Of a stretch of DNA of 64,000 nt, positions 1 to 64,000 are shown in pieces. The stretch comes from Schmidtea nova. Its lineage: Eukaryota. The translations under genes and the position numbers were made by a program. The notes under the pieces are model-generated. The model searched no databases and was not told where the DNA came from. It was given only the letters and a program-made list of their open reading frames with translations. Positions within the stretch are counted from its first letter, which is position 1; every line of letters starts with the position of its first letter. The stretch spans positions 64,108,001 through 64,172,000 of the forward strand of contig CM097883.1 of assembly GCA_044892505.1 (NCBI GenBank). Direction: 5' to 3'.

Positions 1-715
1 CAGATCCAGAAATTATCTTTATTTAATTTAAATCTAACTTGTGCATTCATATCACTTTGCAAGTCCACAAGACTTTCTTGCAGTTCGATATTGATATCAG
101 CTGCATTCACACTAAATGGATTAATCACCCAATCTGGAATATTTAAATTAATAATATCAATAAATCTAACTCGCATATCCTCGCGAAGCTATTTCAAATG
201 ATTAATATATATATCCAAATCATCATCTTGTATTTCATTTGAAATTGTGACCAATGATGAAAGTTGCGCTAACTCACGACGACCAATATTTGTTATGAAA
301 AGATTCAGCTTTCCCAAAAAAGCATAAATTACTTTTTTACATGTTATGAGATTACAATTTTTTCCTTGTAACTGTTTGTTTTATAAATTAAGTTTTTCAA
401 ATATATCTGATAAAAAAAATATATCACATTTTACACTAACTAGCTCCTCTCCGAATTCTGCATCTTTCATGAAAGATATAATACTATTCCAAAGCACAAC
501 AAACCGTTTTAAACTATTGCCCTTCGATAACCACCGAACTTCTGTGTGTAATAGGAGGCGCTCAAAGCCTTCCTCATTTTCTTCACATAGTTGTCGGAAG
601 ATGAGATCTCGAAGTGGACTTGATTTAATGAAATTTATTGTTTTTATTACAATATTAAGAGACTCATGAAAACGTCCTCCTAACGTTTTTGCAACCAAAT
701 GTTGACGATGAATTA
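1..715 (-). pseudogene. hAT (Buster/Charlie-type) transposase, C-terminal part; continues past the window start
   Basis: Translation VIHRQHLVAK...LLLHTEVRWLSKGNSLKRF...DIFFLSDIFEKLNL is typical of TcBuster/ZBED5-like transposases. It joins in frame to the CIHC at ~3533 once the 722-3526 insert is removed. Confidence 0.9.
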
Positions 716-721
716 CGCAAT

Positions 722-1364
722 AGTAGGCAGACATGAGGAGCCGGGAACAAAGACATATGCCTTCATCGCGTGTGTGCATCCAATCAAAATCAAGTGACCC
801 CCCCTTTTCTTTTTTTTTACACACACACAGACGATGAGTCATAAAAAAAAATTTTTTTACACACACAGACGATGAGTCATAAAAAATTTTTTTTACACAC
901 ACACACGATGAGTCATAAATTTTTTTTTTACACACACAGGCAATGAGTCATAATTTTTTTTTACACACACAGACGATGAGTCATACAAAAATTTTTTTAC
1001 ACACACACAGACGAGTCATAAATTTTTTTTTTTTTACACACACAGATGATGAGTCATAAAAAATTTTTTTACACACACACAGACGATGAGTCATAATTTT
1101 TTTTTTTACACACACAGACGATGAGTCATAAATTTTTTTAAGGTCAAATTTTGAGGTTACTTTAAGGACATTTTAAGGTCAAATTTTGAGGACACTTTAA
1201 GGACAAGTTAAGGTCAAATTTTGAGGACACTTTAAGGACAAGTTAAGGTCAAGGTCATGCTAAGGTCAATTTTTAAGGTCAAAAATTCAAAAACATAAAA
1301 AACTTAAAATTTTTTAAAAAACATAAAATTTTACAAAACATTTTTTCAAAAACACAAAGTGAGA
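722..1364 (+). repeat. Left terminal inverted repeat with internal tandem arrays
   Basis: Reverse complement of ~2927-3526. Contains ~9 copies of a ~35-bp unit TTTTTACACACACAGACGATGAGTCATAAA and TTAAGGTCAAATTTTGAGGAC repeats. Confidence 0.9.
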
Positions 1365-1609
1365 TGAAGGATATGATGTTCTGGGCTCCAGAACACATAA
1401 ATCTGAAGATCTGGTTGTTCTGCGGCGTGAACCTAAAAGAGGTGATCGCAGAACACAAAAGGAACATGGAAGAGCCTCCAATAAAGTTGGAGTCAATTTG
1501 CTGCACACATTGCAAATGTTGCCCAAATTGGAGGCTCATGAAAGACAAAGAGGAGCTCCTATACCAGTTGGAGAGATGGCATAGGGCCCAAAATGTAGAT
1601 AATCAATAA
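1364..1609 (+). CDS. Small Cys-rich hypothetical ORF (81 aa) inside the TIR element
   Basis: GC-richer than its surroundings, starts at the TIR boundary, has CCTHCKCC and is followed by AATAAA. No recognised family. Confidence 0.3.
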   Translation: MKDMMFWAPEHINLKIWLFCGVNLKEVIAEHKRNMEEPPIKLESICCTHCKCCPNWRLMKDKEELLYQLERWHRAQNVDNQ

Positions 1610-2926
1610 ATTTTTAATTGGTTTTTAATTCGATTTTTTAGTATTTTTTAGTATTTATTTTTGGTAAACATCTTGTTAAATATAAGCGCAAGTATTGCTT
1701 ATGTCGTACATGTATATTTTCTATTATTTCTCTTTAATATTAACCAATTTTACAGAGTTTAATATTAATTTATTTGTATAACTAAAATGATATATACCAC
1801 TTTATGATTGTGTTTACACAATTAAGAAATTTACTATAGAAACTACCTGAAAGTTTGATTAAAATATAAGTATTTTGACATATTAGAAAAATCCAATGAG
1901 TAATTAGTTGAAAATTAATGGTTTTTACACTTGTAAATATTTCTATAATTGAATGTACAGGGCAATAATGGTTGTTGTTTTATCATTTTTCAGTCATTTC
2001 ACAATAATTTAACCCATTTTATATCATCATGAAGTATCTAAAATCATTGATTAATAAATGATTGGGTAATAAATACAGAAATTCTCAATATTCTTTACTA
2101 GTTTATATTAAATTTACTATGAAAATAATAATTAAAATTGATTAATATTTAAGGGAAATGTTAGAAAATATGCATGTTCTTGAATACCACAAGTGTATGA
2201 CACAAGCAATACACGTGCATGTAATTTGCAATCACAGTGATTTATATCAATAATTCAGACTTAAAATGTGATGAGTAACACTGTTATTGAACCCTATTAG
2301 CAGAACATTAATATCAGAACATTGGTATCAAAACATTTTTTGTGATAGATTTTTTCTGCAAAATCATCATCTAATATCTTATTGACAAATAAGTGTATGT
2401 GTGTAAATAATTAGTATATATACCAGTTATTTTTCATTTATATTTTAAAATGTCAAACTTAACATCAAATGGTAAATTTTGATTATTTGTAATTCATCTT
2501 TTAACATTTATTTTAGAAAAACTAATGCAAATTTTAATTAACAAGGCAGGTGAGCTTTATCAATGTCTTTTAAAAGATTTGATATACTGGGCACCGGGAA
2601 TTATACCATTTTGAATATGGATGTCAACCGGAATAGATCTCATGCAAGGTTCATAATCTAGTTTCATTGCAAGATAATTTCTTGTTGATTTTCGTCAACA
2701 CTTTATTGATTGCAACAACAGGAACACCGAATTTCATGATGCATTTCAATCAGTTGAATATACGGATAATGAAAATTGGTTTATTGATATATCCATCCAA
2801 GGATATAAAATCGATCCAAAAGAATCAATGTCTCCAATTTGGAAGATAAAAAGCGCAAGAATTGCATAGTTGGAATAACATTGTTGTCATATATATATGT
2901 GTATTTATTAATAAATGTTGATTAAT

Positions 2927-3526
2927 TCTCACTTTGTGTTTTTGAAAAAATGTTTTGTAAAATTTTATGTTTTTTAAAAAATTTTAAGTTTTTTATGTTT
3001 TTGAATTTTTGACCTTAAAAATTGACCTTAGCATGACCTTGACCTTAACTTGTCCTTAAAGTGTCCTCAAAATTTGACCTTAAAATGTCCTTAAAGTAAC
3101 CTCAAAATTTGACCTTAAAAAAATTTATGACTCATCGTCTGTGTGTGTGTAAAAAAAAATTATGACTCATCGTCTGTGTGTGTGTGTAAAAAAAAATTTA
3201 TGACTCATCATCTGTGTGTGTAAAAAAATTTATGACTCATCTTCTGTGTGTGTGTAAAAAAATTTTTATGACTCATCGTCTGTGTGTGTGTAAAAAAACT
3301 ATGACTCATCGTCTGTGTGTGTGTAAAAAAAATTTTTATGACTCATCGTCTGTGTGTGTAAAAAAAAATTTTTATGACTCATCGTCTGTGTGTGTGTAAA
3401 AAAAAAATTTTTATGACTCATCGTCTGTGTGTGTAAAAAAAAATGGGGGGTCACTTGATTTTGATTGGATGCACACACGCGATGACGTCATATGTCTTTG
3501 TTCCCGGCTCCTCATGTCTGCCTACT
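2927..3526 (-). repeat. Right terminal inverted repeat
   Basis: Mirror of 722-1364 including the tandem arrays. Confidence 0.9.
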
Positions 3527-3532
3527 CGCAAT

Positions 3533-4344
3533 GTATACAAAAAATATTTGGCACATCATTCTTCAGATATGTGATAAATCCTCGATATTTACCAACCATT
3601 GAAGCAGCCCCATCGGTTGCACATGCTAGTATGTGCAAAGGATATTTTTCTCTATAAAAAAAATTTTAACTTCTTGATATATCTTTTCACCTTTTGTGTC
3701 AGTTTTAAGTTTTCTGGCAAAGAGCATTTCTTCAATAAATTTGTCATTATCTTGAAATTTAACATACGCCATTAATAGAGCTTTACTATCACGTATAGAA
3801 GATTCATCTAATAGCAGGGCAAACTTCTTAACTTGAAAATGAGCAATTAGTTGTTTTTCCACATCATCTGCCATTTCATCGATACGCCTTGATACTGAAG
3901 AATTGCTCAAAGGAATGACTTGAGTAATTGCATTTGGGTTCTGATTCATGACCCTTGAAATAACAATAGACACTGATGGCAAAATCAAAGATTCAACAAT
4001 AGTATGTTCTCTTCCAACTTTTGAATTAACTGCGAAATCTCATAAGAAGCAATTAATCCATTGTCAATCATCGATTACTTTTCATTAAATAGTTGTAAAA
4101 TTATTTTTCTTGATCGAAAATCATCTCGAAGTTTTTAAAAAAATTCAACTGGCTTGTCTTTTTTGTCTTCATGTGTAGTTTCTAAATGTTTTGGTAATTT
4201 GCATGGTCGCATACTCTCGTTTGATAATACAGCCATACACAATAAACACATAGGCTTTTTAATATCTACTGTCGAATGAATAAATCCATACGCGAGATAA
4301 TCGATAGAATATTGTCGACATTTTTTTTTAGTCTCTCTACTCAT
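3533..4344 (-). pseudogene. hAT (Buster/Charlie-type) transposase, N-terminal part (frameshifted)
   Basis: BED finger (CLLC...KHLETTH), catalytic LDES, then ACATDGAASMVG and CIHC in shifted frames. Confidence 0.9.
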
Positions 4345-4908
4345 GGTTATCTAAAAAAATATTTTTATTTTAATAAAATTTGCTATTAAAGTGATTTAAA
4401 AAATCTCATTGATCTTGAATTACATATGCATACATATCTAATAAGAAAAAACTTATGTAATAAGAACATTACAATAAAGATAAAATCGCAAATTTATAAA
4501 AACTTACAATTTGAAGAAAATTATAATTCACTGTTGAAAGATCGAATTGTTCTACGTCTAAACTCAAAAAGTGTCAAAACTTGACTAACAATAACAAGAA
4601 TGTGCTTTGCGAACACGTGCAAGATTCAACTTGTCTTTGTTTACTCAATACAAACGCACAGTCAAAAGAAACAAATATATTTAATATTATATTACCTGTA
4701 TGTATTATAATTATTATATTTAATTATATGAATGGTGTGACAACTAAATCTTTCTGACTCAATTTTTTCAATTTAATTTACTTATAATATTTTATTATTT
4801 AGTTTTAGCTGTGGCCCCCTAGAGTTTGCTATGGCTCCCCAAAAGTTTATTTTTGACCCGTGGCCCCCTTGAAAATTCTGTGGCCCCCAGGGGGGCCATA
4901 TGGCCCCA

Positions 4909-4923
4909 GGTTGAGAATCGCTG
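4909..4923 (-). repeat. hAT 5-prime terminal inverted repeat
   Basis: CAGCGATTCTCAACC on the minus strand, with subterminal GGCCCC repeats. Flanked by GTCTACAG, matching the Buster NNNTANNN target preference. Confidence 0.75.
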
Positions 4924-7151
4924 GTCTACAGGTTTCAAGAGGAGAGAGTTAATTTTATGCTGCTCATTGGCGGTTGAGTGAATTGCTAAAGTATTATATA
5001 GATAATTTATTACACCACTGGCAGCGCCAATAATATTATTAATAATATTTATAAATACTAATAAATTGAAATAATAAAATGACCCTCATTACCGGACATG
5101 AACCAATAATCATTTACATAAAATACTTGGAACTTCATTGGATGTGCAAATAAATGTAATTTTTCTTATTATAGTCAAGTTAAATTAAATATTAAGTTAG
5201 ATTTTCTTAATTAACTAATTTAATAACTTATACAATATTCTATAATTTATTATAACAAAGTTTCTAATGTGATATTCAATCCGATTTCTAATGGCAGACG
5301 CGTTATGAGTTTATTTGGCTCTCATCAATGTCATATGAAAAACTCGGTCCCATTCGGAATTGGTAACCCAATGATAATTATTTTGGCCAGACCCCAGCTA
5401 TATTTGACAACCCCTTCCCCAAGCTACATCAAATATTGCAATTTCTGTACCGCTCTCATTAAATGTAAATAAATACGTTTGGTATCTTACAAACTTTGCA
5501 CGTGAGCAACTAATTTCATCCATTTATCACCATAACTCGATCCTTACAATAATAAAAATGATATTTATTTGCACATTCAGTGAATTTATAGTTCTGCACC
5601 CCCTCTTCCCATCTGGATAACTACTGTCATGTCCAACTGCTTTCATTATTACAATTATCACAAATTCTTTTAACAATTTTATTTCTTACAAATCTTCAGA
5701 ATCATTGTCTTTGTAATTCTCTTTGACAGGAAAATGCCGCTTTGACAAAAGATTTTGAATTAATTTTTGCATAGACTATAAACAATTGAAAAATGTTAGC
5801 ATCAATTTTCCAAAAATGTAATCTCTTCACTTGAGCATATTCTCTATCTGCTGCCGCTTTTTGTTTGCAGAACTGCCTATTTAAACAATTATTTTCTTAG
5901 TTATCGATGGTCTATTACCGAATATCTTCGATTAAATCTGTATCGGATAAATGCTTTTTCTGGAGATCAGTGAAATGTTCATTCTGGATTTGTTTGAGGA
6001 GAATTAACGGTTTTGGTGTCTATATTTTATTAGTTTTAATATATATTTCAAAATTGTAATTGAATAAAAAGACTGCAACGTAAAGTTACCTTTTTTATAG
6101 TTTGAATAGACATGTGATAATATCTTTAAAATTCTCTAATTTATTTTTATTTTAAAAAATACTATGTATAATTATTAATAAATGTTCTTAAATTTAATAG
6201 AGTTTATTTCTAATTATTTTAAAATAAATACATTCAAAATAAATATTATAATAATATGATAAATTTAATTAAGAAAAACAAATGAATCGAATATTTCAAT
6301 TTAAAGGTTATATTTTTTTCTCTTTTAAACAACATATTTTCAAATTGTCAAATATAAACTTAATAATACGATTAAAATTGTGTATATTTTTTAAATACTG
6401 TGATTATAATTTAAAACCTTAATAATAAAAGAAATTGTAAGTAATGAGAGTGTTCGCGAACAAGGTCATATACAATTCCAAATAAAACTTCGAAGAATTA
6501 TGTGAACATTTATAATTCTAATTCCACGCAGCGATAGGATGTCTCGCTTTAGCTTGATTCCATGCAAAGAGTGAATACTCGTATCAACTAATAGAAATGA
6601 AAACTTTTTTTCGTCATTGGGCTGGTAGAAGCAAAATTATTGATTTTTTAGAGTCTCAAATACGCACGCACCACAATTGGATAATTTGAAATTTATGAAA
6701 AGATTATAATAATACAATTTAAAGTATAGTATAAACTTGAAAAAGTTTTGGGTAGTATGGGCTGTTACGAAATTATTGTCGGTCTCTAGGGATTAATTCG
6801 ACCCACACCTCATCATAAATGTTAACTACCTCACTCGTGCAGTCATAGTTACTCCTTGGTATTATGTTGATAATGTACCCGATAGCGAGAATCTATTGAG
6901 CAGGTGAGCTTCGTTTCCAAAAATTCTTTTCACTATATTTTCTTATGCGGATTCTTGATGTCGATAGAAGTTGTGGATTGTTGACTTTTGAAAATTTCAA
7001 TAGGTAGTATATTCGTGTAATAAGAAAATTTGTTGAGCCCTGTAGAGTCTCCTTTAAAAATATTAACTGTCTTGGGATAGCTGGGGTGAATGTTGTGTAT
7101 GTGTATGAATATGTCTGTGTGTCTGACAATTAACTAAAGTATAACCAAATA

Positions 7152-7290
7152 NNNNNNNNNNNNNNNNNNNNNNNNNNNNNNNNNNNNNNNNNNNNNNNNN
7201 NNNNNNNNNNNNNNNNNNNNNNNNNNNNNNNNNNNNNNNNNNNNNNNNNNNNNNNNNNNNNNNNNNNNNNNNNNNNNNNNNNNNNNNNNN
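7152..7290. other. Assembly gap (N run)
   Basis: Run of N. Confidence 1.
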
Positions 7291-8149
7291 ACTGGGGATG
7301 AATAGTCAAATAAACTAACAATAATTAATTCTTTATTTTTCTTTAATCGAATCTTCTCGTCAGTTACTTTTTTACTCTTTCTGTAATCGTTCTTTTCTTC
7401 TGTCATTTTCAATTTTGTTCTCCTGGTTTTTAAGTTATCAATAATTTTTTCTCTATAGTAATAATTTTTTATTTACTAATTGTTCGAAACTAAACAGTTT
7501 TCCCGATTTCATAATAGCTACACTAGTATCTAATTTGTTATTTTTGTTATAATTTTTTTTTGATTAATTTTTAAATTTTTAACTAAAAATTAATATTATC
7601 ATTTTCTTTATAAATTTACCAAACCGTCAAAATGATAAAAATAATAAAAGGGAGGTCACCCTGTGTCCGAAAGAATGCCCGCGATAACGAATAGTACGAT
7701 TACCAATCATTTTTTAAAGATTATAATAATAAACATAGGAATAATAATAACGATAAGAATAAGAATACAGCCTAAACATAATTTCTCCCTTTAAAACCGG
7801 AGGTTAAAATATTTTCAAAAAAAAGAAATCTATACATATTTCAACTTTTGTGTTGTCTTATATGTTTATGTACTATATTATACAACTCGCGATAAAAATA
7901 TAAGAATGTACAAAAATATAAAAATGTTTGTACTTGCTGTTTTGATTGCGTGTCTTCTTGTGGTGTGTCATTTGAAACAGTCACTTATTGTTTTTTGTAT
8001 GGAGTGATTAATGCATTTTTGTCGAATTCTTTTATTGTGTTTTTGCTGTTGAAAATTATGTATTTTGTCTTTGTTTGCGTTTTACTATGTGAGGGGTTGC
8101 ATGGGGGTTTTGATTGTGGTGAAATGGTTTCGTCCTTCGCATATTTATT

Positions 8150-9280
8150 CTTATTTTGTTATTGTTTTTGATTATTGTAGCCACATTTTTGTTAATTTCG
8201 AGTAGTTTGAGTGGATCTTTGTATTTGACTTCGAAAAATTTTGCATATGATTTTTTTTAAGTAAGTAGTCGGTTGTTAATGTTATTTTGCCATCGTTCTC
8301 TGAATTTGGTCTAGTTTTCAATATTTCTGTGAGATAATAAGATAATTCAAATATTTATTCATTCAATAAATCTACTTATTTAAACAACTTTATTTTCTTT
8401 TATAAATCATTTTTTTAAATTATTCTTCTTTATACAATTTCTTTTGGTTTGTTTTCTATGTTTTCAATGTATTTTGTTAAAATTTTTTTTTTATTTGTTA
8501 CTACGTTATTTCTTATGTTTGTTTTGAGTGAATGTAGGTTTGAATCTCTGACGAAAACTTTGTATATGGGACTTTCATTGTCGATTAAATTCGGTGTTTT
8601 TCTTATACCCAGTAAGATTGTCAGAAGTTGAGTAAATTAATTTCTGTCGTATGCTTTTGTTTTGATAGTTTCTTAAAGTGTTTTGTGCAGTTTCTCGATT
8701 TTTCCTTTGCTTGTGGGTCGTAAGCAGTTGTTTTATATTGTATTTTATACAGAGTACTGAATAGTTCTGATTCTGAGTGTTTCCATTGGTCCTTTATCAG
8801 TATTTTTGGTTGACCGTAGTGAGCTATCCAATTGGACTCAATGTTGCTACAAATGTTTTGTGCAGATATTTCTTTTAGCGGGATTATTTCAAACCAGTTT
8901 GTTTTCTTATTTATTATTGTTAGTAGAAATTTTAATTTTCTTTGGAGATAATGGTCCTACTATGTCTATGTGTATTGTTTCGATAGATTGATTACTCGGG
9001 AAGTTTACTTTTTGGGGGTATTAATTGGTTAGATTTAATTTGTTCTTTTTCAAATAATTCGCTGAATTCGAGTGCATTTATGTCATTTTCTATTCTTGAT
9101 ACATTATCTGCTGCTATATTTGCGGCTCCAGCGATATAATTGATAGTAAAATTAAATTTTGATATATAATTTAATTGTCTAATTTGTCTTGGTAATGGGT
9201 TTTTCAGTTGTATTGTGTTTGTTAGTGGCTTGTTGTCTGTATAGATTTTGAAGTTTCTTGCTTCCAGTAAATGTTGGAAG
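8150..9280 (-). pseudogene. Degenerate Ty3/Gypsy pol remnant (RNase H C-terminus and integrase); target of the giant element
   Basis: QHLLEARNFKIYTDNKPL...YIAGAANIAADNVSR (RNase H); IHIDIVGPL and GKIEKLHKTL (integrase) with many stops. Confidence 0.85.
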
Positions 9281-9668
9281 TGCTGGTGTGTTGGTTGGAT
9301 TGACAACTGAGATCCTTAGGATTTTATATGTTAGGGTGATCTCGCCAACATAAAAACATTCCCCCGCTGACACCCATGATGTATCCCTAACTACTCATCA
9401 TGTTGGTGCTGTGTCAACGTTGTGAAATGACAAGGCAGGTGAGCAACCTTTCGGCTACTATTCCCTTGTTTATTCACGGGTCCACCACTACCGATAGAAG
9501 GTGTTTGTGGTTTTCTTTCGGTCCCACTTATGCTCTTTTCTTTTGTCCTAGGGTTGATTCGATGTTATCATATCTGCAGACTTAAAATGAACCAGGTTTT
9601 TGTTACTTTTAATTCTCATACATGCGTCAAACAAACAAGACAAATCAAAATCATTCATTTATATACAT

Positions 9669-10250
9669 TTATTTATAGTTCAACAGTACAGAGGGTCTAA
9701 TCACATTTAGTAATTCTTGCTCAGAGAGACCACTAAGCAAGTCTACCTCTATCCCTACGCGATCGGCATACGCACGTCTTTCCCTGCGCCTTTTCGCTCC
9801 CAAGCGATTCCTTCTCTTCGTTCGTTTTGAACCTGCTGGCATTGTAGCTGTCACTGCATTAACTGTAGCTTCGGTCGATGTGTTCTCCGTTTGGGTGCTC
9901 GTAGTCACCGCTATCGTGCTTATCCATCGATTAAAGGTGCTTGCTCTGATCACGGGGCGTAATTGCTCAGCGATGAAATCCTGGGTCGACACCTTCAAAT
10001 AATTGGTCAACTCCAATTTCAGGGCTGCGATTTCTCGTGCTTGTTCATCGATCGTTCGTTCCGCTCTGTATCGGGCTTGTAAGATGGCTTTAACCCTCTC
10101 AGGATTAAACCATGTTGTCTTAATTCGCTGGTGCTCCTCATTCAGTTGTCTCAAGCGACTCTCGAGGACACGAGATCGTGCTCTATGTTCGCGTGCCTCT
10201 TGCTTGTATTTTCGATTGGGATTTTCGTCCATATCTGAGTAATGTATCAT
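9669..10250 (-). CDS. LTR-encoded ORF B (193 aa): coiled coil plus basic NLS-like tract
   Basis: Long ORF with coiled-coil heptads and KRTKRRNRLGAKRRRERR. Acceptor-like TTACTCAG before MDEN; AATAAA at the stop. Confidence 0.6.
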   Translation of the reverse strand: MIHYSDMDENPNRKYKQEAREHRARSRVLESRLRQLNEEHQRIKTTWFNPERVKAILQARYRAERTIDEQAREIAALKLELTNYLKVSTQDFIAEQLRPVIRASTFNRWISTIAVTTSTQTENTSTEATVNAVTATMPAGSKRTKRRNRLGAKRRRERRAYADRVGIEVDLLSGLSEQELLNVIRPSVLLNYK

Positions 10251-10427
10251 TAACTAGGGTATATATGCATTGTTTGGTTTCTCAGTCATCATTTTATGGT
10301 TAAACAACTGCATTCCTATCCTTACTCATTCCTCATGCATCCCAAATCAAAACAAAAACCCTTTTAAATGGATACATATATTTGCAATTTACAACAGATA
10401 TTCGTTTATTGGGTGTTGTCCTCGTGA

Positions 10428-11063
10428 TCAATTGTATGGTCGTAACTCTTGGTTGGCCGGGTTCTCGTCTCGGCGAATCCCTGTTTCATGGTAGAGTTCC
10501 GGGGCTGGATTCCAACTCAGTTGGTTTTGATAAATGAACACCTCCCAGAGGCGAAGGTCTTTGGGCTCGGGGTGTTGATCCACGGAAACACTGCCTGGGG
10601 CGTTCGGGTAAACGAAGACTTCCCCAGTGTCACCACACCGAGGCCTGTCTAGCAGCAAATACCCGAGTTGGCCGAATGCCTGCCCGGTCATCATTCCGGT
10701 GCTTAGTACCCAACGGGGTTGTTGTGTTTCATCTACAAATTGATAGAACCATCTTTCGTATCCATCTTTGGTGGGGTTCGGGGAGGGCGTCCAATTTACA
10801 TCACCTTCCCACCTCAGCTGTAGTTGGAATGCACAGGCGGGAAAACTTGCCGCGGTGCTCATATGGGTCCTTGTCCATCGACGCAGGTGTCTGCGAGCGG
10901 AGTTGAAAATTTGGCGTGGGGCCTCCTTCTCTCCTTGAATTTCGGTAGGTAACTTTGGCGTGATGACGGAGCGGATGCGCCGTTTCCTCCGTAGAATGTA
11001 CTCCTCTAATTTGACGGTTAGGGGTCCTACCGGCTCCTTTATGAGATATTCTGTTTTCGTCAT
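10428..11063 (-). CDS. LTR-encoded ORF A (211 aa), unknown globular protein
   Basis: GC-rich ORF preceded by TTCCATTTCAG|AGCGAC-ATG and followed by AATAAA. Confidence 0.6.
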   Translation of the reverse strand: MTKTEYLIKEPVGPLTVKLEEYILRRKRRIRSVITPKLPTEIQGEKEAPRQIFNSARRHLRRWTRTHMSTAASFPACAFQLQLRWEGDVNWTPSPNPTKDGYERWFYQFVDETQQPRWVLSTGMMTGQAFGQLGYLLLDRPRCGDTGEVFVYPNAPGSVSVDQHPEPKDLRLWEVFIYQNQLSWNPAPELYHETGIRRDENPANQELRPYN

Positions 11064-12522
11064 GTCGCTCTGAAATGGAATTTTAGGTTAACTGACAGAC
11101 TCTATCATCGACCATCGATATTTATGTCGATCAACCTACTTGGTTTATCGTTCTATTAGCCGTAGGCCTTAGTGGTTCGCATATAATTTACTAGACCATT
11201 GATCGCGGTGTTCATGTAGGTGGTGATTTTACTTGGGTGAGTTGATTCACTCCGCAATTGCAGTTGGTTTTAGCCACGCTCATTTAGGCTTGTTATTTAC
11301 AATCATACTTTACGTTACATTAAATTTCTCATCAATCATTTTCATGCATTTAACATGGTTCATTTACAGATCATCATCAGCAACTATCAAGGTTCACGTC
11401 ACGGGGAAAATTTAGTAATCCCTTTGTCAACTACTTTGTGGAGAAATGCACTAATTTTATCTACTGTCGGGTCTGACTTTTCATGCCCTTCGTGGGTTAT
11501 AGGTATATGTCTGACAGCTCATTCGGTTCGCTACTGCCCTTAGTGCTAATGTCTTTTTGACCGCGATGTTACGCTTTACCTATCTCGATTCTCATCGACT
11601 TCTGATGTACCAGCACTCCTTGAAGGTACACTCCTTCGTCCAGATACCTCATGCATGTATCTCCCCTTGCGAAATAAGCTTTACCTTGATTTGATTTATG
11701 ACCATTAGCTGTCACTCGATACCCTATCATCATGATATAAAGTGTTGATACTAGGCCGTCTCATCCTTGATTTGGTTCATGATCATTATGGCTTATTCGA
11801 TACCCTATGTGCATTTACCCCTTCCGCTTTCCAAATATTTAGTACACTTATAGTCCCGCCGCATCAGCACCTCACAACCGAAAGATTGTGTTGCGCTGAG
11901 AGGCCCCGAGAATCCGTCAGGCTGTTAGGCCTCCGGAAAACCTTATTGATTTTATTATGGTTAACAATTAAAATTATGAGGGTTAGACACATCAATAACA
12001 TAACACCAAATTACCTTTTATTTCCTTTCCAAATTCGTTTCACAATGATCTCAGTAGTCACAAACAGTTCACACTTGGTAAAGATAACATTGTCAAATAC
12101 TGATTTTACTTCAGTATTTATACTGAACCGGTGTTGTTGGTTAGCCAATCAGCATCGAGTATGTGTGTATGTTTGCTTCATTTTTTATGTTGTCGGCTTT
12201 TTGCTGCCTAACTTAACTCGCCGATTTGTTTGGTTAATCATGCGGTAAGTTTATTTTTTGTACGATTTAATTTTTATTTGATTTTGCTTTAGGTCTTCGG
12301 TGACATCCGCCCACGCGCTGTCATATTCCAATTTTATCTGCTTCGCATGAGTGAGTTTTGAAGATTTTTGTTGTTTTGATTAATATGTTATTTCTTTTAG
12401 ATGTTGCCGCCTATTTTGTTACGCTTTGGTGTTGGTAATTTATTTTGTTGTTATTCTGTGTTTAATTTATTTTATTGATTGTACATTATTTTCAGATGCT
12501 GCTCGATTTGGCTGGCCCAACA

Positions 12523-12540
12523 TCACTCGGGGTCCCCTAA
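12523..12540 (-). promoter_or_regulatory. Atypical polypurine-tract position
   Basis: TTAGGGGACCCCGAGTGA abuts the 3-prime LTR. It is purine-rich but interrupted by CCCC. Confidence 0.45.
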
Positions 12541-12726
12541 AATTGCGTCCCGCAATTACATGCATATACTTACATCAACATACATAAAAAGTTCGTGACA
12601 GAATTCACATTCAAAACCACATAAGGTGGTAGCTGTTATACCCATTTTTACACAAAGTCACACATTGTCATTGTCATGTTTATATTGTTACACAGTTCAA
12701 TGTTTCTGGCTCATAGGGGTTGATTT

Positions 12727-13251
12727 TCAGGTCCTTTCACTGGTTGACTGCATTTCGTATCGGGCTTGGATTTGTCGTAGATGACTTCTCATTCTCTGTT
12801 GGGTTTTTGCTTCTCTTTTGGCGCATCTACACATTATCATTTGTTGTTGTTTGAGGCTTCTGATTCGGTACCGGGTATATGTGATAACGATGATCAGGAT
12901 GATTGTCATTATTGTCATTGTGACTATTCCGACGATGATCCATCTGTTTCGGATTTCGGATTCGATTTGGGTTTGACCTTTGATTGGCTTTAGGTGATCT
13001 TGAAAGGTTTTATGGATTTCTCGGATCTTCTCGATTTGATCGAATAGGGTTTGTAAGGGTTTGCGATGATCATGACTGATTCGCATTTGTCGGATTAATT
13101 GTTTCAAGTCTTCTTTGACTTCGTTTAATTGTTTTTCGATTTCTTGGGATATCTCGTTTGACAGGGTTCTTTGAATTTCGGTTGTCGAAAGGTTCATGAT
13201 TATTGCAGTTAACATAATCGTTCGGATTGATAGGATTTTGAGCCAGATCAT
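12727..13251 (-). CDS. Small type I membrane protein (174 aa)
   Basis: N-terminal hydrophobic signal-like segment, helical region, TM WIIVGIVTMTIMTIILIIVITY, basic tail. Confidence 0.7.
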   Translation of the reverse strand: MIWLKILSIRTIMLTAIIMNLSTTEIQRTLSNEISQEIEKQLNEVKEDLKQLIRQMRISHDHRKPLQTLFDQIEKIREIHKTFQDHLKPIKGQTQIESEIRNRWIIVGIVTMTIMTIILIIVITYTRYRIRSLKQQQMIMCRCAKREAKTQQRMRSHLRQIQARYEMQSTSERT

Positions 13252-13324
13252 TTCTGATTATTCTACTGATTAATACCTGTTACATCGATTTGTACATTTT
13301 TACACACGGATTTTTCGCCTCTTT

Positions 13325-14485
13325 TTACACATCCGTCTCCTCTGGTTCATGGAACCCTTCATCTTGGAGTTCCATTGGTGGTGGTGGTATAAACGGTAAC
13401 CACACCACTCTGCTTCTCCACATTGCGATTTCGTTTTGATACGTTCTCGAGGTTTGTATTTCCTCGTCTAACAGATACTCCATATAGTCTGATTGTTCGC
13501 TCAGAGTTTCGATTTGTCTTTCCATTTCTTCCACTTTTTTCTTCAGGGCTTCTGTTTCTGTTGGTTCGGTTTCTACTTCTATGGTTTCTTTCTCTGCTTT
13601 CAGGGTTATTATCTGCTGTTTCAGTTCTTCGTTTTCTTTCGTAAAATTCGTTATATTTTCCTCATACGCTTGGTTTGATTCCGCATGTCTTTCCTTCACA
13701 GCTTTCAATTCCATTTTCTTTTGGGTCACCACCCCTTGATAACCATTTACATCTCTTTCCAAGCTTTCTTTTTCCCTGATCAACTTTTGTCTTTCCGCTT
13801 CCTCTTTTTGTCTAATGCCTCGCATTTCTCCATTTATCATCTGTATTTGCCATTGCGTTTTCTTTAGTTCCTTTGCCTGTTCTCGAATAAATCGCTGTCG
13901 TTTTCGACTCCATTCTTTGTTTGCTTGTTCTTGTCGCTTTCTCTGTTCCAATTCCTCTTTCAATTCGTCTATCTCTTGATACAATTTCCAATCTTCGCTG
14001 TGTGCTGTCCTTCTGATTATCTCTTTGGCTTCTTTATACACTCGTTTCGACTCCATCTTCCAATGTCTCGCTTGAGCCTTAATTGCTAGTATTTTTACCT
14101 CCATCTTTTCCTCTTGTTTCTCCCTCTCTTCTCTTCGCATTTTCATCATGTTTTTGTAATGTTCTGCTTGTTTTCTCATCAGCTGATAGGTCTCTTCTAT
14201 CTTCTGTCGACTTCGTACATTCGTTCCTTTTAGCTTCTCTATTTGTGTTGTCAGTTGTACTATCTCTTTATTCACTTCCTCGAGTTCTAGTTGATATAAC
14301 TCCATTCGTCTCTCGCATTTTAGTTTCTCGTAGTAATTATTTGTCATTACTTCGTTTAATTCTCTGGTTCTTTGTTCTACTTCCATTTTACATCTCCTTT
14401 CGATTTCTCTTTCTATTGTTTCTTGTTCGTTCAACATCTCGCTTCTCGTTTCATCTTCGATTACATGTTCATTTGCGTTTTCCAT
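13325..14485 (-). CDS. Long coiled-coil protein (386 aa) ending FIPPPP...ETDV
   Basis: E/K/R/Q-rich heptads; preceded by TTACAG|A-ATG. Confidence 0.8.
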   Translation of the reverse strand: MENANEHVIEDETRSEMLNEQETIEREIERRCKMEVEQRTRELNEVMTNNYYEKLKCERRMELYQLELEEVNKEIVQLTTQIEKLKGTNVRSRQKIEETYQLMRKQAEHYKNMMKMRREEREKQEEKMEVKILAIKAQARHWKMESKRVYKEAKEIIRRTAHSEDWKLYQEIDELKEELEQRKRQEQANKEWSRKRQRFIREQAKELKKTQWQIQMINGEMRGIRQKEEAERQKLIREKESLERDVNGYQGVVTQKKMELKAVKERHAESNQAYEENITNFTKENEELKQQIITLKAEKETIEVETEPTETEALKKKVEEMERQIETLSEQSDYMEYLLDEEIQTSRTYQNEIAMWRSRVVWLPFIPPPPMELQDEGFHEPEETDV

Positions 14486-14574
14486 TCTGTAATTTACAAA
14501 TTTACACTTGTTATACTATACGTTTATTGTTGTTGTCGATTTTTACACTTTATTTACGGGGTCGTTCATTCCGA

Positions 14575-15987
14575 CTACTCTAACCATCCTTTCGTTGACT
14601 TCGTGTTCATCACTGTTGTACTTGCTTTCTTTTCGATCTCCAACTCTACATATAAGTTGTCGTCGTACAACATCTCCCACATTGTTTGGTGTGGTATGAA
14701 TTTTGGTTCTCCAGTCGCTAATGAACATTCTGTGGTTGGTCTTTTGTAAGCCTCGTGCTTACCATCAATTTTGAATACTCTCGCTATTGTTTCTTTCGAG
14801 TTTCTCACTCTCATTATAGCCTTTGTTTCTAGTGGCCATTCTAATATGTCGTCGTAACCACCTTTACACAACGCAAAGAATAATGACACATGCGTTTCCT
14901 TTCCTGATCCATCTCCATTTGGATAAATTCTCATCCGGACTTTGTATCCGTTTTTCCACAGATAGAATGGTGGACTTGTTACCGACACTTGACTTCCTGC
15001 TTTTGCTGCTGCGAACTTTTCGTTGAAGTTCTTGATTTTCCATACATATGGTGCAACAGGTAAACTCTCGATATCCTCTGCATCTCGCACCCACATTTGA
15101 TGTCGCACGTTTACTTCTTTTACCAATGTCTCTATGACTTTGATTTTCTCCATCATTTTCTCTCTGGTGAGCTCGAATTGCTCTCTTGTTTCTAGTAATA
15201 ACTCCGTCATTATCCTCTGAGATTCGATTTCTTTTCCCAGCTTCTGTATGGTTTGTTCCATTCCGTTCAAATTTTCTGTTAACATCTCGGCGTGTTGTAC
15301 CGTTTCCGTTTCCAAATGCTCTTTCATCTCTTTGCTCGTTTTCTTTACTGCACATCCTTGTTTACTCCATATGCACTTTCTTGGTCTTGATTCGCATTGT
15401 TCCCAATGTTCTCTCAACATCACTTTTTCTCCGGTTCCACAATTACTTGGACAAATTCCTCTGAATTTTCCGCACACTTTCTCTTCTGCTACGTTGAGAT
15501 GTTCTGTTTCGATTACTTCTCTCGTCTCTTTCTGTGCACAGTATTGACACTCTATTATCTCTGCTTTGCACTCGTCCTTGTGATTTTTCGACTGCTTGAT
15601 GGTTATTGTCTGTTGACACTTTTCACATATCGCTTTCTTGTTTTCGCATTTCCCCAGATGTTGTCTTAACTCGATTATTTGTCCCTTCCATTCACAGGGT
15701 TGGTTTATACATTCTGTTTTTATTTTCCAGATCTCCTTTTGTATTGCTTTGTCTGGTTTCGTCTCGTTGATTAGTAGTTTATCGTCACACTCTGGACACT
15801 TTCTTGTCTCACTTTCCCTGATTATTTGCAATATACACTTGATGCACATCCTGCATCCACATTCCGTTTGTCTCGGTTTTAGCAGTAGATTTTTACACTT
15901 TACACACGTCACATTTACTCCCCATTGTCGATTTTCTCTTCTTAGAATCTCGATGGTTTGGTAATCTGCTTCACTTTCTGCTCTCAT
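14575..15987 (-). CDS. TRAF: TNF receptor-associated factor (TRAF2/3/5-like), intronless
   Basis: RING (CVKC..PRQTECGCRMCIKC..CPEC), TRAF zinc fingers, coiled coil and MATH domain (YVWKIKNF..SPPFY..GYKVRMRIYPNGDG..HVSLFF..DDILEWP). Confidence 0.95.
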   Translation of the reverse strand: MRAESEADYQTIEILRRENRQWGVNVTCVKCKNLLLKPRQTECGCRMCIKCILQIIRESETRKCPECDDKLLINETKPDKAIQKEIWKIKTECINQPCEWKGQIIELRQHLGKCENKKAICEKCQQTITIKQSKNHKDECKAEIIECQYCAQKETREVIETEHLNVAEEKVCGKFRGICPSNCGTGEKVMLREHWEQCESRPRKCIWSKQGCAVKKTSKEMKEHLETETVQHAEMLTENLNGMEQTIQKLGKEIESQRIMTELLLETREQFELTREKMMEKIKVIETLVKEVNVRHQMWVRDAEDIESLPVAPYVWKIKNFNEKFAAAKAGSQVSVTSPPFYLWKNGYKVRMRIYPNGDGSGKETHVSLFFALCKGGYDDILEWPLETKAIMRVRNSKETIARVFKIDGKHEAYKRPTTECSLATGEPKFIPHQTMWEMLYDDNLYVELEIEKKASTTVMNTKSTKGWLE

Positions 15988-16077
15988 TCTACAACAATAT
16001 TTACATCAATTTCCCCGTATTTTTGATTTTTTCTGGTTCTTTATTTACACGTATTTACACAGTTTTCCGCTTATTCA

Positions 16078-16428
16078 CTATACATCCTCAGTTGAATCTG
16101 GCTCTGGATACACGTCTATCTCATTTACAATCCAGCTCGTCCAACTATCCGGTATCTCTTCTTCTTCATGTCTCGTTAATCGGTCAATTTCCTCTGCTTG
16201 CCAGTTGTTCACTTCATTCAATGTTCGGTTCTCGTTCTGTAATTCGTTTATCTGTAGTTGTTGGATCTCGATTTTGTTCATTGCTTCGAAATTACAGTTA
16301 TAACTCTCGGTTAATAATTGCGTTTTGGCCGTCAACTGGCTCTGTAATTCATTTACTGTTCTGGCTAGCAGGTCGCATTGTACTTTCCATCTCGCCATCA
16401 TCGACATCTCGATATTTTCTTGGTTCAT
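16078..16428 (-). CDS. Short coiled-coil protein (116 aa) ending EPDSTEDV
   Basis: Heptad pattern; preceded by TCTAG|AAAAACG-ATG; AATAAA downstream. Confidence 0.65.
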   Translation of the reverse strand: MNQENIEMSMMARWKVQCDLLARTVNELQSQLTAKTQLLTESYNCNFEAMNKIEIQQLQINELQNENRTLNEVNNWQAEEIDRLTRHEEEEIPDSWTSWIVNEIDVYPEPDSTEDV

Positions 16429-16551
16429 CGTTTTTCTAGATTATATACATCATTCTCTTTTTTCTGTTTTTATGTTTTATAATATTTATACCCATACGTA
16501 TACGGTTATGCATTGGTTTTTACAATATTATTTACACTCATATTCCACCCT

Positions 16552-19500
16552 CTATACAACTATTACTGGTTTTCCTTCGTACAGTTCTTCGTCCTCGATC
16601 TGTACCCACATCTCTTCATGTTTTGATCGTCTTTTCAGTTCCTCTCGTACTTCTTTTGGTAGTTTTATGTTGTAGTTCGTGACCTTTACGTCTGGCCATT
16701 TTACTGCTATGGTCTTATTTCTCATGCCATATCTCCAACATACTATCATGATCGTTATCAGTGGGATACACGCTATGAATACTCCCATGCTGATTAAACC
16801 CATTATTGTTTTCCCAATGCTCCTTCTTGGAGTCTCACTTTGGTTTATCATCACGCCATATTGACCTTTCCATTCTGCTTCCCATTGTTCATATTGTTGT
16901 TGTCTCCGTCTGACTTCTTCGATCACTTTCTCTGGTTCCCATTTTTCTTGTTGATTTGGTATTGTTTCTTCCTTCTCGTTTTGTTCTCTCTTCTGACTCA
17001 ATTCTCGGAGTTCTAACTTTTTGATTCTCCTCTTTATCGGTGTGTAGTAGGTTTCGCACCTTTCTTGTGGATTTCCTTGTGTATCCACTTCTTCGATCGC
17101 ACACACTTCGTATTCTGCGTTTGTTTTCAACCTCCTCATTTCTACCTCGATTGTTTCCTTTTTGTCATTTGATGTCTTTTGACAATTTCGTGGAGACTTT
17201 CCCATACTGTTTGGCATTAATGTCCAACAGATTTCTAGGACCTTTTTATGGATCTTCCATATTATCAGAGTCGTTGATTCCGGTTCGTTTTTTGTTGACG
17301 TCCCTTCTGTTGTCTGTTGAGTTCCTTGACTGTTGGTTGTCGTGGTTCTTCTTGACTTTCTTTTCCTTTGTTGACTTCCTCCCATTTCGATCGTTCTTGT
17401 ACCGTTAATTTGCTCTGGCGTCTTGTACAGTCTGCACTCCAGGCTTCTTTGTATTACTTCTCTTATTCTTCGGATTACGCAAATTTCGTAAGCTTGTCCG
17501 ACTTCGAATCCATTTAGTTGAAACGGGATTCCTCGTTCTCTCGTTCTGCATTGCGGTAGTACGTGACTGGTCGATATTCCGATGTATTTTCTCCAACACA
17601 TCCCAATTGTTCTCCGCCCAATGTTTTTTATCTCCACTGTTACTACTTCATTCGCAATCGTTTCTTGATCTTGTTTCTTTCTTTTTGGGAACTCAATTAT
17701 CTCCTTTGCTCGGAACACTTTACACTCGCTTGTTCCTGGTCTGTTTCCGTTTGCTGCCTTTTCCATGAGACATAGTTCACATTTTTTATCTGTCTCTATT
17801 TCTGTTATTTCGATTTCTTCATTTGTCTCTGCCTCTCGACTTTCTCTTGTTTCGCTGATTCCAATTACTTCATTGTTTCGTCCCCAACATCTTCCATTCG
17901 TTGTTCGTTGGTCTTGGATATTTACTAACGTCATCACGCTGATATCTATGTCCTCCATGATTCTCTTAATGAGGATTAATATTAATGCTACACATATCAA
18001 TTCTGGTTGGAATGTTAATTTGCCTGCTGGATTTTTGGTTATTCTTTCTTTCTCTGTTCGGTTTCTGATTCCTTCTTCTGCTTCAGATTGATTCTTCCCT
18101 TTCTCTGATTCCACTTCTGTTCTTCTCGTTGTTTCTTTGCTTCTTTTCCCAATCCATTTCTGTATTTTCAGCGCTTCCGTTGCCTTATATAATTGACATG
18201 CAGTTACTTGAGGTGCTTTTGGTTCTCCTCTCTGCTTTATTGCGCATATTATGTATGACTTTTCTTTCTCCAATCCTTTGATTTGGATGACGTCTCGCTT
18301 CAAATCTGACAATATACACTTCAACGTATCATTTTTCTTCAGGTTTTCTTTCCAGCATATTCTTTCGTATACTTCATTTCCTCTGATTATCTCTAGCGTG
18401 ACGTATTGTTTCTTGGCTTCTCCTTGTCCGATGATTGTTATCAATATCGCAATACACAACATTTCTGGTCTCAAAAGTAGACTTCCTGTTCGTTTTCCAT
18501 AGTTCGCATGTTCGTCTTTTGTTCCACTGTTTTCTCGTTCTTCGGCTTCTCCTTTCTTGTCGTTTCTTGTTGGCTTTGGTTCTTCTTGTCTTTCTTTTTC
18601 ATTATCCTCCGTTCTTTTGTTGTCACTGTCTTCGTTGTTCTCTTCGTTGTTGCTTTTGTCGTCGAAATCTCTGTAACCACCCCCTGGTCCTTTCGAAATG
18701 TCGTCCTCGACATTAATTTCTTCAATCAATTTTTCATACGCTTGAACCGCGAGTGTGCTAGACTCGAATTCCCGTATTTCCATATCTTTGGATGGTTCTA
18801 TGTCTTTTAGTCTACTTTGTTTGATCGTTTCTTTGGCATTTGCCCATTCATTCACATATTTTCTGAACAAGTCTTTCCATCTTCCCGTTCGTTCGGGTTC
18901 CTTTGGATTGTTCGTGAACTTCAAATCTCTTCTCTTTAAGAATTCTTCTACTATCTCTGGCTTTTTGTGTCTTAACAACGCGCTTCTGATACACCAATTC
19001 TGATTCTGTTCTATATGGTCATTGATCTTGAATGCCGGTTCCTTGGTGATCGGGTTCACCCATGTTAGTAATGCTCTTGTTTTCTCTATGTCGTGTATCA
19101 TTACTGTCAGACTGAAATTCTTTACGTTATTCGCCAGGTATTCGATATCTTCTTGTTTCTTGATGGACTTTATGAACTTGATCATCTCAAAGTTGTTCCA
19201 CTGTATTGCGATATCTATAATGGAATTATTCTTTCCATTTTTCCCTTCGATTTTTGCTCCTGCTTCGTATAATTCACTTAGCACTTTCAGGCTCGTCTTC
19301 TTTCTTGCTGCGATTATCATGATTGTATCTCCATTATCATCAACCGTATTCATATCTGCTTCGCACTTGATCATCGCTTTCGTTATTTCTAGCGCTTCGT
19401 TTTCTTTCTTTCGACGTAATGCCCAGTGTATCGGTAATCTCCCATCCTTTGATAAAAGGGATGCTACTGGCATTTGATTCTTGATCGTTTCTATGTCACT

Positions 19501-19755
19501 CTCGTTATAATCTCCTTGTGCGTATCTGTGCACTTTCTCTGTAATCGCTCCTAGTATCTCCAACGAGTTTTTGTTCTCTTTGAATTCCGATATTCTTTCT
19601 TGCGCTTTTGCTACGATTGCGTCTAATCTCTCTTGATATTCCGCTTTTGCATTGAACAACACTGCTTTGCTTCTTATTCGCGTTTTCATCTTTTTCATCC
19701 GTTGGTCTTGATACACTGCTTGTCTGAAGAATTGTCCATATTTCAATGCTTCCAT
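16552..19755 (-). CDS. Ankyrin-repeat / 4x FN3-like / transmembrane protein (1067 aa)
   Basis: Ankyrin motifs (DGRLPIHWAL, NGDTIMIIAA), two internal signal-like segments, four CW...L...YEIC...C..Y.TP repeats and a C-terminal TM. Confidence 0.8.
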   Translation of the reverse strand: MEALKYGQFFRQAVYQDQRMKKMKTRIRSKAVLFNAKAEYQERLDAIVAKAQERISEFKENKNSLEILGAITEKVHRYAQGDYNESDIETIKNQMPVASLLSKDGRLPIHWALRRKKENEALEITKAMIKCEADMNTVDDNGDTIMIIAARKKTSLKVLSELYEAGAKIEGKNGKNNSIIDIAIQWNNFEMIKFIKSIKKQEDIEYLANNVKNFSLTVMIHDIEKTRALLTWVNPITKEPAFKINDHIEQNQNWCIRSALLRHKKPEIVEEFLKRRDLKFTNNPKEPERTGRWKDLFRKYVNEWANAKETIKQSRLKDIEPSKDMEIREFESSTLAVQAYEKLIEEINVEDDISKGPGGGYRDFDDKSNNEENNEDSDNKRTEDNEKERQEEPKPTRNDKKGEAEERENSGTKDEHANYGKRTGSLLLRPEMLCIAILITIIGQGEAKKQYVTLEIIRGNEVYERICWKENLKKNDTLKCILSDLKRDVIQIKGLEKEKSYIICAIKQRGEPKAPQVTACQLYKATEALKIQKWIGKRSKETTRRTEVESEKGKNQSEAEEGIRNRTEKERITKNPAGKLTFQPELICVALILILIKRIMEDIDISVMTLVNIQDQRTTNGRCWGRNNEVIGISETRESREAETNEEIEITEIETDKKCELCLMEKAANGNRPGTSECKVFRAKEIIEFPKRKKQDQETIANEVVTVEIKNIGRRTIGMCWRKYIGISTSHVLPQCRTRERGIPFQLNGFEVGQAYEICVIRRIREVIQRSLECRLYKTPEQINGTRTIEMGGSQQRKRKSRRTTTTNSQGTQQTTEGTSTKNEPESTTLIIWKIHKKVLEICWTLMPNSMGKSPRNCQKTSNDKKETIEVEMRRLKTNAEYEVCAIEEVDTQGNPQERCETYYTPIKRRIKKLELRELSQKREQNEKEETIPNQQEKWEPEKVIEEVRRRQQQYEQWEAEWKGQYGVMINQSETPRRSIGKTIMGLISMGVFIACIPLITIMIVCWRYGMRNKTIAVKWPDVKVTNYNIKLPKEVREELKRRSKHEEMWVQIEDEELYEGKPVIVV

Positions 19756-19764
19756 CAGCTCTTT

Positions 19765-22700
19765 TTATCGCTTGCTTATTTCTTTGTGCTGCTTTTGGAT
19801 GTCATAGAAATGTTCGAAGCTCATATCCGGATTCCATTGTTTATCACACCATTTCTTGATTAATCCGAATAGTTCTTTCTTCCTGTCTTCCAGCTTGTAT
19901 TCTCTTGGGTTCTCGCTAACCCGTAGCGTATCTCTCGCTATTAACACTGCAAGTGTTTTTGGATCGTATGTTACTTCTAATAGATGTTTCAGTAACGCAT
20001 TTTCTCCCCTTGTGAACACTTCATTACAATCTATGACCCACGAATCTCCTTCTGGTCGTTTCCACTTTAGCAATATTCTCCAGGTTTTACTGTTATTTAC
20101 TCCGATTGCTTGTTTCATGATCGATCCTCTAGTTAGTTCATCGATTTCCCACGTGGCATTTTCCGTAATATACTTCAGTATTCGGTGATTCGCTCTGTCA
20201 ATTGCATGATTCAAGAACGTTCGTCCTTCTTTATCTTTTGCCATCCAATTCGATCTGGTGTTTCCGAATAGCTTGATTATTTCATCGTTTCTTCCATGAA
20301 TTGTCATCATCATAAGTGGAGTGATTCCTTCCCAGTTCACTTTGTCAATTTCTCCTCCACCTTCGAGTATCATCTCCACGATCTCTTTCACTTTCTCGTT
20401 TCCACCGTGCTTGATTGCGTTGTGCAACGTGGTGTTGCCGTCTTTATCCTGTAGATTTAATGTCTGAGGGATCTCCTCTAGCAGCGTTCTTGTTATTGGA
20501 TGTGCTGTTCTATCCTTAGCATACTCCATTACATTCTTTCGAACTTCTGACAGTATATTGAAATCGAACCACCATTTCCATTCTGGTATGATTTCTCTGG
20601 TCCTCTTTGCCAGTTCTTTGATGTCTATTATCTCCCTTCGGTTGTCCTCTAGACTTGTTTGCGGCTTTTGTTGTACTCGCAACATATTAATTCTCGCCGT
20701 CTGTGATCTTGTCATCACCCGTTTCTCTGGTGATAGAGTTGCTGTCTTTGGTATTTTTCTGCATCGACATGCATTCACGTATATTGGTCTTACCAATGGA
20801 TTGTTCACCAATCGTACTCTCACATTATTTTGGTTAACTGTTGTTATTTCGTATGGCCCTTTGCCTGGTCGTTGGAGTTTCTTGACTGTACCGGGTATTA
20901 TCTCTGGTGTCTCAATTATCACCCAATCTCCAACTTTTAAATCATGTGCTTTCACATTCTTTTTCTGATCATGCAGATCCTTGTAACTCTCTTGATAGAA
21001 CTTGATGTTCAGTTCCGCCGTTTTCCAGATTTCTTGCATTCTTTCTTTGAACTTCGTCACGTAATCGTCAACCTCCATGTACTGTGATAATGGTGGTTGG
21101 TATTCTAAATCGATCGGTAAGTTGCAATCTCTTCCGTACATCAGTTGGAATGGACTTAGCTTTGTTGCCGCATGTATTGACATTCTGTATGCCATTAAAC
21201 ACAAGTTGATATACTCGTCCCAGTCAGTCTGATGTTTGCTGACGTAATTTGACAACATGCGTATCAATGTTCCATTGAATCTTTCTGTTTGACCGTTCGT
21301 TTGTGGATGGTATGGGGAAGTTCGTAATTTTGCAATTCGGAAGTAATTCGTAACTTCGTCTAATATTTCACTCATGAAATTTGTTCCTTGATCCGTTAGG
21401 ATTTTCTTTGGTGTTCCGTATCTGCAGCATATCTCTTCCACCAATATTCTCGCGACTGTTTTCGCTTTTTGATCTGGCATTGCGAACGCTTCTGGGAACT
21501 TTGTTAGATAGTCCGTGACTACTAAGATATATTGATTCCCCTTTAAACTTTCCGGCAATGGTCCAACCACGTCCATTGCTATCGTTGCCATCGGTTCTGC
21601 GGGTATTGGCATTGGTTTTAGTGGTGTTTTCCACTTCGTTCCGACGTTCTTTCTTGTCGCACAAGTTATGCAGTTCTTTATCCATTCTTTCACATCGTCT
21701 TCCATGGTTGGCCAAAAATACTTTTGTCTCAATCTCCCGATGGTCTTTTTCGCTGACATATGTCCGCCTAATTTTCCGTCATGATATTGAGTCATGATTT
21801 CCTTTCGCCTATTCGCAGGTAAGCACGTCAATCTCCGTTCTCCATCTTGTATCAATAACCATCCTTTTTCCATCACATATCTATGTTGATATTTCTGCAT
21901 ATGTTCGCGCAACGTTTGGTTCTTGCCGAATATTTCCCTTTCCCTTTCTTTCAGATACTTGCTGATCAATCCCAACTCCTCATCTTCGAGTTGATCTTTC
22001 CTTAATTCGCTGAAATCCAAATCTTCCGCTATTAATGCACATATTTTTAGAGCATTCAGGTTCACCAATTCTGGAAATGTAAACCTTGACATGCAATCCG
22101 CATTTGCATTTGCTTTTCCTGCTTTAAACTTTATGAACGGCGAGTATTCCTGTAACTGCATCGCCCAACGCATCAATCTACTTGATGATTCTTTATGTTG
22201 ACCTAACCATACTAGCGGTTGATGATCCGTCGTGATATATATTTCATGACCCCACAATAGGTATTTGAAATGCTTGATTGCCAATATTATCGCATAGGCT
22301 TCTCTTTCCGTGACTGAGTAATTCCTTTCATGCTTCCTGAACGTTCGACTGTAATATCCAATTACTTTTTCCTTGCCTTCTTCGTCAAATTGGCCTAGTA
22401 CTGCTCCTGCTGCGTATCCACTTGCATCTGTTGCTAACAAAAATGGCTTCTTGAAATCTGGATGGACCAGTATTGGTGCTGTAATCAGCTTATCTCGTAA
22501 TGTTTCAAATGCTGCTTGCTGTTCTGCTCCCCACACAAACGACACGTCTTGTCTTACTAATTCTTGCATTGGCTTTGATATTCCTGCATAGTCCTTGATA
22601 AACTTTCGATAATATCCACACAATCCCAAAAATTCTTGTATTTGAGTCACTGTTTTCGGTGGTGGACATTCTTTGACTTTTTCGATATTCCTTGGATCTG

Positions 22701-25700
22701 GTTCTTTTCCTTTTGCTGATACAATGTGACCTAAGAATGTCACTTTCTCTTTTGCCCAATCGCACTTTGACGGCTTTAATTTCAGTTTCCATTGCCTTAA
22801 TTTCACGAACACATTTCTGATGTCTTGCAAGTGGTCTTCAAATGTTGCGGAGTAGATCAATAGATCGTCAATATACACCATGCATTGCTTTATGCCATGT
22901 GTTACGAAATTCATGCATCTCTGGAATGATGCTGGCGCGTTTGTTAACCCAAACGGCATTTTCTTGAATTGGTACAGATCTCGTCCGATTGTAAATGCTG
23001 TCTTCTCTTTATCCTCGTCTTTCATTTTGATCTGCCAATATCCGCTCTTTAAATCCAGTGACGTGAAATAGGCTGCTCCTTGTAACGTCAACAACATTTC
23101 GTTTATGTCTGGCAGTGGGTACGTATCTCTTTTCGTAACTGCGTTCAATCGTCTGTAATCGATACAGAATCTCTGAGTTCCATCCTTCTTTTTCACCATC
23201 ACCACCGGGAATTGCCAGGGTGAGCAACTAGGTTCGATGACCTCTGCATCTAACATCTTTTGTACCTCTTCTTCTGCCACTGCTTTTTGAGCTTCTGCCA
23301 ATTTATATGGTCGTAATGCGATTGGCGTTTCGTCCGTCAACGGTATCGTGTGCAATGTTACATCACATGTTCCTAAATCTAGATCCGATGCTGCGAATAT
23401 ATCTTTATATTCCATCAACAGTTTCTGTAACTGTTCTTTTTGTCGTTCGTCTAACAACACACTGTCGATTTTCCATGGTAACTCGTCTTTGTTTTTCTCG
23501 TTCTTGTCTGGTATTTCGATCTCGGACATGGGTGTCAATTTACCCAATCTCTCATTCTCGTATATTATCTTGTCCTCTTCGTCGAAATTTACCAGATTAA
23601 TTGGTATCTCACCTTCTTGGTTTATCGTAACCAATTCTCTTGCCATTGGTAATTCCTTCTTCGCTTCGAACTTCTTACTTGGTTCGAATACCATATCTCC
23701 CTTTATTGTTGAATCGATCTTGACATAACACATCATTTCATGTCTCGCTGGCACTACTATTTGTTCTGCACTTGCCACTTTAACTTTCATTCTGCAGATT
23801 TTTCCTGTTCTGTCTTTTAGTTTCATTGCTCCTAGATCGATTACGATTTCCTTGAACAGGTCTGGCATCAGGTCAGTTCCAATAATACATGGTACACTCA
23901 GCGATGGTATTACAGCGATGTACGTGTTGATCTCTGCACCTCGATGCTTAATTTTTACAAACCATCTTCCGGCTACTTCTACCGTCTCTTGACTGCACGC
24001 GATTACATGTACATTCGTTTTCTCAATTTCTCCTTGGTTTTTCTCTGGTATATAATTGATGTCGATTGCCGAAATATTCGCGCCTGTATCGATCATAGCT
24101 TCAATTTCTCTTCCGTTTATTTCTACGGTTGTTGTTAAAATCGGTCCCATGTTTGTGGACATAACCGCTATCGTGTGCGTGTCTTCTAACGAGTTTACGC
24201 TTCCGCCTCGTTTTACTTTGCATCCTTCTGGAATTATCGGGTATATACTTGTCATCGGCATCATCTGCATCATATTCGGCTTCGCTTTGTATATTGGTTC
24301 GTTATACATTGATTGGGGTGGAGCACTGTATCTCCAATTCTCAACTGCACTCTTTTCGTTATACTGTGGAATCTGGTTTATATTCGCTTGTCCTCCTTGG
24401 TCGTCATCGTCATCATCATTACTTGAGTCATCCTGCGTTCGATATCCCCTCACTCTTTCCCATAATCCTTTCCTTTCTTTCTTTAGTTGTCGCCTTGCTT
24501 GCTCGTCTTGCATTATCTTTTTGAATTTCCTTCCGACATCTTCGTTTGTTCCTTTCATTTTTGCGAGTATCTTCAACAATCTTTTTATTCGATGTATGTC
24601 TTTTGAGTGTCCGTGTAACACCATCGTTTTCGCAAGGAATGGTAAAAACCCTACTACCATTTTCCAATTCACTTTCTTTTCTCTCTTGTAGATATCAAAA
24701 CACGCTAACATTTGCGTTATTATCACTCTGACGATTTGTATTATCAGTATAACCCCCAGTATTCCAGCCATCATTTGTCCGAATATTAGGAATCTTCCCC
24801 ACATTGCCTTCATCATATTTTCTGTGGCTTTCTTGAAATGTGCCGGTGACAACAGCAGTTCGTAATTCGGTCCTTCTCGATAATTCGTTCCTCCCGTTAT
24901 CGTTACGATATTTGACAGTAATGCTTCTCTTCTTGCCGGGAATAATATATTCTGCCTTGCTGCTTCTAAATCTTTTGGACTATAGATTCCGTTGTTTGAG
25001 ACATCTACGTCACTGAACTGTCTATCCTTTGACAACTGCATTAGCTCAAATTCTCTTGGTGCTAATACTTCGGTTCTTCCTGGGAACATTACCCATTTGC
25101 CATCTGGTTTCTGATAAAGCGGTCCGTACGCATTACTACAGTTGAATGGATTTGGTTCAAACCCTGGTGGATTGATGATTCTCGTCACCGGTTGAACGTA
25201 TCGTACTTTTCCTTTATAATCGATTTCTAATTCATTTGTACATTGTCCAGGTTTCAACTGCGTTGTTGCTGCTAGCGATGCGTGGGTCTTTTCGCAAATG
25301 TATACGTACATTGCTTCTCCTACCACTCTTCCGAAATGTCCTTCTCTCAGTGGTAATAATGGCATTGCGCTATCTGGATTCGTAATCGCTACGGCCAACT
25401 TTGTCTTCAATATTTCTCGATTCAGTATACAATCGTTATTTATCAGATCATAGTACACTTTTTGCAATGAGGCTTGACCTCTATGGAATAAGAAATCCAT
25501 TTTATTATTCACATACAAGTGTAGCTTGATATCCATTGTGTCGATCTTGGGTTTCGCATTCGGCACTTCTTGTTTCGACACGTATATTCCTGGATAGTTT
25601 GTTTCGTATACTGTTGTACTGCACTTAAGGGTTGCTTTCCCTTTTATGAATCTCATGCCCACATCCTGATTTGTGGTTATCAACACTGTTGGTGTGGTTC

Positions 25701-28700
25701 TCATCTCTATCCGTTTTTCTCTATGATCGGGTTTCAATTGTCTTTTATTCTCTAAAGCTTCCTTGAGATGTTTTGCTCTAGCCTTGTCATCATCGTCCTC
25801 TTCTTGGAACGTTTTTCCTTGAATTTCGTCGAACTTTGCTCCTTGTAGCAGTTGTAATTGACATTCGTTCCCCTTCGGTTTGTACACCAAAGTTGACATT
25901 CCCGTTTGACACATGCTTCTGTCAATTTTACACATGGATAACGTTTTCATTTCTCCTGTTGTCGGTTCGAAGAATGCTTCGTAGCTTTTCAGTTCGACTA
26001 TATACGTATCCATTACCACTAAGTTGGTTGCAGGTACTCCGAATATTGGGTAGGTTTCTCCTTGACAATATCCTTCTCCTCCCGTAATCCGTCCTGCTAC
26101 ATAATATGTCTGCTGCAACATCATTCCTGGCTTTCCTTTTATCTTGATTTTATCTCTCGTTGTCACTTCTCCATGTTTAAACAATGCTTCGCAGTCTTCT
26201 CCTTGCAACACGATTGGTTCTCTTTCGGTTCCTGGCATGACAATTGCCGAATAATGTCCTCTCCCACAATAGAATGCGAATCTCGTCTTCTGTACCTTGC
26301 ATTCATTCACCATTGTCTTTATGAGTTCTGCCTCTTGATACACGTGGTACCATTGTTCCTTTTTGATCTCTTTTAATTCTACTGGAGTTGCATCTTTGCA
26401 TTGCTCCGTACCTCTCAATGAGTACTTTTCTCCTAACTTCATTTGATCACAATCAAATACCTCAAATGTTGTTACACCTTCCGTGCTTAACAACCATACT
26501 AACATCATCATGATTATCGAGTTTAAATTCAACGTCGATCTTCCGTTTCCTTGCATCGTTTGTCTATTCTCCATTTCTCTCAATACTCCTTCAAGTTTCT
26601 TTCTCATCACGTTTGAACCCTCTTTTGTCTGGTTCTCTTTTATGAACTTTTCCCATCCTCCTTTCCTGAGGATATATGGTTCAATTTCTTTCTCGATAAT
26701 CATCGCCGTATTTTTAATATGTCTTCCCATCGGACTTGACTTCGGGCTTCCTCGGCTTAGCGTTAACAAATTGTATATCGTATACGAGATTGCTACTAGA
26801 TATTTGCTGTCCGTTTCTGCTCCGTTTAGTAGCCTTTTTACCAACGTCGTGGTTCCTTGCCAATCTAGATGATTCGATTTTGTTTTCGCCTTGATCAGTT
26901 CTGGCATAATCGGTGCTATCGCGTTGTGTAGCATCCTTGCCTTCGTACCGGGTTCGTTTATCCGCCACAGATTCTTTAATTCTGGGTCAATTATCGCTAA
27001 TACATCCATTATCGTTTTGGTGAGCCATTCTTCTCCTTGGCAGACTTGATTCTCCTCTTTTCCTCTGATTTCTGCGATTTTATCTAATTTCTTCAAGCAA
27101 ATCTCCCATTGCTCTTGTCTCCTTTCTTCTCTTGTCTTTGGAATTGCTGTTGTTGGGTCTATCTTTGGTCTTCCTCTTGGTCGTTTTTCCATTCCGGTTC
27201 CTGTTTCTACCAATCTCGATGTTCTTCCGGTTTCTTCCGTAACATCTATTCCTTCGTTTGCTCGTTGTTCTAACCATCTTTCCATTTCTTGAGTAAACTG
27301 TGGTTGTTCTTGCTCGTCCTCCGAATCGTTTACCATTTCTATGACTACCTCCTGTTCCACTCCTTGATCGTCGATTTCTGCTGGTGACGTTATTGGCATC
27401 TCTATTATTCTGTCGAAAATATTCGCCGTTGGTTTTTGAGTCAACTTCGTTAGTTCTTCTATCGCCTCATCACTATCTGTTAGTATCTCATCCACGTCAT
27501 ACGCTTCTGGTGGTGTTCTCTCTCTCGTTTTTATTGGTGTTGTCCTTGCTTGTCCCGAACTTGTTCCTGGGGTCATTGTTGACTTCATCGGACTTGGTGT
27601 ACTCATGCTTCCTTTCGCTTTCTTTTCCTCTTTAAACTTCAGTGGTTGACCCACTATTTGTGCCACTGTTAGCGTATTCATTAGATCCAATTGCACTGGT
27701 GTCAGCCAGATTTCCAAATTGTTATCCAACGATCGTCCTTGATGTTGCAGGTGGAATGGTAGTTCGTACATCAGTTTCTCTTTAACACTTTTCACTTTTT
27801 CCGTTAGCATCACCCAAAACTCTTCTTTTCTCTGATTCGGATACATTATCCTCAAATGTATCTTCTGTGGCGTTTCCTCCGCGAATTCTCTGTTTCTCCA
27901 CTTTTTTATTACATCGTCTAGTTGCTCTGGACACCACTCGTTAACTCTCTTGTATTCTACTATCGCTTTAGCTACTTTTCTCAAGTTCGTCATGTCTTCT
28001 CCATTTGTGATTATGAATTGTGCTAAGCCTTTTATTGTTTGTCTTTTTCCCCGAGTATTTCCTCTCAACAGCTCGATCAATTCACTTGTTTTCTGTTTCT
28101 CCAATTCTGCCCATATTACTGCAGTTTCTGGTCCGTCTAAGTCCGTTGGTAATATTCTCCTTGTTACCATACATATCCGTTTCGTATTCGTTTCGTATCT
28201 GTCTTCTCCTTCCGGATCTTCTTCATACACGCCTCTTTTCACTTTCCAACATTTCTCTTTGTTATCCCATTGCTTCTCTACTGGCGTCAATCGTCGTCTG
28301 TTAAGATCCAATTCTCCCAATATTGTCTCCCATTCTGGCTTCATCTGCCAGTTCCGATAGATTTCTACTATCTGTCTCAACTTGCGCATAACGTCCTCTT
28401 GTCGTTTCTTTCTCTTTCCTTCATCTTTTGTAGTTATCCTCGGCACATCATCCATTCTGATGACGTGTATTGTCTGATAATTATCCCATATGCCGATTTT
28501 GTACGCTCGTCTTTCGTCTCGTTCGTTCAGTAGATGTTCTTTGTATTTTATAGCGATGTCATCCTCGAATTCGTCTTCTCGTTCTTGTTGTAATATCGTC
28601 TCATTGATGACATCTACTATTTCTCCCACTTTACTATCTGGTATTACCTCAATTTGTCTTGTCTCTTCGTTTGGTAATCTCACGGTAATATTCAGATCTG

Positions 28701-31443
28701 ATACCTCTCCTCGTTTGAATATTTCTTTTCCCATCTTTGCGATTAGCTTATCCGTTTTGAAATTTGAATGTCTCGTTTGACTTGTATCTCGTATGTTCTC
28801 GATACACTGTTTCAAATTCTCATACTCGCTTTTCGTCAATTCCTTTCGATGTTTCTTGATTTGTTGGATGATCTGTTCTATCATCGTATTCAAATTCTCC
28901 GCCAGGATTCTTTCCTTTGCCTCTAGCAACTGAGGTTTTATTCTCATCTCATAACACATATTCGCTTCTTTGACGATCCTTTGTAAGTTCTCTTCCTTTT
29001 TGGTGTTGCATATAGATAACGTCGTTATTTCTCCTGGCCAGATGCCTGTGTCTATCATATGCGTTCCTTTTCTCACCAATCCGTTTTCCGAATATATGAA
29101 TTTGACTTTGTACGAGCTTCCCAATCTGTCCTCAACCCATCTGTAAATTCCATCCGTCATTGGGTTCCTTATCCAGATTCTCGGTGAACACTCGTTTGTC
29201 CATATTTGTATTACGTATTCGTTGAGTGGTTCTTTCAATAACTTCTCTATGAACTCTTGTATTACTCTCACTTCTCTTTCTTGTAACCACTCTTTATACT
29301 TCATCTGCCATACTGCTCGTATAAACTTTCGATATCGTTTCGTGTCGATAAACTCCTCGTTATGGATTACTTCCAACGCGTTATCCATCAGCTTCTGAAT
29401 TTCGTCTTCCTTTACTGACAATGTTTCTATTGTCTCGACTACTTCCATCTTTTTATCCTCGTTTTCCGGTTCCTTTAGCATGTCTCCTGCCAGACTGCTA
29501 ACTTCGCTGTCGTCTTCTTCATCTGACAACTCTTGTCTTGGGTGTCTCAGCATCCCAATATGCGCGGTTGGTCTCGCTTTGTTTTTGCTAACTTCTTGTA
29601 TTAGTTCATTCTCGTTTCCTGTTACTTCAGCTTTTCCCATTCTTTTCTCCAATTCATCTATTTCTTCCAACCGTCTTCGTCTTATTTTTCCCTTGAATAT
29701 TCGACTGATCCGAGTTTGATGTTTTACTGGTGGTGGGATTTTCTCCGGTTCCACCTCTCTGATGATCATCACGTTTATTTTCGTCTCTGTTACTCCCATA
29801 TCTTCCCATATATCGGTCATCTTTAACTTCACTTCTGGCAAATCCTCTGTTTGTAGGAATGCTTCTCTGGGCAGTTTCGTTATTCCCGGAATCATCTCAT
29901 TTACTTTATTGAACAGTCTTCCCACTTCTTCTTTTACATCATATTTGAATCGCCACACGTGATCATTCGGCATGATCACCAACATTCCTCTTTGTTTGAT
30001 TCTCACTTCCTCTTCTTGATTCGTTTCTTTTTCTCCTTCTTTTTCTGTTTCTGTTTCTTTTTCTACCTCTTCATCCTTTTGATTCTGCTCCGCGACTTCT
30101 ACTTCCTGATTCACTTCTTCTTGTTTCTGCTCTTCGTTTCTTTTCTCTTTAACTTCTAACTCGTCTGACTCATCCTGCTGCTTCTCTTCCATCATTGCTC
30201 GCATCATGTTGATCCTTGGATTTCCCTTCTTTAACTGTTGTAACCGTTGTTGTCTGACTTGTTCCTCTTCTCGTCGTATTCTAGCCCATTCTTGATTATG
30301 TTTCTGTTGGCTTTCTCTATTTTCTCTTTCGGCCTCAGCTTCTATTAACTGGATCATGTTTATCTTTGGTTGAGCAGCTTGTTGGCTTCCCTTTGCCATG
30401 CTTTCGATTATCTCGTGTAATCTAGACACCTCCTGTCTCAACTTAGCTTCTTTCATACTGGCTTCATTTGCACTGTTATTTGGGTTGTTCCGTTGTTGGC
30501 CTTGATTCCCATAGCTTGGTCGGTTTCCGTAATTCTGTCTATTTCCACTGTTTGACCAACTTCTCTGTTGATTACAGTCTCTTGACATGTGTCCGGTTTT
30601 TCCACATGTGTAACACGTTTTCCCATAACATCGATTCTCTGAGTGACCTTTTTGTCCACACAGTTTACAGGCTACATTCTGAAAACACTCTTGTTGCCAA
30701 TGTCCGTTTTTTCCACATGTCTGACATTGCCTATTCTGCCTGTCATTGTAACTATTTCCTCCATTCGTGTTCACCGTGATATATCCGTTATTCTTTCTCG
30801 CTGGCGGTTCTTTGAACAATCTCTGCGAATGGGGAATACTTTGATTCATGTTTCTTTTTCCTTGTTCTTCATCTTCTGTCGTTTTTCCCATTACCGCCGT
30901 AATTCTCATGTCGTTCATTTCCATATGCAATTCGAATAGGTTGGCTGCTTCCAACGCTTCATCCACTGTTTTACATCCTTTGCATCCCACTTGTGCTCTG
31001 ATGTCAGGTCTCCTGAGACCTCGTACGAATAACGCTGTCATCAATTCTTCGTCTACTGGGCTTCCTCTGTTGAACGCCAGTTTCGCCAACTTTCTTAATT
31101 CACTTGCGTACACCGCATTTGACTCATTTCTCCTTTGTTTTCTTGCTGAGAACTCATCGAATGCTTCATTCAGCACTTTGTTTATCCCAAACGTCTGTTG
31201 GAAGAACTCCTTGATCGCTTCCCACGTTCTGGGTGGATTACTTCCCGATCTCTTCTCAATATACAGATCCAATGCGCTATCTTTCAAGTATAGCGGGATT
31301 CGATTCGCTAACGTTTCTGCACTCCATCCGCATATATCCACGAATATGCCAAATTCCTTCAGGAACGTGTCCAATCTACTGGCGTCTCCATTAAATGGTT
31401 CGCCCTTGAATTTTTCTCTTAGATCCTCTCTGTGATCACTCAT
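19765..31443 (-). CDS. gag-pol: Gag-accessory-Env-Pol-ankyrin polyprotein (3892 aa)
   Basis: Single uninterrupted ORF containing all the domains listed below. Confidence 0.95.
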   Translation of the reverse strand: MSDHREDLREKFKGEPFNGDASRLDTFLKEFGIFVDICGWSAETLANRIPLYLKDSALDLYIEKRSGSNPPRTWEAIKEFFQQTFGINKVLNEAFDEFSARKQRRNESNAVYASELRKLAKLAFNRGSPVDEELMTALFVRGLRRPDIRAQVGCKGCKTVDEALEAANLFELHMEMNDMRITAVMGKTTEDEEQGKRNMNQSIPHSQRLFKEPPARKNNGYITVNTNGGNSYNDRQNRQCQTCGKNGHWQQECFQNVACKLCGQKGHSENRCYGKTCYTCGKTGHMSRDCNQQRSWSNSGNRQNYGNRPSYGNQGQQRNNPNNSANEASMKEAKLRQEVSRLHEIIESMAKGSQQAAQPKINMIQLIEAEAERENRESQQKHNQEWARIRREEEQVRQQRLQQLKKGNPRINMMRAMMEEKQQDESDELEVKEKRNEEQKQEEVNQEVEVAEQNQKDEEVEKETETEKEGEKETNQEEEVRIKQRGMLVIMPNDHVWRFKYDVKEEVGRLFNKVNEMIPGITKLPREAFLQTEDLPEVKLKMTDIWEDMGVTETKINVMIIREVEPEKIPPPVKHQTRISRIFKGKIRRRRLEEIDELEKRMGKAEVTGNENELIQEVSKNKARPTAHIGMLRHPRQELSDEEDDSEVSSLAGDMLKEPENEDKKMEVVETIETLSVKEDEIQKLMDNALEVIHNEEFIDTKRYRKFIRAVWQMKYKEWLQEREVRVIQEFIEKLLKEPLNEYVIQIWTNECSPRIWIRNPMTDGIYRWVEDRLGSSYKVKFIYSENGLVRKGTHMIDTGIWPGEITTLSICNTKKEENLQRIVKEANMCYEMRIKPQLLEAKERILAENLNTMIEQIIQQIKKHRKELTKSEYENLKQCIENIRDTSQTRHSNFKTDKLIAKMGKEIFKRGEVSDLNITVRLPNEETRQIEVIPDSKVGEIVDVINETILQQEREDEFEDDIAIKYKEHLLNERDERRAYKIGIWDNYQTIHVIRMDDVPRITTKDEGKRKKRQEDVMRKLRQIVEIYRNWQMKPEWETILGELDLNRRRLTPVEKQWDNKEKCWKVKRGVYEEDPEGEDRYETNTKRICMVTRRILPTDLDGPETAVIWAELEKQKTSELIELLRGNTRGKRQTIKGLAQFIITNGEDMTNLRKVAKAIVEYKRVNEWCPEQLDDVIKKWRNREFAEETPQKIHLRIMYPNQRKEEFWVMLTEKVKSVKEKLMYELPFHLQHQGRSLDNNLEIWLTPVQLDLMNTLTVAQIVGQPLKFKEEKKAKGSMSTPSPMKSTMTPGTSSGQARTTPIKTRERTPPEAYDVDEILTDSDEAIEELTKLTQKPTANIFDRIIEMPITSPAEIDDQGVEQEVVIEMVNDSEDEQEQPQFTQEMERWLEQRANEGIDVTEETGRTSRLVETGTGMEKRPRGRPKIDPTTAIPKTREERRQEQWEICLKKLDKIAEIRGKEENQVCQGEEWLTKTIMDVLAIIDPELKNLWRINEPGTKARMLHNAIAPIMPELIKAKTKSNHLDWQGTTTLVKRLLNGAETDSKYLVAISYTIYNLLTLSRGSPKSSPMGRHIKNTAMIIEKEIEPYILRKGGWEKFIKENQTKEGSNVMRKKLEGVLREMENRQTMQGNGRSTLNLNSIIMMMLVWLLSTEGVTTFEVFDCDQMKLGEKYSLRGTEQCKDATPVELKEIKKEQWYHVYQEAELIKTMVNECKVQKTRFAFYCGRGHYSAIVMPGTEREPIVLQGEDCEALFKHGEVTTRDKIKIKGKPGMMLQQTYYVAGRITGGEGYCQGETYPIFGVPATNLVVMDTYIVELKSYEAFFEPTTGEMKTLSMCKIDRSMCQTGMSTLVYKPKGNECQLQLLQGAKFDEIQGKTFQEEDDDDKARAKHLKEALENKRQLKPDHREKRIEMRTTPTVLITTNQDVGMRFIKGKATLKCSTTVYETNYPGIYVSKQEVPNAKPKIDTMDIKLHLYVNNKMDFLFHRGQASLQKVYYDLINNDCILNREILKTKLAVAITNPDSAMPLLPLREGHFGRVVGEAMYVYICEKTHASLAATTQLKPGQCTNELEIDYKGKVRYVQPVTRIINPPGFEPNPFNCSNAYGPLYQKPDGKWVMFPGRTEVLAPREFELMQLSKDRQFSDVDVSNNGIYSPKDLEAARQNILFPARREALLSNIVTITGGTNYREGPNYELLLSPAHFKKATENMMKAMWGRFLIFGQMMAGILGVILIIQIVRVIITQMLACFDIYKREKKVNWKMVVGFLPFLAKTMVLHGHSKDIHRIKRLLKILAKMKGTNEDVGRKFKKIMQDEQARRQLKKERKGLWERVRGYRTQDDSSNDDDDDDQGGQANINQIPQYNEKSAVENWRYSAPPQSMYNEPIYKAKPNMMQMMPMTSIYPIIPEGCKVKRGGSVNSLEDTHTIAVMSTNMGPILTTTVEINGREIEAMIDTGANISAIDINYIPEKNQGEIEKTNVHVIACSQETVEVAGRWFVKIKHRGAEINTYIAVIPSLSVPCIIGTDLMPDLFKEIVIDLGAMKLKDRTGKICRMKVKVASAEQIVVPARHEMMCYVKIDSTIKGDMVFEPSKKFEAKKELPMARELVTINQEGEIPINLVNFDEEDKIIYENERLGKLTPMSEIEIPDKNEKNKDELPWKIDSVLLDERQKEQLQKLLMEYKDIFAASDLDLGTCDVTLHTIPLTDETPIALRPYKLAEAQKAVAEEEVQKMLDAEVIEPSCSPWQFPVVMVKKKDGTQRFCIDYRRLNAVTKRDTYPLPDINEMLLTLQGAAYFTSLDLKSGYWQIKMKDEDKEKTAFTIGRDLYQFKKMPFGLTNAPASFQRCMNFVTHGIKQCMVYIDDLLIYSATFEDHLQDIRNVFVKLRQWKLKLKPSKCDWAKEKVTFLGHIVSAKGKEPDPRNIEKVKECPPPKTVTQIQEFLGLCGYYRKFIKDYAGISKPMQELVRQDVSFVWGAEQQAAFETLRDKLITAPILVHPDFKKPFLLATDASGYAAGAVLGQFDEEGKEKVIGYYSRTFRKHERNYSVTEREAYAIILAIKHFKYLLWGHEIYITTDHQPLVWLGQHKESSSRLMRWAMQLQEYSPFIKFKAGKANANADCMSRFTFPELVNLNALKICALIAEDLDFSELRKDQLEDEELGLISKYLKEREREIFGKNQTLREHMQKYQHRYVMEKGWLLIQDGERRLTCLPANRRKEIMTQYHDGKLGGHMSAKKTIGRLRQKYFWPTMEDDVKEWIKNCITCATRKNVGTKWKTPLKPMPIPAEPMATIAMDVVGPLPESLKGNQYILVVTDYLTKFPEAFAMPDQKAKTVARILVEEICCRYGTPKKILTDQGTNFMSEILDEVTNYFRIAKLRTSPYHPQTNGQTERFNGTLIRMLSNYVSKHQTDWDEYINLCLMAYRMSIHAATKLSPFQLMYGRDCNLPIDLEYQPPLSQYMEVDDYVTKFKERMQEIWKTAELNIKFYQESYKDLHDQKKNVKAHDLKVGDWVIIETPEIIPGTVKKLQRPGKGPYEITTVNQNNVRVRLVNNPLVRPIYVNACRCRKIPKTATLSPEKRVMTRSQTARINMLRVQQKPQTSLEDNRREIIDIKELAKRTREIIPEWKWWFDFNILSEVRKNVMEYAKDRTAHPITRTLLEEIPQTLNLQDKDGNTTLHNAIKHGGNEKVKEIVEMILEGGGEIDKVNWEGITPLMMMTIHGRNDEIIKLFGNTRSNWMAKDKEGRTFLNHAIDRANHRILKYITENATWEIDELTRGSIMKQAIGVNNSKTWRILLKWKRPEGDSWVIDCNEVFTRGENALLKHLLEVTYDPKTLAVLIARDTLRVSENPREYKLEDRKKELFGLIKKWCDKQWNPDMSFEHFYDIQKQHKEISKR
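20150..20470 (-). other. Ankyrin repeats fused after integrase
   Basis: DKDGNTTLHNAIKHG, NWEGITPLMMM, DKEGRTFLNHAI. Confidence 0.85.
20840..21800 (-). other. Integrase domain
   Basis: HHCC (HDGKLGGH..CITC), catalytic D,D(35)E (AMDVVGP, LTDQG, QTERFN) and GPY motif at ~20851. Confidence 0.97.
22085..22450 (-). other. RNase H domain
   Basis: TDASG, YSVTERE, TDHQPL, NANADCMSR. Confidence 0.97.
22600..23400 (-). other. Reverse transcriptase domain
   Basis: RFCIDYRRLN, LDLKSGYWQI, MPFGLTNAP and YIDD (22864-22875). Confidence 0.98.
23860..24150 (-). other. Aspartic protease domain
   Basis: AMIDTGANIS (DTG at 24082-24090) and IIGTD. Confidence 0.95.
24600..26533 (-). other. env: Chuvirus/herpes gB-like envelope glycoprotein domain
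   Basis: Signal-like IIMMMLVWLL; Cys pattern FDC..C..EC..YCG..C..G.C.G; YVNNK, VGEAMYVYIC, GIYSPKDL..ILFP motifs; furin REKR (25711-25722); TM at ~24700-24800. Confidence 0.85.
26640..27110 (-). other. Bcl-2-like domain
   Basis: BH2-like IEPYILRKGGWEKF, diverged BH1-like segment, helical spacing, followed by a hydrophobic segment. Confidence 0.7.
27163..27186 (-). other. AT-hook motif
   Basis: KRPRGRPK. Confidence 0.7.
27665..29995 (-). other. Up to four ubiquitin-like modules
   Basis: For example ITVRLPNEETRQIEVIPDSKVGEI..GIWDNYQTIHV and IHLRIMYPNQRKEEF..VKSVKEKL..QGRSLDNN, fitting the ubiquitin beta-grasp pattern. Confidence 0.5.
30574..30726 (-). other. Three CCHC zinc knuckles (nucleocapsid)
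   Basis: CQTCGKNGHWQQEC, CKLCGQKGHSENRC, CYTCGKTGHMSRDC. Confidence 0.97.
30900..31443 (-). other. gag: Gag capsid domain
   Basis: EPFNGD..FLKEF..GW..IPLYLKDSALDLY..TWEAIKEFF..RKQRRNES..YASEL..LAKLAF. Confidence 0.9.
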
Positions 31444-32320
31444 CCCGATTCCACTATCTTGGAATACTGTACTAGTTTTCTTTACTTCTAGTTCACCACT
31501 TGTTTCTGAATTCGACTCTTCTTCTTCGCTACTCTCTGTTTCGTTATCTCTTGATTCGCTTCTTGCTCTGTTTTCCCTGACTAGTTCACTGTCTATCGTC
31601 TCTACTTCGTTTTGTACTTCTAGATCTTCTGGGGTTTCTTCTTGATTCTCTTTATTACTCGAATTATCGCTGATCTCTACTTGTTTGTTCTTTTGTTGCT
31701 TAGGCTTGTTACCTGTTCTTGTCCTTTTTGCTGCTTTTCTTTCTGCTTCCGTTAAGATTGGTATTATACCTGATCTTGTTTCTCGTCCCTCAATTTTGTC
31801 TATTCCTCAACTTCCTATATTCTCAATTGATTTTCTACTCCGCTTTTGCTTTGCTTCTTCTTTGCTTTGTTTCCTTTGATTGCTCTGACTGCTAGATTGC
31901 TTTGGATTGCTTGATTGATTTGTTTCCTTAAAACAAATAATCACTTACACGATACGTCCCCGTTATCGTGTTTCTCGTCCCTCTCACGGGTGTAGTCATA
32001 ATTCATGAAGATCCCCATTTTTCCCATTTCCCTTGATTTTAAGTCTATTTAAATTATCTATGCAGTCGTATCAATTATCTATTCTTTATCAAATACACCA
32101 ATTACTTTTCCCCAGTTTCCCAATTACTTTGTCGCTCAGCGCTCTTATTATTCCCTTTACTTTTCTCAGGCTTCTCTGGCTCTGAGTTCAAATCTCCCCT
32201 TATCTGTCAACTACTCTATTTCCCAACTATTCGCTTTATCTCCTATTCGCACTACGTTTACAACTTCATTTCAATTCTCATCTCTACTCACCTTTAATTC
32301 AACTGACGTCTCTCGTTGGC

Positions 32321-32784
32321 CTGCTGGGCTTTCCAGTCAGCGCCTTTAATCTCACTTTTTATCTCGATCTTTGTTTTCTCTCAACTTCACTCATTATCTC
32401 ATTAGCCTGCTGGGTTTTCCAGTCAGCGCTTTTAATCTCACCTTTTATTTCTGCTTCATTATTCTCGACCTCTATTGTCGTTTCATTAGCCTGCTGGGTT
32501 TTTCCAGTCAGCGCTCTTATTATTCACCCTTTATCTCTTCACTGTCGACTTTTACCTGCTCTTTACTCCGATGATCATCACTTTTGACCTGCTGGGTCTT
32601 CCAGTCAGCGTCCCCAATTTCACCACTTTATTGTTACTCCCTTTTATTCTCTCGATCTTTCCTGATCGTTATCATTGACCTGCTGGGTTTTCCAGCTAGC
32701 GTCTTTACCACTTTTACCTGTCTTAACAAACCGGTTTCATTTTATTCCCATGGAATCTCATGGTCTGCTGGGTTTTCCAGTCAG
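32321..32784 (-). repeat. Array of six spaced ~20-nt bulged stem-loop motifs
   Basis: CTGACTGG-AAAAC-CCAGCAG copies (plus-strand starts 32321, 32407, 32491, 32589, 32680, 32765), 84-98 nt apart. Confidence 0.85.
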
Positions 32785-33112
32785 CACCCTTCACTTACTC
32801 ACTTTACTTTATTACTCCTATGTATGCATACTTTGACGTCGTTAGGCCACATAATCAGCTTTACTCGCATTTATCAATTCCCAGGTGCGCACCTTCAACT
32901 CTCACATTATTACCTCGGTTTCTTTCAACCCTTATTCCTCATTATTCGCTATTCATTTTCACTATTCATCATTTATCCTCATTATCATTTATTCATCTCC
33001 ATTATTGCTTGTTGATCTTCACTATCCGGATAGTTTTATACGTAATTTAGTCCTCATCTGCCTCACTTCGTCGTCTTTCTCGTGGGCTTTTACTCAATAT
33101 TTTATTTCGAAC

Positions 33113-33680
33113 GAGAACTATGCTCACTGCTGAGAACTATGCTCACTAACGAGAACTATGCTCAATGACGAGAACTATGCTCAATGACGAGAACTATGCT
33201 CAATGACGAGAACTATGCTCACTAACGAGAACTATGCTCACTGACGAGAACTATGCTCAATGACGAGAACTATGCTCACTAACGAGAACTATGCTCACTG
33301 ACGAGAACTATGCTCACTGACGAGAACTATGCTCACTGGCAAAACATGGTTGTTATGAGAGTTTTGCTTACTGATGGAAACTCTTTGCTCCGGGGATTAT
33401 GTTCCCCGATGAGAACTATGCTCACTGATGGTGACTACAGGAATTATGCTTCCTGATGAGAACTACGCTCACTACGATGACTATGTTTGTTGATGAGAAC
33501 TACGCTCACTGATGAGGACTATGTTTGCTGTTCTTGTGTTTATTACTGAGAACTCTGCTCACTACGAGAACTATGCTCACTATGATGTTGTGTTTTTATG
33601 ACGAGACCTATGCTCACTAGGATGTTATTTTTATGACGAGACCTATGCTCACTATGAGACCTATGCTCACGAACGAAAAC
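33113..33680. repeat. 19-nt tandem repeat (GAGAACTATGCTCACTGAC)
   Basis: 12 near-perfect units at 33113-33340, then degenerate units to ~33680. Confidence 0.95.
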
Positions 33681-34032
33681 TCGAAATATCATCTCTCAGT
33701 GGTTGCATGTGTTGCTTCGGGATGTTCCTCCCAGTGGTCACTTATGCTTCTTCGGAGAATCTATTGTTGCGTTTCGTTAAGTTCTATCTTTCAAGAACTA
33801 TGGGCAAATCCTTTCTCTCCAGGACCCCTTTTATCATTTCCTTTCTTTCAAGGATTTCCTTTAACCTCGAGTTTTCCATTTACTCGGTTCATCTGTTATA
33901 CCCCTTTATTCTATTATCGATTCGTCAACCTTTCTACTTGATTTTACCTTATGCGAGCTGATTACGTGCCTTTCATCATATACCACGTTTCGCTATTCAT
34001 CTTACTCATTTCATTGCTTTCTCTCTCTCTTT

Positions 34033-34061
34033 ACTGATCAGTTTATCCTCCTATTTTTATA
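34033..34061 (-). promoter_or_regulatory. Candidate internal TATA-Inr promoter
   Basis: TATAAAAA at 34061 and TCAGT ~26 nt downstream; CCAAT boxes upstream. Confidence 0.4.
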
Positions 34062-34371
34062 GTTTTTCTCTGCGCGCGCCTACACCTCATTAAGTTGTCC
34101 CTACCTTTCACCCCAACTAAAATATATAAAAAGATCGCATTGGTCCACTGATGCACGATGTGGTGATCAGTCACATCACAAGAGCTTTCCAATATCCGCG
34201 ATTGGATCCCTTTCTACACATCTCGGGTGAGTTGATCAGTTGGTTCCCCCCAATGGGTGCTTATCGGACTACTCGTAAGTAGCTCATTATTACTTAGGTC
34301 ATTTTTACCAAATCATTGTTAAACCCTCATAATTTCAATAACAACTGCACTTGTTCCAAACTTTATTTCTA

Positions 34372-34809
34372 TTACAAGTACACTGTTATTTTCTCGGATA
34401 CGGGAAGGTTGCACATAGGACATCGTTCGTTTATTTTACAGTTATTACAGAATCGAAAATGCCCACACGGCAACAACATTATCTGTATTTTGTTTATTTC
34501 ACAGATGTAACACGTCAGATACTGTCTCGTATATTCGGTTGTCGTTCTTATCCACTCATCGTGTTTTGTTGCAATCTGTTGTTCTAGCCTGTGGCACTCG
34601 ATATTCATTTCAGGGTTGTTTAATCGCTCTCTATACCACTGATATCGTGTTGTTCTATCCACTGTTATCTTATTCTCACTTATGCTCATCATCATTTCCG
34701 CTCTTTCTGTGTTGTTTGTCGGTTCGTGATATTCTACCACCTCGAGTCGTCTTAGCTTCCTCATTATTGTCTCCACTGTTTCGTTGTTTGTTTCGAAAAA
34801 CGTTTGCAT
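34372..34809 (-). CDS. IAP/MDM2-type C-terminal RING protein (145 aa)
   Basis: CYIC..IMLLPCGHFRFCNNC..CPMC..EKITVYL at the extreme C-terminus; AATAAA right after the stop. Confidence 0.85.
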   Translation of the reverse strand: MQTFFETNNETVETIMRKLRRLEVVEYHEPTNNTERAEMMMSISENKITVDRTTRYQWYRERLNNPEMNIECHRLEQQIATKHDEWIRTTTEYTRQYLTCYICEINKIQIMLLPCGHFRFCNNCKINERCPMCNLPVSEKITVYL

Positions 34810-35367
34810 TTCTTTTATTTTGTTCTCTATCCCCTGAATGAATTCTCATTAATTTTGTTATCGGTTTTTATTTATCATTTATTATTCCTATTCTATGGTA
34901 GCCCTACTGTTCGCTTTCTGTTGTTCTGTTTTGCGTCACTGCGTGTATATCCCCCCGTGTTCTTGAATGTCGCCCCGACATGATCATTGCTAGTTGTCTA
35001 CATTCATATCGTTTTCATGCATACCTTTCAACATACTTTTATATTGCGTCATGCATACCTTTTGTCACTTTTCATACTGTTACTCCACATACTATTTATC
35101 ATGCTTCATTCATCCTCTTATCTTCATTCCATTATCATTCATACTTTCATTCTCATGCATACTTTTATCCCGTTCATCAATCTCATTGTTTTACACATAT
35201 ACTTTTATTTATTATTTTTCAACCCGATTCATTTTTGCTTCAGGACCCTCAAACCCTCTGTTATTCTTTACTTTACTTTTCCTCGCTAAATTCACTTCAT
35301 CCCGGTTCATGCGCTCTAACACTGTCCGCAGATATCGAATTCATTTTTTCCCACAAAAATCGATTTA

Positions 35368-35385
35368 ATCCCGGCTGAGCCCCCA
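35368..35385 (-). promoter_or_regulatory. Primer-binding site, tRNA-Pro type
   Basis: TGGGGGCTCAGCCGGGAT, close to the canonical tRNA-Pro PBS TGGGGGCTCGTCCGGGAT; 6 nt from the 5-prime LTR. Confidence 0.85.
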
Positions 35386-35779
35386 AATTTATGCTGGTGT
35401 GTTGGTTGGATTGACAACTGAGATCCTTAGGATTTTATATGTTAGGGTGATCTCGCCAACATAAAAACATTCCCCCGCTGACACCCATGATGTATCCCTA
35501 ACTACTCATCATGTTGGTGCTGTGTCAACGTTGTGAAATGACAAGGCAGGTGAGCAACCTTTCGGCTACTATTCCCTTGTTTATTCACGGGTCCACCACT
35601 ACCGATAGAAGGTGTTTGTGGTTTTCTTTCGGTCCCACTTATGCTCTTTTCTTTTGTCCTAGGGTTGATTCGATGTTATCATATCTGCAGACTTAAAATG
35701 AACCAGGTTTTTGTTACTTTTAATTCTCATACATGCGTCAAACAAACAAGACAAATCAAAATCATTCATTTATATACAT

Positions 35780-36361
35780 TTATTTATAGTTCAACAGTAC
35801 AGAGGGTCTAATCACATTTAGTAATTCTTGCTCAGAGAGACCACTAAGCAAGTCTACCTCTATCCCTACGCGATCGGCATACGCACGTCTTTCCCTGCGC
35901 CTTTTCGCTCCCAAGCGATTCCTTCTCTTCGTTCGTTTTGAACCTGCTGGCATTGTAGCTGTCACTGCATTAACTGTAGCTTCGGTCGATGTGTTCTCCG
36001 TTTGGGTGCTCGTAGTCACCGCTATCGTGCTTATCCATCGATTAAAGGTGCTTGCTCTGATCACGGGGCGTAATTGCTCAGCGATGAAATCCTGGGTCGA
36101 CACCTTCAAATAATTGGTCAACTCCAATTTCAGGGCTGCGATTTCTCGTGCTTGTTCATCGATCGTTCGTTCCGCTCTGTATCGGGCTTGTAAGATGGCT
36201 TTAACCCTCTCAGGATTAAACCATGTTGTCTTAATTCGCTGGTGCTCCTCATTCAGTTGTCTCAAGCGACTCTCGAGGACACGAGATCGTGCTCTATGTT
36301 CGCGTGCCTCTTGCTTGTATTTTCGATTGGGATTTTCGTCCATATCTGAGTAATGTATCAT
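35780..36361 (-). CDS. LTR-encoded ORF B, second copy
   Basis: Translation identical to 9669-10250. Confidence 0.6.
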   Translation of the reverse strand: MIHYSDMDENPNRKYKQEAREHRARSRVLESRLRQLNEEHQRIKTTWFNPERVKAILQARYRAERTIDEQAREIAALKLELTNYLKVSTQDFIAEQLRPVIRASTFNRWISTIAVTTSTQTENTSTEATVNAVTATMPAGSKRTKRRNRLGAKRRRERRAYADRVGIEVDLLSGLSEQELLNVIRPSVLLNYK

Positions 36362-36538
36362 TAACTAGGGTATATATGCATTGTTTGGTTTCTCAGTCAT
36401 CATTTTATGGTTAAACAACTGCATTCCTATCCTTACTCATTCCTCATGCATCCCAAATCAAAACAAAAACCCTTTTAAATGGATACATATATTTGCAATT
36501 TACAACAGATATTCGTTTATTGGGTGTTGTCCTCGTGA

Positions 36539-37174
36539 TCAATTGTATGGTCGTAACTCTTGGTTGGCCGGGTTCTCGTCTCGGCGAATCCCTGTTTCAT
36601 GGTAGAGTTCCGGGGCTGGATTCCAACTCAGTTGGTTTTGATAAATGAACACCTCCCAGAGGCGAAGGTCTTTGGGCTCGGGGTGTTGATCCACGGAAAC
36701 ACTGCCTGGGGCGTTCGGGTAAACGAAGACTTCCCCAGTGTCACCACACCGAGGCCTGTCTAGCAGCAAATACCCGAGTTGGCCGAATGCCTGCCCGGTC
36801 ATCATTCCGGTGCTTAGTACCCAACGGGGTTGTTGTGTTTCATCTACAAATTGATAGAACCATCTTTCGTATCCATCTTTGGTGGGGTTCGGGGAGGGCG
36901 TCCAATTTACATCACCTTCCCACCTCAGCTGTAGTTGGAATGCACAGGCGGGAAAACTTGCCGCGGTGCTCATATGGGTCCTTGTCCATCGACGCAGGTG
37001 TCTGCGAGCGGAGTTGAAAATTTGGCGTGGGGCCTCCTTCTCTCCTTGAATTTCGGTAGGTAACTTTGGCGTGATGACGGAGCGGATGCGCCGTTTCCTC
37101 CGTAGAATGTACTCCTCTAATTTGACGGTTAGGGGTCCTACCGGCTCCTTTATGAGATATTCTGTTTTCGTCAT
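36539..37174 (-). CDS. LTR-encoded ORF A, second copy
   Basis: Translation identical to 10428-11063. Confidence 0.6.
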   Translation of the reverse strand: MTKTEYLIKEPVGPLTVKLEEYILRRKRRIRSVITPKLPTEIQGEKEAPRQIFNSARRHLRRWTRTHMSTAASFPACAFQLQLRWEGDVNWTPSPNPTKDGYERWFYQFVDETQQPRWVLSTGMMTGQAFGQLGYLLLDRPRCGDTGEVFVYPNAPGSVSVDQHPEPKDLRLWEVFIYQNQLSWNPAPELYHETGIRRDENPANQELRPYN

Positions 37175-38633
37175 GTCGCTCTGAAATGGAATTTTAGGTT
37201 AACTGACAGACTCTATCATCGACCATCGATATTTATGTCGATCAACCTACTTGGTTTATCGTTCTATTAGCCGTAGGCCTTAGTGGTTCGCATATAATTT
37301 ACTAGACCATTGATCGCGGTGTTCATGTAGGTGGTGATTTTACTTGGGTGAGTTGATTCACTCCGCAATTGCAGTTGGTTTTAGCCACGCTCATTTAGGC
37401 TTGTTATTTACAATCATACTTTACGTTACATTAAATTTCTCATCAATCATTTTCATGCATTTAACATGGTTCATTTACAGATCATCATCAGCAACTATCA
37501 AGGTTCACGTCACGGGGAAAATTTAGTAATCCCTTTGTCAACTACTTTGTGGAGAAATGCACTAATTTTATCTACTGTCGGGTCTGACTTTTCATGCCCT
37601 TCGTGGGTTATAGGTATATGTCTGACAGCTCATTCGGTTCGCTACTGCCCTTAGTGCTAATGTCTTTTTGACCGCGATGTTACGCTTTACCTATCTCGAT
37701 TCTCATCGACTTCTGATGTACCAGCACTCCTTGAAGGTACACTCCTTCGTCCAGATACCTCATGCATGTATCTCCCCTTGCGAAATAAGCTTTACCTTGA
37801 TTTGATTTATGACCATTAGCTGTCACTCGATACCCTATCATCATGATATAAAGTGTTGATACTAGGCCGTCTCATCCTTGATTTGGTTCATGATCATTAT
37901 GGCTTATTCGATACCCTATGTGCATTTACCCCTTCCGCTTTCCAAATATTTAGTACACTTATAGTCCCGCCGCATCAGCACCTCACAACCGAAAGATTGT
38001 GTTGCGCTGAGAGGCCCCGAGAATCCGTCAGGCTGTTAGGCCTCCGGAAAACCTTATTGATTTTATTATGGTTAACAATTAAAATTATGAGGGTTAGACA
38101 CATCAATAACATAACACCAAATTACCTTTTATTTCCTTTCCAAATTCGTTTCACAATGATCTCAGTAGTCACAAACAGTTCACACTTGGTAAAGATAACA
38201 TTGTCAAATACTGATTTTACTTCAGTATTTATACTGAACCGGTGTTGTTGGTTAGCCAATCAGCATCGAGTATGTGTGTATGTTTGCTTCATTTTTTATG
38301 TTGTCGGCTTTTTGCTGCCTAACTTAACTCGCCGATTTGTTTGGTTAATCATGCGGTAAGTTTATTTTTTGTACGATTTAATTTTTATTTGATTTTGCTT
38401 TAGGTCTTCGGTGACATCCGCCCACGCGCTGTCATATTCCAATTTTATCTGCTTCGCATGAGTGAGTTTTGAAGATTTTTGTTGTTTTGATTAATATGTT
38501 ATTTCTTTTAGATGTTGCCGCCTATTTTGTTACGCTTTGGTGTTGGTAATTTATTTTGTTGTTATTCTGTGTTTAATTTATTTTATTGATTGTACATTAT
38601 TTTCAGATGCTGCTCGATTTGGCTGGCCCAACA

Positions 38634-38735
38634 GAAGTGTTTGACAGCTCATGAATTGCTAGTAGTTCTCGATCAAATGGTGAATACCTTGTTTGGTGTG
38701 CTTTTAATTTCTTTGAGAAAAACTCATAGATATGA
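38634..38735 (-). pseudogene. Upstream half of the interrupted Gypsy RNase H
   Basis: FSKKLKAHQTRYSPFDRELLAIHE..KHF continues into QHLLE at 9280 across the TSD. Confidence 0.85.
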
Positions 38736-38809
38736 TAAATATGAGATAGCAGGGGATATGCCAACTAATCAATTGGTACCAAATGATTGAGTAGAATGAA
38801 ACAGCTTCC

Positions 38810-39188
38810 TTAACTTGTTGGTAATGTTCTTAGTAACTATGGGAGGTTAAGGCCAGTTAATTCAATAATAGCATATAATTCCAGTAATCCAAGTTTGAGT
38901 AGGATATACTCATTGATTGATACAGTGAAATGCAAGGAAGCATATACCGATAAAGTGATGTTAGGAGAAGATGTCTCGTATCATGTATATCTGCAAACTG
39001 ATTTTTATAGAACTACCATCAGAGAATGTAGGTTGAAAAAGGCAAAGTTTGAATTTTTATGTGGGAGACACAGCTATTTGGTGTTATTAGGAGCAAAACT
39101 GGTACCAAGATCTATGGCAATACTACCAGACGATTGTGATATTACTTTATTTCATTTATGCAACAGAGTTCAAACTTGTGATGATTGA
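38810..39188 (+). pseudogene. Fragment of a paralogous chuvirus-like env N-terminus
   Basis: IYSL..T..CK....YHVY....T..EC....F.F.CGR..Y aligns by eye with the env N-terminus in the polyprotein. Confidence 0.75.
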
Positions 39189-39199
39189 ACATAGTTCAA

Positions 39200-40300
39200 A
39201 CCAAAACGGTTCAATTTGCTGTAATTTGGATTTTATTTTCAAAATCTCTATATTATTACATGTACCAGTTCTTCAATGGCTTTGGCAAACTTGATATCTA
39301 ATTGTAAATTACCATTTTGAGGGACTTGACTTTGATTTAAACCAAAATTGGGAAAAAGAACAAGGTTAAAGAATGGATATTTTGTTTTAACTTCATCGAG
39401 ACTTATAAAACAATTCACGTTTTTATCCAAATATCGTAAATTTCTAACAAGACTTTGCATATATGTGATACTAAAATTATCATTTTCAAAATCTTGATTA
39501 TAGGGTTCTCAATAATCGGTATTTGTCGACAGAGATAATGAAGAAACATTGAAATGTTTGATTATAGATGAAGAAGCAGTATAAATTTCATTATATTGAT
39601 TTTAAGTTTGAAAAGCTGCAAGAATTTGCTCCTTGTAAAATGATAATGCCCTTTACCGATTGCAAAAGATACAATTTTTTTTGATTTTATCGGAAAAATT
39701 GCATGTTTGTTATTTAACCCGATTTGATGTTTAGCTAATACTGAAGATTCACATCGAACTCTTCTAACCATTAATTTTGCGTCTAATATTTGTATTAATA
39801 GTTTCCCGGCTGTAGATATCAATGATAATGCAGAATCAGATCGCTTCAATCTAATATATACATTAACTCCGGGAAGTAAATATTTATGTTGATCCAGAAA
39901 ATTTAGTTTTAATGATGAACACATGTTGAAAAGTCTCGATTCTTTATCCGACTTTTTTCTATCATCAGATGGACCGTATCCCATTGGAGTTAGAAAAGTT
40001 TCTTTGGTATCACTAGTATAATTTAAAATAGTTTCGATTATTGCTTTGTGTGCATATGTATTGTTTCCACCCTCAACTTTTATATTATTAAATCCACGAA
40101 TAGCATCTTTGAAAAGAGTAAGAAACAGCAAATTATTTGGTGCTACATAATTTACATAAGCTAATTTATTTTTATTTTTATCTATAACCTTGACAGTAAC
40201 GGATAATAATGTATCTTTCAAATCTAAATATTCGGTTTGAGAACCGTTAATGTAAATTTCCACATCATTTTTACTATATGTAATAGATTTCATTTAGAAT
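39200..40300 (-). pseudogene. Polinton major capsid protein (decayed)
   Basis: EYLDLKDT, NNTYAHKAIIETILNY, QHKYLLPGVNVYIRLKRS, GNLQLDIKF. Confidence 0.85.
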
Positions 40301-40562
40301 ACATCTTCAAACACCCCATATTCAATAACTGCTTGGAGAAATGGTCGATCAAAAAGACATAATTCAGAATTACCCCAATTCATTCTTCAAATATAGTTCC
40401 ATGTCCTTTCATTCGATTGTTTATACGCTTTATACCCTTTTTACTTATTGTTTCCGGTTCAATTTTGGTAAACATATTTGTAATGGAAGGAAGCATATGT
40501 GATACTACAGGTAAAGCTTTATTAACTGCAGCCAAAGCATTTGTTTTCAATGATGGTAATAT

Positions 40563-40751
40563 TTAATTATCTTTCATAATGACATCTTTAGAAGTTTTCA
40601 TTCCAAAACTACCTATTCGTTTAAGAATTGGAAGTGCAAATCTTCCAATAGTTTTCAACCAGCCTGGTCCATACTGTTTACCTACAAAATAAAGTAAATT
40701 TCCAACAATTTGGCTATTACTGTACAAAGAAACTATACTGGGATTACTCAT
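40563..40751 (-). pseudogene. Polinton small core-like protein
   Basis: QYGPGWLKTIGRFALPILKRIG resembles the conserved Polinton GxG core protein. Confidence 0.55.
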
Positions 40752-40779
40752 CGCTTTTTCAAAAATGTAGAGTCAAATG

Positions 40780-41760
40780 AGGTTTTGAATTTTTTGAAAA
40801 GTTTATTAAATTACCTTTATCATCTCTGATATTAATTTCTATATTGTTTATAAAAGAAGTTGAAACCATTATATACATTGAATTTTCTACTTGTATTTGA
40901 ACAACTTCAACCTCTTCATGTTTTTTCCAATACATACCGATTTTAACATTGGAACTAATGGATTGCCAACAATTATAGGATTGACTATATTACTGTAAAT
41001 GAATAATTGTTGATGAAGTTTAATTATTTTAGGTTTACTTATTCCAAAATTTAATTTTCCATTTTGAACATATCTTTTTTTCGGTTATCCTAAGGTTTTT
41101 GTGAGTTTTTGTCAAAAGTAACTTTAGTAATATCTGTATTCAAACTGAATTTGAAGTAATTATCTTCTACCAATTCCAATGACTTAAAAATACTTCCACA
41201 ATTTTGAATTAAATATGATTCCAATTCCTCCAATTTCGATATGTATAAATTATCGTTAAATCTATATGTAAATTTTCAACTTAATATTTTCCAACTTGTC
41301 TGCAGCTTTGGAATATCCAGGTAGGCGCATCTTGTATGTATCTGTATTACTTTGATAAGTCTGTTTCGGTAATTTCAATCTTTTTTCCATTGCCAAAGTA
41401 TCAAATGTTATAGTGAAGGAATAATTAGAACAATAGACATAAAGAAAATCCTTATCCGTATACAGTTGAACAATATCATCGTAAAGATTAGCTATATCAA
41501 CTCCATCTAGTTCATTATCAATAACAATAATTTTATATTATGACTGCAACTGTTTCTTTTTGTATTTAATTTTAGCTTTACTATAAAATGGAAATGGCTT
41601 ATACACAAACGTAAAGTCCAAGAGAACAACTTCCCAAATACCTTCTAAATAAATCGAATTTTGTAGATTTATCATGAATTTACTGGCAGTATTATCTGGA
41701 TGTATATCGGGACAGCTACTGCTTAGTAAAATAGGATAAAAATTCATTTTACGAGGTTTT
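40780..41760 (-). pseudogene. Polinton minor capsid (penton) protein (decayed)
   Basis: FYPILLSSSCPDIHPDNTASKF..LEGIWEV. Confidence 0.75.
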
Positions 41761-41829
41761 TGATGATGTCCATGATGGGTTTTTATATTCATGCCACTTG
41801 ACATAGTATTGTTTTTTTTTACCCACCAT

Positions 41830-42734
41830 ATTAGATTTCAATATTTTTTGAATTCTAAATATTGTTGGAGGGGAATAACTTGTAATTCTTGTTCATAGAA
41901 TTTTCCACTGACTATATTGTTATCAGAATCGGAAATAGTATACATGACAGGATTCTGGACTGTGTTGATTTTCGATATTTTAAATATCTCATAGCTCCAA
42001 TTACTTTCAAATTTTTAATGAATGGTGATGCACTAATTTTACTAATACAAACATGATCACCTATTTTATAATTTGGTTTCTTTATCTTCGTATCACTCTA
42101 GATGTTTTCAGCGTCAACTAATTCAGCATGTTTCTTTCCATTTATACCTCAATGCGCAGAATTATTTTAACTATGAATCATTTGTGGTTAAACTTTAATC
42201 CATGTTTTATTCCCTTGATGCACAAAATATTTTTCAAACGATCCCTTAAGGTACTATTAAATCTTTCAACATGGGCTGATTTGAATTGAGAGAATACCGA
42301 GTAATGATTGATTCCCTTTAGAATTCCTTTGAATTTAATGTTGTAAAGTTCCTTGTCTACATAAATAATTAACATTTTATAAAAGTAGATTAACTTACCC
42401 AAATCAGTTTGTAAATTATTTGAACGTCCAGTTTTGAACATTGTTTTTTTAATTGCAATAGCCGTTTCATTAACAGATTAAGATTTTACTGGAATAGCCC
42501 GTACAAAACGACTGTAAACATCAATATATGTTAAAATATATATATGTATCCCTTGTTAATTTTTGAATACGGAATCATTTCCAACAAATCCATTTGCCAC
42601 AAATCATTAATTCTATATGTTTTATATGTTTTATATGCTCGAGTTGGAAAGCGTTTCAGCATCAGTTTGTTTAGATTGTATGCATGTTGCCCCGATAACC
42701 AACTTTGAGGATGTTTTTTTCGAATTCGAAACAT
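41830..42734 (-). pseudogene. Polinton RVE integrase (decayed)
   Basis: DLWQMDLLEM..NKGY, LQTDLGK, HVERFNSTL, C-terminal GKFYEQELQ. Confidence 0.9.
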
Positions 42735-42759
42735 TTTTGTCTAGCTTTTCAACTCAACT

Positions 42760-43140
42760 GTAACCGCCGTCGTCTTTTGGGTTCCTCCATATCTTCTCCA
42801 TTACAACAAGAAGATTTTAAGTTTAAATTAAGATTAGGCAATTACTGTTTCATTGTTTGTGACCGTTTTCATAATAAACCAGCACCTCTCAATAATGATA
42901 ATGCCAATGATAACAAGGTTGTGATAAATCCTTTTTGTAGTTTATATATTATTTTACGTATTTTTTTTCTATTTTTTGTTTTTTCAAGTAATAATAATGG
43001 TTTCTTGTGTTTGTTCAAAACCTTTCTATTTGATTCACTTATATTTATTTTACCTTTAACGACTTTAATTAGTAAATCGTCAATAACGTAATTAGGAAAC
43101 GATTGTAAAATACTCTTTCTTCTAATACTAGGTGCTATAG
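42760..43140 (-). pseudogene. Polinton small conserved basic protein
   Basis: KVLNKHKKPL..KLQKGFITTLLSLA pattern. Confidence 0.5.
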
Positions 43141-43363
43141 ATAATTCATTAAAAATAGAAAACTACGATGATGTATTTGTTTTGGTTTTGATTTAAAGTA
43201 TTTTGAATACGATAACTCTGTAGAATATTATCAATAAATATGTTTTTCGGTTGTATATAACTAGTTTTTGAAACTGATTTCTTTGTTTGTCCTATTTCCT
43301 TTGTTTTTCTAGCCTTTATCAAGCGCGAAAACTTTAATTGAAAACTATAATTATAATGATCGT

Positions 43364-43366
<3 letters not shown>

Positions 43367-43430
<64 letters not shown>
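43367..43430. repeat. (TA)n microsatellite; a second tract lies at ~44196-44234
   Basis: Direct reading; the two tracts flank the Penelope fragment. Confidence 0.95.
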
Positions 43431-43435
<5 letters not shown>

Positions 43436-44189
43436 TGTAAAGAAACACTTCTTTAACGAACCATACCACAATAAACGCAACAATAGGAAACGCCAGAAAC
43501 ACAATAACAATAACAAACACACAACATATCTAAGATTACCTTTCCTTAATGACACTACAGCCAACAAAATCACCAACATTTTTAATCAAACAGATTTGCC
43601 TATACACATCCGTCCAACGTTCATAACCTCCGCACCGTTAAAATCACAACTCCGAAAGCCACCAATTTCCAACATCTCCAAACATAAATGTCTTTGCCGT
43701 TCCACAACCCGATGCTTTTGCTTTTCCAAAAATATAGTATATAAACTTTCTTGCCAAAAATGTGACGCTACTTACATAGGAGAAACACATAGAACTTTTC
43801 GCACCCGACTTAATGAACACACTAAAATCAAAACCAGTAATTATTACGAACACTGGGAGAAAGTACATAAAACAACTCCGTCTATAGAAGAAACAAAATG
43901 CCAGATTCTACAAGAGGGATTCAAAAATTCATTACAAAGATTAGCTTCCGAGACTTTATTCATAAAAAAATACAAACCTTCCATCAACATTCAATTCGCA
44001 CAAAAAAATTAAAATAAATTTTTTCATCCAATAAAATCATTAAAAATATTAAAAAAATAATTAAGGCTACCATTTAGGATTAAGTAAATATAACGATAGA
44101 AATACACACTTGATAAAGGCTGTGCCGAAATATTGTGTTATTGTTTATAAAAAAAAATTTTGATCTATAGTCATTATGAGAATTATTGA

Positions 44190-44195
<6 letters not shown>
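43431..44195 (+). mobile_element. 5-prime-truncated Penelope-like element (GIY-YIG end plus pLTR)
   Basis: IVYKLSCQKCDATYIGETHRTFRTRLNEH..RLASETLFIKKYKPSIN. Confidence 0.9.
44106..44138 (+). ncRNA. Minimal type I hammerhead ribozyme motif (U3-A8 variant)
   Basis: ACAC-TTGATAA-A-GGC(TGT)GCC-GAAA-TAT-T-GTGT with palindromic stem III (ATAT). Confidence 0.65.
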
Positions 44196-44236
<41 letters not shown>

Positions 44237-44239
44237 AAT

Positions 44240-44830
44240 TAAGTTTTTTTATAAACCATGGTTTCTTCCTTCTAGCAAATATCTGTTCTAACTTTTAAAT
44301 CATCACTAAATTGTTGTGTGAAATCAAGAAAAAGATATCCATCAAGAGTTTTTGTAGCATATCGAAACGCATTGATTTAAGAATTATTATCGAAGGGTAT
44401 GCTTGTCTAGCAAGAAAATCAATAACTGTTGCATCTCTAGGATTTCTAAAAACAATAAGATATTGAAAATTCAAATTATGAGTTCGATGACTGCCACCCT
44501 GATGAAATAAATTCTGAGTAATAAAAATAACTGTAACACTCTTGTGTCTAGCGACTTTTGTAAATAAATTAATAAAATCCTTTTCTTTATTTGCTTATTG
44601 ATACAAGTCATCAATAATAATCACATCACTTTGTCATAATTTTTATTGAAACGTTTTATAATAGTTATTTTTATTTTACAAATTTGATTTTGTGTCATTC
44701 CATATTCATCATCGGTTCTACTCTGCCTATATATTTTATTAAATTTTGACTTGGATAATTTTTATTGTAATAATTTACAAACAAACGACATTTTCCACTC
44801 CCGTTCAGTCCAACAATTTGATAAACTGCA
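44240..44830 (-). pseudogene. Polinton packaging ATPase (decayed)
   Basis: Walker A GLNGSGK (~44800), Walker B IIIDD, and VIFITQNLFHQG..VFRNPRD..LARQAYP. Confidence 0.85.
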
Positions 44831-44935
44831 TCACTTCTTAATTCTATATTTCTAATTTTATTATTTTATTATTATTGTTTATTATTTGTTTTAAATAATA
44901 GTTCTTGTTATAGTTAAAAAATAAACATTAAAATA

Positions 44936-45402
44936 ATGATTAGCAACATAAATTATAAGGGTAAAACCGATGTATCTCACATGAATTTTCCAAATAGGAA
45001 ACCACAACAAATTATTGATAGAAGTAGCAAGTACTCGATAATATTTTTAAGACCGGTAAATTTATTGTGATGGGATGTAAGGAATTTATCAGCAATGAAA
45101 TAGTAAAGATTTTTGATTTAAAAATCCAGTCGATCACTGCAACGGCAGACTTGTGATTTAGTTGTAATTTGAATGATTTGGCTAAAATAATAGAATTTGC
45201 TTACGAGCTAGAAATATTTCCAGCTTTGAGATACATAAAATATGATTCAATGTGTGTTAATATATTTGCAAATGGTAAAGTAGTTATATTTGTGTTAAAA
45301 ACTAAGGACTATTCAAATATAGTTGATAATATTATTTCTGATATAAAATCAATTATTGAAGGTAAAGCCTTTGTTGATTTTATATTATCGCGTGACTCAT
45401 GA
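44936..45402 (+). pseudogene. TBP-like gene (one frameshift, one stop)
   Basis: Two TBP-like half repeats: IF..TGKFIVMGCK and SITATADL..YELEIFPAL..VNIFANGKVVI. Confidence 0.6.
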
Positions 45403-46689
45403 TTGCAATAAACCTTCAATAGTAATGCACGATTCTGATTGGTTATGTGTGTATTTATCGATGCATACTCAAATCTGATTGGTTAAGTGTGTATTATGTC
45501 GTACATGTTGTGTGTTTATCGCAAATTTATACAATGAACATTTATCAATTATTTATATTTCTAATCAAAAATGTTTGATTTAAAGAAAAATGGTAAATTG
45601 AAAAATAAATTTTTTCTTATTTTTTAATATTGCTTTAATCGCAGTTCTATTAGGGAAACTAGAGGAGATCTTCCCCGAACTAATGCCAACGCTGACCTAT
45701 ACAGCGCCAGAGATATTTCCCTATAAGATTGTATGCCTCATAGGGATCGATATAAATCAAATCCGCCTCGATCACATGGCCAATATCAACATTGAGCTTC
45801 ATTATATGGCGGAGCATGTCTTGTGAGCCTATCAATGCAGACAATGAGTGGACCGCGTCGAAAAATGTCATGTTTGGGTGCTTAGGAATGCACTCAAGGA
45901 ATATGAATTGAACTCCAAATGATTTGACAAAATCGACGAAGAGGACGAGGAGGAGGAACAGAAAGAAACATGTTTGAATTAAAAATCAGATTCCACCGAT
46001 TGCCGGTCTTTTTCAAATCAATCACAGTTCGAATGTGATTATCCGATGGAGCAATCCAACAACTGTCCCGATTGCGACAAGTCTTCGGAATAGCCTGATT
46101 GAGACGAATGTCATAGGAATGTTACAGAGAATGATGTTCCAGAAAGTGTTGTTGCAGAATAAACATTATTATATTTTATAAATAGGTTTTAATGTATTAT
46201 CATTTATTGTATTTAATATGTTATCATCATTTTATGTTTTTAATGTATTATTATTTATTGTATTTATTAGTATCTAATAATTATTTATACTTATTATTTT
46301 AGTTTTTTTGTTAAAGAAGTTTTTTTATTCATTAGTATTTTATTAAATAGTTTTTTGAAAATGTTTTTATTAAGTTATTAATAAGTTTTCATTAAAATGT
46401 TTCTTTATAAGAAAATAAAATAAATTTCAAATAGTTTTATTAAGTGAAATTTAAAATGAAGTTCATTAAATAAAGACACGTTAAACATGCAAATAAATAA
46501 ATACATATACATCAATTACACACACGCATACAACAAAGACATGTATAATATGTGCAATACAAATACATGATTCTGATTGGACAAAGACAAAAAGACTCGT
46601 GACTATAAATACAAAGACATTTTTAAGATATTGTCACAATTTATAAAATGCAGTCATGCAAATCAACTTATGACATAAGTGAAGAAAGA

Positions 46690-47640
46690 AAAATTAAGAC
46701 AGAAGTACATGGACTTTTGGTCTGGGATTTTTGAATAGGATTTTTTGGTCTGATATTTTGTATATAATTTTCTACTCTCACAATTTTTAGGGCAAAAAGA
46801 TACTCTGGTAATTTTTAACAGGGATTTTTGGTCTCAGTATTTTGTATTGAATTTTAAGGTCTGGTATTTTTGAACATGGGATTTTCTATAAGGAATTTTC
46901 TTCAGGTATTTTTCTATAGAGAATTTTAGTATGATACTTTTGTACTGGATTTTCTACTTTCAGATTTTCGGAGCTCTGGTATCTTTGAACTGAAATATAA
47001 ATTTTTATGGTAAATAAAAAACACGTAAATGTTTAAAACTAAATAGATTGAAATATTTTTAAACAGGATTTTCAACTCAAAAAAAGACTTAGGTAATTTT
47101 GAACTGAAATTTAAAAATATAGATTTTTATGGTAAATAAAAACACGTGTAAATTTTTAAAAAAAGTAAAATAGATTGGAATATTTTTGAAAATTATATTT
47201 TGGTATGGCAATTTTCAAAAATTCAAAAAGTGGTCAGAATAAAATAATATTTAAACCCATCTTCTGAGAATCGAAAGGCAAACAATAACAGTTAAAAAGT
47301 AAAAACATGAAAAATTTGTCTAATTCTACACAATTTTACTTTTAAAAAAGGTCGACTCCGGCAATTTCCAAAAATTCAAAAAATATGCTCAGAATGATTT
47401 TTGATATTTTGGACTGGATTTACAACTCTCACAATCTCTAAGGTAAAAAGGGACTATGGTAATTTTGAACTGAAATTTAAAAAAGAAATTTTAATGGTAA
47501 ATAAAAAACACGTGTAAATTTTGTAAGCAAGTAAAATATCTTTAAATTATTTTGTACAGGATTTTAAACTTCCAGATTTTTCCAGGGCAAAAAAAATGAG
47601 CTCTAATATTTTTGAACAGAAATTTAAATAAAGATTTAAT
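46690..47640. repeat. Degenerate tandem repeats
   Basis: Recurrent GGATTTTTGGTCT and TTTTGAACTGAAAT..TGGTAAATAAAAACACG units. Confidence 0.5.
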
Positions 47641-48893
47641 AATAGTGTATTAAACACGTGGATAAATTAAAATAGTTTGATTAGACAATAAAATATGGAG
47701 AATTTTACTAAGACAAAAGAATAACATTATATTTTAAAACTTAATGAAAGGGGTAAAAATAGAGCAAGCTCTGAGTTGAAATGACATATTATGAAAATTT
47801 AAAAATAAGTACTAATTTAAATTTTTGAAAATTAAATTTTCCTGTGTTTCTAATAATTTTTGTTTACTTGGTGCTTAATTAGATATTTGAGTATACTTCT
47901 AACGCGGTCTCTACATGTAATATTCGCACTCGCTTCAAAATTAATGGGATTTAGCTGTTGCCAAACAATAATCCTATAAACGTAAAATTATTTAAATTAT
48001 AAAAAGATTTTTTTATCTGTAGAATTGGTTCCATTTTCACTCATGTCGAAAAATGTCACTTGTCTTTCACATCTCTTTAACATCTTTGTCTCTCAAAAGG
48101 AGGCATAGTTTTGCTTATTGCGCCCAACTCTTGCGGACTCGGATAAGAAATTTTATACTCAAAAAGTTATTGCATTCTAAACAGTCAAGTAAATAAAATT
48201 TCAGGAATCTAATAAAGATCGAACTAAGAGAATGTGCTCATCCCTACGTAAATTTTTCCAATTAATAACAGACAATCAGAATTCAGGAAAAAATACTGAA
48301 ACGCAATTGAAAATTTTGAAAAATAATGTTCAAAGACAAAATATCAATATAGGGCACTAATTAAATAAATAACACAAGCTATTTGCCAAATTTTTTACTA
48401 AGTGAAAATTTTCACTTAAAAATTTTTTAACAAAGGCTTATTCTGATATTTATTTGATGCTGCTACCAATAAATCATCATTTTATACCATAATACTACAC
48501 TTAATAAAGTGAAAAACCGATAATTGAGTAGAATGAAGTGAGCAGATTTTGTAAAGAGGCTTACCGTCTGATTACTTCTTATAAAATTATGTACATGAGC
48601 ATAATTACCGATAAGTTATAGGTACACGATCGAGATTATAACTCAGAAAAGTGAAGCCGTCAAGGTTATGGTAACCATAGAAACAGTCAGATTTATCATA
48701 TTATTATAGTTTCATAAAAGTTATCATACTACGCCAGCAACAACCAGTAAATGATAAATATAGCACACAACAATCAACCAACAATCACCCATATGAATGG
48801 AATATAGAAAACACAGTATGTATATATTCAACAAAATTTATATAACACATCTCACACAGACAGGCCGCGAAATGAGCCTTACTCCGAGAATGT

Positions 48894-49720
48894 TCAGTTG
48901 TCATCCCTCCGACCGGCTAGATACGCATGCGGATCAATAAATGCCGACTGATTATATCCCAGTCCGACTCCTCGTGACGTGTGGGTGTGACTGCGTGCCG
49001 ACTGGTAGTCCGCATCCAACCGGCTGAAAAGTACAGCTTGCTCGTGTTCCTTTTTCGAGAGATCAATAGTGTTCTGTTGCGTGACCGATTCGTCGTGTAT
49101 TCCCATCAATTTCCGGAATTTAGCTGCCTTCTTGTCGTCTCCACGACTGGCAATTACCGAGGAAGCATTCCAGGCCTCGATATTCAGTTTCTAGAGGGGA
49201 GATATGCGCGCTGCAGTGATATATGCAATACCTTCTGTAATATGTTACCTTGGAATCGTCACCTTTTTTTGACCAGAGCAATTTCCGCTTCTGCTCGATT
49301 ACCGTTGCATGTTTAGTGGGATTACCGGCGGTAACGGTAGCGGCAGCGGCAGCAGAAGTAGATGGATTAATATAACTGGGAATCGGTTTACAATTGCTGT
49401 TAGTTGACTCGTCAATTGTTTTGCAATTGTTTTTATCATTATTATCATTATTGGGCTGACGATTTATCCTTTGGAACATAATCACAATTAGAATCACATT
49501 TCCCCAACCAAATCGAACAAACCTCGGTGAAGAATCTCTATATTTTTTTCTACGATCATCTCTATGAGATCGTTGTTTCGGTGGACGATCAAATCGTGGT
49601 GATCTAGATCTGCCTTTGGTAGAATGCTTCTTTTTATCTGATCTCGGGGAATCATGGCGTTTTTTGTGAGATCCAGAACTTTTATATCGATGATCACTGT
49701 GATTTCTACTCCGACTTCTC
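48894..49720 (-). CDS. RSRC2: Host RSRC2-like (SMAP-domain, RS-rich) gene, last three exons (49720-49523, 49468-49249, 49190-48894)
   Basis: KRKLLWSKK, KFRKLMGI, FSRLDADYQSARSHTHTSRGVGLG match the RSRC2 C-terminus. 54- and 58-nt GT-AG introns preserve the frame. Confidence 0.8.
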
Positions 49721-52629
49721 CTGGATGTGATATATTTATATTTTTGTTTCTAATATACCATGTTGCGCTGATCAGCACCTTCTATAATACCAATTGCGGT
49801 GTGCTTATCAAATGTGAGTTATTGATTCTTGTTGGAATATCAGATTTATTATAGAAATGTTTTTGTTTAGAAAGATGAATTTTATTGGATTTATTTTATA
49901 TTTTAAAGTGGCGAATTAACGGAAATTGTATTAATCAGGGGACTTCTATTGTTATGATGAATGTGAGAATAATTAAATAAAACAGTATTTAATTTTCAGT
50001 TTTTAAATGCATATAAAAAATAAGATAATAAAATTATAAATTAGCATAGTAAATTAAATATAAATATTGAAGTTATTAATTGGCTTGATTGGAAATTTCA
50101 TATTTAAGAATGATTGGAAATTAAAATATAAAATGTATATTGAGTGCTTGTGTATGAAAATTCCCTATTCAATTATTAACACTGCTTGCAAAAATATCCT
50201 CAAAGATTGTTTTAATAATAGCAGAAATTTTGTGTTGTTTTTAAAATATACTTTGAGAAATAATGGATGTTCTTAATTTGCGAAACCAAACAAATAATAA
50301 TGAAGAAACACAATAATTAAGTCATCTTGATGTTTATGGGGAGAGCTCATTGCTCAATTATATAATGAACTGATTATATAAGCACTGTTTAGTAACCTGT
50401 GGTGATATTGAATTTGTGGTGCCATTGTAATCTGTATAACTATTTGTGATAATCAATAAAAGTTTATATTGTCTGAAAATTGTAATTTTGTGGGTCAAAT
50501 AAAGCATGCTCGGAGTCAGAGAATTAATTGCTAAATTTATATTTCACCAACAATTATTTCAGTGAAAATACAGTCTATCTCAGTTAATGGCAAAAGTCAA
50601 TAAGTCATCTTGATGTTATTGATGCATATGGGGAGAGCTCAGTACTTTATTATATAATAAACTGGTAATGATATCAATAGTGACACACAATTGAAGCCTT
50701 AGAGCAATGATGTCTGTATATATGTCATAGTTACTTTGTTTAATGTTTTATTTACTTATTTAGACATTTATTTTTCATTTAGCCATTTTTAAAAAATGGC
50801 TATCAGGTAATTTTATTTATCTAGATATCTTTTAAGGATTCTATTTTGATCTTACAATGATATAAGATCACTATAGAAGCTTTGAAAGTTTATCTATATT
50901 CTTCATTATTATTTTTATTTTATATTTATTAGTTTTTTAGAAAAATATGATTTTTTTATGAATTTTTTTGGAAGTATTTTATTTAAACGTAAGTAAAATT
51001 ATTTTTTAACAAAAGTTCATTAATGAAATTAATCGTTATCCGAATATTTCTATTTTTATGTTGTTCTACACTTACATTTATTTAATTTTTAAATACTTTC
51101 TAGGAAATCATGATTTTTTAAACATTTTTTGGGAATTATTTTCATTTAACGTAAGTTAAAAAATCATTTTTTAATTAGAATTATTATAATTATTTCTATT
51201 TTTGAAATATTTTTCGAATATCCAAGAAATAATTTAATTAAGCTTAATTTTTTATTTCAATAGTTGGAAAATTTTATTGTCCTGTATTATGATCTAAATT
51301 GCAGTGTAAATATGTTTAATTGTCTGTAATTTTAAAATAATTAGACTGAATTATTTTTTTGGCTACTGAAAACGAAAAAATTTTGCAAATAATTTTTGGA
51401 AATATATGAAATTTTATATTAAAATAAAACTTACGATGTTATCTATCCATTTTCTGGACACCTCCCCTAGGAAATATTCCAAATATTTACCCAAAAACCA
51501 TATTTTAAAAATAAATAACTTTATTATAGGATTTTTAACCCATATTAATCTAGCGTTGCCATATGGCAACGCCTCGCAATAACTTTTTTTTTGCAAGACT
51601 GTACTTGTTTGTGCAAGCGAATCGTGTCGGGAAGTGTTTACGCATGTATATGAAACCTCAGTCGAGCAGACATAAGCAGTTTGCAAGGTTCTAATGCAAT
51701 TCGGTGAGAAATTGTGGTTGGTTTAGATTTATCCAAAAAAAAATTTTAAAATTAAAAAAAAATTAATTTAGGTCATTAAGGGTTAATAGCGAAATAAATA
51801 ACACCATTAAAAGTTTGCATTCAATTTTCATTATGTTTTGTGTTTGTGTGTATAATTTATTTTTTCTTACAGAATGTCTACCACATTAAAATATTTCAAC
51901 TACGAAATATCAAAATGCAACATCTAAGTAAGTTTTCATTTGCTATTGGTTATTTTTAATTTATATTATAGAAATTTTTAATGCTTGACACCAGGTGTAT
52001 ATATATGTGTGTATGTATGCGCATGCGTGTTAGGTTGATTCTGTCTATTTAAAGTGTAGTCAGCATGAAAGAGTGTTTGTGCGTCCATATTTCAATGCTG
52101 AATTGATTTGCATTACATGCATTAAGTGTCATTCCTTTGACAATAAACGATGAGTCGGTTTTTCATTTGCTATTGTAGATGGGTATGTCAATGGGTATGC
52201 GTGTAATTGATTGTCTGCTATCTATCTAGATGTCTACAATATGATGGATGACCGAGTGCATTCTCTGAGTTTCGTTGCAATCGATTCAATTCATGTGCTT
52301 ACAATAGTTGTAACTTGTAAATAGTCTGTTAGACACAGACTAACCATAGATGAGAACATATGGAGAATCATCGAATGCATTCGCCATATTAAGTTGATTT
52401 TTAGGACGGAAAATATTGACGAATTAACAGATATTTTGACTACAGTATGTGCTCTGGATTGCAAATGGCTGATGTATAATGCTAAATAGATGGTTATTCC
52501 TTGGTAACTGCATTAAATATTAAATTAATTACTAAGTAACAAAATAAGCTTTTGCTACAAAAATAATTTACTCAATAAAATTATTTTTGCAGCAAAGGCT
52601 TATTTTGTTACTTATATATTAATTTATAT

Positions 52630-52775
52630 ATAACTCCCATAATGGTAAGACTATAGATCAAAATTTCTTTAAACATGTACACAATCAAGTGTGATAAAAG
52701 CTGTGCCGAAATATTGTGTACTTGTTTAAAGAAATTTTTATCTATAGTTTTATCATTACGGGAATTATATAACAT
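52630..52775. mobile_element. Penelope pLTR fragment in inverted arrangement
   Basis: Shares GCTGTGCCGAAATATTGTG and the tail with 44100-44190; flanked by inverted tail copies. Confidence 0.7.
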
Positions 52776-54884
52776 TTTTTACTTCCGTTCTACTCATATC
52801 GAATTGTATACGAATGCAAAAAATGAGACCGTCATTTGAAGGACTTTATATATATATATAGTTAATAATAAATTTAAAATCTTACGATATTTTCTTAAAT
52901 TTATATTCAAAATCTTTTTTTCAAAAAATCGCTGCTAACAGATTTGTCAAAAGGTGCTACTATTCAATGTGACGATTAAAGATTAAACAGTCGGCATGCA
53001 TTTTTACAACGTTTTAATTTTTTAGACCCAATTTGTTAACAATATAACTTATTTGACATTAAATAAGAACCTATGGTAAATTAATGAATTTTTGTATAAA
53101 ATAAAATTTATTTATAAGATAATATACGTCTTTCTAAATGATATTCTAAACAACGAGATCGTGAATACCGTTTGTAACATTCGAAATACTTTCAAATTAT
53201 TATCTAAAATTAATTTGAAATGTCTGCCTAAAATTAAATTAAAAGACAACTCTTTTCACACAATAACAGTTTCTATAATACAACTGTTTTCATAGTTTAA
53301 CCCTTTCCACTCATCTTGGCAAAAATTCTTGCCAAATATTTTTTTGGCCTAACACTCATGATAACAAGAATGGTGTTGCCACACCCAGATCACTTCTTTC
53401 TGATTTGTGGTTCCTGAGATAGGTGGACCAAATAATTACAAATTCCAACAAAGATTCTTGAAATTAATTATGACTGGAACGAACAATCACGGCTAAATTA
53501 ATATGAATGGAAAGGGTTCAGAGTAACTATAATACCAGTAGGTGTGTGCACTTACGTGTTGCTCATAATTAAGCTACACCTGTTTTCGTACATTAAAAGT
53601 TTCTATTATATAATTTAAAAATTACCAATATCAAATGAAAACTTACGTTAATGTTAAAATTTGACTTTACATAGTTTAAAAGATTTATTATGTGATAGAC
53701 AAAGCGGAAGAAACAATAAATTACACACACAAACACAATGAAAAATTCATGTTAGCTTTAAGAAGTAAATTGTTTTATGCGATTAAAACACCTATTATAA
53801 ATTTATTTTCAAAATATGGTTTTTGGCTAAATATTTTGAATATTTCCAAGGGGAATTTTCAAGAAAATGAATAAATAACGTCTTAAATTTTATTTTAAGA
53901 TAAAATTCCATATTGTTTTGCAAAGTTTTTCCGTTTTTAGTAGCCAAAGAGATTATTATTTTCTAATTATCTTCAATTTATCGACAATTAAACATATTTA
54001 CAACGCAATTTAGATCACGTTGAAGTCTCAGATAATGCAGGACAAAATAAATTTTCTTTGGCTTCTGAAACGTAAAAATATTTATTCATATTCTCGACAA
54101 CTTTCTTAGGAAATATTCCAAATTATTATTCAAAAACCATATTTTGTCTTATAATTTGTCAATCACATAATAAATCTCTTAAACTATGTAAAGTTAAAAT
54201 TTAAAATAGACGTAAGTTTTCATTTTATATTGTTAATTTTTAACTTATATTACAGAATCCCTTAATGTATGAAAACAGGTGTATAAGTTAAAAATTATAA
54301 ATAGTAAATGAAAAATTGCGTGGGCATTAAATTATGACTGCGTAGTTTAAGAGTTTTTATGTGATAGACAAATGATTAATAAACGATTAAGAGTTTTATA
54401 AATTTATTTATTTTTTAAAACAAATTTTGTGGGTAAAATGTGGGGAGTTATAGAGAAAATGAATAAATAACTTCGATGTTATATTGACACACTATATGCC
54501 GGACGTGTATTTGTAGCCGTTTGAATGTTTATACTTTAAAAGCATGACAAGAGACGTTTACTTTATCTGTTTGAACAGGTTAATCGACTTAAACATAAAC
54601 ATAGATAAAAACACAAAAGTATTTGTGTAAGATAAATATACACTATCTTTGGTTTATTGACACTTTTATTATCATACACTTATGTACGCAAAGCGGCTAA
54701 TGAACTTGGCAATCGATGCCACTATATAAATACTCATGTACGCAAAGCAAATCGAATAGGTCGCATTTTATTATTTTATTAAATAAATATTCAGAGTTAT
54801 TAGAAGACAGAGATTTTTTCAAAATAATTCAATTGTTATCATAATTAACTTTTTGTTTCACTTTGATCTTTTTTTAATATTAAT

Positions 54885-55495
54885 ATCAATAATTCCCATA
54901 ATGGATGACTATAGATCAAAATTTCTTTAAACAATACCACAATATTTCGGCACAGCCTTTATCAAGTGTGTATAATAATCGTTATATTAACTTAATCCTA
55001 AATAACAACCTTAATTATTTATTTTATAATTTATAAAGATGTTATTGGATGAAAAATAAATGTTTTAATTTTCTTTTTAAACATGATTTTTGTGCGAATT
55101 GAATGTTGATGGACGGTTTGTATATTTTTTATGTAAAAAGTCTCGGAAGTTAATCTTTGTAATGAATTTTTGAATCCCTCTTGTAGGATCTGGCATTTTG
55201 TTTCTTTTATAGATGGAGTTGTTTTATGTACTTTCTCCCAGTATTCGTAATAATTACTGGTTTTATTTTTAGTGTGTTCATTAAGTCGAGTGCGAAAAGT
55301 TCTATGTGTTTCTCCTATGTAAGTAGCGTCACATTTTTACAAGAAAGTTTATATACTATATTTTTGGAAAAGCAAAGGCATCGGGTTGTGGAACGGCAAG
55401 GACATTTATGTTTGGAGATGTTAGAAATATTATGTACTTGTTTAAAGAAATTTTGATCTACAGTCTTAGCATTATGGGAATTGATGATATTAAAA
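54885..55495 (-). mobile_element. Second truncated Penelope copy with inverted pLTR tail; hammerhead motif at ~54938-54970
   Basis: Reverse complement of ~43670-44190, with inverted tail at 55430-55495. Confidence 0.85.
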
Positions 55496-56695
55496 TTCAA
55501 TTGTTAGTTGGTTTTACACAAGAACATTTCATTATTTATGATTATTTTTTTAATAATAATAATATGGCTTCAGATTGTGATGATGAAGTGTACGTAGATA
55601 GTTTATCAGAAATTTTAAGTGACGTGGATATTTCTGAATCTGCTATGAAGAGTGAAAGTGACGAAGAGTTCGTTCATCCTATAAGACGTAGAGTTTTGCC
55701 AATATCTTCTTATATTTTATTACATCAATTATCATAGAAGGTAAGTGTACAATAATCAATATAATTAAACTTTTTACTTTACTTACATTTTAATTAACAT
55801 TATAAACTGTAAATTATCGCTATATTATCAAATTTTATTGAAATATAGCTTGAATTTCAAATATGCAATTTTTCACTAATTTTGCCGGTTACACAACTTA
55901 GTTTAGTCTGTTCAACAATCGGCATATATTGTGTTAATATAAAAATTCTTATTTCCGCAAAAAAAAAACGTTTACGTAAGGCAGGGAGATAATACTGTCA
56001 ATTTGTTTTCAATGAAATATATTTACATAGAAAATTGGATATTTATGAAGTCTCAGATATTACAGGACAAGATATAATATTTGTAATGGAAAACTAAACT
56101 TCTAACTCAAAAGTTTACCGGGTTTAACTGCTTAAAATATAATATTACAATGCAATTTTCGAAATTGGCCAAATCATATAGCATACAAAACAAATTAATG
56201 AAAGGAATTGACGTTGGATGTTTTTATTTTTATTTTTAACTAGTTAAAAATAAAATATTTTTAGCTTGTGAAATCACGAGGACCTTATTAATCCCAGTTT
56301 ATGTAACCAAAATGTTTAAAAACGAGATTTTTGGGGAAATGTAAAAAGATTATTGTTGAATAATTAAATAGCTCAATCGAGCACAATATCTAAAATATAT
56401 CAAGAAAATTACAATTAATTAATACATAAAGAAAGCAAAAATATATTAAAATTGATTACATTATTTATTCCATAAGGTTTTATTAATTGCGCATTCGTGC
56501 ATACTATGTCTTATCTGACAATAAAAATATTCAAATTACGCATATACTGAAGTTTTATTACAGCAAATTCAACATCCCCCAGGTGAATTTGTCTCTTAGA
56601 ATATAAATTAGTGATGTTTTATTATATATTAAACAATATTTTATTAATCGTAACACACGTTGTAACTTTTAAAATGACAAATATTTTTCAATTAC

Positions 56696-56877
56696 CTGGA
56701 ATTGTGACGATTTCTTGAATGTGATCTTTTAGATCTATGATGATGTTTCGTTTTTTTGTGACTTGAGCTTCGTTTGTGCTTTGAACGAGTCGAATCGGAA
56801 TTAATACTCCTTCTTACTTGTTTACCATCAACATCATCAACAATGGATGAATCAGTTGTTGAATCAGAGCCAGAATT
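56696..56877 (-). CDS. Probable upstream RS/His-rich exon of the RSRC2-like gene
   Basis: SKHKRSSSHKKTKHHHRSKRSHSR. The donor AG|GTAATT is phase-compatible with the acceptor CCAG|G at 49720. Confidence 0.6.
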
Positions 56878-59800
56878 CTTTCGAAAATTCAAAATTAATT
56901 AAATAAGGTTAAATGGAAATAATAATATTATACACTAAGTAATATACCAAAACTTGCATTATAAATGCTTACCGTTTACCCAACATTTCATCATCACAGA
57001 AACCTCCACAATATCCAAAACCTCTTTTTTGTATTGGAACTTGTAGTTTTGAAAAGACTGGATACTTTTAGTAATTAAAATTTGTCAGATTTTTTATAAA
57101 ACTAATTTTTATTCAAAAACATTTATTTATTTTATAAATATATAAAAACAGTTTTAAAAAATAAATAAATTAAATGTATACAAATAATCAAAAAGTAATT
57201 TAAATAAAAATAAATGTTTATCGTTCTTACATTAATAATTGGTGATTTCGAAAAGACAACTGGTTTCAAATCGGGATTCTATTATTAAAAATAAAATTTT
57301 GTTACAATTTTAAATAACTTACATTTCTATCCATATTTGTTGATTAATAGATAAAATTTAAACAACATAACAAATAAAACAATGGGTATTTTTTCGTAAA
57401 TCGTTTGAAATAAAATATCATCATTAATATTATAAAAATATATTAAAGTAATAAATAAAAAAACATGATTTAATAAATATATTATCTTTGTGAAAAATGG
57501 GAATTTATAAATAATATCCACAGACTAAATTTAAATTTCATAAACTATGACAGCCAAAAATATTTAATACATACTGGTGAGTTGTTGACCGTCAATATGA
57601 CCTTGACGTTGTTATGGCTCACATTAACAACTCAACACATAAAACATCAGTTTAACCATCTTGTTGCCCGTCACAGTGTAACGTTGGTAATGCAACAAAT
57701 GAGTGGATATTCGCAATCAGTGTGCGTTGAAAATTCTAAACTATGATTGACTGAAAATTTCCTGAGTTCAAGGGCTACCGATAGAAGGTTTGGCGCCCAT
57801 TTTTGTCTCTTAACCAAATTTACGATGTATCTTGTTCGAAGCTGTGCAACTGAAATCAATTTTTAGAGTTCGGAATTTAAAATTTTTACTATTACTATTT
57901 AATCATTAATAGCCACTTCTAGTTTAATAATTGAAAAAAAAGAAAATATCAAACTGCATATAAGGAAAATATAATGTAAAGATGCACAAACTAAAATTCA
58001 CAATGAAATTATAAAAAAATATCAAATTAAATCACAGATTTTATGAGTCCAATATTGTTTAATCGATCGACTCCAGTGATGTCTTCTTTATTTGACCTAG
58101 CAAGCGAGCCTCCTGTCTGCTCTTACGCCGTGCCCTTACTCCTTTGCTGGGCTTCAAGCGCTTTGACTTCTCGGGCTTTGAAATAACTGATGCCCTTCTT
58201 CAACCCTTACTGGGAGTATTTCTTGTGCCGGCAAAGCCATTTTCTGTTAGGCGGCCGAAATGATGCCGCTTTCATTTTGTAGCCTGGCAATTGCGGCTTC
58301 GCGCTCCCGAATCATCACTTTGCAGGCATGTAACTGCATTGCGCCTTCAGATGCTTTTTGTATCAAGATTTGATTCTGCTTCTTGATTTTTCAACTTCTT
58401 CCTTGCACATCCATGTCGCTTCCATTGTGCGACACCAAGCTCGGAATTTCTCCATTCGTGAGGTCATTTCCCCTAACGCCCCAGCGCTGACTGGTTTTTC
58501 GGCCTCAAAGTCGGCTTATCGGATAACAACACGATGATTATCTAGCGCGGTTTCCACCGCTCTGCGCAGCAGTTCATCTCATTTCTGATTCTGATCCATA
58601 ATCTGAAGTTAAAACATAATATTCAAAACATAGTTATTCCAGTATCACAACAGCCTACCATATTCATGCAAAACCTCATTCTATTATACCAACTATCGTT
58701 TTTTATTTCCGTTTAAAATCATTATGATATCACTACTCAATTCGGTTAACATAATTTGTTTAGAAGCGTATATACTCGGAATGTACTACTATATTACCTT
58801 AACATATCTAACTATTATTTTCATACTTTTGAATTTTCTGTATTTTTTTATGTATAAATTTAAATAAACTTTGCTTAAGTCCTATTTCTTAATGTCTATC
58901 TTGCTTTATAAATATATTTATGATTTTACTAAAAATTTAATAGTTTAACTTTTTTTATTTTGCCGTGACTCTGACAACTGTTAACGATGCAAATTTTCTC
59001 CAAAATTTAATTTATCTATTTGATAATTTTATTTAAGTTTTTATGAATTTTATTTAAATTTTTATATTTGAGCGAATATTTTAATTTAGGAATTCGAATT
59101 CAAATCCCTTCCCCGTCAGGAATGCTTACGATACTCCGATGCAAAGAAATACTATATAAGTGGGAAAGCAAAAATCGCTAATTTTAATTGGCTGATTTAC
59201 AGTATGAAGATTTGATTTCTCTAATAAGCTTATTGATTTTATGTATTCTAATTTTAGGAAGATAGATTTCCTCAATCGGTTGAAAATCAAAAGTAATATT
59301 TATATTCTTTTCCCATTTTTTATTTATGAAATTGTCTATAGTAGTTGCAAATTCAATGAGGAAGTTAAATGGTCAATTTCCCACGTCAACATCGTTTCCA
59401 CATTTCATTCGGGTTTATCATTCAATTGCATTGCGACTTCTGCTATTTGTAAGTTAATTTAAATGATTTTCTTAATATCATATCCCATTTTCCACTCATT
59501 AGATAGCGGCATTGTCCCTTGACGTTGCCAATATAGCTCGGCCAGAAAAGCCTCATATTCATCGATTTTGGAATTTATTCAGTAAAAACTCATTCAGGGG
59601 AAAGATTTTAAGAATTCTTTACCGCTTTCGTTCGGTGAGATTCACATGTGATCCGAATTTATGATTTGAATTATAAGTTTGTAATTGTGAATAAAAATTT
59701 GCATTTGTTTCGTCTTTCCTTTTTATAACAAAATTTTATATAACAAAATGTATATAAATATATATATATGTGTGTGTGTGTATCGCTAACTTGGGTTGGA

Positions 59801-61249
59801 TATTTATTACGAAAGTTCTAGTTGTGATTTATGGAAATACACCCGTGTATCTTAAAGTTATTACGATAATGTCGCGTCATAAAGTGTCTTAAGTTAAAAT
59901 GAAATAGTATATAGGGTATTGTAGGTTGCAATTATTTATGTTGTAGTATGTCGTTGTGTGACAAATGGTTTAATTTAGACTCTAAATTTTAGAGTATATA
60001 TGAATAGCACTTTATACGAAAACTTCCGGATGTAGTATGCTGTATGTGAGGTATGATGAACGAACTGAAGTATGTATGCACTTTTCCTGGGTGAGGTGAG
60101 ACGAGAATGTAAATTGCTGACTTAATTAGTTAGATGCATTTGTGATTACGATGTTTTGAGATGCAAGGAGATTGTATCAATGAATGTTGTGATGTGCAAG
60201 TTTATATTTATACATAGTACTTTTATAGGTTTATTGCGGGTCTTCTCTGAACGTTCTTAGGTAGGAGATGATATTGAATAAAATAGGTAATTCAACGATG
60301 GATGAGATTGAGTGAGTGCCTGTGTCAATTTTCTGGATGTGTTATGCTGATGAATGTTAATGAATGAAACGATATAGTATGTGTGCGTTGGTAAATCAAT
60401 ACATTGTTTGGTGACGTATTAATATAGATAGTGTTAATGAGTGTTATAAATGTATCAATTTGCAAAGAGTGTTTTGTAGCTTATTTCTAATTTTTGGATG
60501 GGGTAAATTATGAAATTGTTGGGCCAAAACGCAATTTGTTTTAATAAAGCAATAACCCCATAGGTAGAGAACGCGCAAAATCCCATTTTAACCCTAGCAT
60601 CCATTAAAAATCCAACAATTAAGTGGAAAACATCAAAAGGTGAAGTGGAATCGAAACACATCAACCGGTAGAGTAAGCGCTAACTGCGAATTTGTAAGTT
60701 TTTCACCGAAATCTCGAGAAAAAATTAAAAGCAGAATGTTTGAAAGTTAGAATAGGCGGAAAACCCATTGAAAATGCCTATAAAGAACAGAATTTTTTCA
60801 TAAACCTTTAGTACAGAAAAATTAATAAAAATTTTAGAAGAAAATTGTGATTTTGTCACAGAATTTCACATTTAACAATAGAAAGAATTAATATGGATCG
60901 GAATATCATAAATTAAATCAAACCGAACAATTTCGATTTAAAAATAAAGATTTGGAATTAAAATAAATTATTTATGGTTTAATAAAAATTATTATACAAA
61001 AATATGGAATAAATTTTCGGAAAATCGTTAGAATTAATTTAGAAAAAATTAAGAGAAAATTCTAGAACAATTTGTTTTATTGCACTACTGAAGATAGCGA
61101 AAAATTGATGGTATATATACCGCCATCAAAATGGCAGAATTCAGAATTTGTGAGAATTTTGTCGGAAATTTTTTTTATTAACTAAATTGAAGAGAATTTA
61201 ATTCGCCAGAGTTGTACCATTTCATCTGAACTTCAATTTTTAGAGAAGA

Positions 61250-61390
61250 AAACAAAAAGCCGAATTTTAATTTATCTATTTGGATCAAGATAAGAACCTT
61301 TCCGAAGACTAGAACCAAAAGAAAACCAAAAGCCGAATTTTAATTTATCTATTTGGATCAAGATAAGAACCTTTCCGAAGACTAGAACCG
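61250..61390. repeat. ~68-bp tandem duplication
   Basis: AAAAGCCGAATTTTAATTTATCTATTTGGATCAAGATAAGAACCTTTCCGAAGACTAGAACC occurs twice. Confidence 0.85.
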
Positions 61391-64000
61391 TAAGGGTTAA
61401 TTTGATTAATTGTTAATATTATTTTTCATTGGGATTGGAATGGTCGTTATCATGCCTAACGATCCTTCCATTCCTCGAGTTCTTATTATTTAAAAATGTA
61501 ATTAATTTTGTTATTTTATTTAGTACTAATATTTTATTATGATATTATTTAAATATTAAATTTATTTTTATTCAGTCTGCTTTTGAAAATATTTTTTTTA
61601 TATACTCACAAGTTCCCAAACACTTAAAATAATCATGAAAACTGTCGAAATAAAATTATGAAAATTAAATTTTTTTTTCTCCCATATCTTCTGACGATCC
61701 GTCCAGCCTTGGTTGTGCGGGTCTGTTAGTAGCCTGGGTGGATCGTTGTCTGATTGGTAATCGGCCAGCCCATATTTCCACTTTAAGGTGAGGCTCATAC
61801 ATCCATAATCTCGTCATCCCAACTGGGGAATCGTGGTATGGCCAAGAGCAAGGATTTGTTATACTAATGATTCTTATTATAATAGAGTAGTATATTATTA
61901 TTATTTTACATAAGCAATTTCGTAATATAACATAACAATTTCTAACTCATGTCTTGAAATCTAAAATAGGAAATATTATTGATTAAAAATCGACTCGTAC
62001 TCACCTTCACCTTCACGCTCTCAATGACGATCATTTTATGAGAAAACGCAAGAAAAATGGATACTAATGATGAAAAGAAAATTATTCGAAATAATGCTCA
62101 AAGCTAGAATAATGCTCACGAAATGAAACGAATTGTGAAACAAGTATTGATTTGATCTGAATAACTCATTATTGTCTAAATAGGTTTTTTCCATGTGAAT
62201 CTTGTTTTTCGAGAGCCTGAAATTCCTAAGTGAAGCGTCCCGAAAAATTCGCGCGCACTTTAATTGGGAAATTCATGCTCAACAAAACCGAAATTCATTT
62301 TGCTCGATATCGAAAAATATTCTTTGAAGAATTTATAATTTATGATTTTTAGATTTTTATTCAATGTATAAAACTTTTTAGATTAAATGCTTATTTAGAT
62401 TTCGAAATTTATGGATAAAAATTTATTATTATGTGGATTTCGTTTCGATCAAAAAATAAAAATTTACTTTTTATTATATTGAAAAAATTTTTATAATGAA
62501 AAATTGTAAACCAAAAATTCTCCGAATATTGTTATGATATAAAAGATTTTGTCATTTTATAAAATTCCTAAGAATTTATAAATCAAAACTTATATTGAAA
62601 CCCATAAAAATTTTAAATCGAAAATATTATTATTATATTGAAAATTTTATCATTTTAAAAATCCAAAATTTCAAAATTTTATAGGAAAATGTTTTACTAT
62701 ATATATATATATTTATACTTAAAATATAAAAATTCGAATATAAAAATGTATATTATAAAAACTAGAAATTTTATTATTATATTATTTTCATAAAATTATA
62801 AATTTGAAATTTATAAAAAGTATTATAAAATTTTATATTATAAAAATTAGAAATTTTATTATTATATTACTTTCATAAAATTATAAATCTAAAATTTATA
62901 AAAAGTATTATAAAAATTATTATTATTATTTTAATATAAAAATTATTATTATTATTTTAATTTTAAAAATATTTTATATAATTTATATATAGTATATTAT
63001 AAATACCCCCACGATATCTCAAAATCATAACGCATCCATATTTGCAAAAAATTACATCCATTTCATTCAATAACATTTCCCATACTAATACACAGGCAAC
63101 ATATATTTAAAATACAATATACACACATACACAGTATCATTTATTAGCATTCAATAGTTATATACACACAGGCAAACCATACTGAAAATTCTACACAGTT
63201 ATGTTAGTCTGCATCACACATCCAGAAAAACCATACAAAAATTTCATTCACTTATATCTATCATTCAACCATACCATAAAAAATTAAATATACCCAGCCA
63301 AACTTAGTACAATCAAATAGGCCATTTACATTACAGTTTATTTTTAATTTCCCATTTACAAAAATTTCATAAAAATAATAAAAACTCAAACGAAAAAGAG
63401 TAAAGACGAAAAAAAAAATTATCTAAATATTTATTGATAAAAATTGATGGTCATTCAGTTTGAGGGATAAGAGTCTCCGGCAAGGAATTTTTCGGTTTAC
63501 AGTGCTTGAAGGGCCAGTTTCAACATATTCTCTACAAGAAATTTTCTAAAATTGCTCAAAATAAATTATAATTCTAAAATAATCAAAATTTTACTTGGTC
63601 GATAGAGCGGGCAATTTTGCTCCGTAGGAGCTAGAATTCTAGATTTTTTGACCCATCTGGGGTGGGAGAATTTTCCTCTGACTTCGTAGTTTCTGGAGAG
63701 ATCCATTTCTTGTTGATCTGAACTATAGAAATCGTTAATTGATCAATTTAGTGAAAAAATTCAGAAAATTACATTTAAAATTAATATGATTTTTAAATTG
63801 AGTAAATTTGTCCTTTTGATTAAATTAGCAATTTTAAACAAACGGAAATTTTATTTTTATTATTTCTAAACTCGATAAAATTACGGTAGTAATTAAAATT
63901 TTTCTTAAATTTCAAATGCAGATTAAAATTTTTCTATAAAAATAAAATATTTTATGTATTAATTATCATAAAATGCAATATTGGTAAAATATAGGGTTAT

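What the first reader, a model, noticed from the sequence alone, without database searches (positions are those of the whole stretch)
9277..38637. Giant young retroelement that looks like a complex enveloped virus carrying an apoptosis/immune-modulator cassette
One 29.35-kb Gypsy element combines an envelope glycoprotein with Bcl-2-like, TRAF, IAP-type RING, ankyrin (IkB-like), ubiquitin-like and FN3-receptor-like cargo. This parallels the host-modulation kits of large DNA viruses (vBcl-2, viral IAPs, vankyrins). Giant Gypsy Burro elements with extra domains are known from planarians; I cannot confirm whether this architecture has been described. Hypothesis: an infectious, cell-to-cell spreading element that keeps host cells alive.
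Basis: partly seen in the sequence, partly recalled or inferred. Interest (0 to 1): 0.95.

Follow-up and report, generated by a model that had tools for sequence, protein, structure and literature searches.

The report
Intact giant Burro-type Gypsy retroelement
This is a real, complete and very recently inserted 29.4-kb Gypsy-type retroelement with a virus-derived envelope gene and TRAF, RING and ankyrin passenger genes, but this unusual architecture, and the idea that it is a provirus that meddles with host cell death and ubiquitin pathways, were already published for the planarian "Burro" elements.

Summary
The element is real. Two 3,242-bp LTRs (9281-12522 and 35392-38633) are 100% identical, end in TG..CA and are flanked by a 4-bp target duplication (GAAG). 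All genes lie on the minus strand. One 3,892-aa ORF encodes gag (three CCHC knuckles), about 1,300 aa of cargo, a Monjiviricetes-type fusion glycoprotein (Pfam 2.8e-68) with its own signal-like and membrane segments, then protease, RT, RNase H, integrase and ankyrin repeats. Separate ORFs encode an IAP-type RING (no BIR), a full TRAF, an ankyrin/four-repeat membrane protein, coiled-coil proteins and a small membrane protein. The ubiquitin-like claim has partial support. The Bcl-2-like and FN3-like claims stayed inconclusive here.

Arkhipova & Yushenova 2019 (PMC6431247) already describe this architecture for Burro/GYPSM1 elements. That includes env in frame between gag and pol, the TRAF, ubiquitin-like, BCL2-like and ankyrin motifs, and the provirus and host-tinkering hypotheses. 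So this is a known kind.

Minor new points:
- A 9-nt motif marks every junction of the 3' accessory genes.
- Two ORFs lie inside the LTR.
- ORF1 and the next ORF share a frame across one stop.

Infectivity and anti-apoptotic function remain untested. I did not fetch further copies.

The parts
9277..9280 (.). Target-site duplication (GAAG), left copy
9281..12522 (-). 3' LTR in element orientation: 3,242 bp, TG..CA, 100% identical to the other LTR. It carries the same two internal ORFs (10428-11063, 9669-10250).
12523..12545 (-). Short purine-containing stretch abutting the 3' LTR (weak polypurine-tract candidate)
   Evidence: inference
12727..13251 (-). 174-aa ORF: N-terminal hydrophobic segment, coiled-coil region, membrane segment (aa 105-123), basic tail. 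No significant Pfam hit.
13325..14485 (-). 386-aa ORF: glutamate/lysine-rich coiled-coil protein, no Pfam hit. It may correspond to the 'Smc' motif reported for GYPSM1.
   Evidence: PMC6431247
14575..15987 (-). 470-aa full-length TRAF: RING aa 28-67, TRAF zinc finger 170-224, coiled coil, MATH/TRAF-C 314-451
16078..16428 (-). 116-aa coiled-coil ORF, no significant family
12645..16537 (-). Span that holds all eight copies of the motif GTGTAAAWA. Seven lie in the five non-coding spacers of the accessory region, at least one per spacer, 0-75 nt after each stop.
16552..19755 (-). 1,067-aa ORF: ankyrin module (aa 104-197; 19165-19446), acidic linker, two internal hydrophobic segments, four ~90-aa repeats (17011-18423) with conserved T/CW/C/C, C-terminal membrane segment (aa 987-1005), short tail. 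It is in the same frame as ORF1, with 9 nt and one stop codon between them.
19765..31443 (-). ORF1, 3,892 aa, uninterrupted: gag, cargo, env, PR, RT, RNase H, IN, ankyrin
30544..31443 (-). gag part of ORF1 (aa 1-300): Retrotrans_gag aa 50-145 and three CCHC knuckles (aa 240, 259, 277)
28237..29751 (-). Cargo stretch of ORF1 (aa ~565-1069), conserved at 32% identity with the only database relative (P0016). It includes the module whose start matches ubiquitin (aa ~913-944).
26569..27186 (-). Candidate Bcl-2-like region of ORF1 (aa 1420-1625): predicted all-helical, membership not shown
24664..26571 (-). env part of ORF1 (aa ~1625-2260): internal signal-like hydrophobic segment, Monjiviricetes_fusion domain (aa 1643-2253 in two stretches, with an acidic insert that carries a dibasic R-x-K-R pattern), membrane anchor aa 2224-2242, 15 cysteines
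23860..24132 (-). Aspartic protease (RVP, aa 2438-2528)
22720..23196 (-). Reverse transcriptase (RVT_1, aa 2750-2908)
22144..22533 (-). RNase H (aa 2971-3100)
21250..21819 (-). Integrase (H2C2 zinc domain + rve core, aa 3209-3398)
20158..20469 (-). Ankyrin repeats at the C-terminus of ORF1 (aa 3659-3762). The surrounding ~240-aa module is paralogous to the N-terminus of the 1,067-aa ORF.
31444..35391 (-). 3.9-kb leader between the 5' LTR and gag. It is A-rich on the coding strand and non-coding except for the RING ORF. It holds tandem repeats (86-bp unit at 32311-32538; 19-bp unit x12 and related units at 33072-33657).
34372..34809 (-). 145-aa ORF with a C-terminal IAP-type RING (zf-C3HC4_3, aa 98-138); no BIR
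35367..35385 (-). Primer-binding-site candidate: 19 nt starting TGG, 6 nt downstream of the 5' LTR. Its complement ends in CCA and has the layout of a tRNA 3' end.
   Evidence: inference (no tRNA gene in the window to match)
35392..38633 (-). 5' LTR in element orientation. The TATA-like cluster at LTR offset ~2846-2864 and AATAAA at offset 3049 suggest a very long U3.
   Evidence: U3/R/U5 split is inference
36539..37174 (-). 211-aa ORF inside the LTR (also at 10428-11063), coding strand of the element, no Pfam family
35780..36361 (-). 193-aa ORF inside the LTR (also at 9669-10250): coiled-coil region plus an arginine-rich stretch, no Pfam family
38634..38637 (.). Target-site duplication (GAAG), right copy

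Best explanation
The region is one complete, very recently integrated copy of a Burro-type giant Ty3/Gypsy LTR retroelement. This kind is described from dugesiid planarians. The host of this window is not known to me and is only inferred from the architecture and the AT-rich flanks. SHOWN: identical LTRs with a target duplication; a PBS-like site; one open 3,892-aa gag-cargo-env-PR-RT-RH-IN-ankyrin reading frame; and eight further open reading frames on the same A-rich strand (RING upstream of gag; ankyrin/repeat membrane protein, two coiled-coil proteins, a full TRAF and a small membrane protein downstream of pol; two ORFs inside the LTR). INFERRED mechanism, in four steps. (1) It copies itself like any LTR retroelement: transcription from the 5' LTR, tRNA-primed reverse transcription, then integration with a 4-bp duplication. 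(2) The giant polyprotein is threaded through the ER membrane. Gag and cargo stay cytosolic. The internal signal-like segment (aa ~1625-1645) sends the class III-type fusion glycoprotein into the lumen. The anchor at aa 2224-2242 returns PR-RT-IN to the cytosol. Host signal peptidase and the element's protease would then cut the pieces apart, as in polyprotein RNA viruses. (3) The tightly packed 3' accessory ORFs (73-123-nt spacers, each with the motif GTGTAAAWA) and the ORFs in the putative U3 are expressed from processed sub-genomic RNAs. (4) The TRAF, the IAP-type RING, the ubiquitin-like module(s), the ankyrin modules and the possible Bcl-2-like region act on host ubiquitin, TRAF/NF-kB-type and cell-death signalling in the expressing cell. 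The envelope gives at least the potential to leave the cell. Whether it does so is unknown.
For: Element boundaries and youth. Uniform composition, one strand and compact spacing. Pol and gag domains. Env domain with flanking signal-like and membrane segments. TRAF. IAP-type RING. Ankyrin and its duplication. The cargo is conserved as an open frame in a relative only 32-34% identical (P0016), which carries MATH in frame where this copy has none. Junction motif. Published description of the same architecture and hypothesis: PMC6431247. BURRO1 RNA is expressed in planarian tissues and rises on smedwi-2 knock-down: PMC8532177. GAG-ENV-POL order with gB-type env in Platyhelminthes: PMC13524379.
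Against: I made no nucleotide or phylogenetic comparison with Burro-1 to -4/GYPSM1, and the host species is unknown. ORF1 is ~1,000 aa shorter than the published Burro ORF1s. BIR and dUTPase, reported for Burro, were not detected. Bcl-2-like and FN3-like folds were not demonstrated. The polypurine tract is weak. Polyprotein topology, sub-genomic expression and every host-modulating role are inference without expression or protein data. Identical LTRs could also come from assembly collapse or gene conversion.
Confidence: 0.8

Rival explanations
1. Same element, different role for the cargo. The RING, ubiquitin-like, TRAF and ankyrin parts would serve the element's own life cycle: ubiquitin-dependent trafficking and budding of Gag, particle assembly, nuclear import, or evasion of silencing. 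They would not keep the host cell alive or blunt immunity. The env may work only within or between neighbouring cells, or not at all.
For: The ubiquitin-like and unknown cargo modules sit inside the Gag-containing polyprotein rather than as free proteins. No BIR domain accompanies the RING, and a Bcl-2 fold could not be shown. The direct anti-apoptotic parts are therefore the weakest. TRAF and RING domains are generic E3/adaptor modules.
Against: A complete TRAF with a receptor-binding TRAF-C domain is hard to link to particle assembly. The literature reports BIR and BCL2-like motifs in sister Burro families (PMC6431247).
Confidence: 0.3
2. The element is an ordinary intracellular retrotransposon. 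Its env and accessory ORFs would be evolutionary baggage, open in this young copy only because too little time has passed to break them.
For: Identical LTRs mean almost no time for decay. No second full copy was compared here.
Against: The cargo stretch is kept as an open frame in a relative at only 32-34% identity, which neutral decay would not allow. The env domain still matches its Pfam model at 2.8e-68 over profile positions 4-579 of 653. Long ORFs in 40-47% A sequence are very unlikely without selection (composition; my arithmetic).
Confidence: 0.12
3. Assembly chimera, or host genes trapped between two unrelated LTR copies.
For: Giant repeats are hard to assemble, and perfectly identical 3.2-kb repeats can be collapsed or copied by assemblers. 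An N run lies 2 kb to the left (7152-7290).
Against: A matching 4-bp duplication flanks the pair of LTRs. All ORFs share one strand, one A-rich composition and tight spacing. They are intronless and show no match to the flanks. The gene order matches a published family.
Confidence: 0.03

Closest known systems
Burro / GYPSM1 giant Gypsy-like LTR retrotransposons of Schmidtea mediterranea and the Burro-like element of Dugesia tigrina (Jurka 2007; Grohme et al. 2018; Arkhipova & Yushenova 2019, PMC6431247)
   Same: Total length ~30 kb with an internal region above 20 kb. Tandem repeats in the element. A giant ORF1 that starts with gag and three CCHC knuckles. Env in frame between gag and pol, matching mononegavirus-type fusion glycoproteins. 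PR-RT-RH-IN followed by ankyrin repeats. TRAF/MATH, RING, coiled-coil ('Smc') and ubiquitin-like motifs. Accessory ORFs that in other members are sub-domains of the polyprotein. Here P0016 has MATH in frame, whereas this copy has a separate TRAF gene.
   Different: ORF1 is 3,892 aa here against 4,873 and 5,140 aa. With the next in-frame ORF it would be ~4,960 aa. TRAF is a complete stand-alone gene 3' of pol. BIR and dUTPase were not detected, and BCL2-like was not demonstrable. Nucleotide or phylogenetic identity with Burro-1 to -4 was not tested.
GAG-ENV-POL Ty3/gypsy 'errantiviruses' with herpesvirus gB-type (class III) env in Platyhelminthes, Nematoda and Bryozoa (PMC13524379)
   Same: Env lies between gag and pol. 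The env is of the class III/Chuviridae-like kind, and the host phylum probably matches.
   Different: Those elements are of ordinary size with separate ORFs. Here env is fused in frame into one polyprotein and is preceded by ~1,300 aa of cargo.
Mosquito BEL/Pao elements that captured a Chuviridae-like glycoprotein (Dezordi et al. 2020, PMC7642597)
   Same: An LTR retroelement that acquired a Monjiviricetes-type fusion glycoprotein as env.
   Different: A different retroelement superfamily, env as a separate 3' ORF, and no signalling cargo.
Complex retroviruses and large foamy-like fish endogenous retroviruses with accessory ORFs (cited in PMC6431247)
   Same: Several accessory ORFs 3' of pol and possibly in U3, which implies processed sub-genomic RNAs.
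   Different: Those are Retroviridae, not Metaviridae, and reach up to ~17 kb. Their accessory genes are not TRAF, RING or ankyrin homologues.
Host-modulation gene sets of large DNA viruses (viral Bcl-2, viral IAPs, vankyrins); my own knowledge, analogy only
   Same: Captured cellular-type RING, TRAF and ankyrin modules carried by a mobile or viral genome.
   Different: No homology of the vehicles. Here no BIR was found, no proven Bcl-2 fold, and no IkB-specific signal in the ankyrin modules.

Membership tests
Ty3/Gypsy (Metaviridae) LTR retrotransposon | Two direct LTRs with TG..CA ends and a short target-site duplication | tested here: met
   3,242-bp LTRs, 100% identical, 4-bp GAAG duplication
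Ty3/Gypsy (Metaviridae) LTR retrotransposon | Domain order PR-RT-RNase H-IN, with gag carrying CCHC knuckles | tested here: met
   RVP 2438-2528, RVT_1 2750-2908, RNase H 2971-3100, integrase 3209-3398; Retrotrans_gag plus three zf-CCHC
Ty3/Gypsy (Metaviridae) LTR retrotransposon | tRNA primer-binding site next to the 5' LTR and a polypurine tract next to the 3' LTR | tested here: inconclusive
   A 19-nt TGG-initiated site lies 6 nt after the LTR, and its complement ends in CCA. No tRNA was available to match. The purine tract is weak.
Burro giant Gypsy family (planarians) | Giant size: internal region above 20 kb, total ~30 kb | tested here: met
   Internal region 12523-35391 = 22,869 bp; total 29,353 bp
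Burro giant Gypsy family (planarians) | Env in frame between gag and pol inside one giant ORF | tested here: met
   PF24664 at aa 1643-2253 of the 3,892-aa ORF
Burro giant Gypsy family (planarians) | MATH/TRAF, RING, ankyrin and coiled-coil cargo | tested here: met
   TRAF is a separate ORF here, an arrangement the literature allows for (PMC6431247).
Burro giant Gypsy family (planarians) | Ubiquitin/SUMO-like and BCL2-like motifs upstream of env | tested here: inconclusive
   Ubiquitin: a 30-residue match to polyubiquitin only. BCL2: no Pfam or PDB hit and a low-confidence model.
Burro giant Gypsy family (planarians) | BIR domain and dUTPase between PR and RT (reported for Burro1/GYPSM1) | tested here: not met
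   No Pfam hit even at E up to 1-10. These are features of some members and are not stated to define the family.
Burro giant Gypsy family (planarians) | Sequence or phylogenetic grouping with Burro-1 to -4/GYPSM1; host in Dugesiidae | not tested
The only relative found is the unnamed P0016, 32-34% identical.
Infectious enveloped retrovirus-like agent | Enveloped particles and transfer between cells or animals | not testable with these tools
   Only the coding capacity is seen: env with signal-like and anchor segments
TRAF family | RING, TRAF zinc fingers, coiled coil and a C-terminal MATH/TRAF-C domain | tested here: met
   All four are present in the 470-aa ORF. Best PDB hits are TRAF5/3/1/2 TRAF-C (E 1e-25 to 4e-27) and TRAF6 RING-ZnF. 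Identity to animal TRAFs is 24-31%.
IAP family | At least one BIR domain | tested here: not met
   The 145-aa ORF has only the C-terminal RING, so it is IAP-RING-like and not an IAP.
Bcl-2 family | Bcl-2 helical bundle recognisable by profile or fold | tested here: inconclusive
   No PF00452 hit at E up to 10. PDB phmmer found nothing. The model has pLDDT 47, and BAX and Bcl-xL appear at E~0.8 among unrelated helical bundles.
FN3 / cytokine-receptor-like ectodomain | Seven-strand beta sandwich recognisable by profile or fold | tested here: inconclusive
   Four repeats with a conserved pattern. The model is all-beta with pLDDT 57. The top fold hits are tenascin/fibronectin FN3, EpoR, IL-21R and CD45 domains, but with E 0.1-1. 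No Pfam hit and no homologues.

The most novel reading that the evidence does not exclude
This copy may represent a Burro lineage with a truly 'complex' gene-expression plan that has not been described. It would have an operon-like block of five accessory genes whose boundaries are marked by a dedicated 9-nt signal (GTGTAAAWA after every stop, and a YAG 1-7 nt before most start codons, which would suit cis- or spliced-leader trans-splicing in a flatworm). It would also have two further genes in the LTR's U3 and an optional read-through from ORF1 into an ankyrin/FN3-like membrane protein. That would make it the most gene-rich retroelement known that is still intact and active.
Probability: 0.15. 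Interest if true: 0.6.

Novelty: already known. Interest (0 to 1): 0.3.

Why it matters
Burro-type elements stretch the known size and coding limits of retroelements. They show a retrotransposon that captured an RNA-virus fusion glycoprotein along with cellular signalling modules. That makes them a natural example of how a transposon could become a complex virus. This window adds an apparently intact, freshly inserted copy with every frame open. Such a copy is a good reference for descriptive work on transcripts, protein products and selection on the cargo. The concept itself was published in 2007-2019, so the finding does not open a new question.

Tried and rejected
- **Whole-ORF1 protein search:** it returned only generic pol polyproteins at 26-36% identity over 12-28% of the query, with no Burro-length relative.
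- **TRAF ORF search:** only cellular TRAFs at 24-31% identity, with no copy of the element.
- **C-terminal 650 aa of the 1,067-aa ORF:** no homologue.
- **Exhaustive representative search with cargo aa 480-1640:** one true relative (P0016) and one polyubiquitin.
- **PDB sequence searches:** nothing for the Bcl-2-like region and nothing meaningful for env.
- **Structure models:** the model of the Bcl-2-like region (single sequence) and the model of the repeat (four-row alignment) were both low-confidence, and no fold-search match reached E<0.1.
- **Self-BLAST:** it did not detect the internal repeats, which were found by cysteine spacing instead.
- **Spacer alignment:** no global similarity among the upstream spacers, only the short motif.
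- **RNA scans:** no Rfam family and no tRNA gene in the window.
- **Literature:** the Grohme et al. 2018 paper is not held in the library.
- **Rejected readings:** 'IkB-like' for the ankyrin modules, because only generic or designed ankyrin hits came back. 'IAP' for the RING ORF, because it has no BIR.
- **Join left out:** The pieces were searched apart.

Full report
**1. Is it there?**

Yes. A direct repeat with a start-to-start spacing of 26,111 bp extends to two 3,242-bp LTRs, at 9281-12522 and 35392-38633. They are identical at every base and begin TG and end CA. They are flanked by the same four bases, GAAG, at 9277-9280 and 38634-38637.

GC rises from 0.24-0.30 in the flanks to 0.38-0.45 inside. 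The plus strand is strongly T- and C-skewed, which means the minus strand is A-rich (A 0.40-0.47 in every ORF). All long ORFs lie on the minus strand. From the composition, about 6-7% of random codons would be stops. By my arithmetic, open frames of 3,892, 1,067, 470 and 386 codons are then far beyond chance. The only N run (7152-7290) is outside the element and was left alone.

**2. Anatomy, in element orientation (minus strand)**

- **5' LTR and leader.** The 5' LTR runs 38633 to 35392. Six bases later comes a 19-nt site that starts TGG and whose complement ends CCA, with the layout of a tRNA 3' end (35385-35367). This is a primer-binding-site candidate. A 3.9-kb leader follows. It is non-coding except for a 145-aa ORF (34372-34809) and holds tandem repeats with 86-bp and 19-bp units.
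- **ORF1 (31443 to 19765, 3,892 aa, no interruption).**
  - Retrotrans_gag at aa 50-145, with three CCHC knuckles at aa 240, 259 and 277.
  - About 1,300 aa with no Pfam family.
  - A hydrophobic signal-like segment at about aa 1625-1645 (read).
  - A Monjiviricetes_fusion glycoprotein domain (PF24664, E 2.8e-68). It matches profile positions 4-579 of 653 in two stretches, separated by an acidic insert with an R-x-K-R pattern. It has 15 cysteines and a strong membrane segment at aa 2224-2242.
  - Protease, RT, RNase H and integrase in Ty3/Gypsy order.
  - Ankyrin repeats at aa 3659-3762.
- **The 1,067-aa ORF.** It starts nine bases after the ORF1 stop and is in the same frame. Its first ~300 aa are a paralogue of the ankyrin module that ends ORF1 (19% identity over 241 aa, E 2e-8). 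The rest has two internal hydrophobic segments, four ~90-aa repeats that share T, CW, C and C, and a C-terminal membrane anchor.
- **Four more ORFs, with 73-123-nt spacers.** These are a 116-aa coiled coil, a 470-aa TRAF, a 386-aa coiled coil and a 174-aa small membrane protein.
- **LTR ORFs.** Each LTR holds two further ORFs on the element's coding strand, of 211 and 193 aa, with no family. They lie upstream of the only TATA-like cluster and of an AATAAA near the LTR end. They would therefore sit in a very long U3 and be part of the 3' end of the genomic RNA. This is inference.

**3.

- **TRAF: met.** It has RING aa 28-67, TRAF zinc finger aa 170-224, a coiled coil and MATH aa 314-451. The best solved-structure hits are TRAF5/3/1/2 TRAF-C domains (E 4e-27 to 5e-25) and TRAF6 RING-zinc finger. 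Identity to animal TRAFs is 24-31%.
- **IAP-type RING: met for the RING.** It matches zf-C3HC4_3, and the best hits are the cIAP2, XIAP, BIRC7 and cIAP1 RINGs at E 4e-6 to 3e-5. There is no BIR, so it is not an IAP.
- **Ankyrin: met, twice.** Only generic or designed ankyrins come back, and nothing is IkB-specific.
- **Ubiquitin-like: partial.** The start of one cargo module (ORF1 aa ~913-944) matches the first 30 residues of ubiquitin repeats in a polyubiquitin. That is 47-50% identity, at E 1e-5 against 1.8 billion representatives. There is no Pfam hit.
- **Bcl-2-like: inconclusive.** No Pfam hit appears even at E 10, and PDB phmmer finds nothing. The single-sequence model is all-helical but has pLDDT 47. 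BAX and Bcl-xL appear only at ranks 9-10 with E~0.8.
- **FN3-like: inconclusive but suggestive.** The repeat model is all-beta with pLDDT 57. The top fold matches are mostly FN3 and cytokine-receptor domains (tenascin, EpoR, IL-21R, CD45, fibronectin). All have E above 0.1, with TM about 0.3-0.5.
- **Not detected:** dUTPase and BIR, both reported for Burro1.

**4. Relatives**

The protein databases hold almost nothing like the cargo.

- The whole ORF1 finds only generic pol proteins.
- The 1,067-aa ORF finds nothing.
- An exhaustive search with cargo aa 480-1640 finds one real relative, P0016 (882 aa, a UniParc/MetaClust entry without organism).

P0016 is 32% identical over 538 aligned columns (ORF1 aa ~565-1069), and again over a following 83-column segment. 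It carries a MATH domain in frame between these two segments, where the present copy has none. That MATH is 32% identical to the MATH of the separate TRAF gene here. Two things follow.

- The cargo region has stayed an open, alignable protein across deep divergence, which argues for selection on it.
- The TRAF/MATH module sits in different places in different members, as the literature says.

In the flanks there is weak debris of older elements. An RNase H/integrase-like remnant abuts the left junction (8711-9276, minus strand). An env-like remnant lies just right of the element (38856-39188, plus strand; 28% identity to ORF1 env). I give only their outer bounds.

**5. What is already known**

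Arkhipova & Yushenova 2019 (PMC6431247, section 7) review Burro (Grohme et al. 2018) and GYPSM1 (Jurka 2007) of Schmidtea mediterranea, and a Burro-like element of Dugesia tigrina. They report:

- an internal region of up to 25 kb and a total above 30 kb, in thousands of copies;
- an ORF1 of 4,873 or 5,140 aa with gag and two or three CCHC knuckles;
- MATH_TRAF_C, a ubiquitin/SUMO-like motif, a BCL2-like motif and BIR;
- env, with hits to mononegavirus fusion glycoproteins, 'in-frame between gag and pol';
- dUTPase, PR-RT-RH-IN and ankyrin;

They propose that Burro elements are integrated proviruses and that the apoptosis and ubiquitination domains meddle with host systems. Other papers add context:

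- BURRO1 RNA is seen by FISH in planarian tissue and rises when SMEDWI-2 is depleted (PMC8532177).
- A 2026 survey reports the GAG-ENV-POL order with gB-type class III env in Platyhelminthes, and notes that the Chuviridae-like glycoprotein is structurally gB-like (PMC13524379).
- A Chuviridae-like glycoprotein was also captured by mosquito BEL/Pao elements (PMC7642597).

I could not read Grohme et al. 2018.

**6. How it most likely works**

Shown: it has every part of an autonomous LTR retroelement, all frames are open, and the insertion is very recent. Four steps are inferred.

- (a) It follows the ordinary LTR retrotransposition cycle.
- (b) The polyprotein takes a membrane-threaded topology. 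Gag and cargo are cytosolic. The env ectodomain is luminal, between the internal signal-like segment and the anchor. PR-RT-IN is cytosolic. Signal peptidase and the element's protease do the processing.
- (c) The 3' genes are expressed from processed RNAs.
- (d) The TRAF, RING, ubiquitin-like, ankyrin and possibly Bcl-2-like parts act on host ubiquitin, TRAF and cell-death signalling.

I put the identity (Burro-type giant Gypsy, intact and young) at about 0.8. The specific 'keeps host cells alive and spreads cell to cell' reading stands at no more than 0.2-0.3. The direct anti-apoptotic parts are the least supported, and a role of the cargo in the element's own assembly and trafficking fits the data equally well.

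**7. Points not found in the papers I could read**

- **Junction motif.** GTGTAAAWA occurs eight times in the element, always on the coding strand. Seven copies lie in the five spacers of the 3' accessory block (597 nt in total, at least one per spacer, 0-75 nt after each stop). The eighth lies within the first 100 nt of the TRAF ORF (15890-15898), also inside the 3' accessory block. None lies in ORF1, the 1,067-aa ORF, the leader or the LTR. The Markov-1 expectation for the spacers is 0.24.
- **Splice-acceptor-like sites.** Most accessory start codons are preceded within 1-7 nt by a YAG. This is compatible with splice acceptors, but it is weak evidence in A/G-rich sequence.
- **What the motif could be.** Candidates are a cistron-boundary or 3'-end signal, part of operon-like processing, or a UGUA-type RNA-binding-protein site. 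I cannot decide between them.
- **LTR ORFs.** The two ORFs inside the LTR, described in section 2.
- **ORF1 and the next ORF.** They share a frame, separated by one stop. Their sum of ~4,960 aa resembles the published ORF1 sizes. Only other copies can tell whether that stop is a family feature or a lesion of this copy.

**9. Verdict**

This is a real and striking element, correctly spotted. It is a member of an already described kind, and the proposed interpretation has been published. The residual interest lies in an apparently intact copy and in the junction motif and LTR ORFs.

Noticed in passing
window 722-3526: A ~2.8-kb structure with long inverted terminal arms (up to 194 nt at 98% complementarity). 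The arms contain ~36-bp tandem subrepeats in opposite orientation (814-1111 and 3147-3439). It looks like a foldback or non-autonomous DNA-transposon-like element.
   Followed up: partly
window 8711-9276 (minus strand): Weak remnant of an older retroelement's RNase H/integrase region directly abutting the left insertion junction (RT_RNaseH E 8e-4; tblastn E 0.03-0.3 to ORF1). The young element seems to have landed in old retroelement debris.
   Followed up: partly
window 38856-39188 (plus strand): Remnant of a Monjiviricetes_fusion-like env, 28% identical to ORF1 aa 1657-1757 (tblastn E 1.5e-8; Pfam E 0.004). It lies 220 bp right of the element and in the opposite orientation, and is probably an older Burro-like fragment.
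   Followed up: partly
window 12645-16537 (minus strand): The motif GTGTAAAWA follows the stop codon of each 3' accessory ORF. Seven copies lie in 597 nt of spacers against 0.24 expected, and there are none elsewhere in the element outside this block. Its function is unknown.
   Followed up: partly
window 35780-37174 and 9669-11063 (minus strand): Two ORFs (211 and 193 aa) lie inside each LTR on the element's coding strand, upstream of the TATA-like cluster and so probably in U3. The 193-aa one has a coiled-coil region and an arginine-rich stretch. Neither has a Pfam family.
   Followed up: partly
window 32311-33657: Several tandem-repeat arrays in the 3.9-kb leader between the RING ORF and gag: an 86-bp unit x2.7, a 19-bp unit x12, and related 28-37-bp units. 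Tandem repeats are also drawn in the published Burro maps.
   Followed up: no
window 7152-7290: A run of 139 N (assembly gap or mask) 2 kb left of the element. It was left as it is.
   Followed up: no
window 47079-47565 and 51882-54285: Two pairs of ~120-nt direct repeats at 73-74% identity in the right flank, and a local GC rise at 48-50 kb. ORFs there have no Pfam family.
   Followed up: no

Follow-up and report, generated by a model that had tools for sequence, protein, structure and literature searches.

A complete, RING-bearing TRAF gene under apparent purifying selection in Burro-type Gypsy retrotransposons of a planarian

The window, the whole 64-kb stretch of DNA analysed here (64,000 nucleotides of Schmidtea nova), contains a Burro-like Gypsy LTR retrotransposon with a whole TRAF gene among its accessory frames. 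As a preliminary description of this DNA had claimed, the gene is complete: a 470-aa frame with RING, zinc-finger, coiled-coil and MATH domains lies between identical LTRs. Comparison with its copies and with host TRAFs points to an old capture from a planarian and to maintenance by purifying selection. The element is made up as follows.

9281..38633, minus strand: whole Burro-like Gypsy LTR element, 29,353 bp (LTR self-comparison, target duplication)
9277-9280 and 38634-38637: GAAG target duplication, 4 bp
35392..38633, minus strand: 5' LTR, 3,242 bp, holding ORFs of 211 and 193 aa (self-comparison)
9281..12522, minus strand: 3' LTR, 3,242 bp, 100% identical to the 5' LTR (self-comparison)
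35368..35385, minus strand: candidate primer-binding site, 6 bases inside of the 5' LTR
34372..34809, minus strand: 145-aa accessory ORF with a C-terminal second RING (Pfam zf-C3HC4_3, E 7e-9)
19765..31443, minus strand: ORF1, 3,892 aa, with CCHC knuckles, fusion glycoprotein, protease, RT, RNase H, integrase and ankyrin repeats (Pfam)
16552..19755, minus strand: ORF2, 1,067 aa, with N-terminal ankyrin repeats and hydrophobic segments
16078..16428, minus strand: 116-aa accessory ORF ahead of the TRAF, conserved in sister families, dN/dS 0.07
14575..15987, minus strand: TRAF accessory ORF, 470 aa, intact (translation, Pfam, PDB sequence matches, predicted structure)
13325..14485, minus strand: 386-aa charged, probably coiled-coil accessory ORF after the TRAF, dN/dS 0.11
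12727..13251, minus strand: 174-aa accessory ORF with a hydrophobic N-terminus and one internal hydrophobic segment
15988-15992, 14486-14490 and 13252-13256, minus strand: splice-acceptor-like bases

Read on the coding strand, the LTRs start with TG and end with CA, and the internal region between them spans 22,869 bp. Because the two LTRs are identical, the insertion is probably very young. The candidate primer-binding site presumably resembles the 3' end of tRNA-Pro; no tRNA genes were found in the 64-kb window. The coding order is the 145-aa ORF, whose second RING we take to be of the IAP/MDM2 type, ORF1, ORF2 and then a tight cassette of the 116-aa, TRAF, 386-aa and 174-aa frames. Within ORF1, Pfam placed a zf-CCHC match at residues 275-291, PF24664 at 1912-2253 (E 3e-68) and the protease at 2438-2528; the PF24664 segment corresponds to a Monjiviricetes-type fusion glycoprotein lying in frame ahead of the protease, and the pol order is PR-RT-RH-IN. 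Several further traits were observed in and around the element. The LTR frames of 211 and 193 aa occupy 35780-37174 and 9669-11063 (minus strand), and the leader between the 145-aa ORF and ORF1 holds a 19-bp tandem array (33072-33540) and an 85-91-bp repeat family (32311-32809). The bases TAGA, CAGA and CAGAA, directly before the ATGs of the TRAF, 386-aa and 174-aa ORFs, resemble splice acceptors. Inverted-repeat-bounded units, probably DNA transposons, lie on either side of the element (722-3526 and 43665-55428).

The published Burro/GYPSM1 elements of planarians are Gypsy-like LTR elements of about 30 kb with a giant ORF1, in which env lies in frame between gag and pol, and their cargo includes ankyrin repeats, MATH_TRAF_C and accessory ORFs (PMC6431247). 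Set against that description, the element in the window can be assigned to the Burro type by its size, gene order, env, and ankyrin and MATH_TRAF_C cargo. Both have Gag knuckles and an in-frame mononegavirus-like fusion protein before PR-RT-RH-IN, and the 29,353 bp of the element are slightly below the 30 kb quoted for Burro. No Pfam match to BIR, BCL2, SUMO-like or dUTPase domains was found in the 3,892-aa ORF1, the published Burro motifs having come from HHpred. The placement of the TRAF cargo differs. The Burro description names the MATH domain alone, which in Burro1 is part of ORF1 and in D. tigrina belongs to an accessory ORF upstream (PMC6431247), whereas the present element has a whole RING-ZnF-coiled-coil-MATH gene in its downstream cassette, with these parts:

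15787..15906, minus strand: RING domain, aa 28-67, eight Cys ligands (C4C4) (Pfam, alignment with TRAF6)
15853..15855, minus strand: TGC codon of Cys45, the flagged His-to-Cys position (alignment, copies)
15310..15711, minus strand: TRAF-type zinc-finger region, aa 93-226, with Pfam zf-TRAF at 170-224 (Pfam, alignment)
15067..15303, minus strand: predicted coiled-coil helix, aa 229-307 (AlphaFold2 model)
14635..15048, minus strand: MATH/TRAF-C domain, aa 314-451 (Pfam, pocket alignment)

Translation of the minus strand from 14575 to 15987 gave a frame without interruption, in which an N-terminal RING, TRAF-type zinc fingers, a coiled coil and a C-terminal MATH/TRAF-C domain, the marks of the TRAF family, are all present. 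The MATH domain was recognised by Pfam (PF22486, E 3e-27; PF21355, E 2e-25) and matched TRAF5, TRAF3, TRAF2 and TRAF1 in PDB sequences with E values of 1e-25 to 1e-27. The RING scored under the curated cut-off with both PF15227 (E 2e-4) and PF21363 (E 9e-4), and zf-TRAF (PF02176) reached 27.2 bits against a cut-off of 27; the PDB sequence match of the RING-ZnF part was TRAF6, the RING being aligned over 70 residues (E 2e-7), and the Cys/His columns of the zinc-finger region are nearly invariant. An AlphaFold2 model built on a 32-row alignment (mean pLDDT 91, pTM 0.52) predicted a single 79-residue helix, residues 229-307, ahead of the MATH domain with pLDDT above 90. In Foldseek its top PDB matches were the TRAF domains of TRAF1/2/3/5 and the N-terminal RING-ZnF of TRAF6 (3hcs, rmsd 1.9 over 140 columns). 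The replacement of CGHRFC by CGCRMC, pointed out in the preliminary description, was confirmed: CGCRMC occupies residues 43-48 and Cys45 stands opposite His87 of TRAF6, so that the RING departs from the canonical C3HC4 type, with His as fourth zinc ligand, and is C4C4. Fold, domain order and polar receptor pocket are like those of vertebrate TRAF3, TRAF5 and TRAF2 (MATH) and TRAF6 (RING-ZnF), whereas the element protein has Cys for the His ligand, a shorter coiled coil and a shorter zinc-finger array.

The gene is not confined to the window. In a protein search of the genome (G000) the best 90 of 3,281 candidates were scored, and all 90 were full-length with 95-100% identity, 85 of them without an internal stop; element DNA on both sides and the CGC were present in 30 of 30 fetched copies. 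An exact 20-base RING pattern matched 121 sites (control 0). Searches with a host locus and with protein P0004 brought to light the sister families B and C, about 51% and about 45% identical and each with the CGC; a degenerate RING pattern for the two gave 161 matches (control 0). At least 282 element-type RING motif sites are thus present in G000, their context having been checked on a sample. One example each of B and C showed the same gene order beside ORF1 homology, and the cassette order 116 aa-TRAF-386 aa(-174 aa) is fixed in the three families. A fourth Burro lineage (L105/L106) has the MATH domain alone, inside the polyprotein, which is the published arrangement.

Some observations on individual copies are recorded here. 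In the fourth lineage (L105:5794-9999; L106, at 97.58 Mb of contig C1 of G000) the frame has 4,706 aa, and its MATH domain fell near the element TRAFs in a MATH-only tree with weak support (82/82). L103 (7396-9669; C1, 277.92 Mb) has lost about 1.2 kb by a deletion that truncates the TRAF inside the MATH domain and joins it to the tail of the 386-aa ORF. In the copies of B and C that were sampled (L173, L176), most of pol between the protease and the ankyrin region is missing. The 193-aa LTR ORF has homologues of 28-34% identity in the LTR regions of both sister families, and a 46%-identical homologue of the 145-aa RING ORF, which lies upstream of gag, occupies the matching place in family B. 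The B copy is 95-96% identical to ORF1 of the window over residues 1638-2338 and 55-60% elsewhere, a jump that suggests recombination between element families.

Selection was assessed among copies that are related to one another, in samples that favour young copies; pairwise dN/dS was 0.080 for 30 copies ranked by protein score. A second, overlapping set of 30, ranked by the DNA downstream of the gene to remove the protein-score bias, contained the whole TRAF in 29 copies and gave a value of 0.093; in this flanking-DNA set dN/dS was 0.09 for shared variants versus 0.31 for singletons (Fisher p 7e-9). For 20 copies chosen by flanking DNA the value of the TRAF was 0.087 (0.062-0.125), with 0.043 for the RING, 0.109 for the zinc fingers, 0.072 for the coiled coil and 0.079 for the MATH domain, the intervals resampling codons only and that of the RING overlapping those of the other domains. 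RT-RNase H was found at the expected distance in 18 of these 20 copies, with a dN/dS of 0.021, and the neighbouring frames gave 0.066 (116 aa), 0.105 (386 aa) and 0.252 (ORF2 tail). Family B showed 0.108 for the TRAF over 27 copies and 0.13 for its RING. The eight RING cysteines were invariant in 29 of 29 RING-bearing copies and persist in families B (51% identity) and C (45%), and Cys45 was present in every copy of two samples (30/30 and 29/29). These figures indicate purifying selection on all four TRAF domains. The difference between shared and singleton variants, together with the RT found beside the TRAF copies, suggests that selection acts during replication of the element and relaxes after insertion. 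Such selection denotes a function for the element; it does not by itself show that host signalling is the target. The preliminary description had named two observations that would speak against it, a TRAF limited to this copy and neutral evolution. Neither was encountered, in view of the at least 282 motif hits in three families, the dN/dS of about 0.09 and the frame intact in all three.

Two traits that the preliminary description had attributed to the element, a His-to-Cys change of its own and intron loss by retro-capture, turned out to be shared with the host. Host-type loci came from a Pfam MATH search of G000 in which the best 150 of 2,419 candidates were scored. In ten of them a single frame, or nearly a single one, spans RING to MATH, as in the element TRAF, and nine have the CGC (L031, L035, L036, L037, L039, L050, L101, L108 and L113; L111/L114 has CGI). 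Locus L039 has the very CGCRMC of the element, and L035 shares 70% identity with a TRAF-2-like protein of D. japonica, a likeness that points to a planarian as host. No Burro ORF1 was found within the 10-kb surroundings of the host-type RING-MATH loci; what they do contain are fragments of unrelated Gypsy pol (25-31% identity) close to L039, L050 and L111, and an LTR-like stretch of 250 bp close to L037. Base use separated the two groups: at four-fold sites the three element TRAFs matched ORF1 (T 0.06-0.07), whereas all seven host TRAFs covered by the test, a set with L039 and L108 outside it, differed (T 0.17-0.41). Among 227 fetched proteins, 154 had a parsable RING, of which 119 were of the His type, 19 of the Cys type (query included) and 16 other. 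The named Cys-type proteins are Dendrocoelum lacteum TRAF-2, -4 and -5 and echinoderm TRAF3-like proteins, and 12 others are unnamed. The CGC RINGs of the crinoid and starfish TRAF3-like proteins (P0109, P0136, P0200) are apparently independent of those of planarians.

A RING-TRAF tree was built with the Cys column removed and rooted at the midpoint. The three element families formed one clade (100/99; 95/91 under a mixture model), a grouping to which the unusual composition of the element rows can contribute. This clade was sister to two unnamed proteins, P0108 and P0231 (99/98), and lay within a 22-row clade (100/99) together with host loci and the named Dendrocoelum TRAFs, 20 of the 22 rows being Cys; the echinoderm Cys proteins grouped with TRAF3. 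Four proteins or loci were left out of this main tree, namely P0005, L050 and P0004 for their long branches, the place of P0004 being taken by P0231 from its cluster, and P0011, which has no RING; neither tree included L039, L040 and L108, whose rows were long or gappy. No host orthologue of the P0108/P0231 lineage was found among 113 candidates scored in G000, a PF21363 search of G000 gave 3 matches only, and no relative above about 35% full-length identity appeared in public protein sets (one search with 8 matches, another with the best 150 of 5,514 scored). The single clade within planarian-type TRAFs and the element base bias lead us to infer that a planarian host TRAF was captured once, long ago; the nesting of the element clade in a Cys-rich planarian clade indicates that the cysteine, like the intron-free frame, was inherited from the host lineage. 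The cysteine as an innovation of the element is ruled out by the nine host loci, the Dendrocoelum TRAFs and the tree, and intron loss as proof of retro-capture is ruled out because host coding frames are uninterrupted too. Planarian host TRAFs (D. japonica TRAF-2-like A, Dendrocoelum lacteum TRAF-2/-4/-5, and Smed-TRAF-2A/B of PMC7586133 and PMC8807557) share the compact architecture, the C4C4 CGC RING and the clade of the element TRAF, which differs from them by its 27-34% identity, its element-type base composition and its hundreds of dispersed copies. Planarian TRAF RINGs are hereby recorded as C4C4, with an apparently independent switch in echinoderm TRAF3.

The surfaces of the RING and MATH domains were compared with those of characterised TRAFs. 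In TRAF6 the E2 face is made up of I72 and L74, and Ubc13 is no longer bound by the I72D/L74R mutant; TRAF5, although of low activity when alone with Ubc13, has a RING that forms active heterodimers with that of TRAF6 (partial text of PMC5702613). The element has Lys30 and Lys32 at the positions of I72 and L74, a TRAF3-like trait; rodent TRAF3 has K/R and host L035 has I/L. Such lysines were considered as a decoy signature and found not to be diagnostic: beside the K/R of TRAF3, Lys and Ile are equally common at the E2-face position of His-type RINGs (21 of 119 each), and the element families have K/K, K/N and I/Q, family C keeping the Ile. The C4C4 ligation is likewise no sign of a decoy, since C4C4 RINGs can be active ligases; TMEM129, an active E3, and CNOT4 have eight-cysteine RINGs as in the element TRAF and are otherwise unrelated proteins (partial text of PMC4024746).

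Receptor binding of the TRAF1/2/3/5 type uses three hot spots, a hydrophobic pocket, a serine triad and a polar pocket (partial text of PMC6125299). In the alignment the element MATH domain keeps the polar pocket (R353/Y355/D359) and most of the hydrophobic pocket, whereas the serine triad has given way to H411/E412/A413 and the equivalent of Cys469 is E427, two losses that set it apart from vertebrate TRAFs and from the three-hot-spot pattern. With the serine triad gone and the polar pocket kept, a receptor specificity other than the vertebrate PxQxT type is likely. Host planarian TRAFs also depart from the serine triad, although less so than the element TRAF, and the element families differ from one another at its positions (HEA, TST and AMC). 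As both these and the E2-face residues vary, no single binding mode is conserved across the families. A search of the tails of the neighbouring ORFs of the element for TRAF-binding motifs found none convincingly conserved across families; a weak SYEE/AYEE lies inside a coiled coil and PxExxD occurs in two of three 386-aa tails.

The most likely reading of these data, whose chances we consider to be about even, is a captured and maintained TRAF that would serve host survival or immune signalling as adaptor and RING partner, favouring the cell in which the element replicates. The TRAF, fourth in the row of ORFs from the ORF1 start and packed into a tight cassette, would on that account be read from a spliced or subgenomic RNA. 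Through its coiled coil and MATH domain it would assemble into trimers, either by itself or together with host TRAFs, and bind the tails of receptors or adaptors, its specificity differing from that of the classic PxQxT type. Two zinc ions would be bound by the C4C4 RING, which would take part in ubiquitin transfer as TRAF3/TRAF5 do, and which may be weak at recruiting Ubc13 itself while able to pair with another TRAF RING. The outcome would be an altered survival or innate-immune output (NF-kB/JNK/caspase axis), beside the second RING and the ankyrin cargo. Host TRAFs are known to control planarian cell survival (partial texts of PMC8807557 and PMC7586133). A TRAF homologue in a parasite genome that acts on host death signalling has been described in the iridovirus ISKNV, whose ORF111L acts on host TRADD/caspase-8; ISKNV is a large DNA virus of fish and its protein is pro-apoptotic via TRADD, the likeness being one of description only (partial text of PMC3352826).

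Against a specific role in host signalling stands the fact that every accessory ORF tested is similarly constrained (dN/dS 0.07-0.25), and other roles were weighed. A dominant-negative decoy, which would join host TRAF trimers or receptor tails without recruiting an E2 and so damp signalling, would fit the lost serine triad and the lysines located where the TRAF6 mutant loses Ubc13 binding and host L035 has I/L. This reading is rather unlikely: the lysines have their counterpart in rodent TRAF3, are as frequent as Ile in His-type RINGs and give way to Ile in family C; the cysteine is inherited and not a lesion; and the RING has the lowest point estimate of dN/dS of the four domains (0.04, with overlapping intervals and a different value, 0.13, in family B). 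Alternatively, the TRAF could ubiquitinate or scaffold the element's own proteins for particle assembly, trafficking or release, with no action on host signalling. The cassette order fixed in three families is in line with this, as are the in-frame fusion glycoprotein, which implies particles, and a TRAF-like ligase linked to ESCRT in another organism (partial text of PMC10181826). By contrast, the neighbouring ORF tails offer no convincingly conserved TRAF-binding motif and in the sister Burro lineage the MATH domain of the polyprotein is all there is of a TRAF. Most Gypsy elements, moreover, replicate without a TRAF, and we regard such an element-internal role as unlikely.

Selection on behalf of the host, with some copies being domesticated TRAF genes and the rest hitch-hiking, would account for the many stop-free copies (85 of the 90 scored). 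It is very improbable, given that constraint falls on variants shared by dispersed copies and is relaxed on singletons, that RT stands at the expected distance in 18 of 20 copies and that the window copy has identical LTRs. A neutral passenger from a recent capture is scarcely credible in the face of a dN/dS of about 0.09, three families that are 45-51% identical with the frame intact, and a base composition assimilated to that of the element.

The preliminary description had also expected element copies to inflate TRAF gene counts in the host. This holds in part: the element copies, with at least 282 motif hits, would overwhelm any count made from the genome, but the MATH genes of the host have truly expanded as well. 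Of the 150 scored MATH matches, 63 lie in C2:405-455 Mb, mostly with frames of 135-250 aa, element context having been checked on a few of these loci only; ten MATH-only or short-frame rows sampled from this region formed a separate clade (96/95) in the MATH-only tree. The host-type MATH loci of the region are partly arranged in tandem arrays, 4-5 kb apart. The expansion reported for S. mediterranea rests on transcripts, 99 of them with 121 MATH domains (partial text of PMC6109357). In practice, anyone who counts TRAFs from planarian genomes or designs RNAi against them must tell several hundred element copies from the host expansion.

MATH_TRAF_C cargo in Burro has already been published (PMC6431247). 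A literature search, with the primary papers (Jurka 2007, Grohme 2018) and supplements outside its scope, found no description of a full RING-bearing TRAF under selection in Burro elements. What had been a one-line domain note thereby becomes something that can be tested: a TRAF complete with ligase module and conserved almost as tightly as the enzymes of the element. It is uncommon for a retrotransposon to carry whole host signalling genes to its own advantage. More tentatively, and as a reading less likely than not, Burro-type elements might be regarded as proviruses that bear an env and, in the style of poxviruses, a kit for modulating the host, which comprises the complete TRAF, the second RING and the ankyrin and membrane proteins, anciently captured and selected in hundreds of copies. 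The TRAF of this kit would enter mixed RING dimers and trimers with host TRAFs and reset death and immune thresholds in cells that express the element. If this were true, a transposon would be a standing part of planarian TRAF signalling.

Follow-up and report, generated by a model that had tools for sequence, protein, structure and literature searches.

The window analysed here, a 64,000-nucleotide stretch of Schmidtea nova DNA, contains a 1,067-aa open reading frame (ORF) that an initial annotation described as a receptor-mimic polyprotein built of ankyrin and fibronectin type III (FN3)-like repeats. This raises the question of whether the ORF is a gene of its own and what kind of protein its repeats, hydrophobic segments and tail would form. 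According to our analysis, it is almost certainly the C-terminal end of a Gag-Env-Pol polyprotein of about 5,085 aa, encoded by a 29.4-kb Burro-type element. Judged by sequence features, its last 636 residues are predicted to form another type I membrane glycoprotein in addition to Env, consisting of a signal, four FN3-like domains, a stalk, an anchor and a tail.

The host element and its polyprotein

The ORF is part of a giant Ty3/gypsy LTR retrotransposon with the following features:

9281..38633, minus strand: Burro-type giant Ty3/gypsy LTR element, 29,353 bp, recognized by its TG...CA ends and domain order
9277-9280 and 38634-38637: 4-bp target-site duplication GAAG flanking the element
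35392..38633, minus strand: 5' LTR, 3,242 bp, 100% identical to the 3' LTR (0 mismatches)
9281..12522, minus strand: 3' LTR, same sequence as the 5' LTR
19765..31443, minus strand: upstream polyprotein part, 3,892 aa, with Gag, CCHC knuckles, Monjiviricetes-type fusion glycoprotein, protease, RT, RNase H, integrase and a first ankyrin module
24685..26520, minus strand: Env, from an internal signal-like segment (aa 1642) to the end of the PF24664 match (aa 2253), transmembrane segment at about aa 2224-2242
20158..20469, minus strand: first ankyrin block by Pfam (ORF1 aa 3659-3762), about 300 aa alignable with the second ankyrin module
19765..19767, minus strand: in-frame stop private to the window copy, splitting the polyprotein between its two ankyrin modules
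16552..19755, minus strand: C-terminal 1,067 aa of the polyprotein (P0001), in the Gag-Env-Pol frame
16078..16428, minus strand: accessory ORF, 116 aa, preceded by a conserved YAG
14575..15987, minus strand: accessory TRAF ORF, 470 aa, with RING, zinc finger and MATH
13325..14485, minus strand: accessory ORF, 386 aa, coiled-coil-like by eye
12727..13251, minus strand: accessory ORF, 174 aa, containing a hydrophobic segment

The size, LTR length and target-site duplication are those of Burro elements, as are the cargo of two ankyrin blocks and a TRAF ORF and the mononegavirus-like Env, which lies in frame between Gag and Pol. In a Pfam search, PF24664 matched Env at aa 1912-2253 (E 2.8e-68), ahead of the protease. 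Burro1-4/GYPSM1 of Schmidtea mediterranea and a Burro-like element of Dugesia tigrina are likewise about 30 kb in size with long LTRs; their single polyprotein, about 5,000 aa long, comprises Gag, CCHC knuckles, PR-RT-RH-IN and ankyrins, and its mononegavirus-like Env is situated between Gag and Pol (PMC6431247). The D. tigrina element also has TRAF/MATH in an accessory ORF and an ORF1 of 5,140 aa (PMC6431247). In length alone, this ORF1 equals at least 23 stop-to-stop frames of a sister family among the 150 matches listed. The TRAF ORF lies directly downstream in all families examined, the window element included, whereas it is placed upstream in the published account (PMC6431247). A Pfam search of the element gave no BIR match, and candidate BCL2-, SUMO- and dUTPase-like stretches had no Pfam or PDB sequence match; PMC6431247 relied on HHpred instead. 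The word (R/K)-I-(N/C)-(M/V/A) occurs six times in ORF1 and not at all in the 1,067-aa ORF.

The 3,892-aa and 1,067-aa ORFs occupy the same frame, which sums to 5,084 codons (4,013, plus 1 for the stop, plus 1,070). The stop is absent at the matching codon in 19 of 19 other copies, and the exact 22-mer bearing it occurs once in the genome. A longer open frame was found in all 42 other scored copies, and 14 of 43 copies reach 5,079-5,090 aa. A stand-alone gene was rejected on account of the common frame, the stop-free other copies and the unique 22-mer. The motifs behind the earlier designation as a polyprotein are indeed present, but the supposed independence of the ORF comes down to one stop codon that parts it from the Gag-Env-Pol ORF. 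Since the LTRs are identical, the window copy was inserted recently.

Layout of the C-terminal module

The 1,067-aa ORF is divided as follows:

18721..19755, minus strand: second ankyrin module (aa 1-345; Pfam repeats at aa 104-197, Ank_2 E 2.7e-12), predicted cytosolic
18481..18720, minus strand: acidic low-complexity linker (aa 346-425)
18415..18462, minus strand: H1, predicted internal signal peptide (aa 432-447), with small residues at -3/-1 of the likely cut, also in three sister families
18175..18414, minus strand: repeat R1 (aa 448-527), FN3-like, four Cys
18001..18174, minus strand: variable linker with N-glycosylation sequons N555 and N565, each in 31 of 34 copies
17962..18000, minus strand: H2, a duplicate of H1: 11 uncharged residues, the third a Cys, followed by Lys-Arg
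17701..17955, minus strand: repeat R2 (aa 601-685), most divergent, without the third-strand Cys of the other repeats
17410..17661, minus strand: repeat R3 (aa 699-782), modelled as a six-stranded FN3-like sandwich
17287..17409, minus strand: basic and Thr-rich linker with sequon N784, present in 34 of 35 copies
17032..17286, minus strand: repeat R4 (aa 824-908), FN3-like, four Cys
16810..17031, minus strand: predicted helical stalk with conserved sequon N971
16735..16809, minus strand: transmembrane segment (aa 983-1007), a 25-residue uncharged run with basic residues behind
16555..16734, minus strand: conserved 60-aa tail, predicted cytosolic, with hydrophobic C-terminus

The ankyrin block, which the initial annotation counted as part of a receptor mimic, is present, but it is the second of two tandem modules behind the integrase, precedes H1 and is predicted to lie on the cytosolic side. 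Both of the hydrophobic segments considered duplicated (aa 432-442 and aa 586-596) were seen and traced to one event, a tandem duplication of the unit of linker, hydrophobic segment and repeat (z 11.6). All four repeats are mutually related (6 of 6 pairs, z 4.0-8.9, with at most four of 1,000 shuffles reaching the score). The uncharged run at the end agrees with the anchor proposed earlier. The tail does contain EELYEG (aa 1056-1061), the Tyr of which is conserved in 36 of 37 copies from the window-element family and older relatives of it; one sister-family copy has another residue there. Among sequence features, the marks of a type I membrane glycoprotein are present: a candidate cleavable signal, sequons and Cys predicted to be luminal, and one anchor followed by basic residues.

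Fold of the repeats

The repeats are very probably of FN3 origin, with each individual match being weak, and an FN3-like fold is predicted well for R3 and weakly for R1 and R4. Of the three repeats modelled, R3 gave a beta-sandwich of six strands (pLDDT 83.8), and R1 and R4 gave weak models, with six strands of at least three residues each; a model of the whole module was poor (pLDDT 40.8). Structure comparison of R3 with VIA placed an sDscam FNIII domain on top (Z 7.9, rmsd 2.8, 76 aligned), where a Z below 8 may, according to the tool, reflect only a common arrangement. By title or by the known nature of the molecule, 50 of the 50 matches listed were FN3-bearing chains. Foldseek, which had been proposed as a check on the fold together with AlphaFold, gave E 0.02 at best (TM about 0.5-0.6), and a BFVD fold search gave no match at E 0.001.

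Profile searches point in the same direction. In the PDB, 6 of 6 matches were tenascin, Tie2 or contactin, the first two alignments having returned none, and among 1.84 billion proteins 14 of 16 matches carried Pfam fn3. Pfam fn3 itself (PF00041) matched 4 of 35 and 2 of 23 repeats, with a best E of 0.0051, below the curated cut-off, and did not match the 1,067-aa ORF searched whole. As leads only, the ESM Atlas gave FN3 clusters for R3-R4 (0.84-0.86) and single-pass proteins for stalk, anchor and tail (0.78-0.83). A Pfam MIT_ATG1 match on R4 (E 0.0008, under the cut-off) was rejected as being at odds with the all-beta model. The FN3-like nature of the repeats, as first proposed, is supported by the beta-sandwich models and by FN3 chains throughout the fold and profile matches. 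For the proposed special likeness to the FN3 of LRR-Ig-FN3 receptors no support emerged; none of the 16 profile matches had the LRR_8/Ig/FN3 layout by Pfam. One profile match carried a BspA-type LRR_5, and a weak Fn3_ELFN label occurred among 18.

FN3 domains usually have seven strands and are marked by a Trp in the second strand and a corner Tyr of the Leu-x5-Tyr type. In the element the Trp is invariant in 23 of 23 aligned repeats, and the corner Tyr is found in R1, R3 and R4 and is variable in R2. The beta-sandwich, Trp and Tyr corner are shared with animal FN3 domains (fibronectin, tenascin, Dscam, NCAM, LAR, Tie2, PTPRQ-like), from which the element repeats differ in their length of about 80 residues, six modelled strands, four Cys each (retained in R1, R3 and R4), identity of 5-19% and lack of a single donor family. 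A repeat profile was also run over 49 loci around host fn3 matches (30 of the 108 fn3 matches, plus 19 more stretches), where it scored 8.2 bits versus 8.8 for reversed sequence. A four-family profile scored 11.7 bits versus 3.7, which indicates FN3-like sequence and no donor.

Conservation and sister families

The C-terminal module is under purifying selection. On shared changes, dN/dS was 0-0.26 in all 15 sub-regions among 20 young copies, which were picked by protein score, so that dN is biased low. Against two older copies not chosen by score it was 0.08-0.30, and pN was below pS in every region between families. The module is also retained in three sister families, in frame with Pol and with 38-42% identity. 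The tail, with a conserved acidic stretch and a hydrophobic C-terminus, is 43-53% identical between families and conserved as well as the best repeats. All four families share a sequon behind R4 and one in the stalk; the former is missing in 13 of the 20 young copies, the window copy included. R2 has an odd Cys count in the sister families, and the H2 Cys is invariant. In family D, a second in-frame cassette with a new signal-like segment follows the first anchor, the first cassette is retained despite the loss of most of its tail, and basic residues stand behind both anchors.

Homologues were not found in a set of 5.8 billion proteins at 30-585, 586-1,868 or 1,130-3,225 aa. Among 1.84 billion representatives there was no match at E 1e-10 or better, nor any Burro relative from outside the host genome.

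Proposed attachment protein or possible receptor decoy

Our best reading is that the module would act as a second surface glycoprotein beside Env, likely for the attachment of particles or producer cells to other cells. We favor this tentatively, at a little short of an even chance, and putative attachment as its main role is if anything slightly less secure. Family D, which keeps the ectodomain of its first cassette without most of the tail behind it, speaks for attachment, and the basic and Thr-rich linkers may fit surface adhesion. A tail conserved like the best repeats and the signalling kind of the TRAF/ankyrin cargo speak against it and favor a decoy.

We rank such a decoy as a close rival, possible though doubtful. 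With the same protein and topology, a receptor mimic would soak up a host ligand or recruit cytosolic partners through its tail and, together with the TRAF and ankyrin cargo, damp immune or death signalling. It would suit the single-pass receptor architecture, the acidic stretch and hydrophobic C-terminus conserved in the tail and the TRAF ORF directly downstream in all families examined; Burro cargo has been described as apoptosis- and ubiquitin-related (PMC6431247). However, profile searches single out no host receptor as donor or target, one sister copy has another residue in place of the tail Tyr, and family D retains a cassette that lacks most of the tail. PxExxE is a TRAF6-type motif, and the match to it in the tail was rejected, as it is not conserved in older copies or sister families. 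Complex prediction of the tail with the MATH domain of the element, made without alignments, scored 0.01 and speaks neither for nor against an interaction.

Topology and processing

For the attachment reading we posit the following course. H1 would return the chain into the ER after the cytosolic Pol and ankyrin parts, and signal peptidase would cleave behind it. R1-R4 and the stalk would be glycosylated and disulfide-bonded in the lumen as a single ectodomain, with H2 remaining luminal, perhaps tied to R2 through its Cys. The last helix would stop transfer and the tail would remain cytosolic. That R1-R4 and the stalk form one luminal ectodomain is fairly probable because of the glycosylation sites, the cysteines and the cassette duplication of family D.

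Of the two internal signals initially proposed, H1 behaves like one by its sequence features: it varies in sequence yet has small residues at -3/-1 (GEA, TQG, CEA and SQG), and its Met is not kept. H2 is only 11 uncharged residues long, none of the 9 sequences examined has a standard signal-peptidase site there, and sequons on both sides suggest luminal flanks; it is likely neither a second signal nor a net membrane crossing. The second cassette of family D and the basic residues behind both anchors likewise indicate that H2 is not a net crossing. Like H2, the signal-like segment of that cassette carries a Glu at the -3 position of the probable cut, so that the -3/-1 pattern counts for less as an argument against H2. 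Also against our reading, H2 is very hydrophobic, with Lys-Arg behind it, as expected of a stop-transfer.

The secreted FN3 unit envisaged at the outset could be released only through a non-standard cut. H2 would then dip into the luminal leaflet, and non-standard cleavage by signal peptidase would free R1 as a peripheral or secreted product and leave R2-R4 anchored. We regard this as unlikely; it is a question of processing that may be combined with either role. It is favored by the origin of H2 from the signal-like H1, by a constant length of 11 uncharged residues before (K/R)R(I/L) in all 9 sequences and by a Gly six residues behind H2 in all 8 sister-family sequences. That Gly, however, is lost in nearly all copies of the window-element family, the site has a charged residue at -3, and the invariant H2 Cys, together with an odd number of Cys in R2 of the sister families, may point to a tie between H2 and R2. 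A precedent is pestivirus Erns, which signal peptidase cuts from E1 at an amphipathic helix and which is partly secreted (PMC3937272, PMC8002126). In the pestivirus Erns-E1-E2 region, signal peptidase cuts several glycoproteins from one polyprotein, one of them at a non-spanning segment. This offers an analogy for H2, but there is no homology, and the Erns anchor is a long amphipathic helix versus the 11 residues of H2.

It is improbable that H2 is a true stop-transfer, which would make R1 a small type I membrane protein with R2-R4 cytosolic and the tail luminal, or that both topologies co-exist. H2 is the most hydrophobic 11-mer of the 1,067-aa ORF (KD 3.79), with Glu before and Lys-Arg after, and the linkers flanking R3 contain many basic residues. 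Yet 11 residues are short for a crossing compared with 22-25 in the anchors, R3 and R4 retain four Cys like R1, and the sequons behind R4 and in the stalk are present in all four families. In family D, moreover, basic residues stand behind each of the two anchors and ahead of the signal of the second cassette.

Expression of the module

Sharing its frame with Gag and Env, the module would be produced one-to-one with the structural proteins, and in the window copy the stop would block its synthesis as a polyprotein part. This stop, in a recent insertion with identical LTRs, could suggest a decaying passenger, and a YAG-A(A)-ATG pattern before Met432, as before three accessory ORFs, a separately expressed gene; both are very improbable. 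The passenger reading is already refuted by dN/dS, with every sub-region under purifying selection, the module retained in four families and the stop unique in the genome. As for a separate gene, the pattern occurs at 6 of 168 in-frame Met codons, and sister families have Leu or Val at Met432. A splice acceptor and start of its own at Met432 or H2 was rejected, as silent changes have removed the AG at Met432 in 8 of 20 young copies and at H2 in 4 of 20; by contrast, the AG is kept before the 116-aa ORF in 35 of 35 copies and before the TRAF ORF in 34 of 34. Contigs of four sequencing runs of unknown kind contained no well-supported joint. For Burro elements in general, BURRO1 RNA is reported to increase in smedwi-2 RNAi animals (PMC8532177).

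Significance for Burro elements and their hosts

The element class, its Env, the ankyrins and TRAF are already known. The published Burro account contains neither an FN3 domain ("fibronectin" has 0 occurrences) nor a second membrane protein (PMC6431247). We found no literature account of either in Burro or other gypsy elements; the text, figures and supplements of Grohme 2018, as well as the Repbase entry, may affect whether the module counts as new. A predicted second membrane protein now occupies what was an unannotated C-terminal eighth in the largest known retrotransposon polyprotein.

A comparable arrangement is described for the planarian secretory cell nidovirus, a planarian virus with a single giant polyprotein. 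Like that of the window element, it has ankyrin repeats, a Thr-rich region and domains named after fibronectin, and is predicted to be processed by signal peptidase; a role in shedding or transmission was proposed in that account (PMC6211748). The nidovirus is an unrelated RNA virus, and its domains are fibronectin type II, another fold.

It is conceivable, though we would not call it probable, that Burro elements are enveloped retroelements whose coat contains two glycoproteins. One would be a captured mononegavirus-type fusogen; the other, a dedicated attachment protein, would consist of FN3 domains that were captured, shortened and stapled by disulfides. Cleavage would release both from one Gag-Env-Pol polyprotein, and tandem duplication would still be reshaping the attachment cassette (four to seven repeats). 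The predicted glycoprotein strengthens the published idea of Burro elements as proviruses with an extracellular phase. Host-type adhesion domains would have been acquired by an LTR element and multiplied in place, and a putative FN3 surface protein that selection has maintained in four families and hundreds of copies offers a handle on whether these elements exit the cell or reshape the planarian cell surface.

The element and its reading frames

The 1,067-aa open reading frame (ORF) lies within an LTR element that begins with TG, ends with CA and is flanked by a target-site duplication of 4 bp; its two LTRs of 3,242 bp each are mutually identical. The same layout has been published for the planarian Burro elements, giant envelope-bearing Ty3/gypsy elements (PMC6431247 section 7), and this element type makes a planarian host likely.

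Features in and around the element (window coordinates)
9281-38633, (-): LTR element
19765-31443, (-): ORF1, 3,892 aa, with Gag, CCHC knuckles, a Monjiviricetes-type fusion glycoprotein (Env), protease, RT, RNase H, integrase and ankyrins
16552-19755, (-): the 1,067-aa ORF (P0001), with a TRAF ORF and three further ORFs downstream
16428, 15987, 14485 and 13251, (-): starts of four accessory ORFs, with spacers of 73-123 nt and a YAG close ahead of each
32311-33657: tandem repeats (19-bp unit x12, 86-bp unit) in the leader that separates the 5' LTR from Gag
35373-35391, (-): primer-binding-site-like stretch directly behind the 5' LTR, which we take to resemble a tRNA-Pro site
9669-10250, 10428-11063 and 35780-36361, 36539-37174: two ORFs per LTR (193 and 211 aa), with no match at cut-off in a Pfam search
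27619-28746 and 26569-27126, (-): stretches of ORF1 that, by eye, resemble a pair of ubiquitin-like domains and a region like BCL2, parts published for Burro (PMC6431247); Pfam and PDB sequence searches gave them no support
722-1364 with 2927-3526, and 43665-44198 with 54877-55428: two pairs of inverted repeats, each ~500 bp and lying outside the element, possibly DNA-transposon ends

The motifs that the initial annotation quoted are present in the 1,067-aa ORF, but its reading of the ORF as a polyprotein in its own right did not hold: the ORF is a fragment of a longer polyprotein. It shares its frame with ORF1, from which one stop and three codons separate it, and the two stop-to-stop frames together comprise 5,084 codons. 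All 42 other scored genome copies have a longer frame than the window copy, and 14 of 43 copies have one of 5,079-5,090 aa. The stop is absent at that codon from 19/19 other loci, 17 of which lack any stop across 1,500 nt upstream; the stop-bearing 22-mer occurs once in the genome, and in four public runs every contig covering the position differs from the window there. Although the LTRs are identical, about 30 internal positions, among those listed, are unlike all contigs of the four runs. With at most about 11 differences expected since insertion, most of these must predate it.

Two ankyrin modules of ~300 aa stand in tandem, and the block in the ORF is the second. Between it and an acidic linker stands a conserved word, STLAVQAY (P0001 aa 334-341, window about 18733-18756), similar to words found ahead of the protease and within Gag; it is a candidate protease site, at which cleavage would free the ankyrins. 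Behind the ankyrins follows a cassette of predicted signal (first hydrophobic segment, H1), repeat R1, second hydrophobic segment (H2), repeats R2-R4, stalk, transmembrane anchor and a tail of 60 aa.

FN3-like repeats

The four repeats are mutually related (6/6 pairs, z 4.0-8.9), and a unit of linker, hydrophobic segment and repeat is duplicated (z 11.6). This element's family has R4 in at least 150 copies (150 of 150 scored; 903 candidates). The repeats had been proposed to be FN3-like beta-sandwiches. The R3 model has six strands (pLDDT 83.8; four of five models at 78 or more), and a Foldseek search with it gave no match at E 0.001; its leading rows are mostly FN3 chains, with E 0.02-0.1 and TM of about 0.5-0.6. 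With the same model, the top VIA match is sDscam FNIII (Z 7.9, rmsd 2.8, 76 aligned); no row reaches Z 8, and all 50 are FN3-bearing chains by title or by what we take to be the identity of the molecule. For the module as a whole the model is poor (pLDDT 40.8): R1, R3 and R4 appear as strands at about 50-68, and R2 has no modelled structure.

Support for FN3 independent of the R3 model comes from a cross-family repeat profile. Its six PDB matches in all are tenascin, Tie2 and contactin-4 (E 0.6-1.9), and among 1.84 billion proteins 14 of its 16 matches carry Pfam fn3; the best match (E 2.9e-8) is among the two without it. None of the repeats reaches the Pfam cut-off. We regard them as FN3-derived, shortened and Cys-rich, outside Pfam fn3 membership. 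A donor was looked for and not found, and no search made here bore out the proposed likeness to LRR-Ig-FN3 receptors.

Burro-type elements, with their Env, ankyrins and TRAF, are already known. The word "fibronectin" does not occur in PMC6431247, and, Grohme 2018 and Jurka 2007 aside, we found no account of an FN3-like module of Burro elements in the literature searched. One sister family has frames of 5,140 aa, the ORF length of the D. tigrina element, which had been analysed with HHpred (PMC6431247); the C-terminal region may therefore have been looked at earlier in that element and left unnamed.

Conservation across families

Among 20 young copies, chosen by protein score, all 15 sub-regions have a dN/dS of 0-0.26 on shared changes. 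Comparison with two older copies gives 0.08-0.30, and between families every region has a lower pN than pS. By these sequence measures the module is functional cargo. Sister families B (L096-L099, L109) and C (L102) likewise carry the module within the Pol frame, 38-42% identical. A sister-family copy (L102:3084-3134) is short of about 990 Pol codons in frame, and its whole C-terminal module stays open. Family D (L105-L107, L112-L115; frames up to 5,687 aa) also has the module in the Pol frame, plus a second in-frame cassette. Its order is signal-R1-H2-R2-R3-R4-stalk-anchor, an 80-aa linker, then signal-R1-H2-R2-R3-stalk-anchor-tail, which gives seven repeats and a full tail in the last cassette only.

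Topology of the module

With three hydrophobic segments, the module presents a parity problem. H1 is preceded by basic residues, and small residues at -3/-1 of its likely cut outlast sequence change in all four families. Its Met is unconserved and the AG ahead of it is gone in 8 of 20 copies, so that H1 would be an internal signal rather than a start. The last segment has 22-25 uncharged residues followed by basic ones. In 9/9 sequences H2 consists of 11 uncharged residues, position 3 being Cys, and is followed by (K/R)R(I/L).

Sequons flank H2 on both sides: N555 and N565 are each kept in 31/34 copies, N784 in 34/35 and N971 in 34/38. The sequon behind R4 is present in 17/18 old copies vs 7/20 young ones, and it and that at N971 recur in all sister families. 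Family D has a new signal-like segment behind its first anchor, and therefore its cassettes share one orientation only if H2 makes no net crossing. We infer that the R1-R4 module is probably one luminal ectodomain. Four Cys are kept in R3 and R4, as in R1. R2 lacks one of the four positions, and H2 brings a Cys that never varies; a Cys link between H2 and R2 is therefore possible, although in this element's family an additional Cys gained by R2 in most copies blurs the count.

Putative role

The polyprotein would enter the ER membrane for Env and then a second time for the FN3-like protein, which signal peptidase would free and which would travel as a type I glycoprotein. Made in the Gag/Env frame, this protein would match the structural proteins in abundance. 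Unlike this in-frame module, TRAF and the neighbouring ORFs are separate and lie downstream of conserved AG sites; the AG before two tested accessory ORFs is kept in 35/35 and 34/34 copies, and the spacers hold repeated TGTAAA words, a pattern that fits resolution by splicing.

A host-receptor decoy, as the initial annotation had suggested, is a close rival to the role in attachment set out below: the tail is strongly conserved, but one sister copy has another residue in place of the tail Tyr, and the TRAF6-like word of the tail is not conserved. An Erns-type cut at H2, modelled on pestivirus Erns (PMC3937272, PMC8002126), is rather unlikely but would rescue the proposed secreted unit; the -3 rule is not decisive against H2, because the second-cassette signal of family D breaks it too.

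Family D retains one cassette minus most of the tail, which argues that the ectodomain is retained for its own sake. As the favoured reading, we tentatively posit that the predicted FN3-like surface protein would serve attachment or adhesion and so support the spread of the element.

Follow-up and report, generated by a model that had tools for sequence, protein, structure and literature searches.

A predicted class III fusogen in frame between Gag-Bcl2 and protease in a probable Burro-type Ty3/gypsy element of Schmidtea nova

Burro elements and the element in the window

The Burro and GYPSM1 elements of planarians, reportedly the subject of Grohme 2018 and Jurka 2007, are gypsy-like LTR elements of giant size, and an in-frame env between gag and pol was described for the Burro elements in 2019 (PMC6431247). 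The in-frame Gag-Env-Pol layout has been known since then and is no discovery of the present work. The original prediction had taken the order of env before pol to be unprecedented; this part of it has to be given up, since an in-frame env was already published for Burro and such an order for other gB-type elements (PMC13524379).

The window (the whole stretch of DNA analyzed, 64,000 nucleotides) contains a minus-strand LTR element spanning 29.35 kb (29,353 bp), and all features within it are on that strand. The 5' LTR (35392..38633) and the 3' LTR (9281..12522) are 3,242 bp long, begin and end with TG...CA and are 100% identical; the target-site duplication GAAG flanks them at 9277-9280 and 38634-38637. 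The primer-binding site (35368..35385) lies 6 nt behind the 5' LTR and would pair with the 3' end of host tRNA-Pro; the tandem genes matching its complement are called as tRNA-Pro(TGG) by ARAGORN. The element is young and present in many copies. The paired TG...CA LTRs, the target-site duplication and the tRNA primer site are those of a Ty3/gypsy element, as is the order PR-RT-RH-IN with an H2C2 integrase found in the domain matches.

A stop-free frame of 4,013 codons (19765..31806; first Met at residue 122, position 31443) encodes Gag, an insert, a Bcl-2-fold domain, Env, PR, RT, RH, IN and ankyrin repeats, in this order. Gag (30574..31296) matches Retrotrans_gag PF03732 (E 3e-6) and zf-CCHC (E 2e-8), and three CCHC knuckles can be read by eye in the translation at residues 361-411. 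Downstream of Env are a retropepsin protease with a DTG motif (23860..24132; RVP E 1e-8), RT, RNase H and integrase with H2C2 and core parts (21304..23196; Pfam) and, at the end of Pol, the ankyrin repeats (20158..20469; Ank_2 E 4e-9). In the window copy an in-frame stop behind these repeats closes the frame; many other copies are free of that stop, and open frames of 5,076-5,091 aa were found in 22 of 69 scored copies, with shorter frames in 46. No near-length homologues were found at E 1e-10. Two accessory ORFs lie outside the frame, one with an IAP-type C-terminal RING (34372..34845; zf-C3HC4_3 E 8e-9) and one that is TRAF-like, with RING, zf-TRAF and MATH (14575..16005; MATH_2 E 3e-27).

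The Bcl-2-fold domain, with a GGW (BH2-like) motif, adjoins the Env signal on its upstream side (26623..27021). It has a profile match to Bcl-xL (E 0.0036), its model has a pLDDT of 72, and the best 29 VIA matches are all Bcl-2-fold proteins, the top one with Z 9.7 and rmsd 3.8 over 122 aligned residues. Searched as a single sequence, the region gave no Pfam match, and single-sequence PDB searches of Env and of the Bcl-2 region gave no useful match.

Matched by published description (PMC6431247), the element appears to be of Burro type. Burro elements are about 30 kb long with a frame of ~5,000 aa (4,873 and 5,140 aa there versus 5,076-5,091 here), Burro Gag has a retrotrans_gag domain and two to three CCHC knuckles and the window Gag likewise has the domain, with three knuckles, a Bcl-2-like domain is followed by an env with mononegavirus-glycoprotein matches and then by PR, as in the window, and ankyrin repeats and TRAF/MATH and RING cargo occur in both. 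There are also differences. TRAF/MATH is a separate downstream ORF here, but lies within ORF1 or upstream in PMC6431247. Burro has a BIR (IAP cargo), whereas a simple motif scan of 33500-38633 in the window copy found no BIR motif. For the Ubi2/SUMO-like (before BCL2) and dUTPase-like (PR-RT) domains of Burro there is only a weak match or none: a ubiquitin-like profile of relatives matches residues 1312-1362 weakly (E 0.011) with no Pfam match, and the PR-RT interval holds a segment of ~95 aa common to relatives that has no dUTPase match in Pfam or PDB. A Pfam search of window fragments likewise gave no FN3, ubiquitin or dUTPase match. The Burro section of PMC6431247 mentions neither a signal peptide nor the topology, and it says nothing on exchange of env or on another membrane protein encoded behind integrase.

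In PMC13524379, gB-type GAG-ENV-POL elements are listed from Platyhelminthes, Nematoda and Bryozoa, with six Schmidtea mediterranea elements among these 'errantiviruses'. As in the window, their gB-type Env precedes Pol, with the ectodomain between signal and TM, and the furin site is 'not always conserved'; judged by eye, the Env of Smed_errantivirus_5 has most motifs in common with that of the window. The same text gives the nematode 'non-canonical' endogenous retroviruses a flipped Env/Pol order and an RNA-virus-type glycoprotein. The main text of PMC13524379 uses none of the terms 'polyprotein', 'in-frame', 'fused' and 'accessory', and the limit of its LTR search (14 kb) is below the size of the window element. 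Env-pol recombination within hosts is there supposed and dated as ancient, whereas a recent exchange is mapped, as a likely event, below. A literature search on topology, a second glycoprotein and env exchange returned nothing relevant, which does not by itself establish absence from print. For the nematode elements a continuous gag-env-pro-pol frame was reportedly described by Sacco et al. 2022; they belong to another phylum, and we know of no giant cargo in them.

Predicted fold and topology of Env

Env spans 26533-24600, or residues ~1759-2402 of the 4,013-codon frame, and matches Pfam PF24664 (Monjiviricetes_fusion) with E 2.9e-74. In the same frame Pfam places zf-CCHC upstream of this match and RVP, RT, RH and IN downstream, which bears out the expectation that Env sits between Gag and PR with no intervening stop or frameshift. 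The ectodomain (24802..26466) has 14 Cys and one sequon. The AlphaFold model of Env (pLDDT 87) matches chuvirus-like glycoproteins (Foldseek E 7e-39) and herpes gB (Foldseek E 3e-14; VIA Z 9.4, rmsd 8.4, 420 aligned), as had been anticipated of a class III fold, and the gB-like fold covers the whole of the ectodomain in this predicted model. TM-scores to gB reach only 0.3-0.4, a consequence of the different domain angles in the monomer model and in gB. The window Env shares the class III fold and the cysteine pattern with chuvirus-like glycoproteins and gB, but each of these stands alone and has its signal at the N-terminus, and the identity of the window Env to them is 15-20% (chuvirus G) and 10-12% (gB).

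A predicted internal signal peptide (26467..26532; h-region at residues 1763-1775) precedes the ectodomain. The predicted signal-peptidase cut falls after residue 1780, three residues ahead of a conserved [YF]DC; in a sister subfamily Ala occupies -3 and -1 at the same predicted place. A hydrophobic segment ahead of [YF]DC was found in all 31 sequences scanned, with mostly small residues at -3/-1; the script took the best such motif, and the positions match the starts of the Env alignment.

At the other end of the ectodomain are a membrane-proximal region and a stop-transfer TM (24706..24801; TM core residues 2345-2363, KD 2.55, summed Hessa 0.1), which is kept in 23 full tails. Behind it comes a conserved tail (24556..24705) that contains another helix, kinked and weakly hydrophobic, which is predicted to lie on the cytosolic membrane face; a short relative for which no pol part was matched has this tail as well. 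If the second helix crossed the membrane too, Pol could become cytosolic only after a further crossing or by being released. The segment is indeed conserved (W-K-x-x-x-G-x-x-P-F/L) and hydrophobic (KD 1.29). Its summed Hessa values in the 23 tails are, however, 3.7-8.1, as against -0.9 to 3.5 for the first segment, a gap that on this crude scale fits a single crossing; it also carries a Lys and a Pro kink, a third segment ahead of PR is absent, and two crossings would leave RT and IN in the lumen, unfit for retrotransposition. We consider a second crossing at this point highly improbable. Hydropathy and conservation over the 31 sequences favour the predicted arrangement, in which one stop-transfer TM, together with the internal signal, would leave Gag in the cytosol, Env in the lumen and Pol, initially tethered, in the cytosol.

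The REKR furin-type motif (25711..25722; residues 2029-2032) is present in the window copy, within a loop that is modelled with low confidence (residues ~241-280 of the model, pLDDT 59-69). A strict RX[K/R]R occurs in the Env loop of 3 of 31 sequences, two of which share the motif through exchange, and furin cleavage is not a family-wide trait. Taken as a whole, the original prediction holds for the fold, the frame position and, in so far as it can be predicted, the topology, but not for an unprecedented order or a furin site common to the family.

On these grounds the env of this Burro-type Ty3/gypsy element is very probably a class III fusogen lying in frame between Gag-Bcl2 and protease, in a polyprotein that is likely to be threaded through the membrane and cut by host signal peptidase and the element protease. 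The single frame, the domain order, the predicted fold, the conservation and the purifying selection described below are the observed part of this reading.

Conservation, selection and probable exchange of Env

All 39 copies selected by integrase are collinear through env and none is env-less; three further element families of the same genome keep the order Gag-Env-Pol. Env is stop-free in 68 of the 69 scored copies. PF24664 and protease occur in one protein in all 13 long database relatives, 11 of which also have RT, and the same order is seen in 33-39% identical relatives from other sources. The order could in principle reflect a misassembly, or Env could be a decaying passenger, and the in-frame stop behind the ankyrins of the window copy and the 46 shortened frames are what such a reading would draw on. 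The order is, however, constant over copies, subfamilies and the distant relatives, and pN/pS is about 0.02; this reading is refuted, and we give it virtually no weight. Over the 39 integrase-selected copies the signal has a pN/pS of 0.011, the ectodomain one of 0.019 and the stretch of membrane-proximal region, TM and tail one of 0.004; the corresponding values are 0.010 in RT and 0.115 in the Gag insert. The constraint on Env is close to that on RT (0.019 versus 0.010). A dN/dS of 0.012 was set aside in favour of these values, the copies behind it having been picked by env identity and so being biased.

On contig C1 (up to 356 Mb) an env motif lies at the expected distance from 46 of 52 RT-motif matches and further off from 2. 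Env is intact at one of the remaining 4 loci; the copies at the other three end ahead of env or within it, and there is no clean env deletion. Exact motif counts (264 for env, 117 for RT) and a ~2-fold depth over env in contigs from four runs of one study had suggested an env-only derivative, which was rejected on reading 16 env-only loci: 12 belong to a sister subfamily that has a pol of its own, and the other 4 are truncated, rearranged or variant copies of the window's family.

These data bear on the ratio of the products. Translated as one chain, Gag, Env and Pol would be made 1:1:1. Excess Gag is often needed by single-frame retroelements, and copia obtains it through splicing; RNA splicing or early termination within the same frame could yield unequal amounts of Gag, Env and Pol here, the full threaded chain being a minor product. 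The lack of env-less copies among the 39, and of a clean env deletion on C1, tells against this, as does a strict motif scan, in which a single donor-like site and no strong acceptor turned up. The absence of env-less copies is weak counter-evidence, because spliced RNA need not be retrotransposed. No well-supported env-skipping joint was among those listed for the contigs from the four runs, which are uninformative on expression. Overall, we think unequal synthesis unlikely.

The mature Env with its TM and tail (24555..26460) is a tract shared with the sister subfamily. Diagnostic sites number 0-4 per 100 nt within it and 10-28 outside, and the between-family nucleotide distance is 0.070 in the tract, 0.205 in RT and 0.290 upstream. 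Synonymous constraint was rejected as the cause of this similarity because within-family pS is alike in env (0.16) and RT (0.15). It is likely, judging from these distances, that the mature Env was exchanged once, as a block, between the two subfamilies. The start of the tract falls on the predicted signal-peptidase site; its edges coincide with the limits of high similarity and are therefore no proof of the cleavage site.

Env might also serve something other than free virions: cell-cell fusion, vesicle-bound transfer between neighbouring cells, or a service to the host. A cargo gene of the related Burro1 is indeed reported, as retold in PMC13465017, to serve host stem cells. Env is held under RT-level constraint across hundreds of dispersed, transposing copies and has probably been exchanged between transposing subfamilies, and both observations link it to the spread of the element itself. 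We regard a role outside virions as rather unlikely, a shade more so than unequal synthesis.

A second predicted membrane protein and a proposed threaded polyprotein

Behind the stop that closes the window frame, an in-frame continuation of 1,070 aa (16552..19764), overlooked in the original prediction, contains ankyrins, two signal-like segments (18483-18427 and 18024-17968), four Cys-bearing repeats and a C-terminal TM (16797-16741). Continuation and Pol are in one frame in all three other copies read, and a second signal-ectodomain-TM unit behind integrase is predicted in 15 of 16 polyproteins examined. The repeats are likely to be of FN3 type, an assignment that is an Atlas lead only (scores 0.83-0.85); a match of one repeat to MIT_ATG1 (E 0.0009, below the cut-off) is not believed. 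The two signal-like segments after integrase in the window's family make no simple in-out pattern. The family frame is usually ~5,085 aa long and has this second predicted membrane protein at its end, which would give the chain more than two membrane crossings.

We envisage expression as follows. Gag and the cargo domains would fold in the cytosol. The internal signal (residues 1763-1775) would then start translocation, and signal peptidase would cut after residue 1780, leaving Gag-Bcl2 anchored by the signal, at the position of a Bcl-2 tail anchor. This internal signal, ~1,640 residues past the first Met, must be recognised late, a point against the model. The ectodomain would fold and trimerise in the ER lumen, possibly with a furin nick at the REKR loop that is dispensable in most relatives. 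The TM (residues 2345-2363) would halt transfer, so that PR-RT-IN would be cytosolic and tethered to Env until released by PR. In read-through copies a further ectodomain, of variable sequence, would enter the lumen by way of a later signal and be held at the membrane by the C-terminal TM. With capsid, fusogen and enzymes starting on one membrane, budding with Env could proceed without matrix-Env docking and could lead to entry into other cells.

To the published layout this analysis adds a predicted cleavage site that a natural recombination edge supports, RT-like selection on Env, a predicted single TM that would hold Pol in the cytosol, and, where env usually lies, a second predicted membrane protein. 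More tentatively, and with somewhat less than even confidence, we suggest that these elements may be enveloped flatworm retroviruses infectious from cell to cell. Their polyprotein would thread the ER membrane at least four times and supply two surface proteins: the class III fusogen, which is conserved, and, behind integrase, a fast-changing host-like attachment protein (here of FN3 type). Gag and Pol would be born membrane-tethered, and the mature fusogen would be a cassette traded between subfamilies by recombination at the signal-peptidase site. If particles form, this would be a retrovirus-like agent that couples Gag, Env and Pol in the manner of flaviviruses and alphaviruses, in an animal group used for the study of stem cells.

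A very young element with Env in its main reading frame

We identified one complete LTR element in the window, at 9281-38633 on the minus strand (29,353 bp). The two LTRs of 3,242 bp have the same sequence throughout and end in TG...CA, a GAAG duplication lies on both flanks, and tandem host genes assigned to tRNA-Pro match the complement of an 18-base site that follows the 5' LTR after 6 bases; the insertion is thus very young. The sole N stretch of the window (7152-7290) is outside the element. The genome contains 1,105 occurrences of the tRNA-Pro motif, and from C1:459,609,706 onward tRNA-Pro genes are repeated in a long tandem array whose period is 308 bp. Outside the retroelement, long terminal inverted repeats mark two other elements (722-3526 and 43665-55428), one of them foldback-like with 35-36-nt subrepeats.

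The frame at 19765-31806 (minus strand) is stop-free over 4,013 codons. Pfam matches along it are, in order, Retrotrans_gag with zinc knuckles, Monjiviricetes_fusion (residues ~1757-2400, E 2.9e-74), retropepsin, RT, RNase H, integrase and ankyrin, which bears out the original prediction of an envelope glycoprotein in frame between Gag and protease. The span first assigned to it, 24600-26533, coincides exactly with the fusion-protein part of the frame. Env opens with a hydrophobic segment (residues 1763-1775), its ectodomain has 14 cysteines and one sequon, REKR stands at residues 2029-2032, and the TM core is at 2345-2363. An in-frame stop at 19765-19767 separates this frame from a 1,070-aa continuation, despite the identical LTRs.

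A 123-sequence Env profile searched against PDB gave weak matches, 33 of 35 of them to herpes gB (best E 0.007). An AlphaFold model of Env (mean pLDDT 87.1, pTM 0.63) matched chuvirus-like glycoproteins (E 7e-39, several at TM 0.5-0.6) and gB (E 3e-14, TM 0.34; VIA Z 9.4, rmsd 8.4, 420 aligned). In the VIA comparison, the glycoproteins of thogotovirus and vesiculovirus scored below gB. The predicted chuvirus G- or gB-like nature of Env is upheld by these comparisons, and on this model its class III fold stands. The region directly upstream of Env has no Pfam match; a small profile of it matches Bcl-xL (E 0.0036), and all of the top 29 structural matches to its model are Bcl-2-fold proteins, so that a Bcl-2 fold is assigned to this domain.

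Three accessory minus-strand ORFs precede the 3' LTR: a TRAF-like protein (14575-16005), a coiled-coil protein without Pfam match (13325-14515) and a 176-aa protein with signal-like and TM segments (12727-13257). An upstream ORF (34372-34845, minus strand) encodes an IAP-type RING, and no BIR motif was found with it in the window copy. Each LTR has two minus-strand open frames, of 219 and 194 aa (36539-37198 and 35780-36364; again 10428-11087 and 9669-10253), for which Pfam gave no credible match. Tandem repeats in the 5' leader (33072-33394 and 32311-32705) comprise a 19-nt period and a looser array. The element shares its size, Gag, BCL2-env-PR order, ankyrin and TRAF with Burro; membership rests on architecture, likeness being judged from the published description. 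Of Burro's further domains, the SUMO-like one has a candidate at residues 1312-1362, where Pfam gave no match and a profile built from ubiquitin-like domains of relatives matched at E 0.011; Pfam and PDB gave no dUTPase match for the ~95-aa segment between PR and RT that relatives also have, and a BIR motif scan of 33500-38633 was negative. By its type, the element points to a planarian as the likely host.

Domain order in other copies and relatives

From 3,792 candidate copies in the same genome, 69 were scored. Env is 99-100% identical in all of them and stop-free in 68, and 22 carry an open frame 5,076-5,091 aa long. In three of these long-frame copies the single frame extends past the place of the window's stop and joins Env and Pol to the window's next ORF, so this stop is not a family trait. 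A second sample, the 39 best non-self integrase matches, was chosen so that env played no part in selection; every copy in it is collinear through env, and one has lost 18 nt there. On C1 up to 356 Mb, env lies at the expected distance from 46 of 52 RT motif matches and further off for 2; among the remaining 4, env is whole in one and the other three stop short before or inside env.

The order is unchanged in two further families with frames of ~3,400 aa, whose Env is 37% identical. Among long database relatives (33-39% identical), glycoprotein and protease share one chain in 13/13, and RT also in 11/13. The order is hence not unique to one misassembled copy, and an artefact of the window copy is ruled out by the copies, the further families and the database relatives together.

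Two compact relatives (frames of 3,401 and 3,393 aa; loci L061-L064, L031-L060 and L124) have many near-identical copies, four CCHC knuckles and ubiquitin-like plus Bcl-2-like cargo; at L124 a compact-type element adjoins a truncated copy of the window's family. Several database relatives (P0001, P0002, P0005-P0009 and P0011) have 2-3 protease-like domains, some behind integrase, and in P0010 ankyrins sit between Env and protease.

Selection and predicted topology of Env

Across the 39 integrase-selected copies, pN/pS was 0.011 for the signal, 0.019 for the ectodomain and 0.004 for the MPR, TM and tail, against 0.013 for PR, 0.010 for RT, 0.039 for IN and 0.115 for the Gag insert, as pairwise counts to a single reference (the window copy) among related copies and hence not independent events. 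Counted from distinct changes, the ectodomain ratio was 0.052 and the RT ratio 0.056. In the transposing lineage, Env is a functional component.

In 31/31 sequences the [YF]DC at the start of the ectodomain has a hydrophobic stretch ahead of it; positions -3 and -1, counted from a point three residues ahead of [YF]DC, usually hold small residues. The motif script took the best-scoring [YF]DC signal motif, and its positions match the Env alignment starts. A signal-peptidase cut is predicted after residue 1780 (window 26467/26466). The signal is also found in relatives that lack a recognisable Bcl-2 domain, and so arrived together with env. In sequences that have Bcl-2, GGW is followed by the signal some 35-45 residues later, in the place of a tail anchor. 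For the two hydrophobic segments ending Env, summed Hessa values were -0.9 to 3.5 for the first and 3.7 to 8.1 for the second (23 complete tails, after 2 cut or shifted ones were set aside; 6 sequences lacking the anchor motif were left unscored). The simplest reading is a single membrane crossing at the end of Env, so that Pol would be cytosolic, and the flavivirus-like topology originally proposed for Env and Pol is plausible. The furin site proposed with it is present as REKR in the window copy; it is not general, since a strict motif occurs in the loop of only 3/31 sequences, two of which have it in common by exchange. This scarcity fits PMC13524379, where gB-type Env is said not to keep its furin sites in every case.

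A likely Env exchange and a second predicted membrane protein

Exact motif matches in the genome number 264 for env and 117 for RT. The excess is due to a sister subfamily with its own pol, which accounts for 12/16 env-excess loci (77-79% DNA identity, order kept, 5 in frames >3,200 aa). Comparison of the two subfamilies gives identities of 97-100% (protein) and 91-96% (DNA) for mature Env, against 95-96% and 79-80% for RT; synonymous differences per shared codon are about 0.2 in env versus about 0.55 in RT (5 sister copies). With 13 and 10 copies, between-family distance was 0.070 for env, 0.205 for RT and 0.290 upstream, and within-family distance 0.03-0.046 in every region. In the env tree the two subfamilies form separate clades (100/100), which places the exchange in the past, before both expansions.

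Per 100 nt, the stretch from about 26460 to 24555 has 0-4 diagnostic sites, versus 10-28 outside. This low-divergence tract (24555-26460; sister copies L107, L110, L112-L119, L121 and L122) starts at the predicted cleavage site and ends with the conserved tail, and the sister's own signal finishes in Ala-x-Ala ahead of the common N-terminus. The pattern points to one past cassette exchange of mature Env. The tract edges also coincide with similarity sufficient for template switching, and so lend support to the predicted signal-peptidase site rather than proof. No env exchange between such subfamilies was found in the literature searched.

In 15/16 polyproteins examined, integrase is followed by another signal-like segment, a variable ectodomain that often has many cysteines or sequons, and a C-terminal TM; the exception has a short tail. 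The unit lies at 16552-18500 (minus strand) in the window, at L062:1-1788 and L064:3-1535, and in the tails of P0001-P0013, P0017 and P0024. In the window's family its signal-like segment is duplicated and it contains four Cys-bearing repeats that resemble one another (mutual E 4e-6 to 2e-4), for which Atlas scores of 0.83-0.85 offer fibronectin type III as a lead only.

The Gag-Env-Pol architecture is already in print, in Burro (PMC6431247) and in gB-type elements of Platyhelminthes, Nematoda and Bryozoa, as described in PMC13524379, where Sacco 2022 is cited. To this the window's family adds a mapped env exchange, selection data and a second predicted membrane protein.

Follow-up and report, generated by a model that had tools for sequence, protein, structure and literature searches.

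Does a planarian retroelement encode, within its polyprotein, a Bcl-2-fold domain whose trailing hydrophobic helix also serves as the signal peptide of the envelope glycoprotein that follows, and, if so, could the product act at a membrane on the death of the host cell? The question is raised by a 64,000-nucleotide stretch of Schmidtea nova DNA (hereafter the window), in which a first-pass annotation had proposed a Bcl-2-like domain spanning 26476..27110, the tail of which doubles as the Env signal peptide, so that signal-peptidase cleavage would leave a tail-anchored product on the ER and block apoptosis during particle production. The region lies within a whole Gypsy LTR element (9,281-38,633, minus strand; 29,353 bp, ~29.4 kb), which has TG...CA ends and a 4-bp target duplication, GAAG, and is organized as follows.

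35392..38633, minus strand: 5' LTR, 3,242 bp, 100% identical to 9,281-12,522
19768..31806, minus strand: 4,013-aa open frame with Gag, unknown region, Bcl-2-like domain, Env, PR, RT, RNase H, IN and ankyrin repeats
30571..30726, minus strand: Gag CCHC zinc knuckles (PF00098, E 1.8e-8, and motif position)
20158..24132, minus strand: PR, RT, RNase H, integrase and ankyrin repeats, from domain matches
16555..19764, minus strand: 1,070-aa ankyrin-repeat frame, in the same frame as the 4,013-aa ORF, beyond one stop codon
14578..16005, minus strand: complete accessory TRAF-like ORF inside the element (RING, TRAF zinc fingers, MATH)
9281..12522, minus strand: 3' LTR, 3,242 bp, identical to the 5' LTR

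A lone stop at 19,765-19,767 splits the 4,013-aa and 1,070-aa frames despite the identical LTRs; many other copies found by searching the same genome are open over about 5,085 aa. In that search 150 of 1,194 candidates were scored, of which 139 are 78-100% identical and 11, representing a sister family, 65-67% identical. Past its ankyrin repeats the 19,764-16,555 frame continues with repeated Cys-containing units and, at the C terminus, a hydrophobic segment; Pfam matches nothing in this region, which may be the ectodomain of a membrane protein. Neither a 396-aa frame (14,515-13,328) nor a 219-aa frame within each LTR (37,198-36,542 and 11,087-10,431) has a convincing Pfam match, and a tandem array of 19-bp repeats occupies 33,072-33,394 in the element's 5' untranslated region. 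Outside the element, long inverted-repeat structures at 722-3,526 and 43,665-55,428 are probably the ends of DNA transposons.

Dugesiid planarians harbour Burro (GYPSM1) elements, which are Gypsy-like LTR elements of giant size (Jurka 2007 and Grohme 2018, via Arkhipova and Yushenova 2019, PMC6431247). The length of the window element, its 3,242-bp LTRs and its gag-env-pol order (4,013 plus 1,070 aa) agree with a giant Gypsy of this kind, as do its BCL2-like, ankyrin and MATH/TRAF domains with the published description in the part of that article consulted; from this layout, compared with Burro by published description, we infer that it is Burro-type. The same text credits the BCL2-like motif in Burro-2, -3 and -4 to Grohme 2018, places env between BCL2 and PR, describes further death and signalling domains carried by these elements, and considers that such domains may meddle with host apoptosis; a second article (PMC13465017), in the portion covered, refers to Lee 2026 for an IAP carried by Burro1, which is anti-apoptotic and is reported to protect stem cells. 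Both the Bcl-2-like domain and its position before env are, according to the covered text of PMC6431247, already published for planarian Burro, although within the literature searched the domain has so far been known as a mere motif match. What is new here is the evidence on fold, the loss of BH1, and an inter-family exchange of env with its break at the predicted cleavage site. No statement of a signal peptide acting as an anchor was found in the literature searched; by word search 'signal peptide' and 'anchor' are absent from the available text of PMC6431247.

The region upstream of Env contains the following features.

27163..27186, minus strand: AT-hook-like RGRP motif, read from the sequence, directly upstream of the Bcl-2-like domain
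26620..27048, minus strand: predicted Bcl-2-fold domain (residues 22-164 of P0001), from AF2, VIA, Foldseek and hhalign
26803..26814, minus strand: BH1 position, with TDSK replacing NWGR in the alignment to cellular Bcl-2
26644..26676, minus strand: BH2-like YILRKGGWEKF, residues 1711-1721 of the 4,013-aa frame

Structure prediction supports a Bcl-2 fold for this domain, i.e. a bundle around central helices 5 and 6. An AlphaFold model from 29 element-only alignment rows (pLDDT 73.6), compared by VIA with 48,161 representative chains, is closest to Hydra Bcl-2-4 (6wgz; Z 12.2, rmsd 3.0 over 137 residues); the top 33 rows are all Bcl-2-fold and the first unrelated row has Z 5.2. Helical bundles may, by the tool's own warning, reach Z near 13 by chance, a caveat that we consider outweighed because the matches are consistent in family, the whole domain is covered and the sequence evidence agrees. 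Every row listed by Foldseek from the PDB is a Bcl-2-family chain (best E 7e-3, with no row at E 0.001), the best viral Foldseek match to the domain model is BALF1 (E 7.6e-4), and hhalign of the window family alone with cellular Bcl-2 gave 95% and E 3.9e-8. Searches with the single sequence gave no match: the window domain has no match to Pfam Bcl-2 (PF00452), and hence lies below its curated cut-off, phmmer against the PDB returned nothing at E 10, and single-sequence AlphaFold gave pLDDT 46 and no fold match. A profile of the window family only reached Bcl-xL at E about 1-2, and one made without the Bcl-2-selected families at E 0.006. The first-pass annotation had named a predicted fold other than Bcl-2 as the outcome that would speak against its domain; the fold predicted is Bcl-2-like, and lies inside the span originally claimed, covering the narrower interval of about 27,048-26,620.

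The motif content of the domain is likewise as had been described, with a recognizable BH2 and a diverged BH1. YILRKGGWEKF (26,676-26,644, minus strand) pairs with cellular WIQENGGWEAF in the hhalign alignment, and a BH2-type pattern, found a single time in the actual protein, turned up in 22 of 20,000 shuffles, an optimistic figure because the pattern was written post hoc; the GGW of BH2 is near-invariant among element rows. At BH1 (TDSK, 26,814-26,803) the Gly is missing from 27 of 28 element rows, being present in one, and Arg or Lys is kept at the Arg position in 24 of the 28. No segment beats shuffles as a BH3 motif when scored with a profile from seven cellular BH3 segments (235 of 500 shuffles were as good). 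An extra N-terminal helix was considered as a BH3 mimic and rejected, since 32-422 of 500 shuffles were equally good over nine rows. A predicted complex between the domain and a Bok-like BH3 segment of the host scored 0.02, which counts neither for nor against binding. According to the text consulted of PMC9027176, the BH1 Gly and Arg are important for BH3 binding, and ORFV125, which is without NWGR, binds the Puma BH3 more weakly; loss of the Gly needed for canonical BH3 binding argues, at the level of sequence, against a canonical role for the element domain.

The loss of BH1 has not been accompanied by relaxed constraint on the core, which is under purifying selection. Compared with a sister family, the Bcl-2-like core has dN of 0.166 with dS saturated or 3.5, whereas the linker that follows is the least constrained part (dN/dS 0.28-0.56); the low dN of the core at saturated dS shows that the Bcl-2-like domain is maintained while the linker is loose.

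Profiles of Bcl-2 and env, searched against this genome, brought up more element families that share the order Bcl-2-like region, linker, hydrophobic helix and env, of which seven families, one row each, were kept. Five of six sister families match Pfam Bcl-2 in the same place (E 5.8e-8 to 2.2e-3; nearest sister 0.14), some of them having been found via the Pfam Bcl-2 profile itself, but not two that were env-selected; one sister family, L040, is over the curated cut-off (33.6 bits). The RGRP AT-hook-like motif is common to L040 (PF02178, E 0.075), P0003 and P0004. A profile of 17 element rows gave 29 matches among 1.84 billion proteins: 16 are cellular Bcl-2-family members, 12 are read as element-type (seven with the full layout, some fragments being classed by resemblance alone), and one, a saposin protein (P0007), was left out as a false positive. 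In a tree of 40 cores, all 17 element rows lie on one side of a branch with support 96/92, with no element row falling within the 23 cellular or host rows, given a midpoint root and long branches (that to the window family is 1.65 changes per column); this arrangement fits one old capture and indicates that the domain's position is old. Host Bcl-2-family exons were observed in the same genome (L031-L039, L042, L050, L056, L059), several of them being diverged short paralogues. The element layout recurs in 14 diverged lineages, with the Bcl-2-like domain directly before the helix in all 14 that span the region, and the domain is in frame in the seven families of this genome as well as in elements outside it.

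The boundary between the domain and Env comprises the following.

26535..26625, minus strand: linker, a predicted helix, poorly conserved (AF2 model; dN/dS)
26488..26532, minus strand: hydrophobic helix, predicted internal Env signal peptide (hydropathy, profile starts, conservation)
26467..26475, minus strand: VTT, predicted (-3,-1) site for signal peptidase, which would put the start of mature Env at 26,466
24697..26466, minus strand: Env, class III-type fusion glycoprotein (PF24664, E 3e-74; Atlas; hydropathy)

Env directly follows the Bcl-2-like region and the helix, has a C-terminal transmembrane segment by hydropathy at about 24,792-24,697, and is grouped by Atlas with viral fusion glycoproteins of 588-643 aa, a recognition flagged as weak. 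The hydrophobic segment begins 37 (LNLNS) to 42 (IIMMMLVWLL) residues past YILRKGGWEKF, close to the ~35 aa first estimated. Its predicted role as a signal peptide, judged from the (-3,-1) rule, hydropathy and profile alignment, is supported by anatomy and conservation: the rule is obeyed at the same place in 13 of 14 lineages (background 0.095), two residues ahead of a conserved (A/V/I)(Y/F)DC motif that opens Env, and the predicted cleavage in the window is VTT/FEV. The PF24664 match in five of the sister families, and in three proteins from outside, starts at profile positions 3-6 on the helix itself.

That the same helix is also the tail of a Bcl-2 protein is less well supported. Its 19-residue hydropathy is 1.52, as against 1.59-2.32 in the tails of 10 cellular proteins (of 11 considered, one being dropped because its motif was unmatched), and it starts 45 residues past the BH2 Trp in the window compared with 17-35 in cellular relatives, linker length across the elements being 30-59 versus 17-35. 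These values hint that the helix may be marginal as a lasting membrane anchor, and it would be C-terminal solely after the predicted cleavage. The weak helix, the long linker and, in the sister families, the alignment with the N terminus of the glycoprotein profile point to a helix that is probably Env's own signal peptide by origin rather than the tail of Bcl-2. Word-seeded protein searches gave no hits, and a scan of viral contigs brought up no free-standing Env relatives, so the argument on origin rests on the Pfam profile. A signal-peptidase cut alone would, moreover, not free the domain, which would stay attached to some 1,600 aa of Gag region in the absence of a further cut; the product would run from Gag to Bcl-2 and measure up to about 1,660-1,780 aa, and no protease site upstream of the Bcl-2-like domain was located. 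Of the tail-anchored Bcl-2 originally envisaged, then, the helix after the domain and the predicted cleavage stand, whereas the size of the Gag-joined product, the weakness of the helix and its 45-residue spacing tell against it.

Comparison with the sister family (L061, L066) also bears on the boundary. Over mature env (26,450-24,550) the two families are 90-98% identical in DNA (dS 0.35), as against about 70%, with saturated dS, over the gag, Bcl-2 and protease regions; env has probably been exchanged between the two families. The 5' break lies at 26,457-26,445, i.e. 3-7 codons past the predicted cleavage site, so that the helix stayed on the Bcl-2 side. Decayed derivatives (L116, L115, L118 and five more places) have kept the Bcl-2-like domain and helix and are missing env and pol, being fused just beyond the predicted cut to a stretch situated ~6 kb further downstream in full-length relatives; seven places have both matches side by side in the hit lists, and the eighth, L118, was recognized by translation. 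The exchange and the derivatives suggest that domain and helix travel together, although neither event shows anchoring.

The explanation that we consider best, at a little short of an even chance, is that the Bcl-2-fold domain is a host-survival factor likely left on the cytosolic face of the ER by the Env signal helix once this is cut. The helix would target the ribosome to the ER, with cleavage by signal peptidase at VTT/FEV, steps that we regard as very probable. Env would enter the lumen, its C-terminal helix returning PR-RT-IN to the cytosol, and the N-terminal Gag-to-Bcl-2 product would stay at the ER through the cleaved helix; that this tether would last is nearly, but not quite, an even call, and trimming to a small Bcl-2 would need the element's protease. 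The domain might then dampen host cell death via a non-canonical groove, as do some viral Bcl-2 proteins without NWGR, a step somewhat less probable than the tether. Dual use of the helix would arise because env is placed in mid-polyprotein and, by analogy, would be the normal outcome for a glycoprotein so placed. A broader proposal, which we put forward tentatively and think on the whole unlikely to be right, is that ancient env-carrying retroelements make an ER-tethered, BH1-less Bcl-2 without the tail-anchor pathway, reusing the cleaved signal peptide and keeping producer cells alive, with Bcl-2 and helix forming a module of their own, as the env exchange at the cleavage site and the deletion derivatives might indicate.

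Other roles have to be weighed against survival of the producer cell. Bcl-2 folds are not confined to apoptosis, the poxvirus proteins A46, A52 and B14 acting in innate-immune or NF-kB-type signalling, and the element domain could similarly be an inhibitor of such signalling, or a scaffold working with the element's own TRAF-like and ankyrin proteins. Loss of BH1 across element lineages while the core is under purifying selection speaks for such a role, and a TRAF-like ORF and two ankyrin blocks are present in the same element; yet the model, at Z 10-12, is nearer to the cellular and herpesviral Bcl-2 proteins than to A52, B14 and A46, for which Z is 5.2-6.5, the near-invariant GGW and the basic residue retained at the BH1 Arg position (24 of 28 rows) are less readily accounted for, and several sister families have far shorter polyproteins. 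We judge a signalling role improbable, at perhaps one chance in four. Marginally less probable is a structural part in the particle, in which the domain would be a matrix-like, membrane-proximal module, the cleaved helix would tie the Gag precursor to the Env membrane, and host death would be unaffected. That the domain is always the C-terminal end of the Gag-side product, in all 14 lineages, that an AT-hook-like motif precedes it in several of them, and that this position is old on the evidence of the tree are consistent with such a module, but any cytosolic domain could serve as a spacer and it is specifically BH2 and the Bcl-2 core that have been kept. A retroviral-type protease usually acts at maturation, a timing that fits the structural role and the survival factor equally and separates neither.

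The eroded BH1, the long branch and the blindness of Pfam to the domain might also be expected of a decaying passenger captured from the host, with the helix being merely Env's signal peptide. This is largely refuted by the selection signal (dN of 0.17-0.20 at saturated dS against a sister family), and the domain's in-frame retention and confidently predicted full fold stand against it too, such that we consider it very improbable. If, on the preferred explanation, the tethered and BH1-less Bcl-2 does work, a retroelement would possess a functional Bcl-2, which would join the IAP reported for Burro1 as a second anti-death tool, and a signal peptide would have been reused as the membrane anchor of a host-control domain. 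The domain (27,048-26,620), the helix and the predicted cut provide a concrete construct boundary.

With respect to known systems, the closest are the Burro elements themselves, which, as described in the text covered, share with the window element a length of ~30 kb, a giant polyprotein (~5,000 aa in Burro), Gag CCHC knuckles, a BCL2-like motif, ankyrin repeats and an in-frame env between BCL2 and PR; the Burro env is described as similar to mononegavirus glycoproteins, and that of the window is equivalently placed. A Burro-type element of Dugesia tigrina carries TRAF/MATH in an accessory ORF, as does the window element. The TRAF-like ORF of the latter, downstream of the polyprotein, differs from the Burro description, as does the finding of no BIR domain in the six frames scanned of the window. 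GAG-ENV-POL errantiviruses with an HSV/gB-type Env, reported in Platyhelminthes (PMC13524379), similarly have env between gag and pol, a class III-type Env and an ectodomain that lies between a signal peptide (or membrane segment) and a transmembrane domain; the main text of that article, unlike the window element, has no 'Bcl', 'Burro' or 'apoptosis'.

Viral Bcl-2 proteins (BALF1, BHRF1, A179L, KsBcl-2, ORFV125) resemble the window domain in being captured, diverged folds in selfish genomes, and ORFV125, in the text consulted, also in missing NWGR, but they are free-standing genes of DNA viruses, whereas the window domain is part of a retroelement polyprotein; 'retrovirus' and 'retrotransposon' are absent by word search from the available text of a review (PMC11209288). 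The cellular proteins (Hydra Bcl-2-4, Trichoplax trBcl-2L2, Bfl-1, Bcl-xL) have the predicted fold in common with the domain (Z 10.8-12.2, rmsd 3.0-3.5), together with a BH2 motif and a hydrophobic helix after the core; the window domain differs in its low identity to them (9-15%), in missing NWGR, in having no recognizable BH3, in its longer linker and in being embedded in a polyprotein, and its anchor, unlike theirs, would arise by signal-peptidase cleavage. For that last property the nearest precedents are hepatitis C core/E1 and flavivirus capsid/prM, in which an upstream cytosolic protein ends in a helix that is both the signal peptide of the downstream glycoprotein and a temporary anchor, the upstream protein then being freed by signal peptide peptidase or a viral protease. 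As there, one helix would serve two proteins in the window element; in those viruses the upstream protein is a capsid, whereas here it would end in a Bcl-2-like domain.
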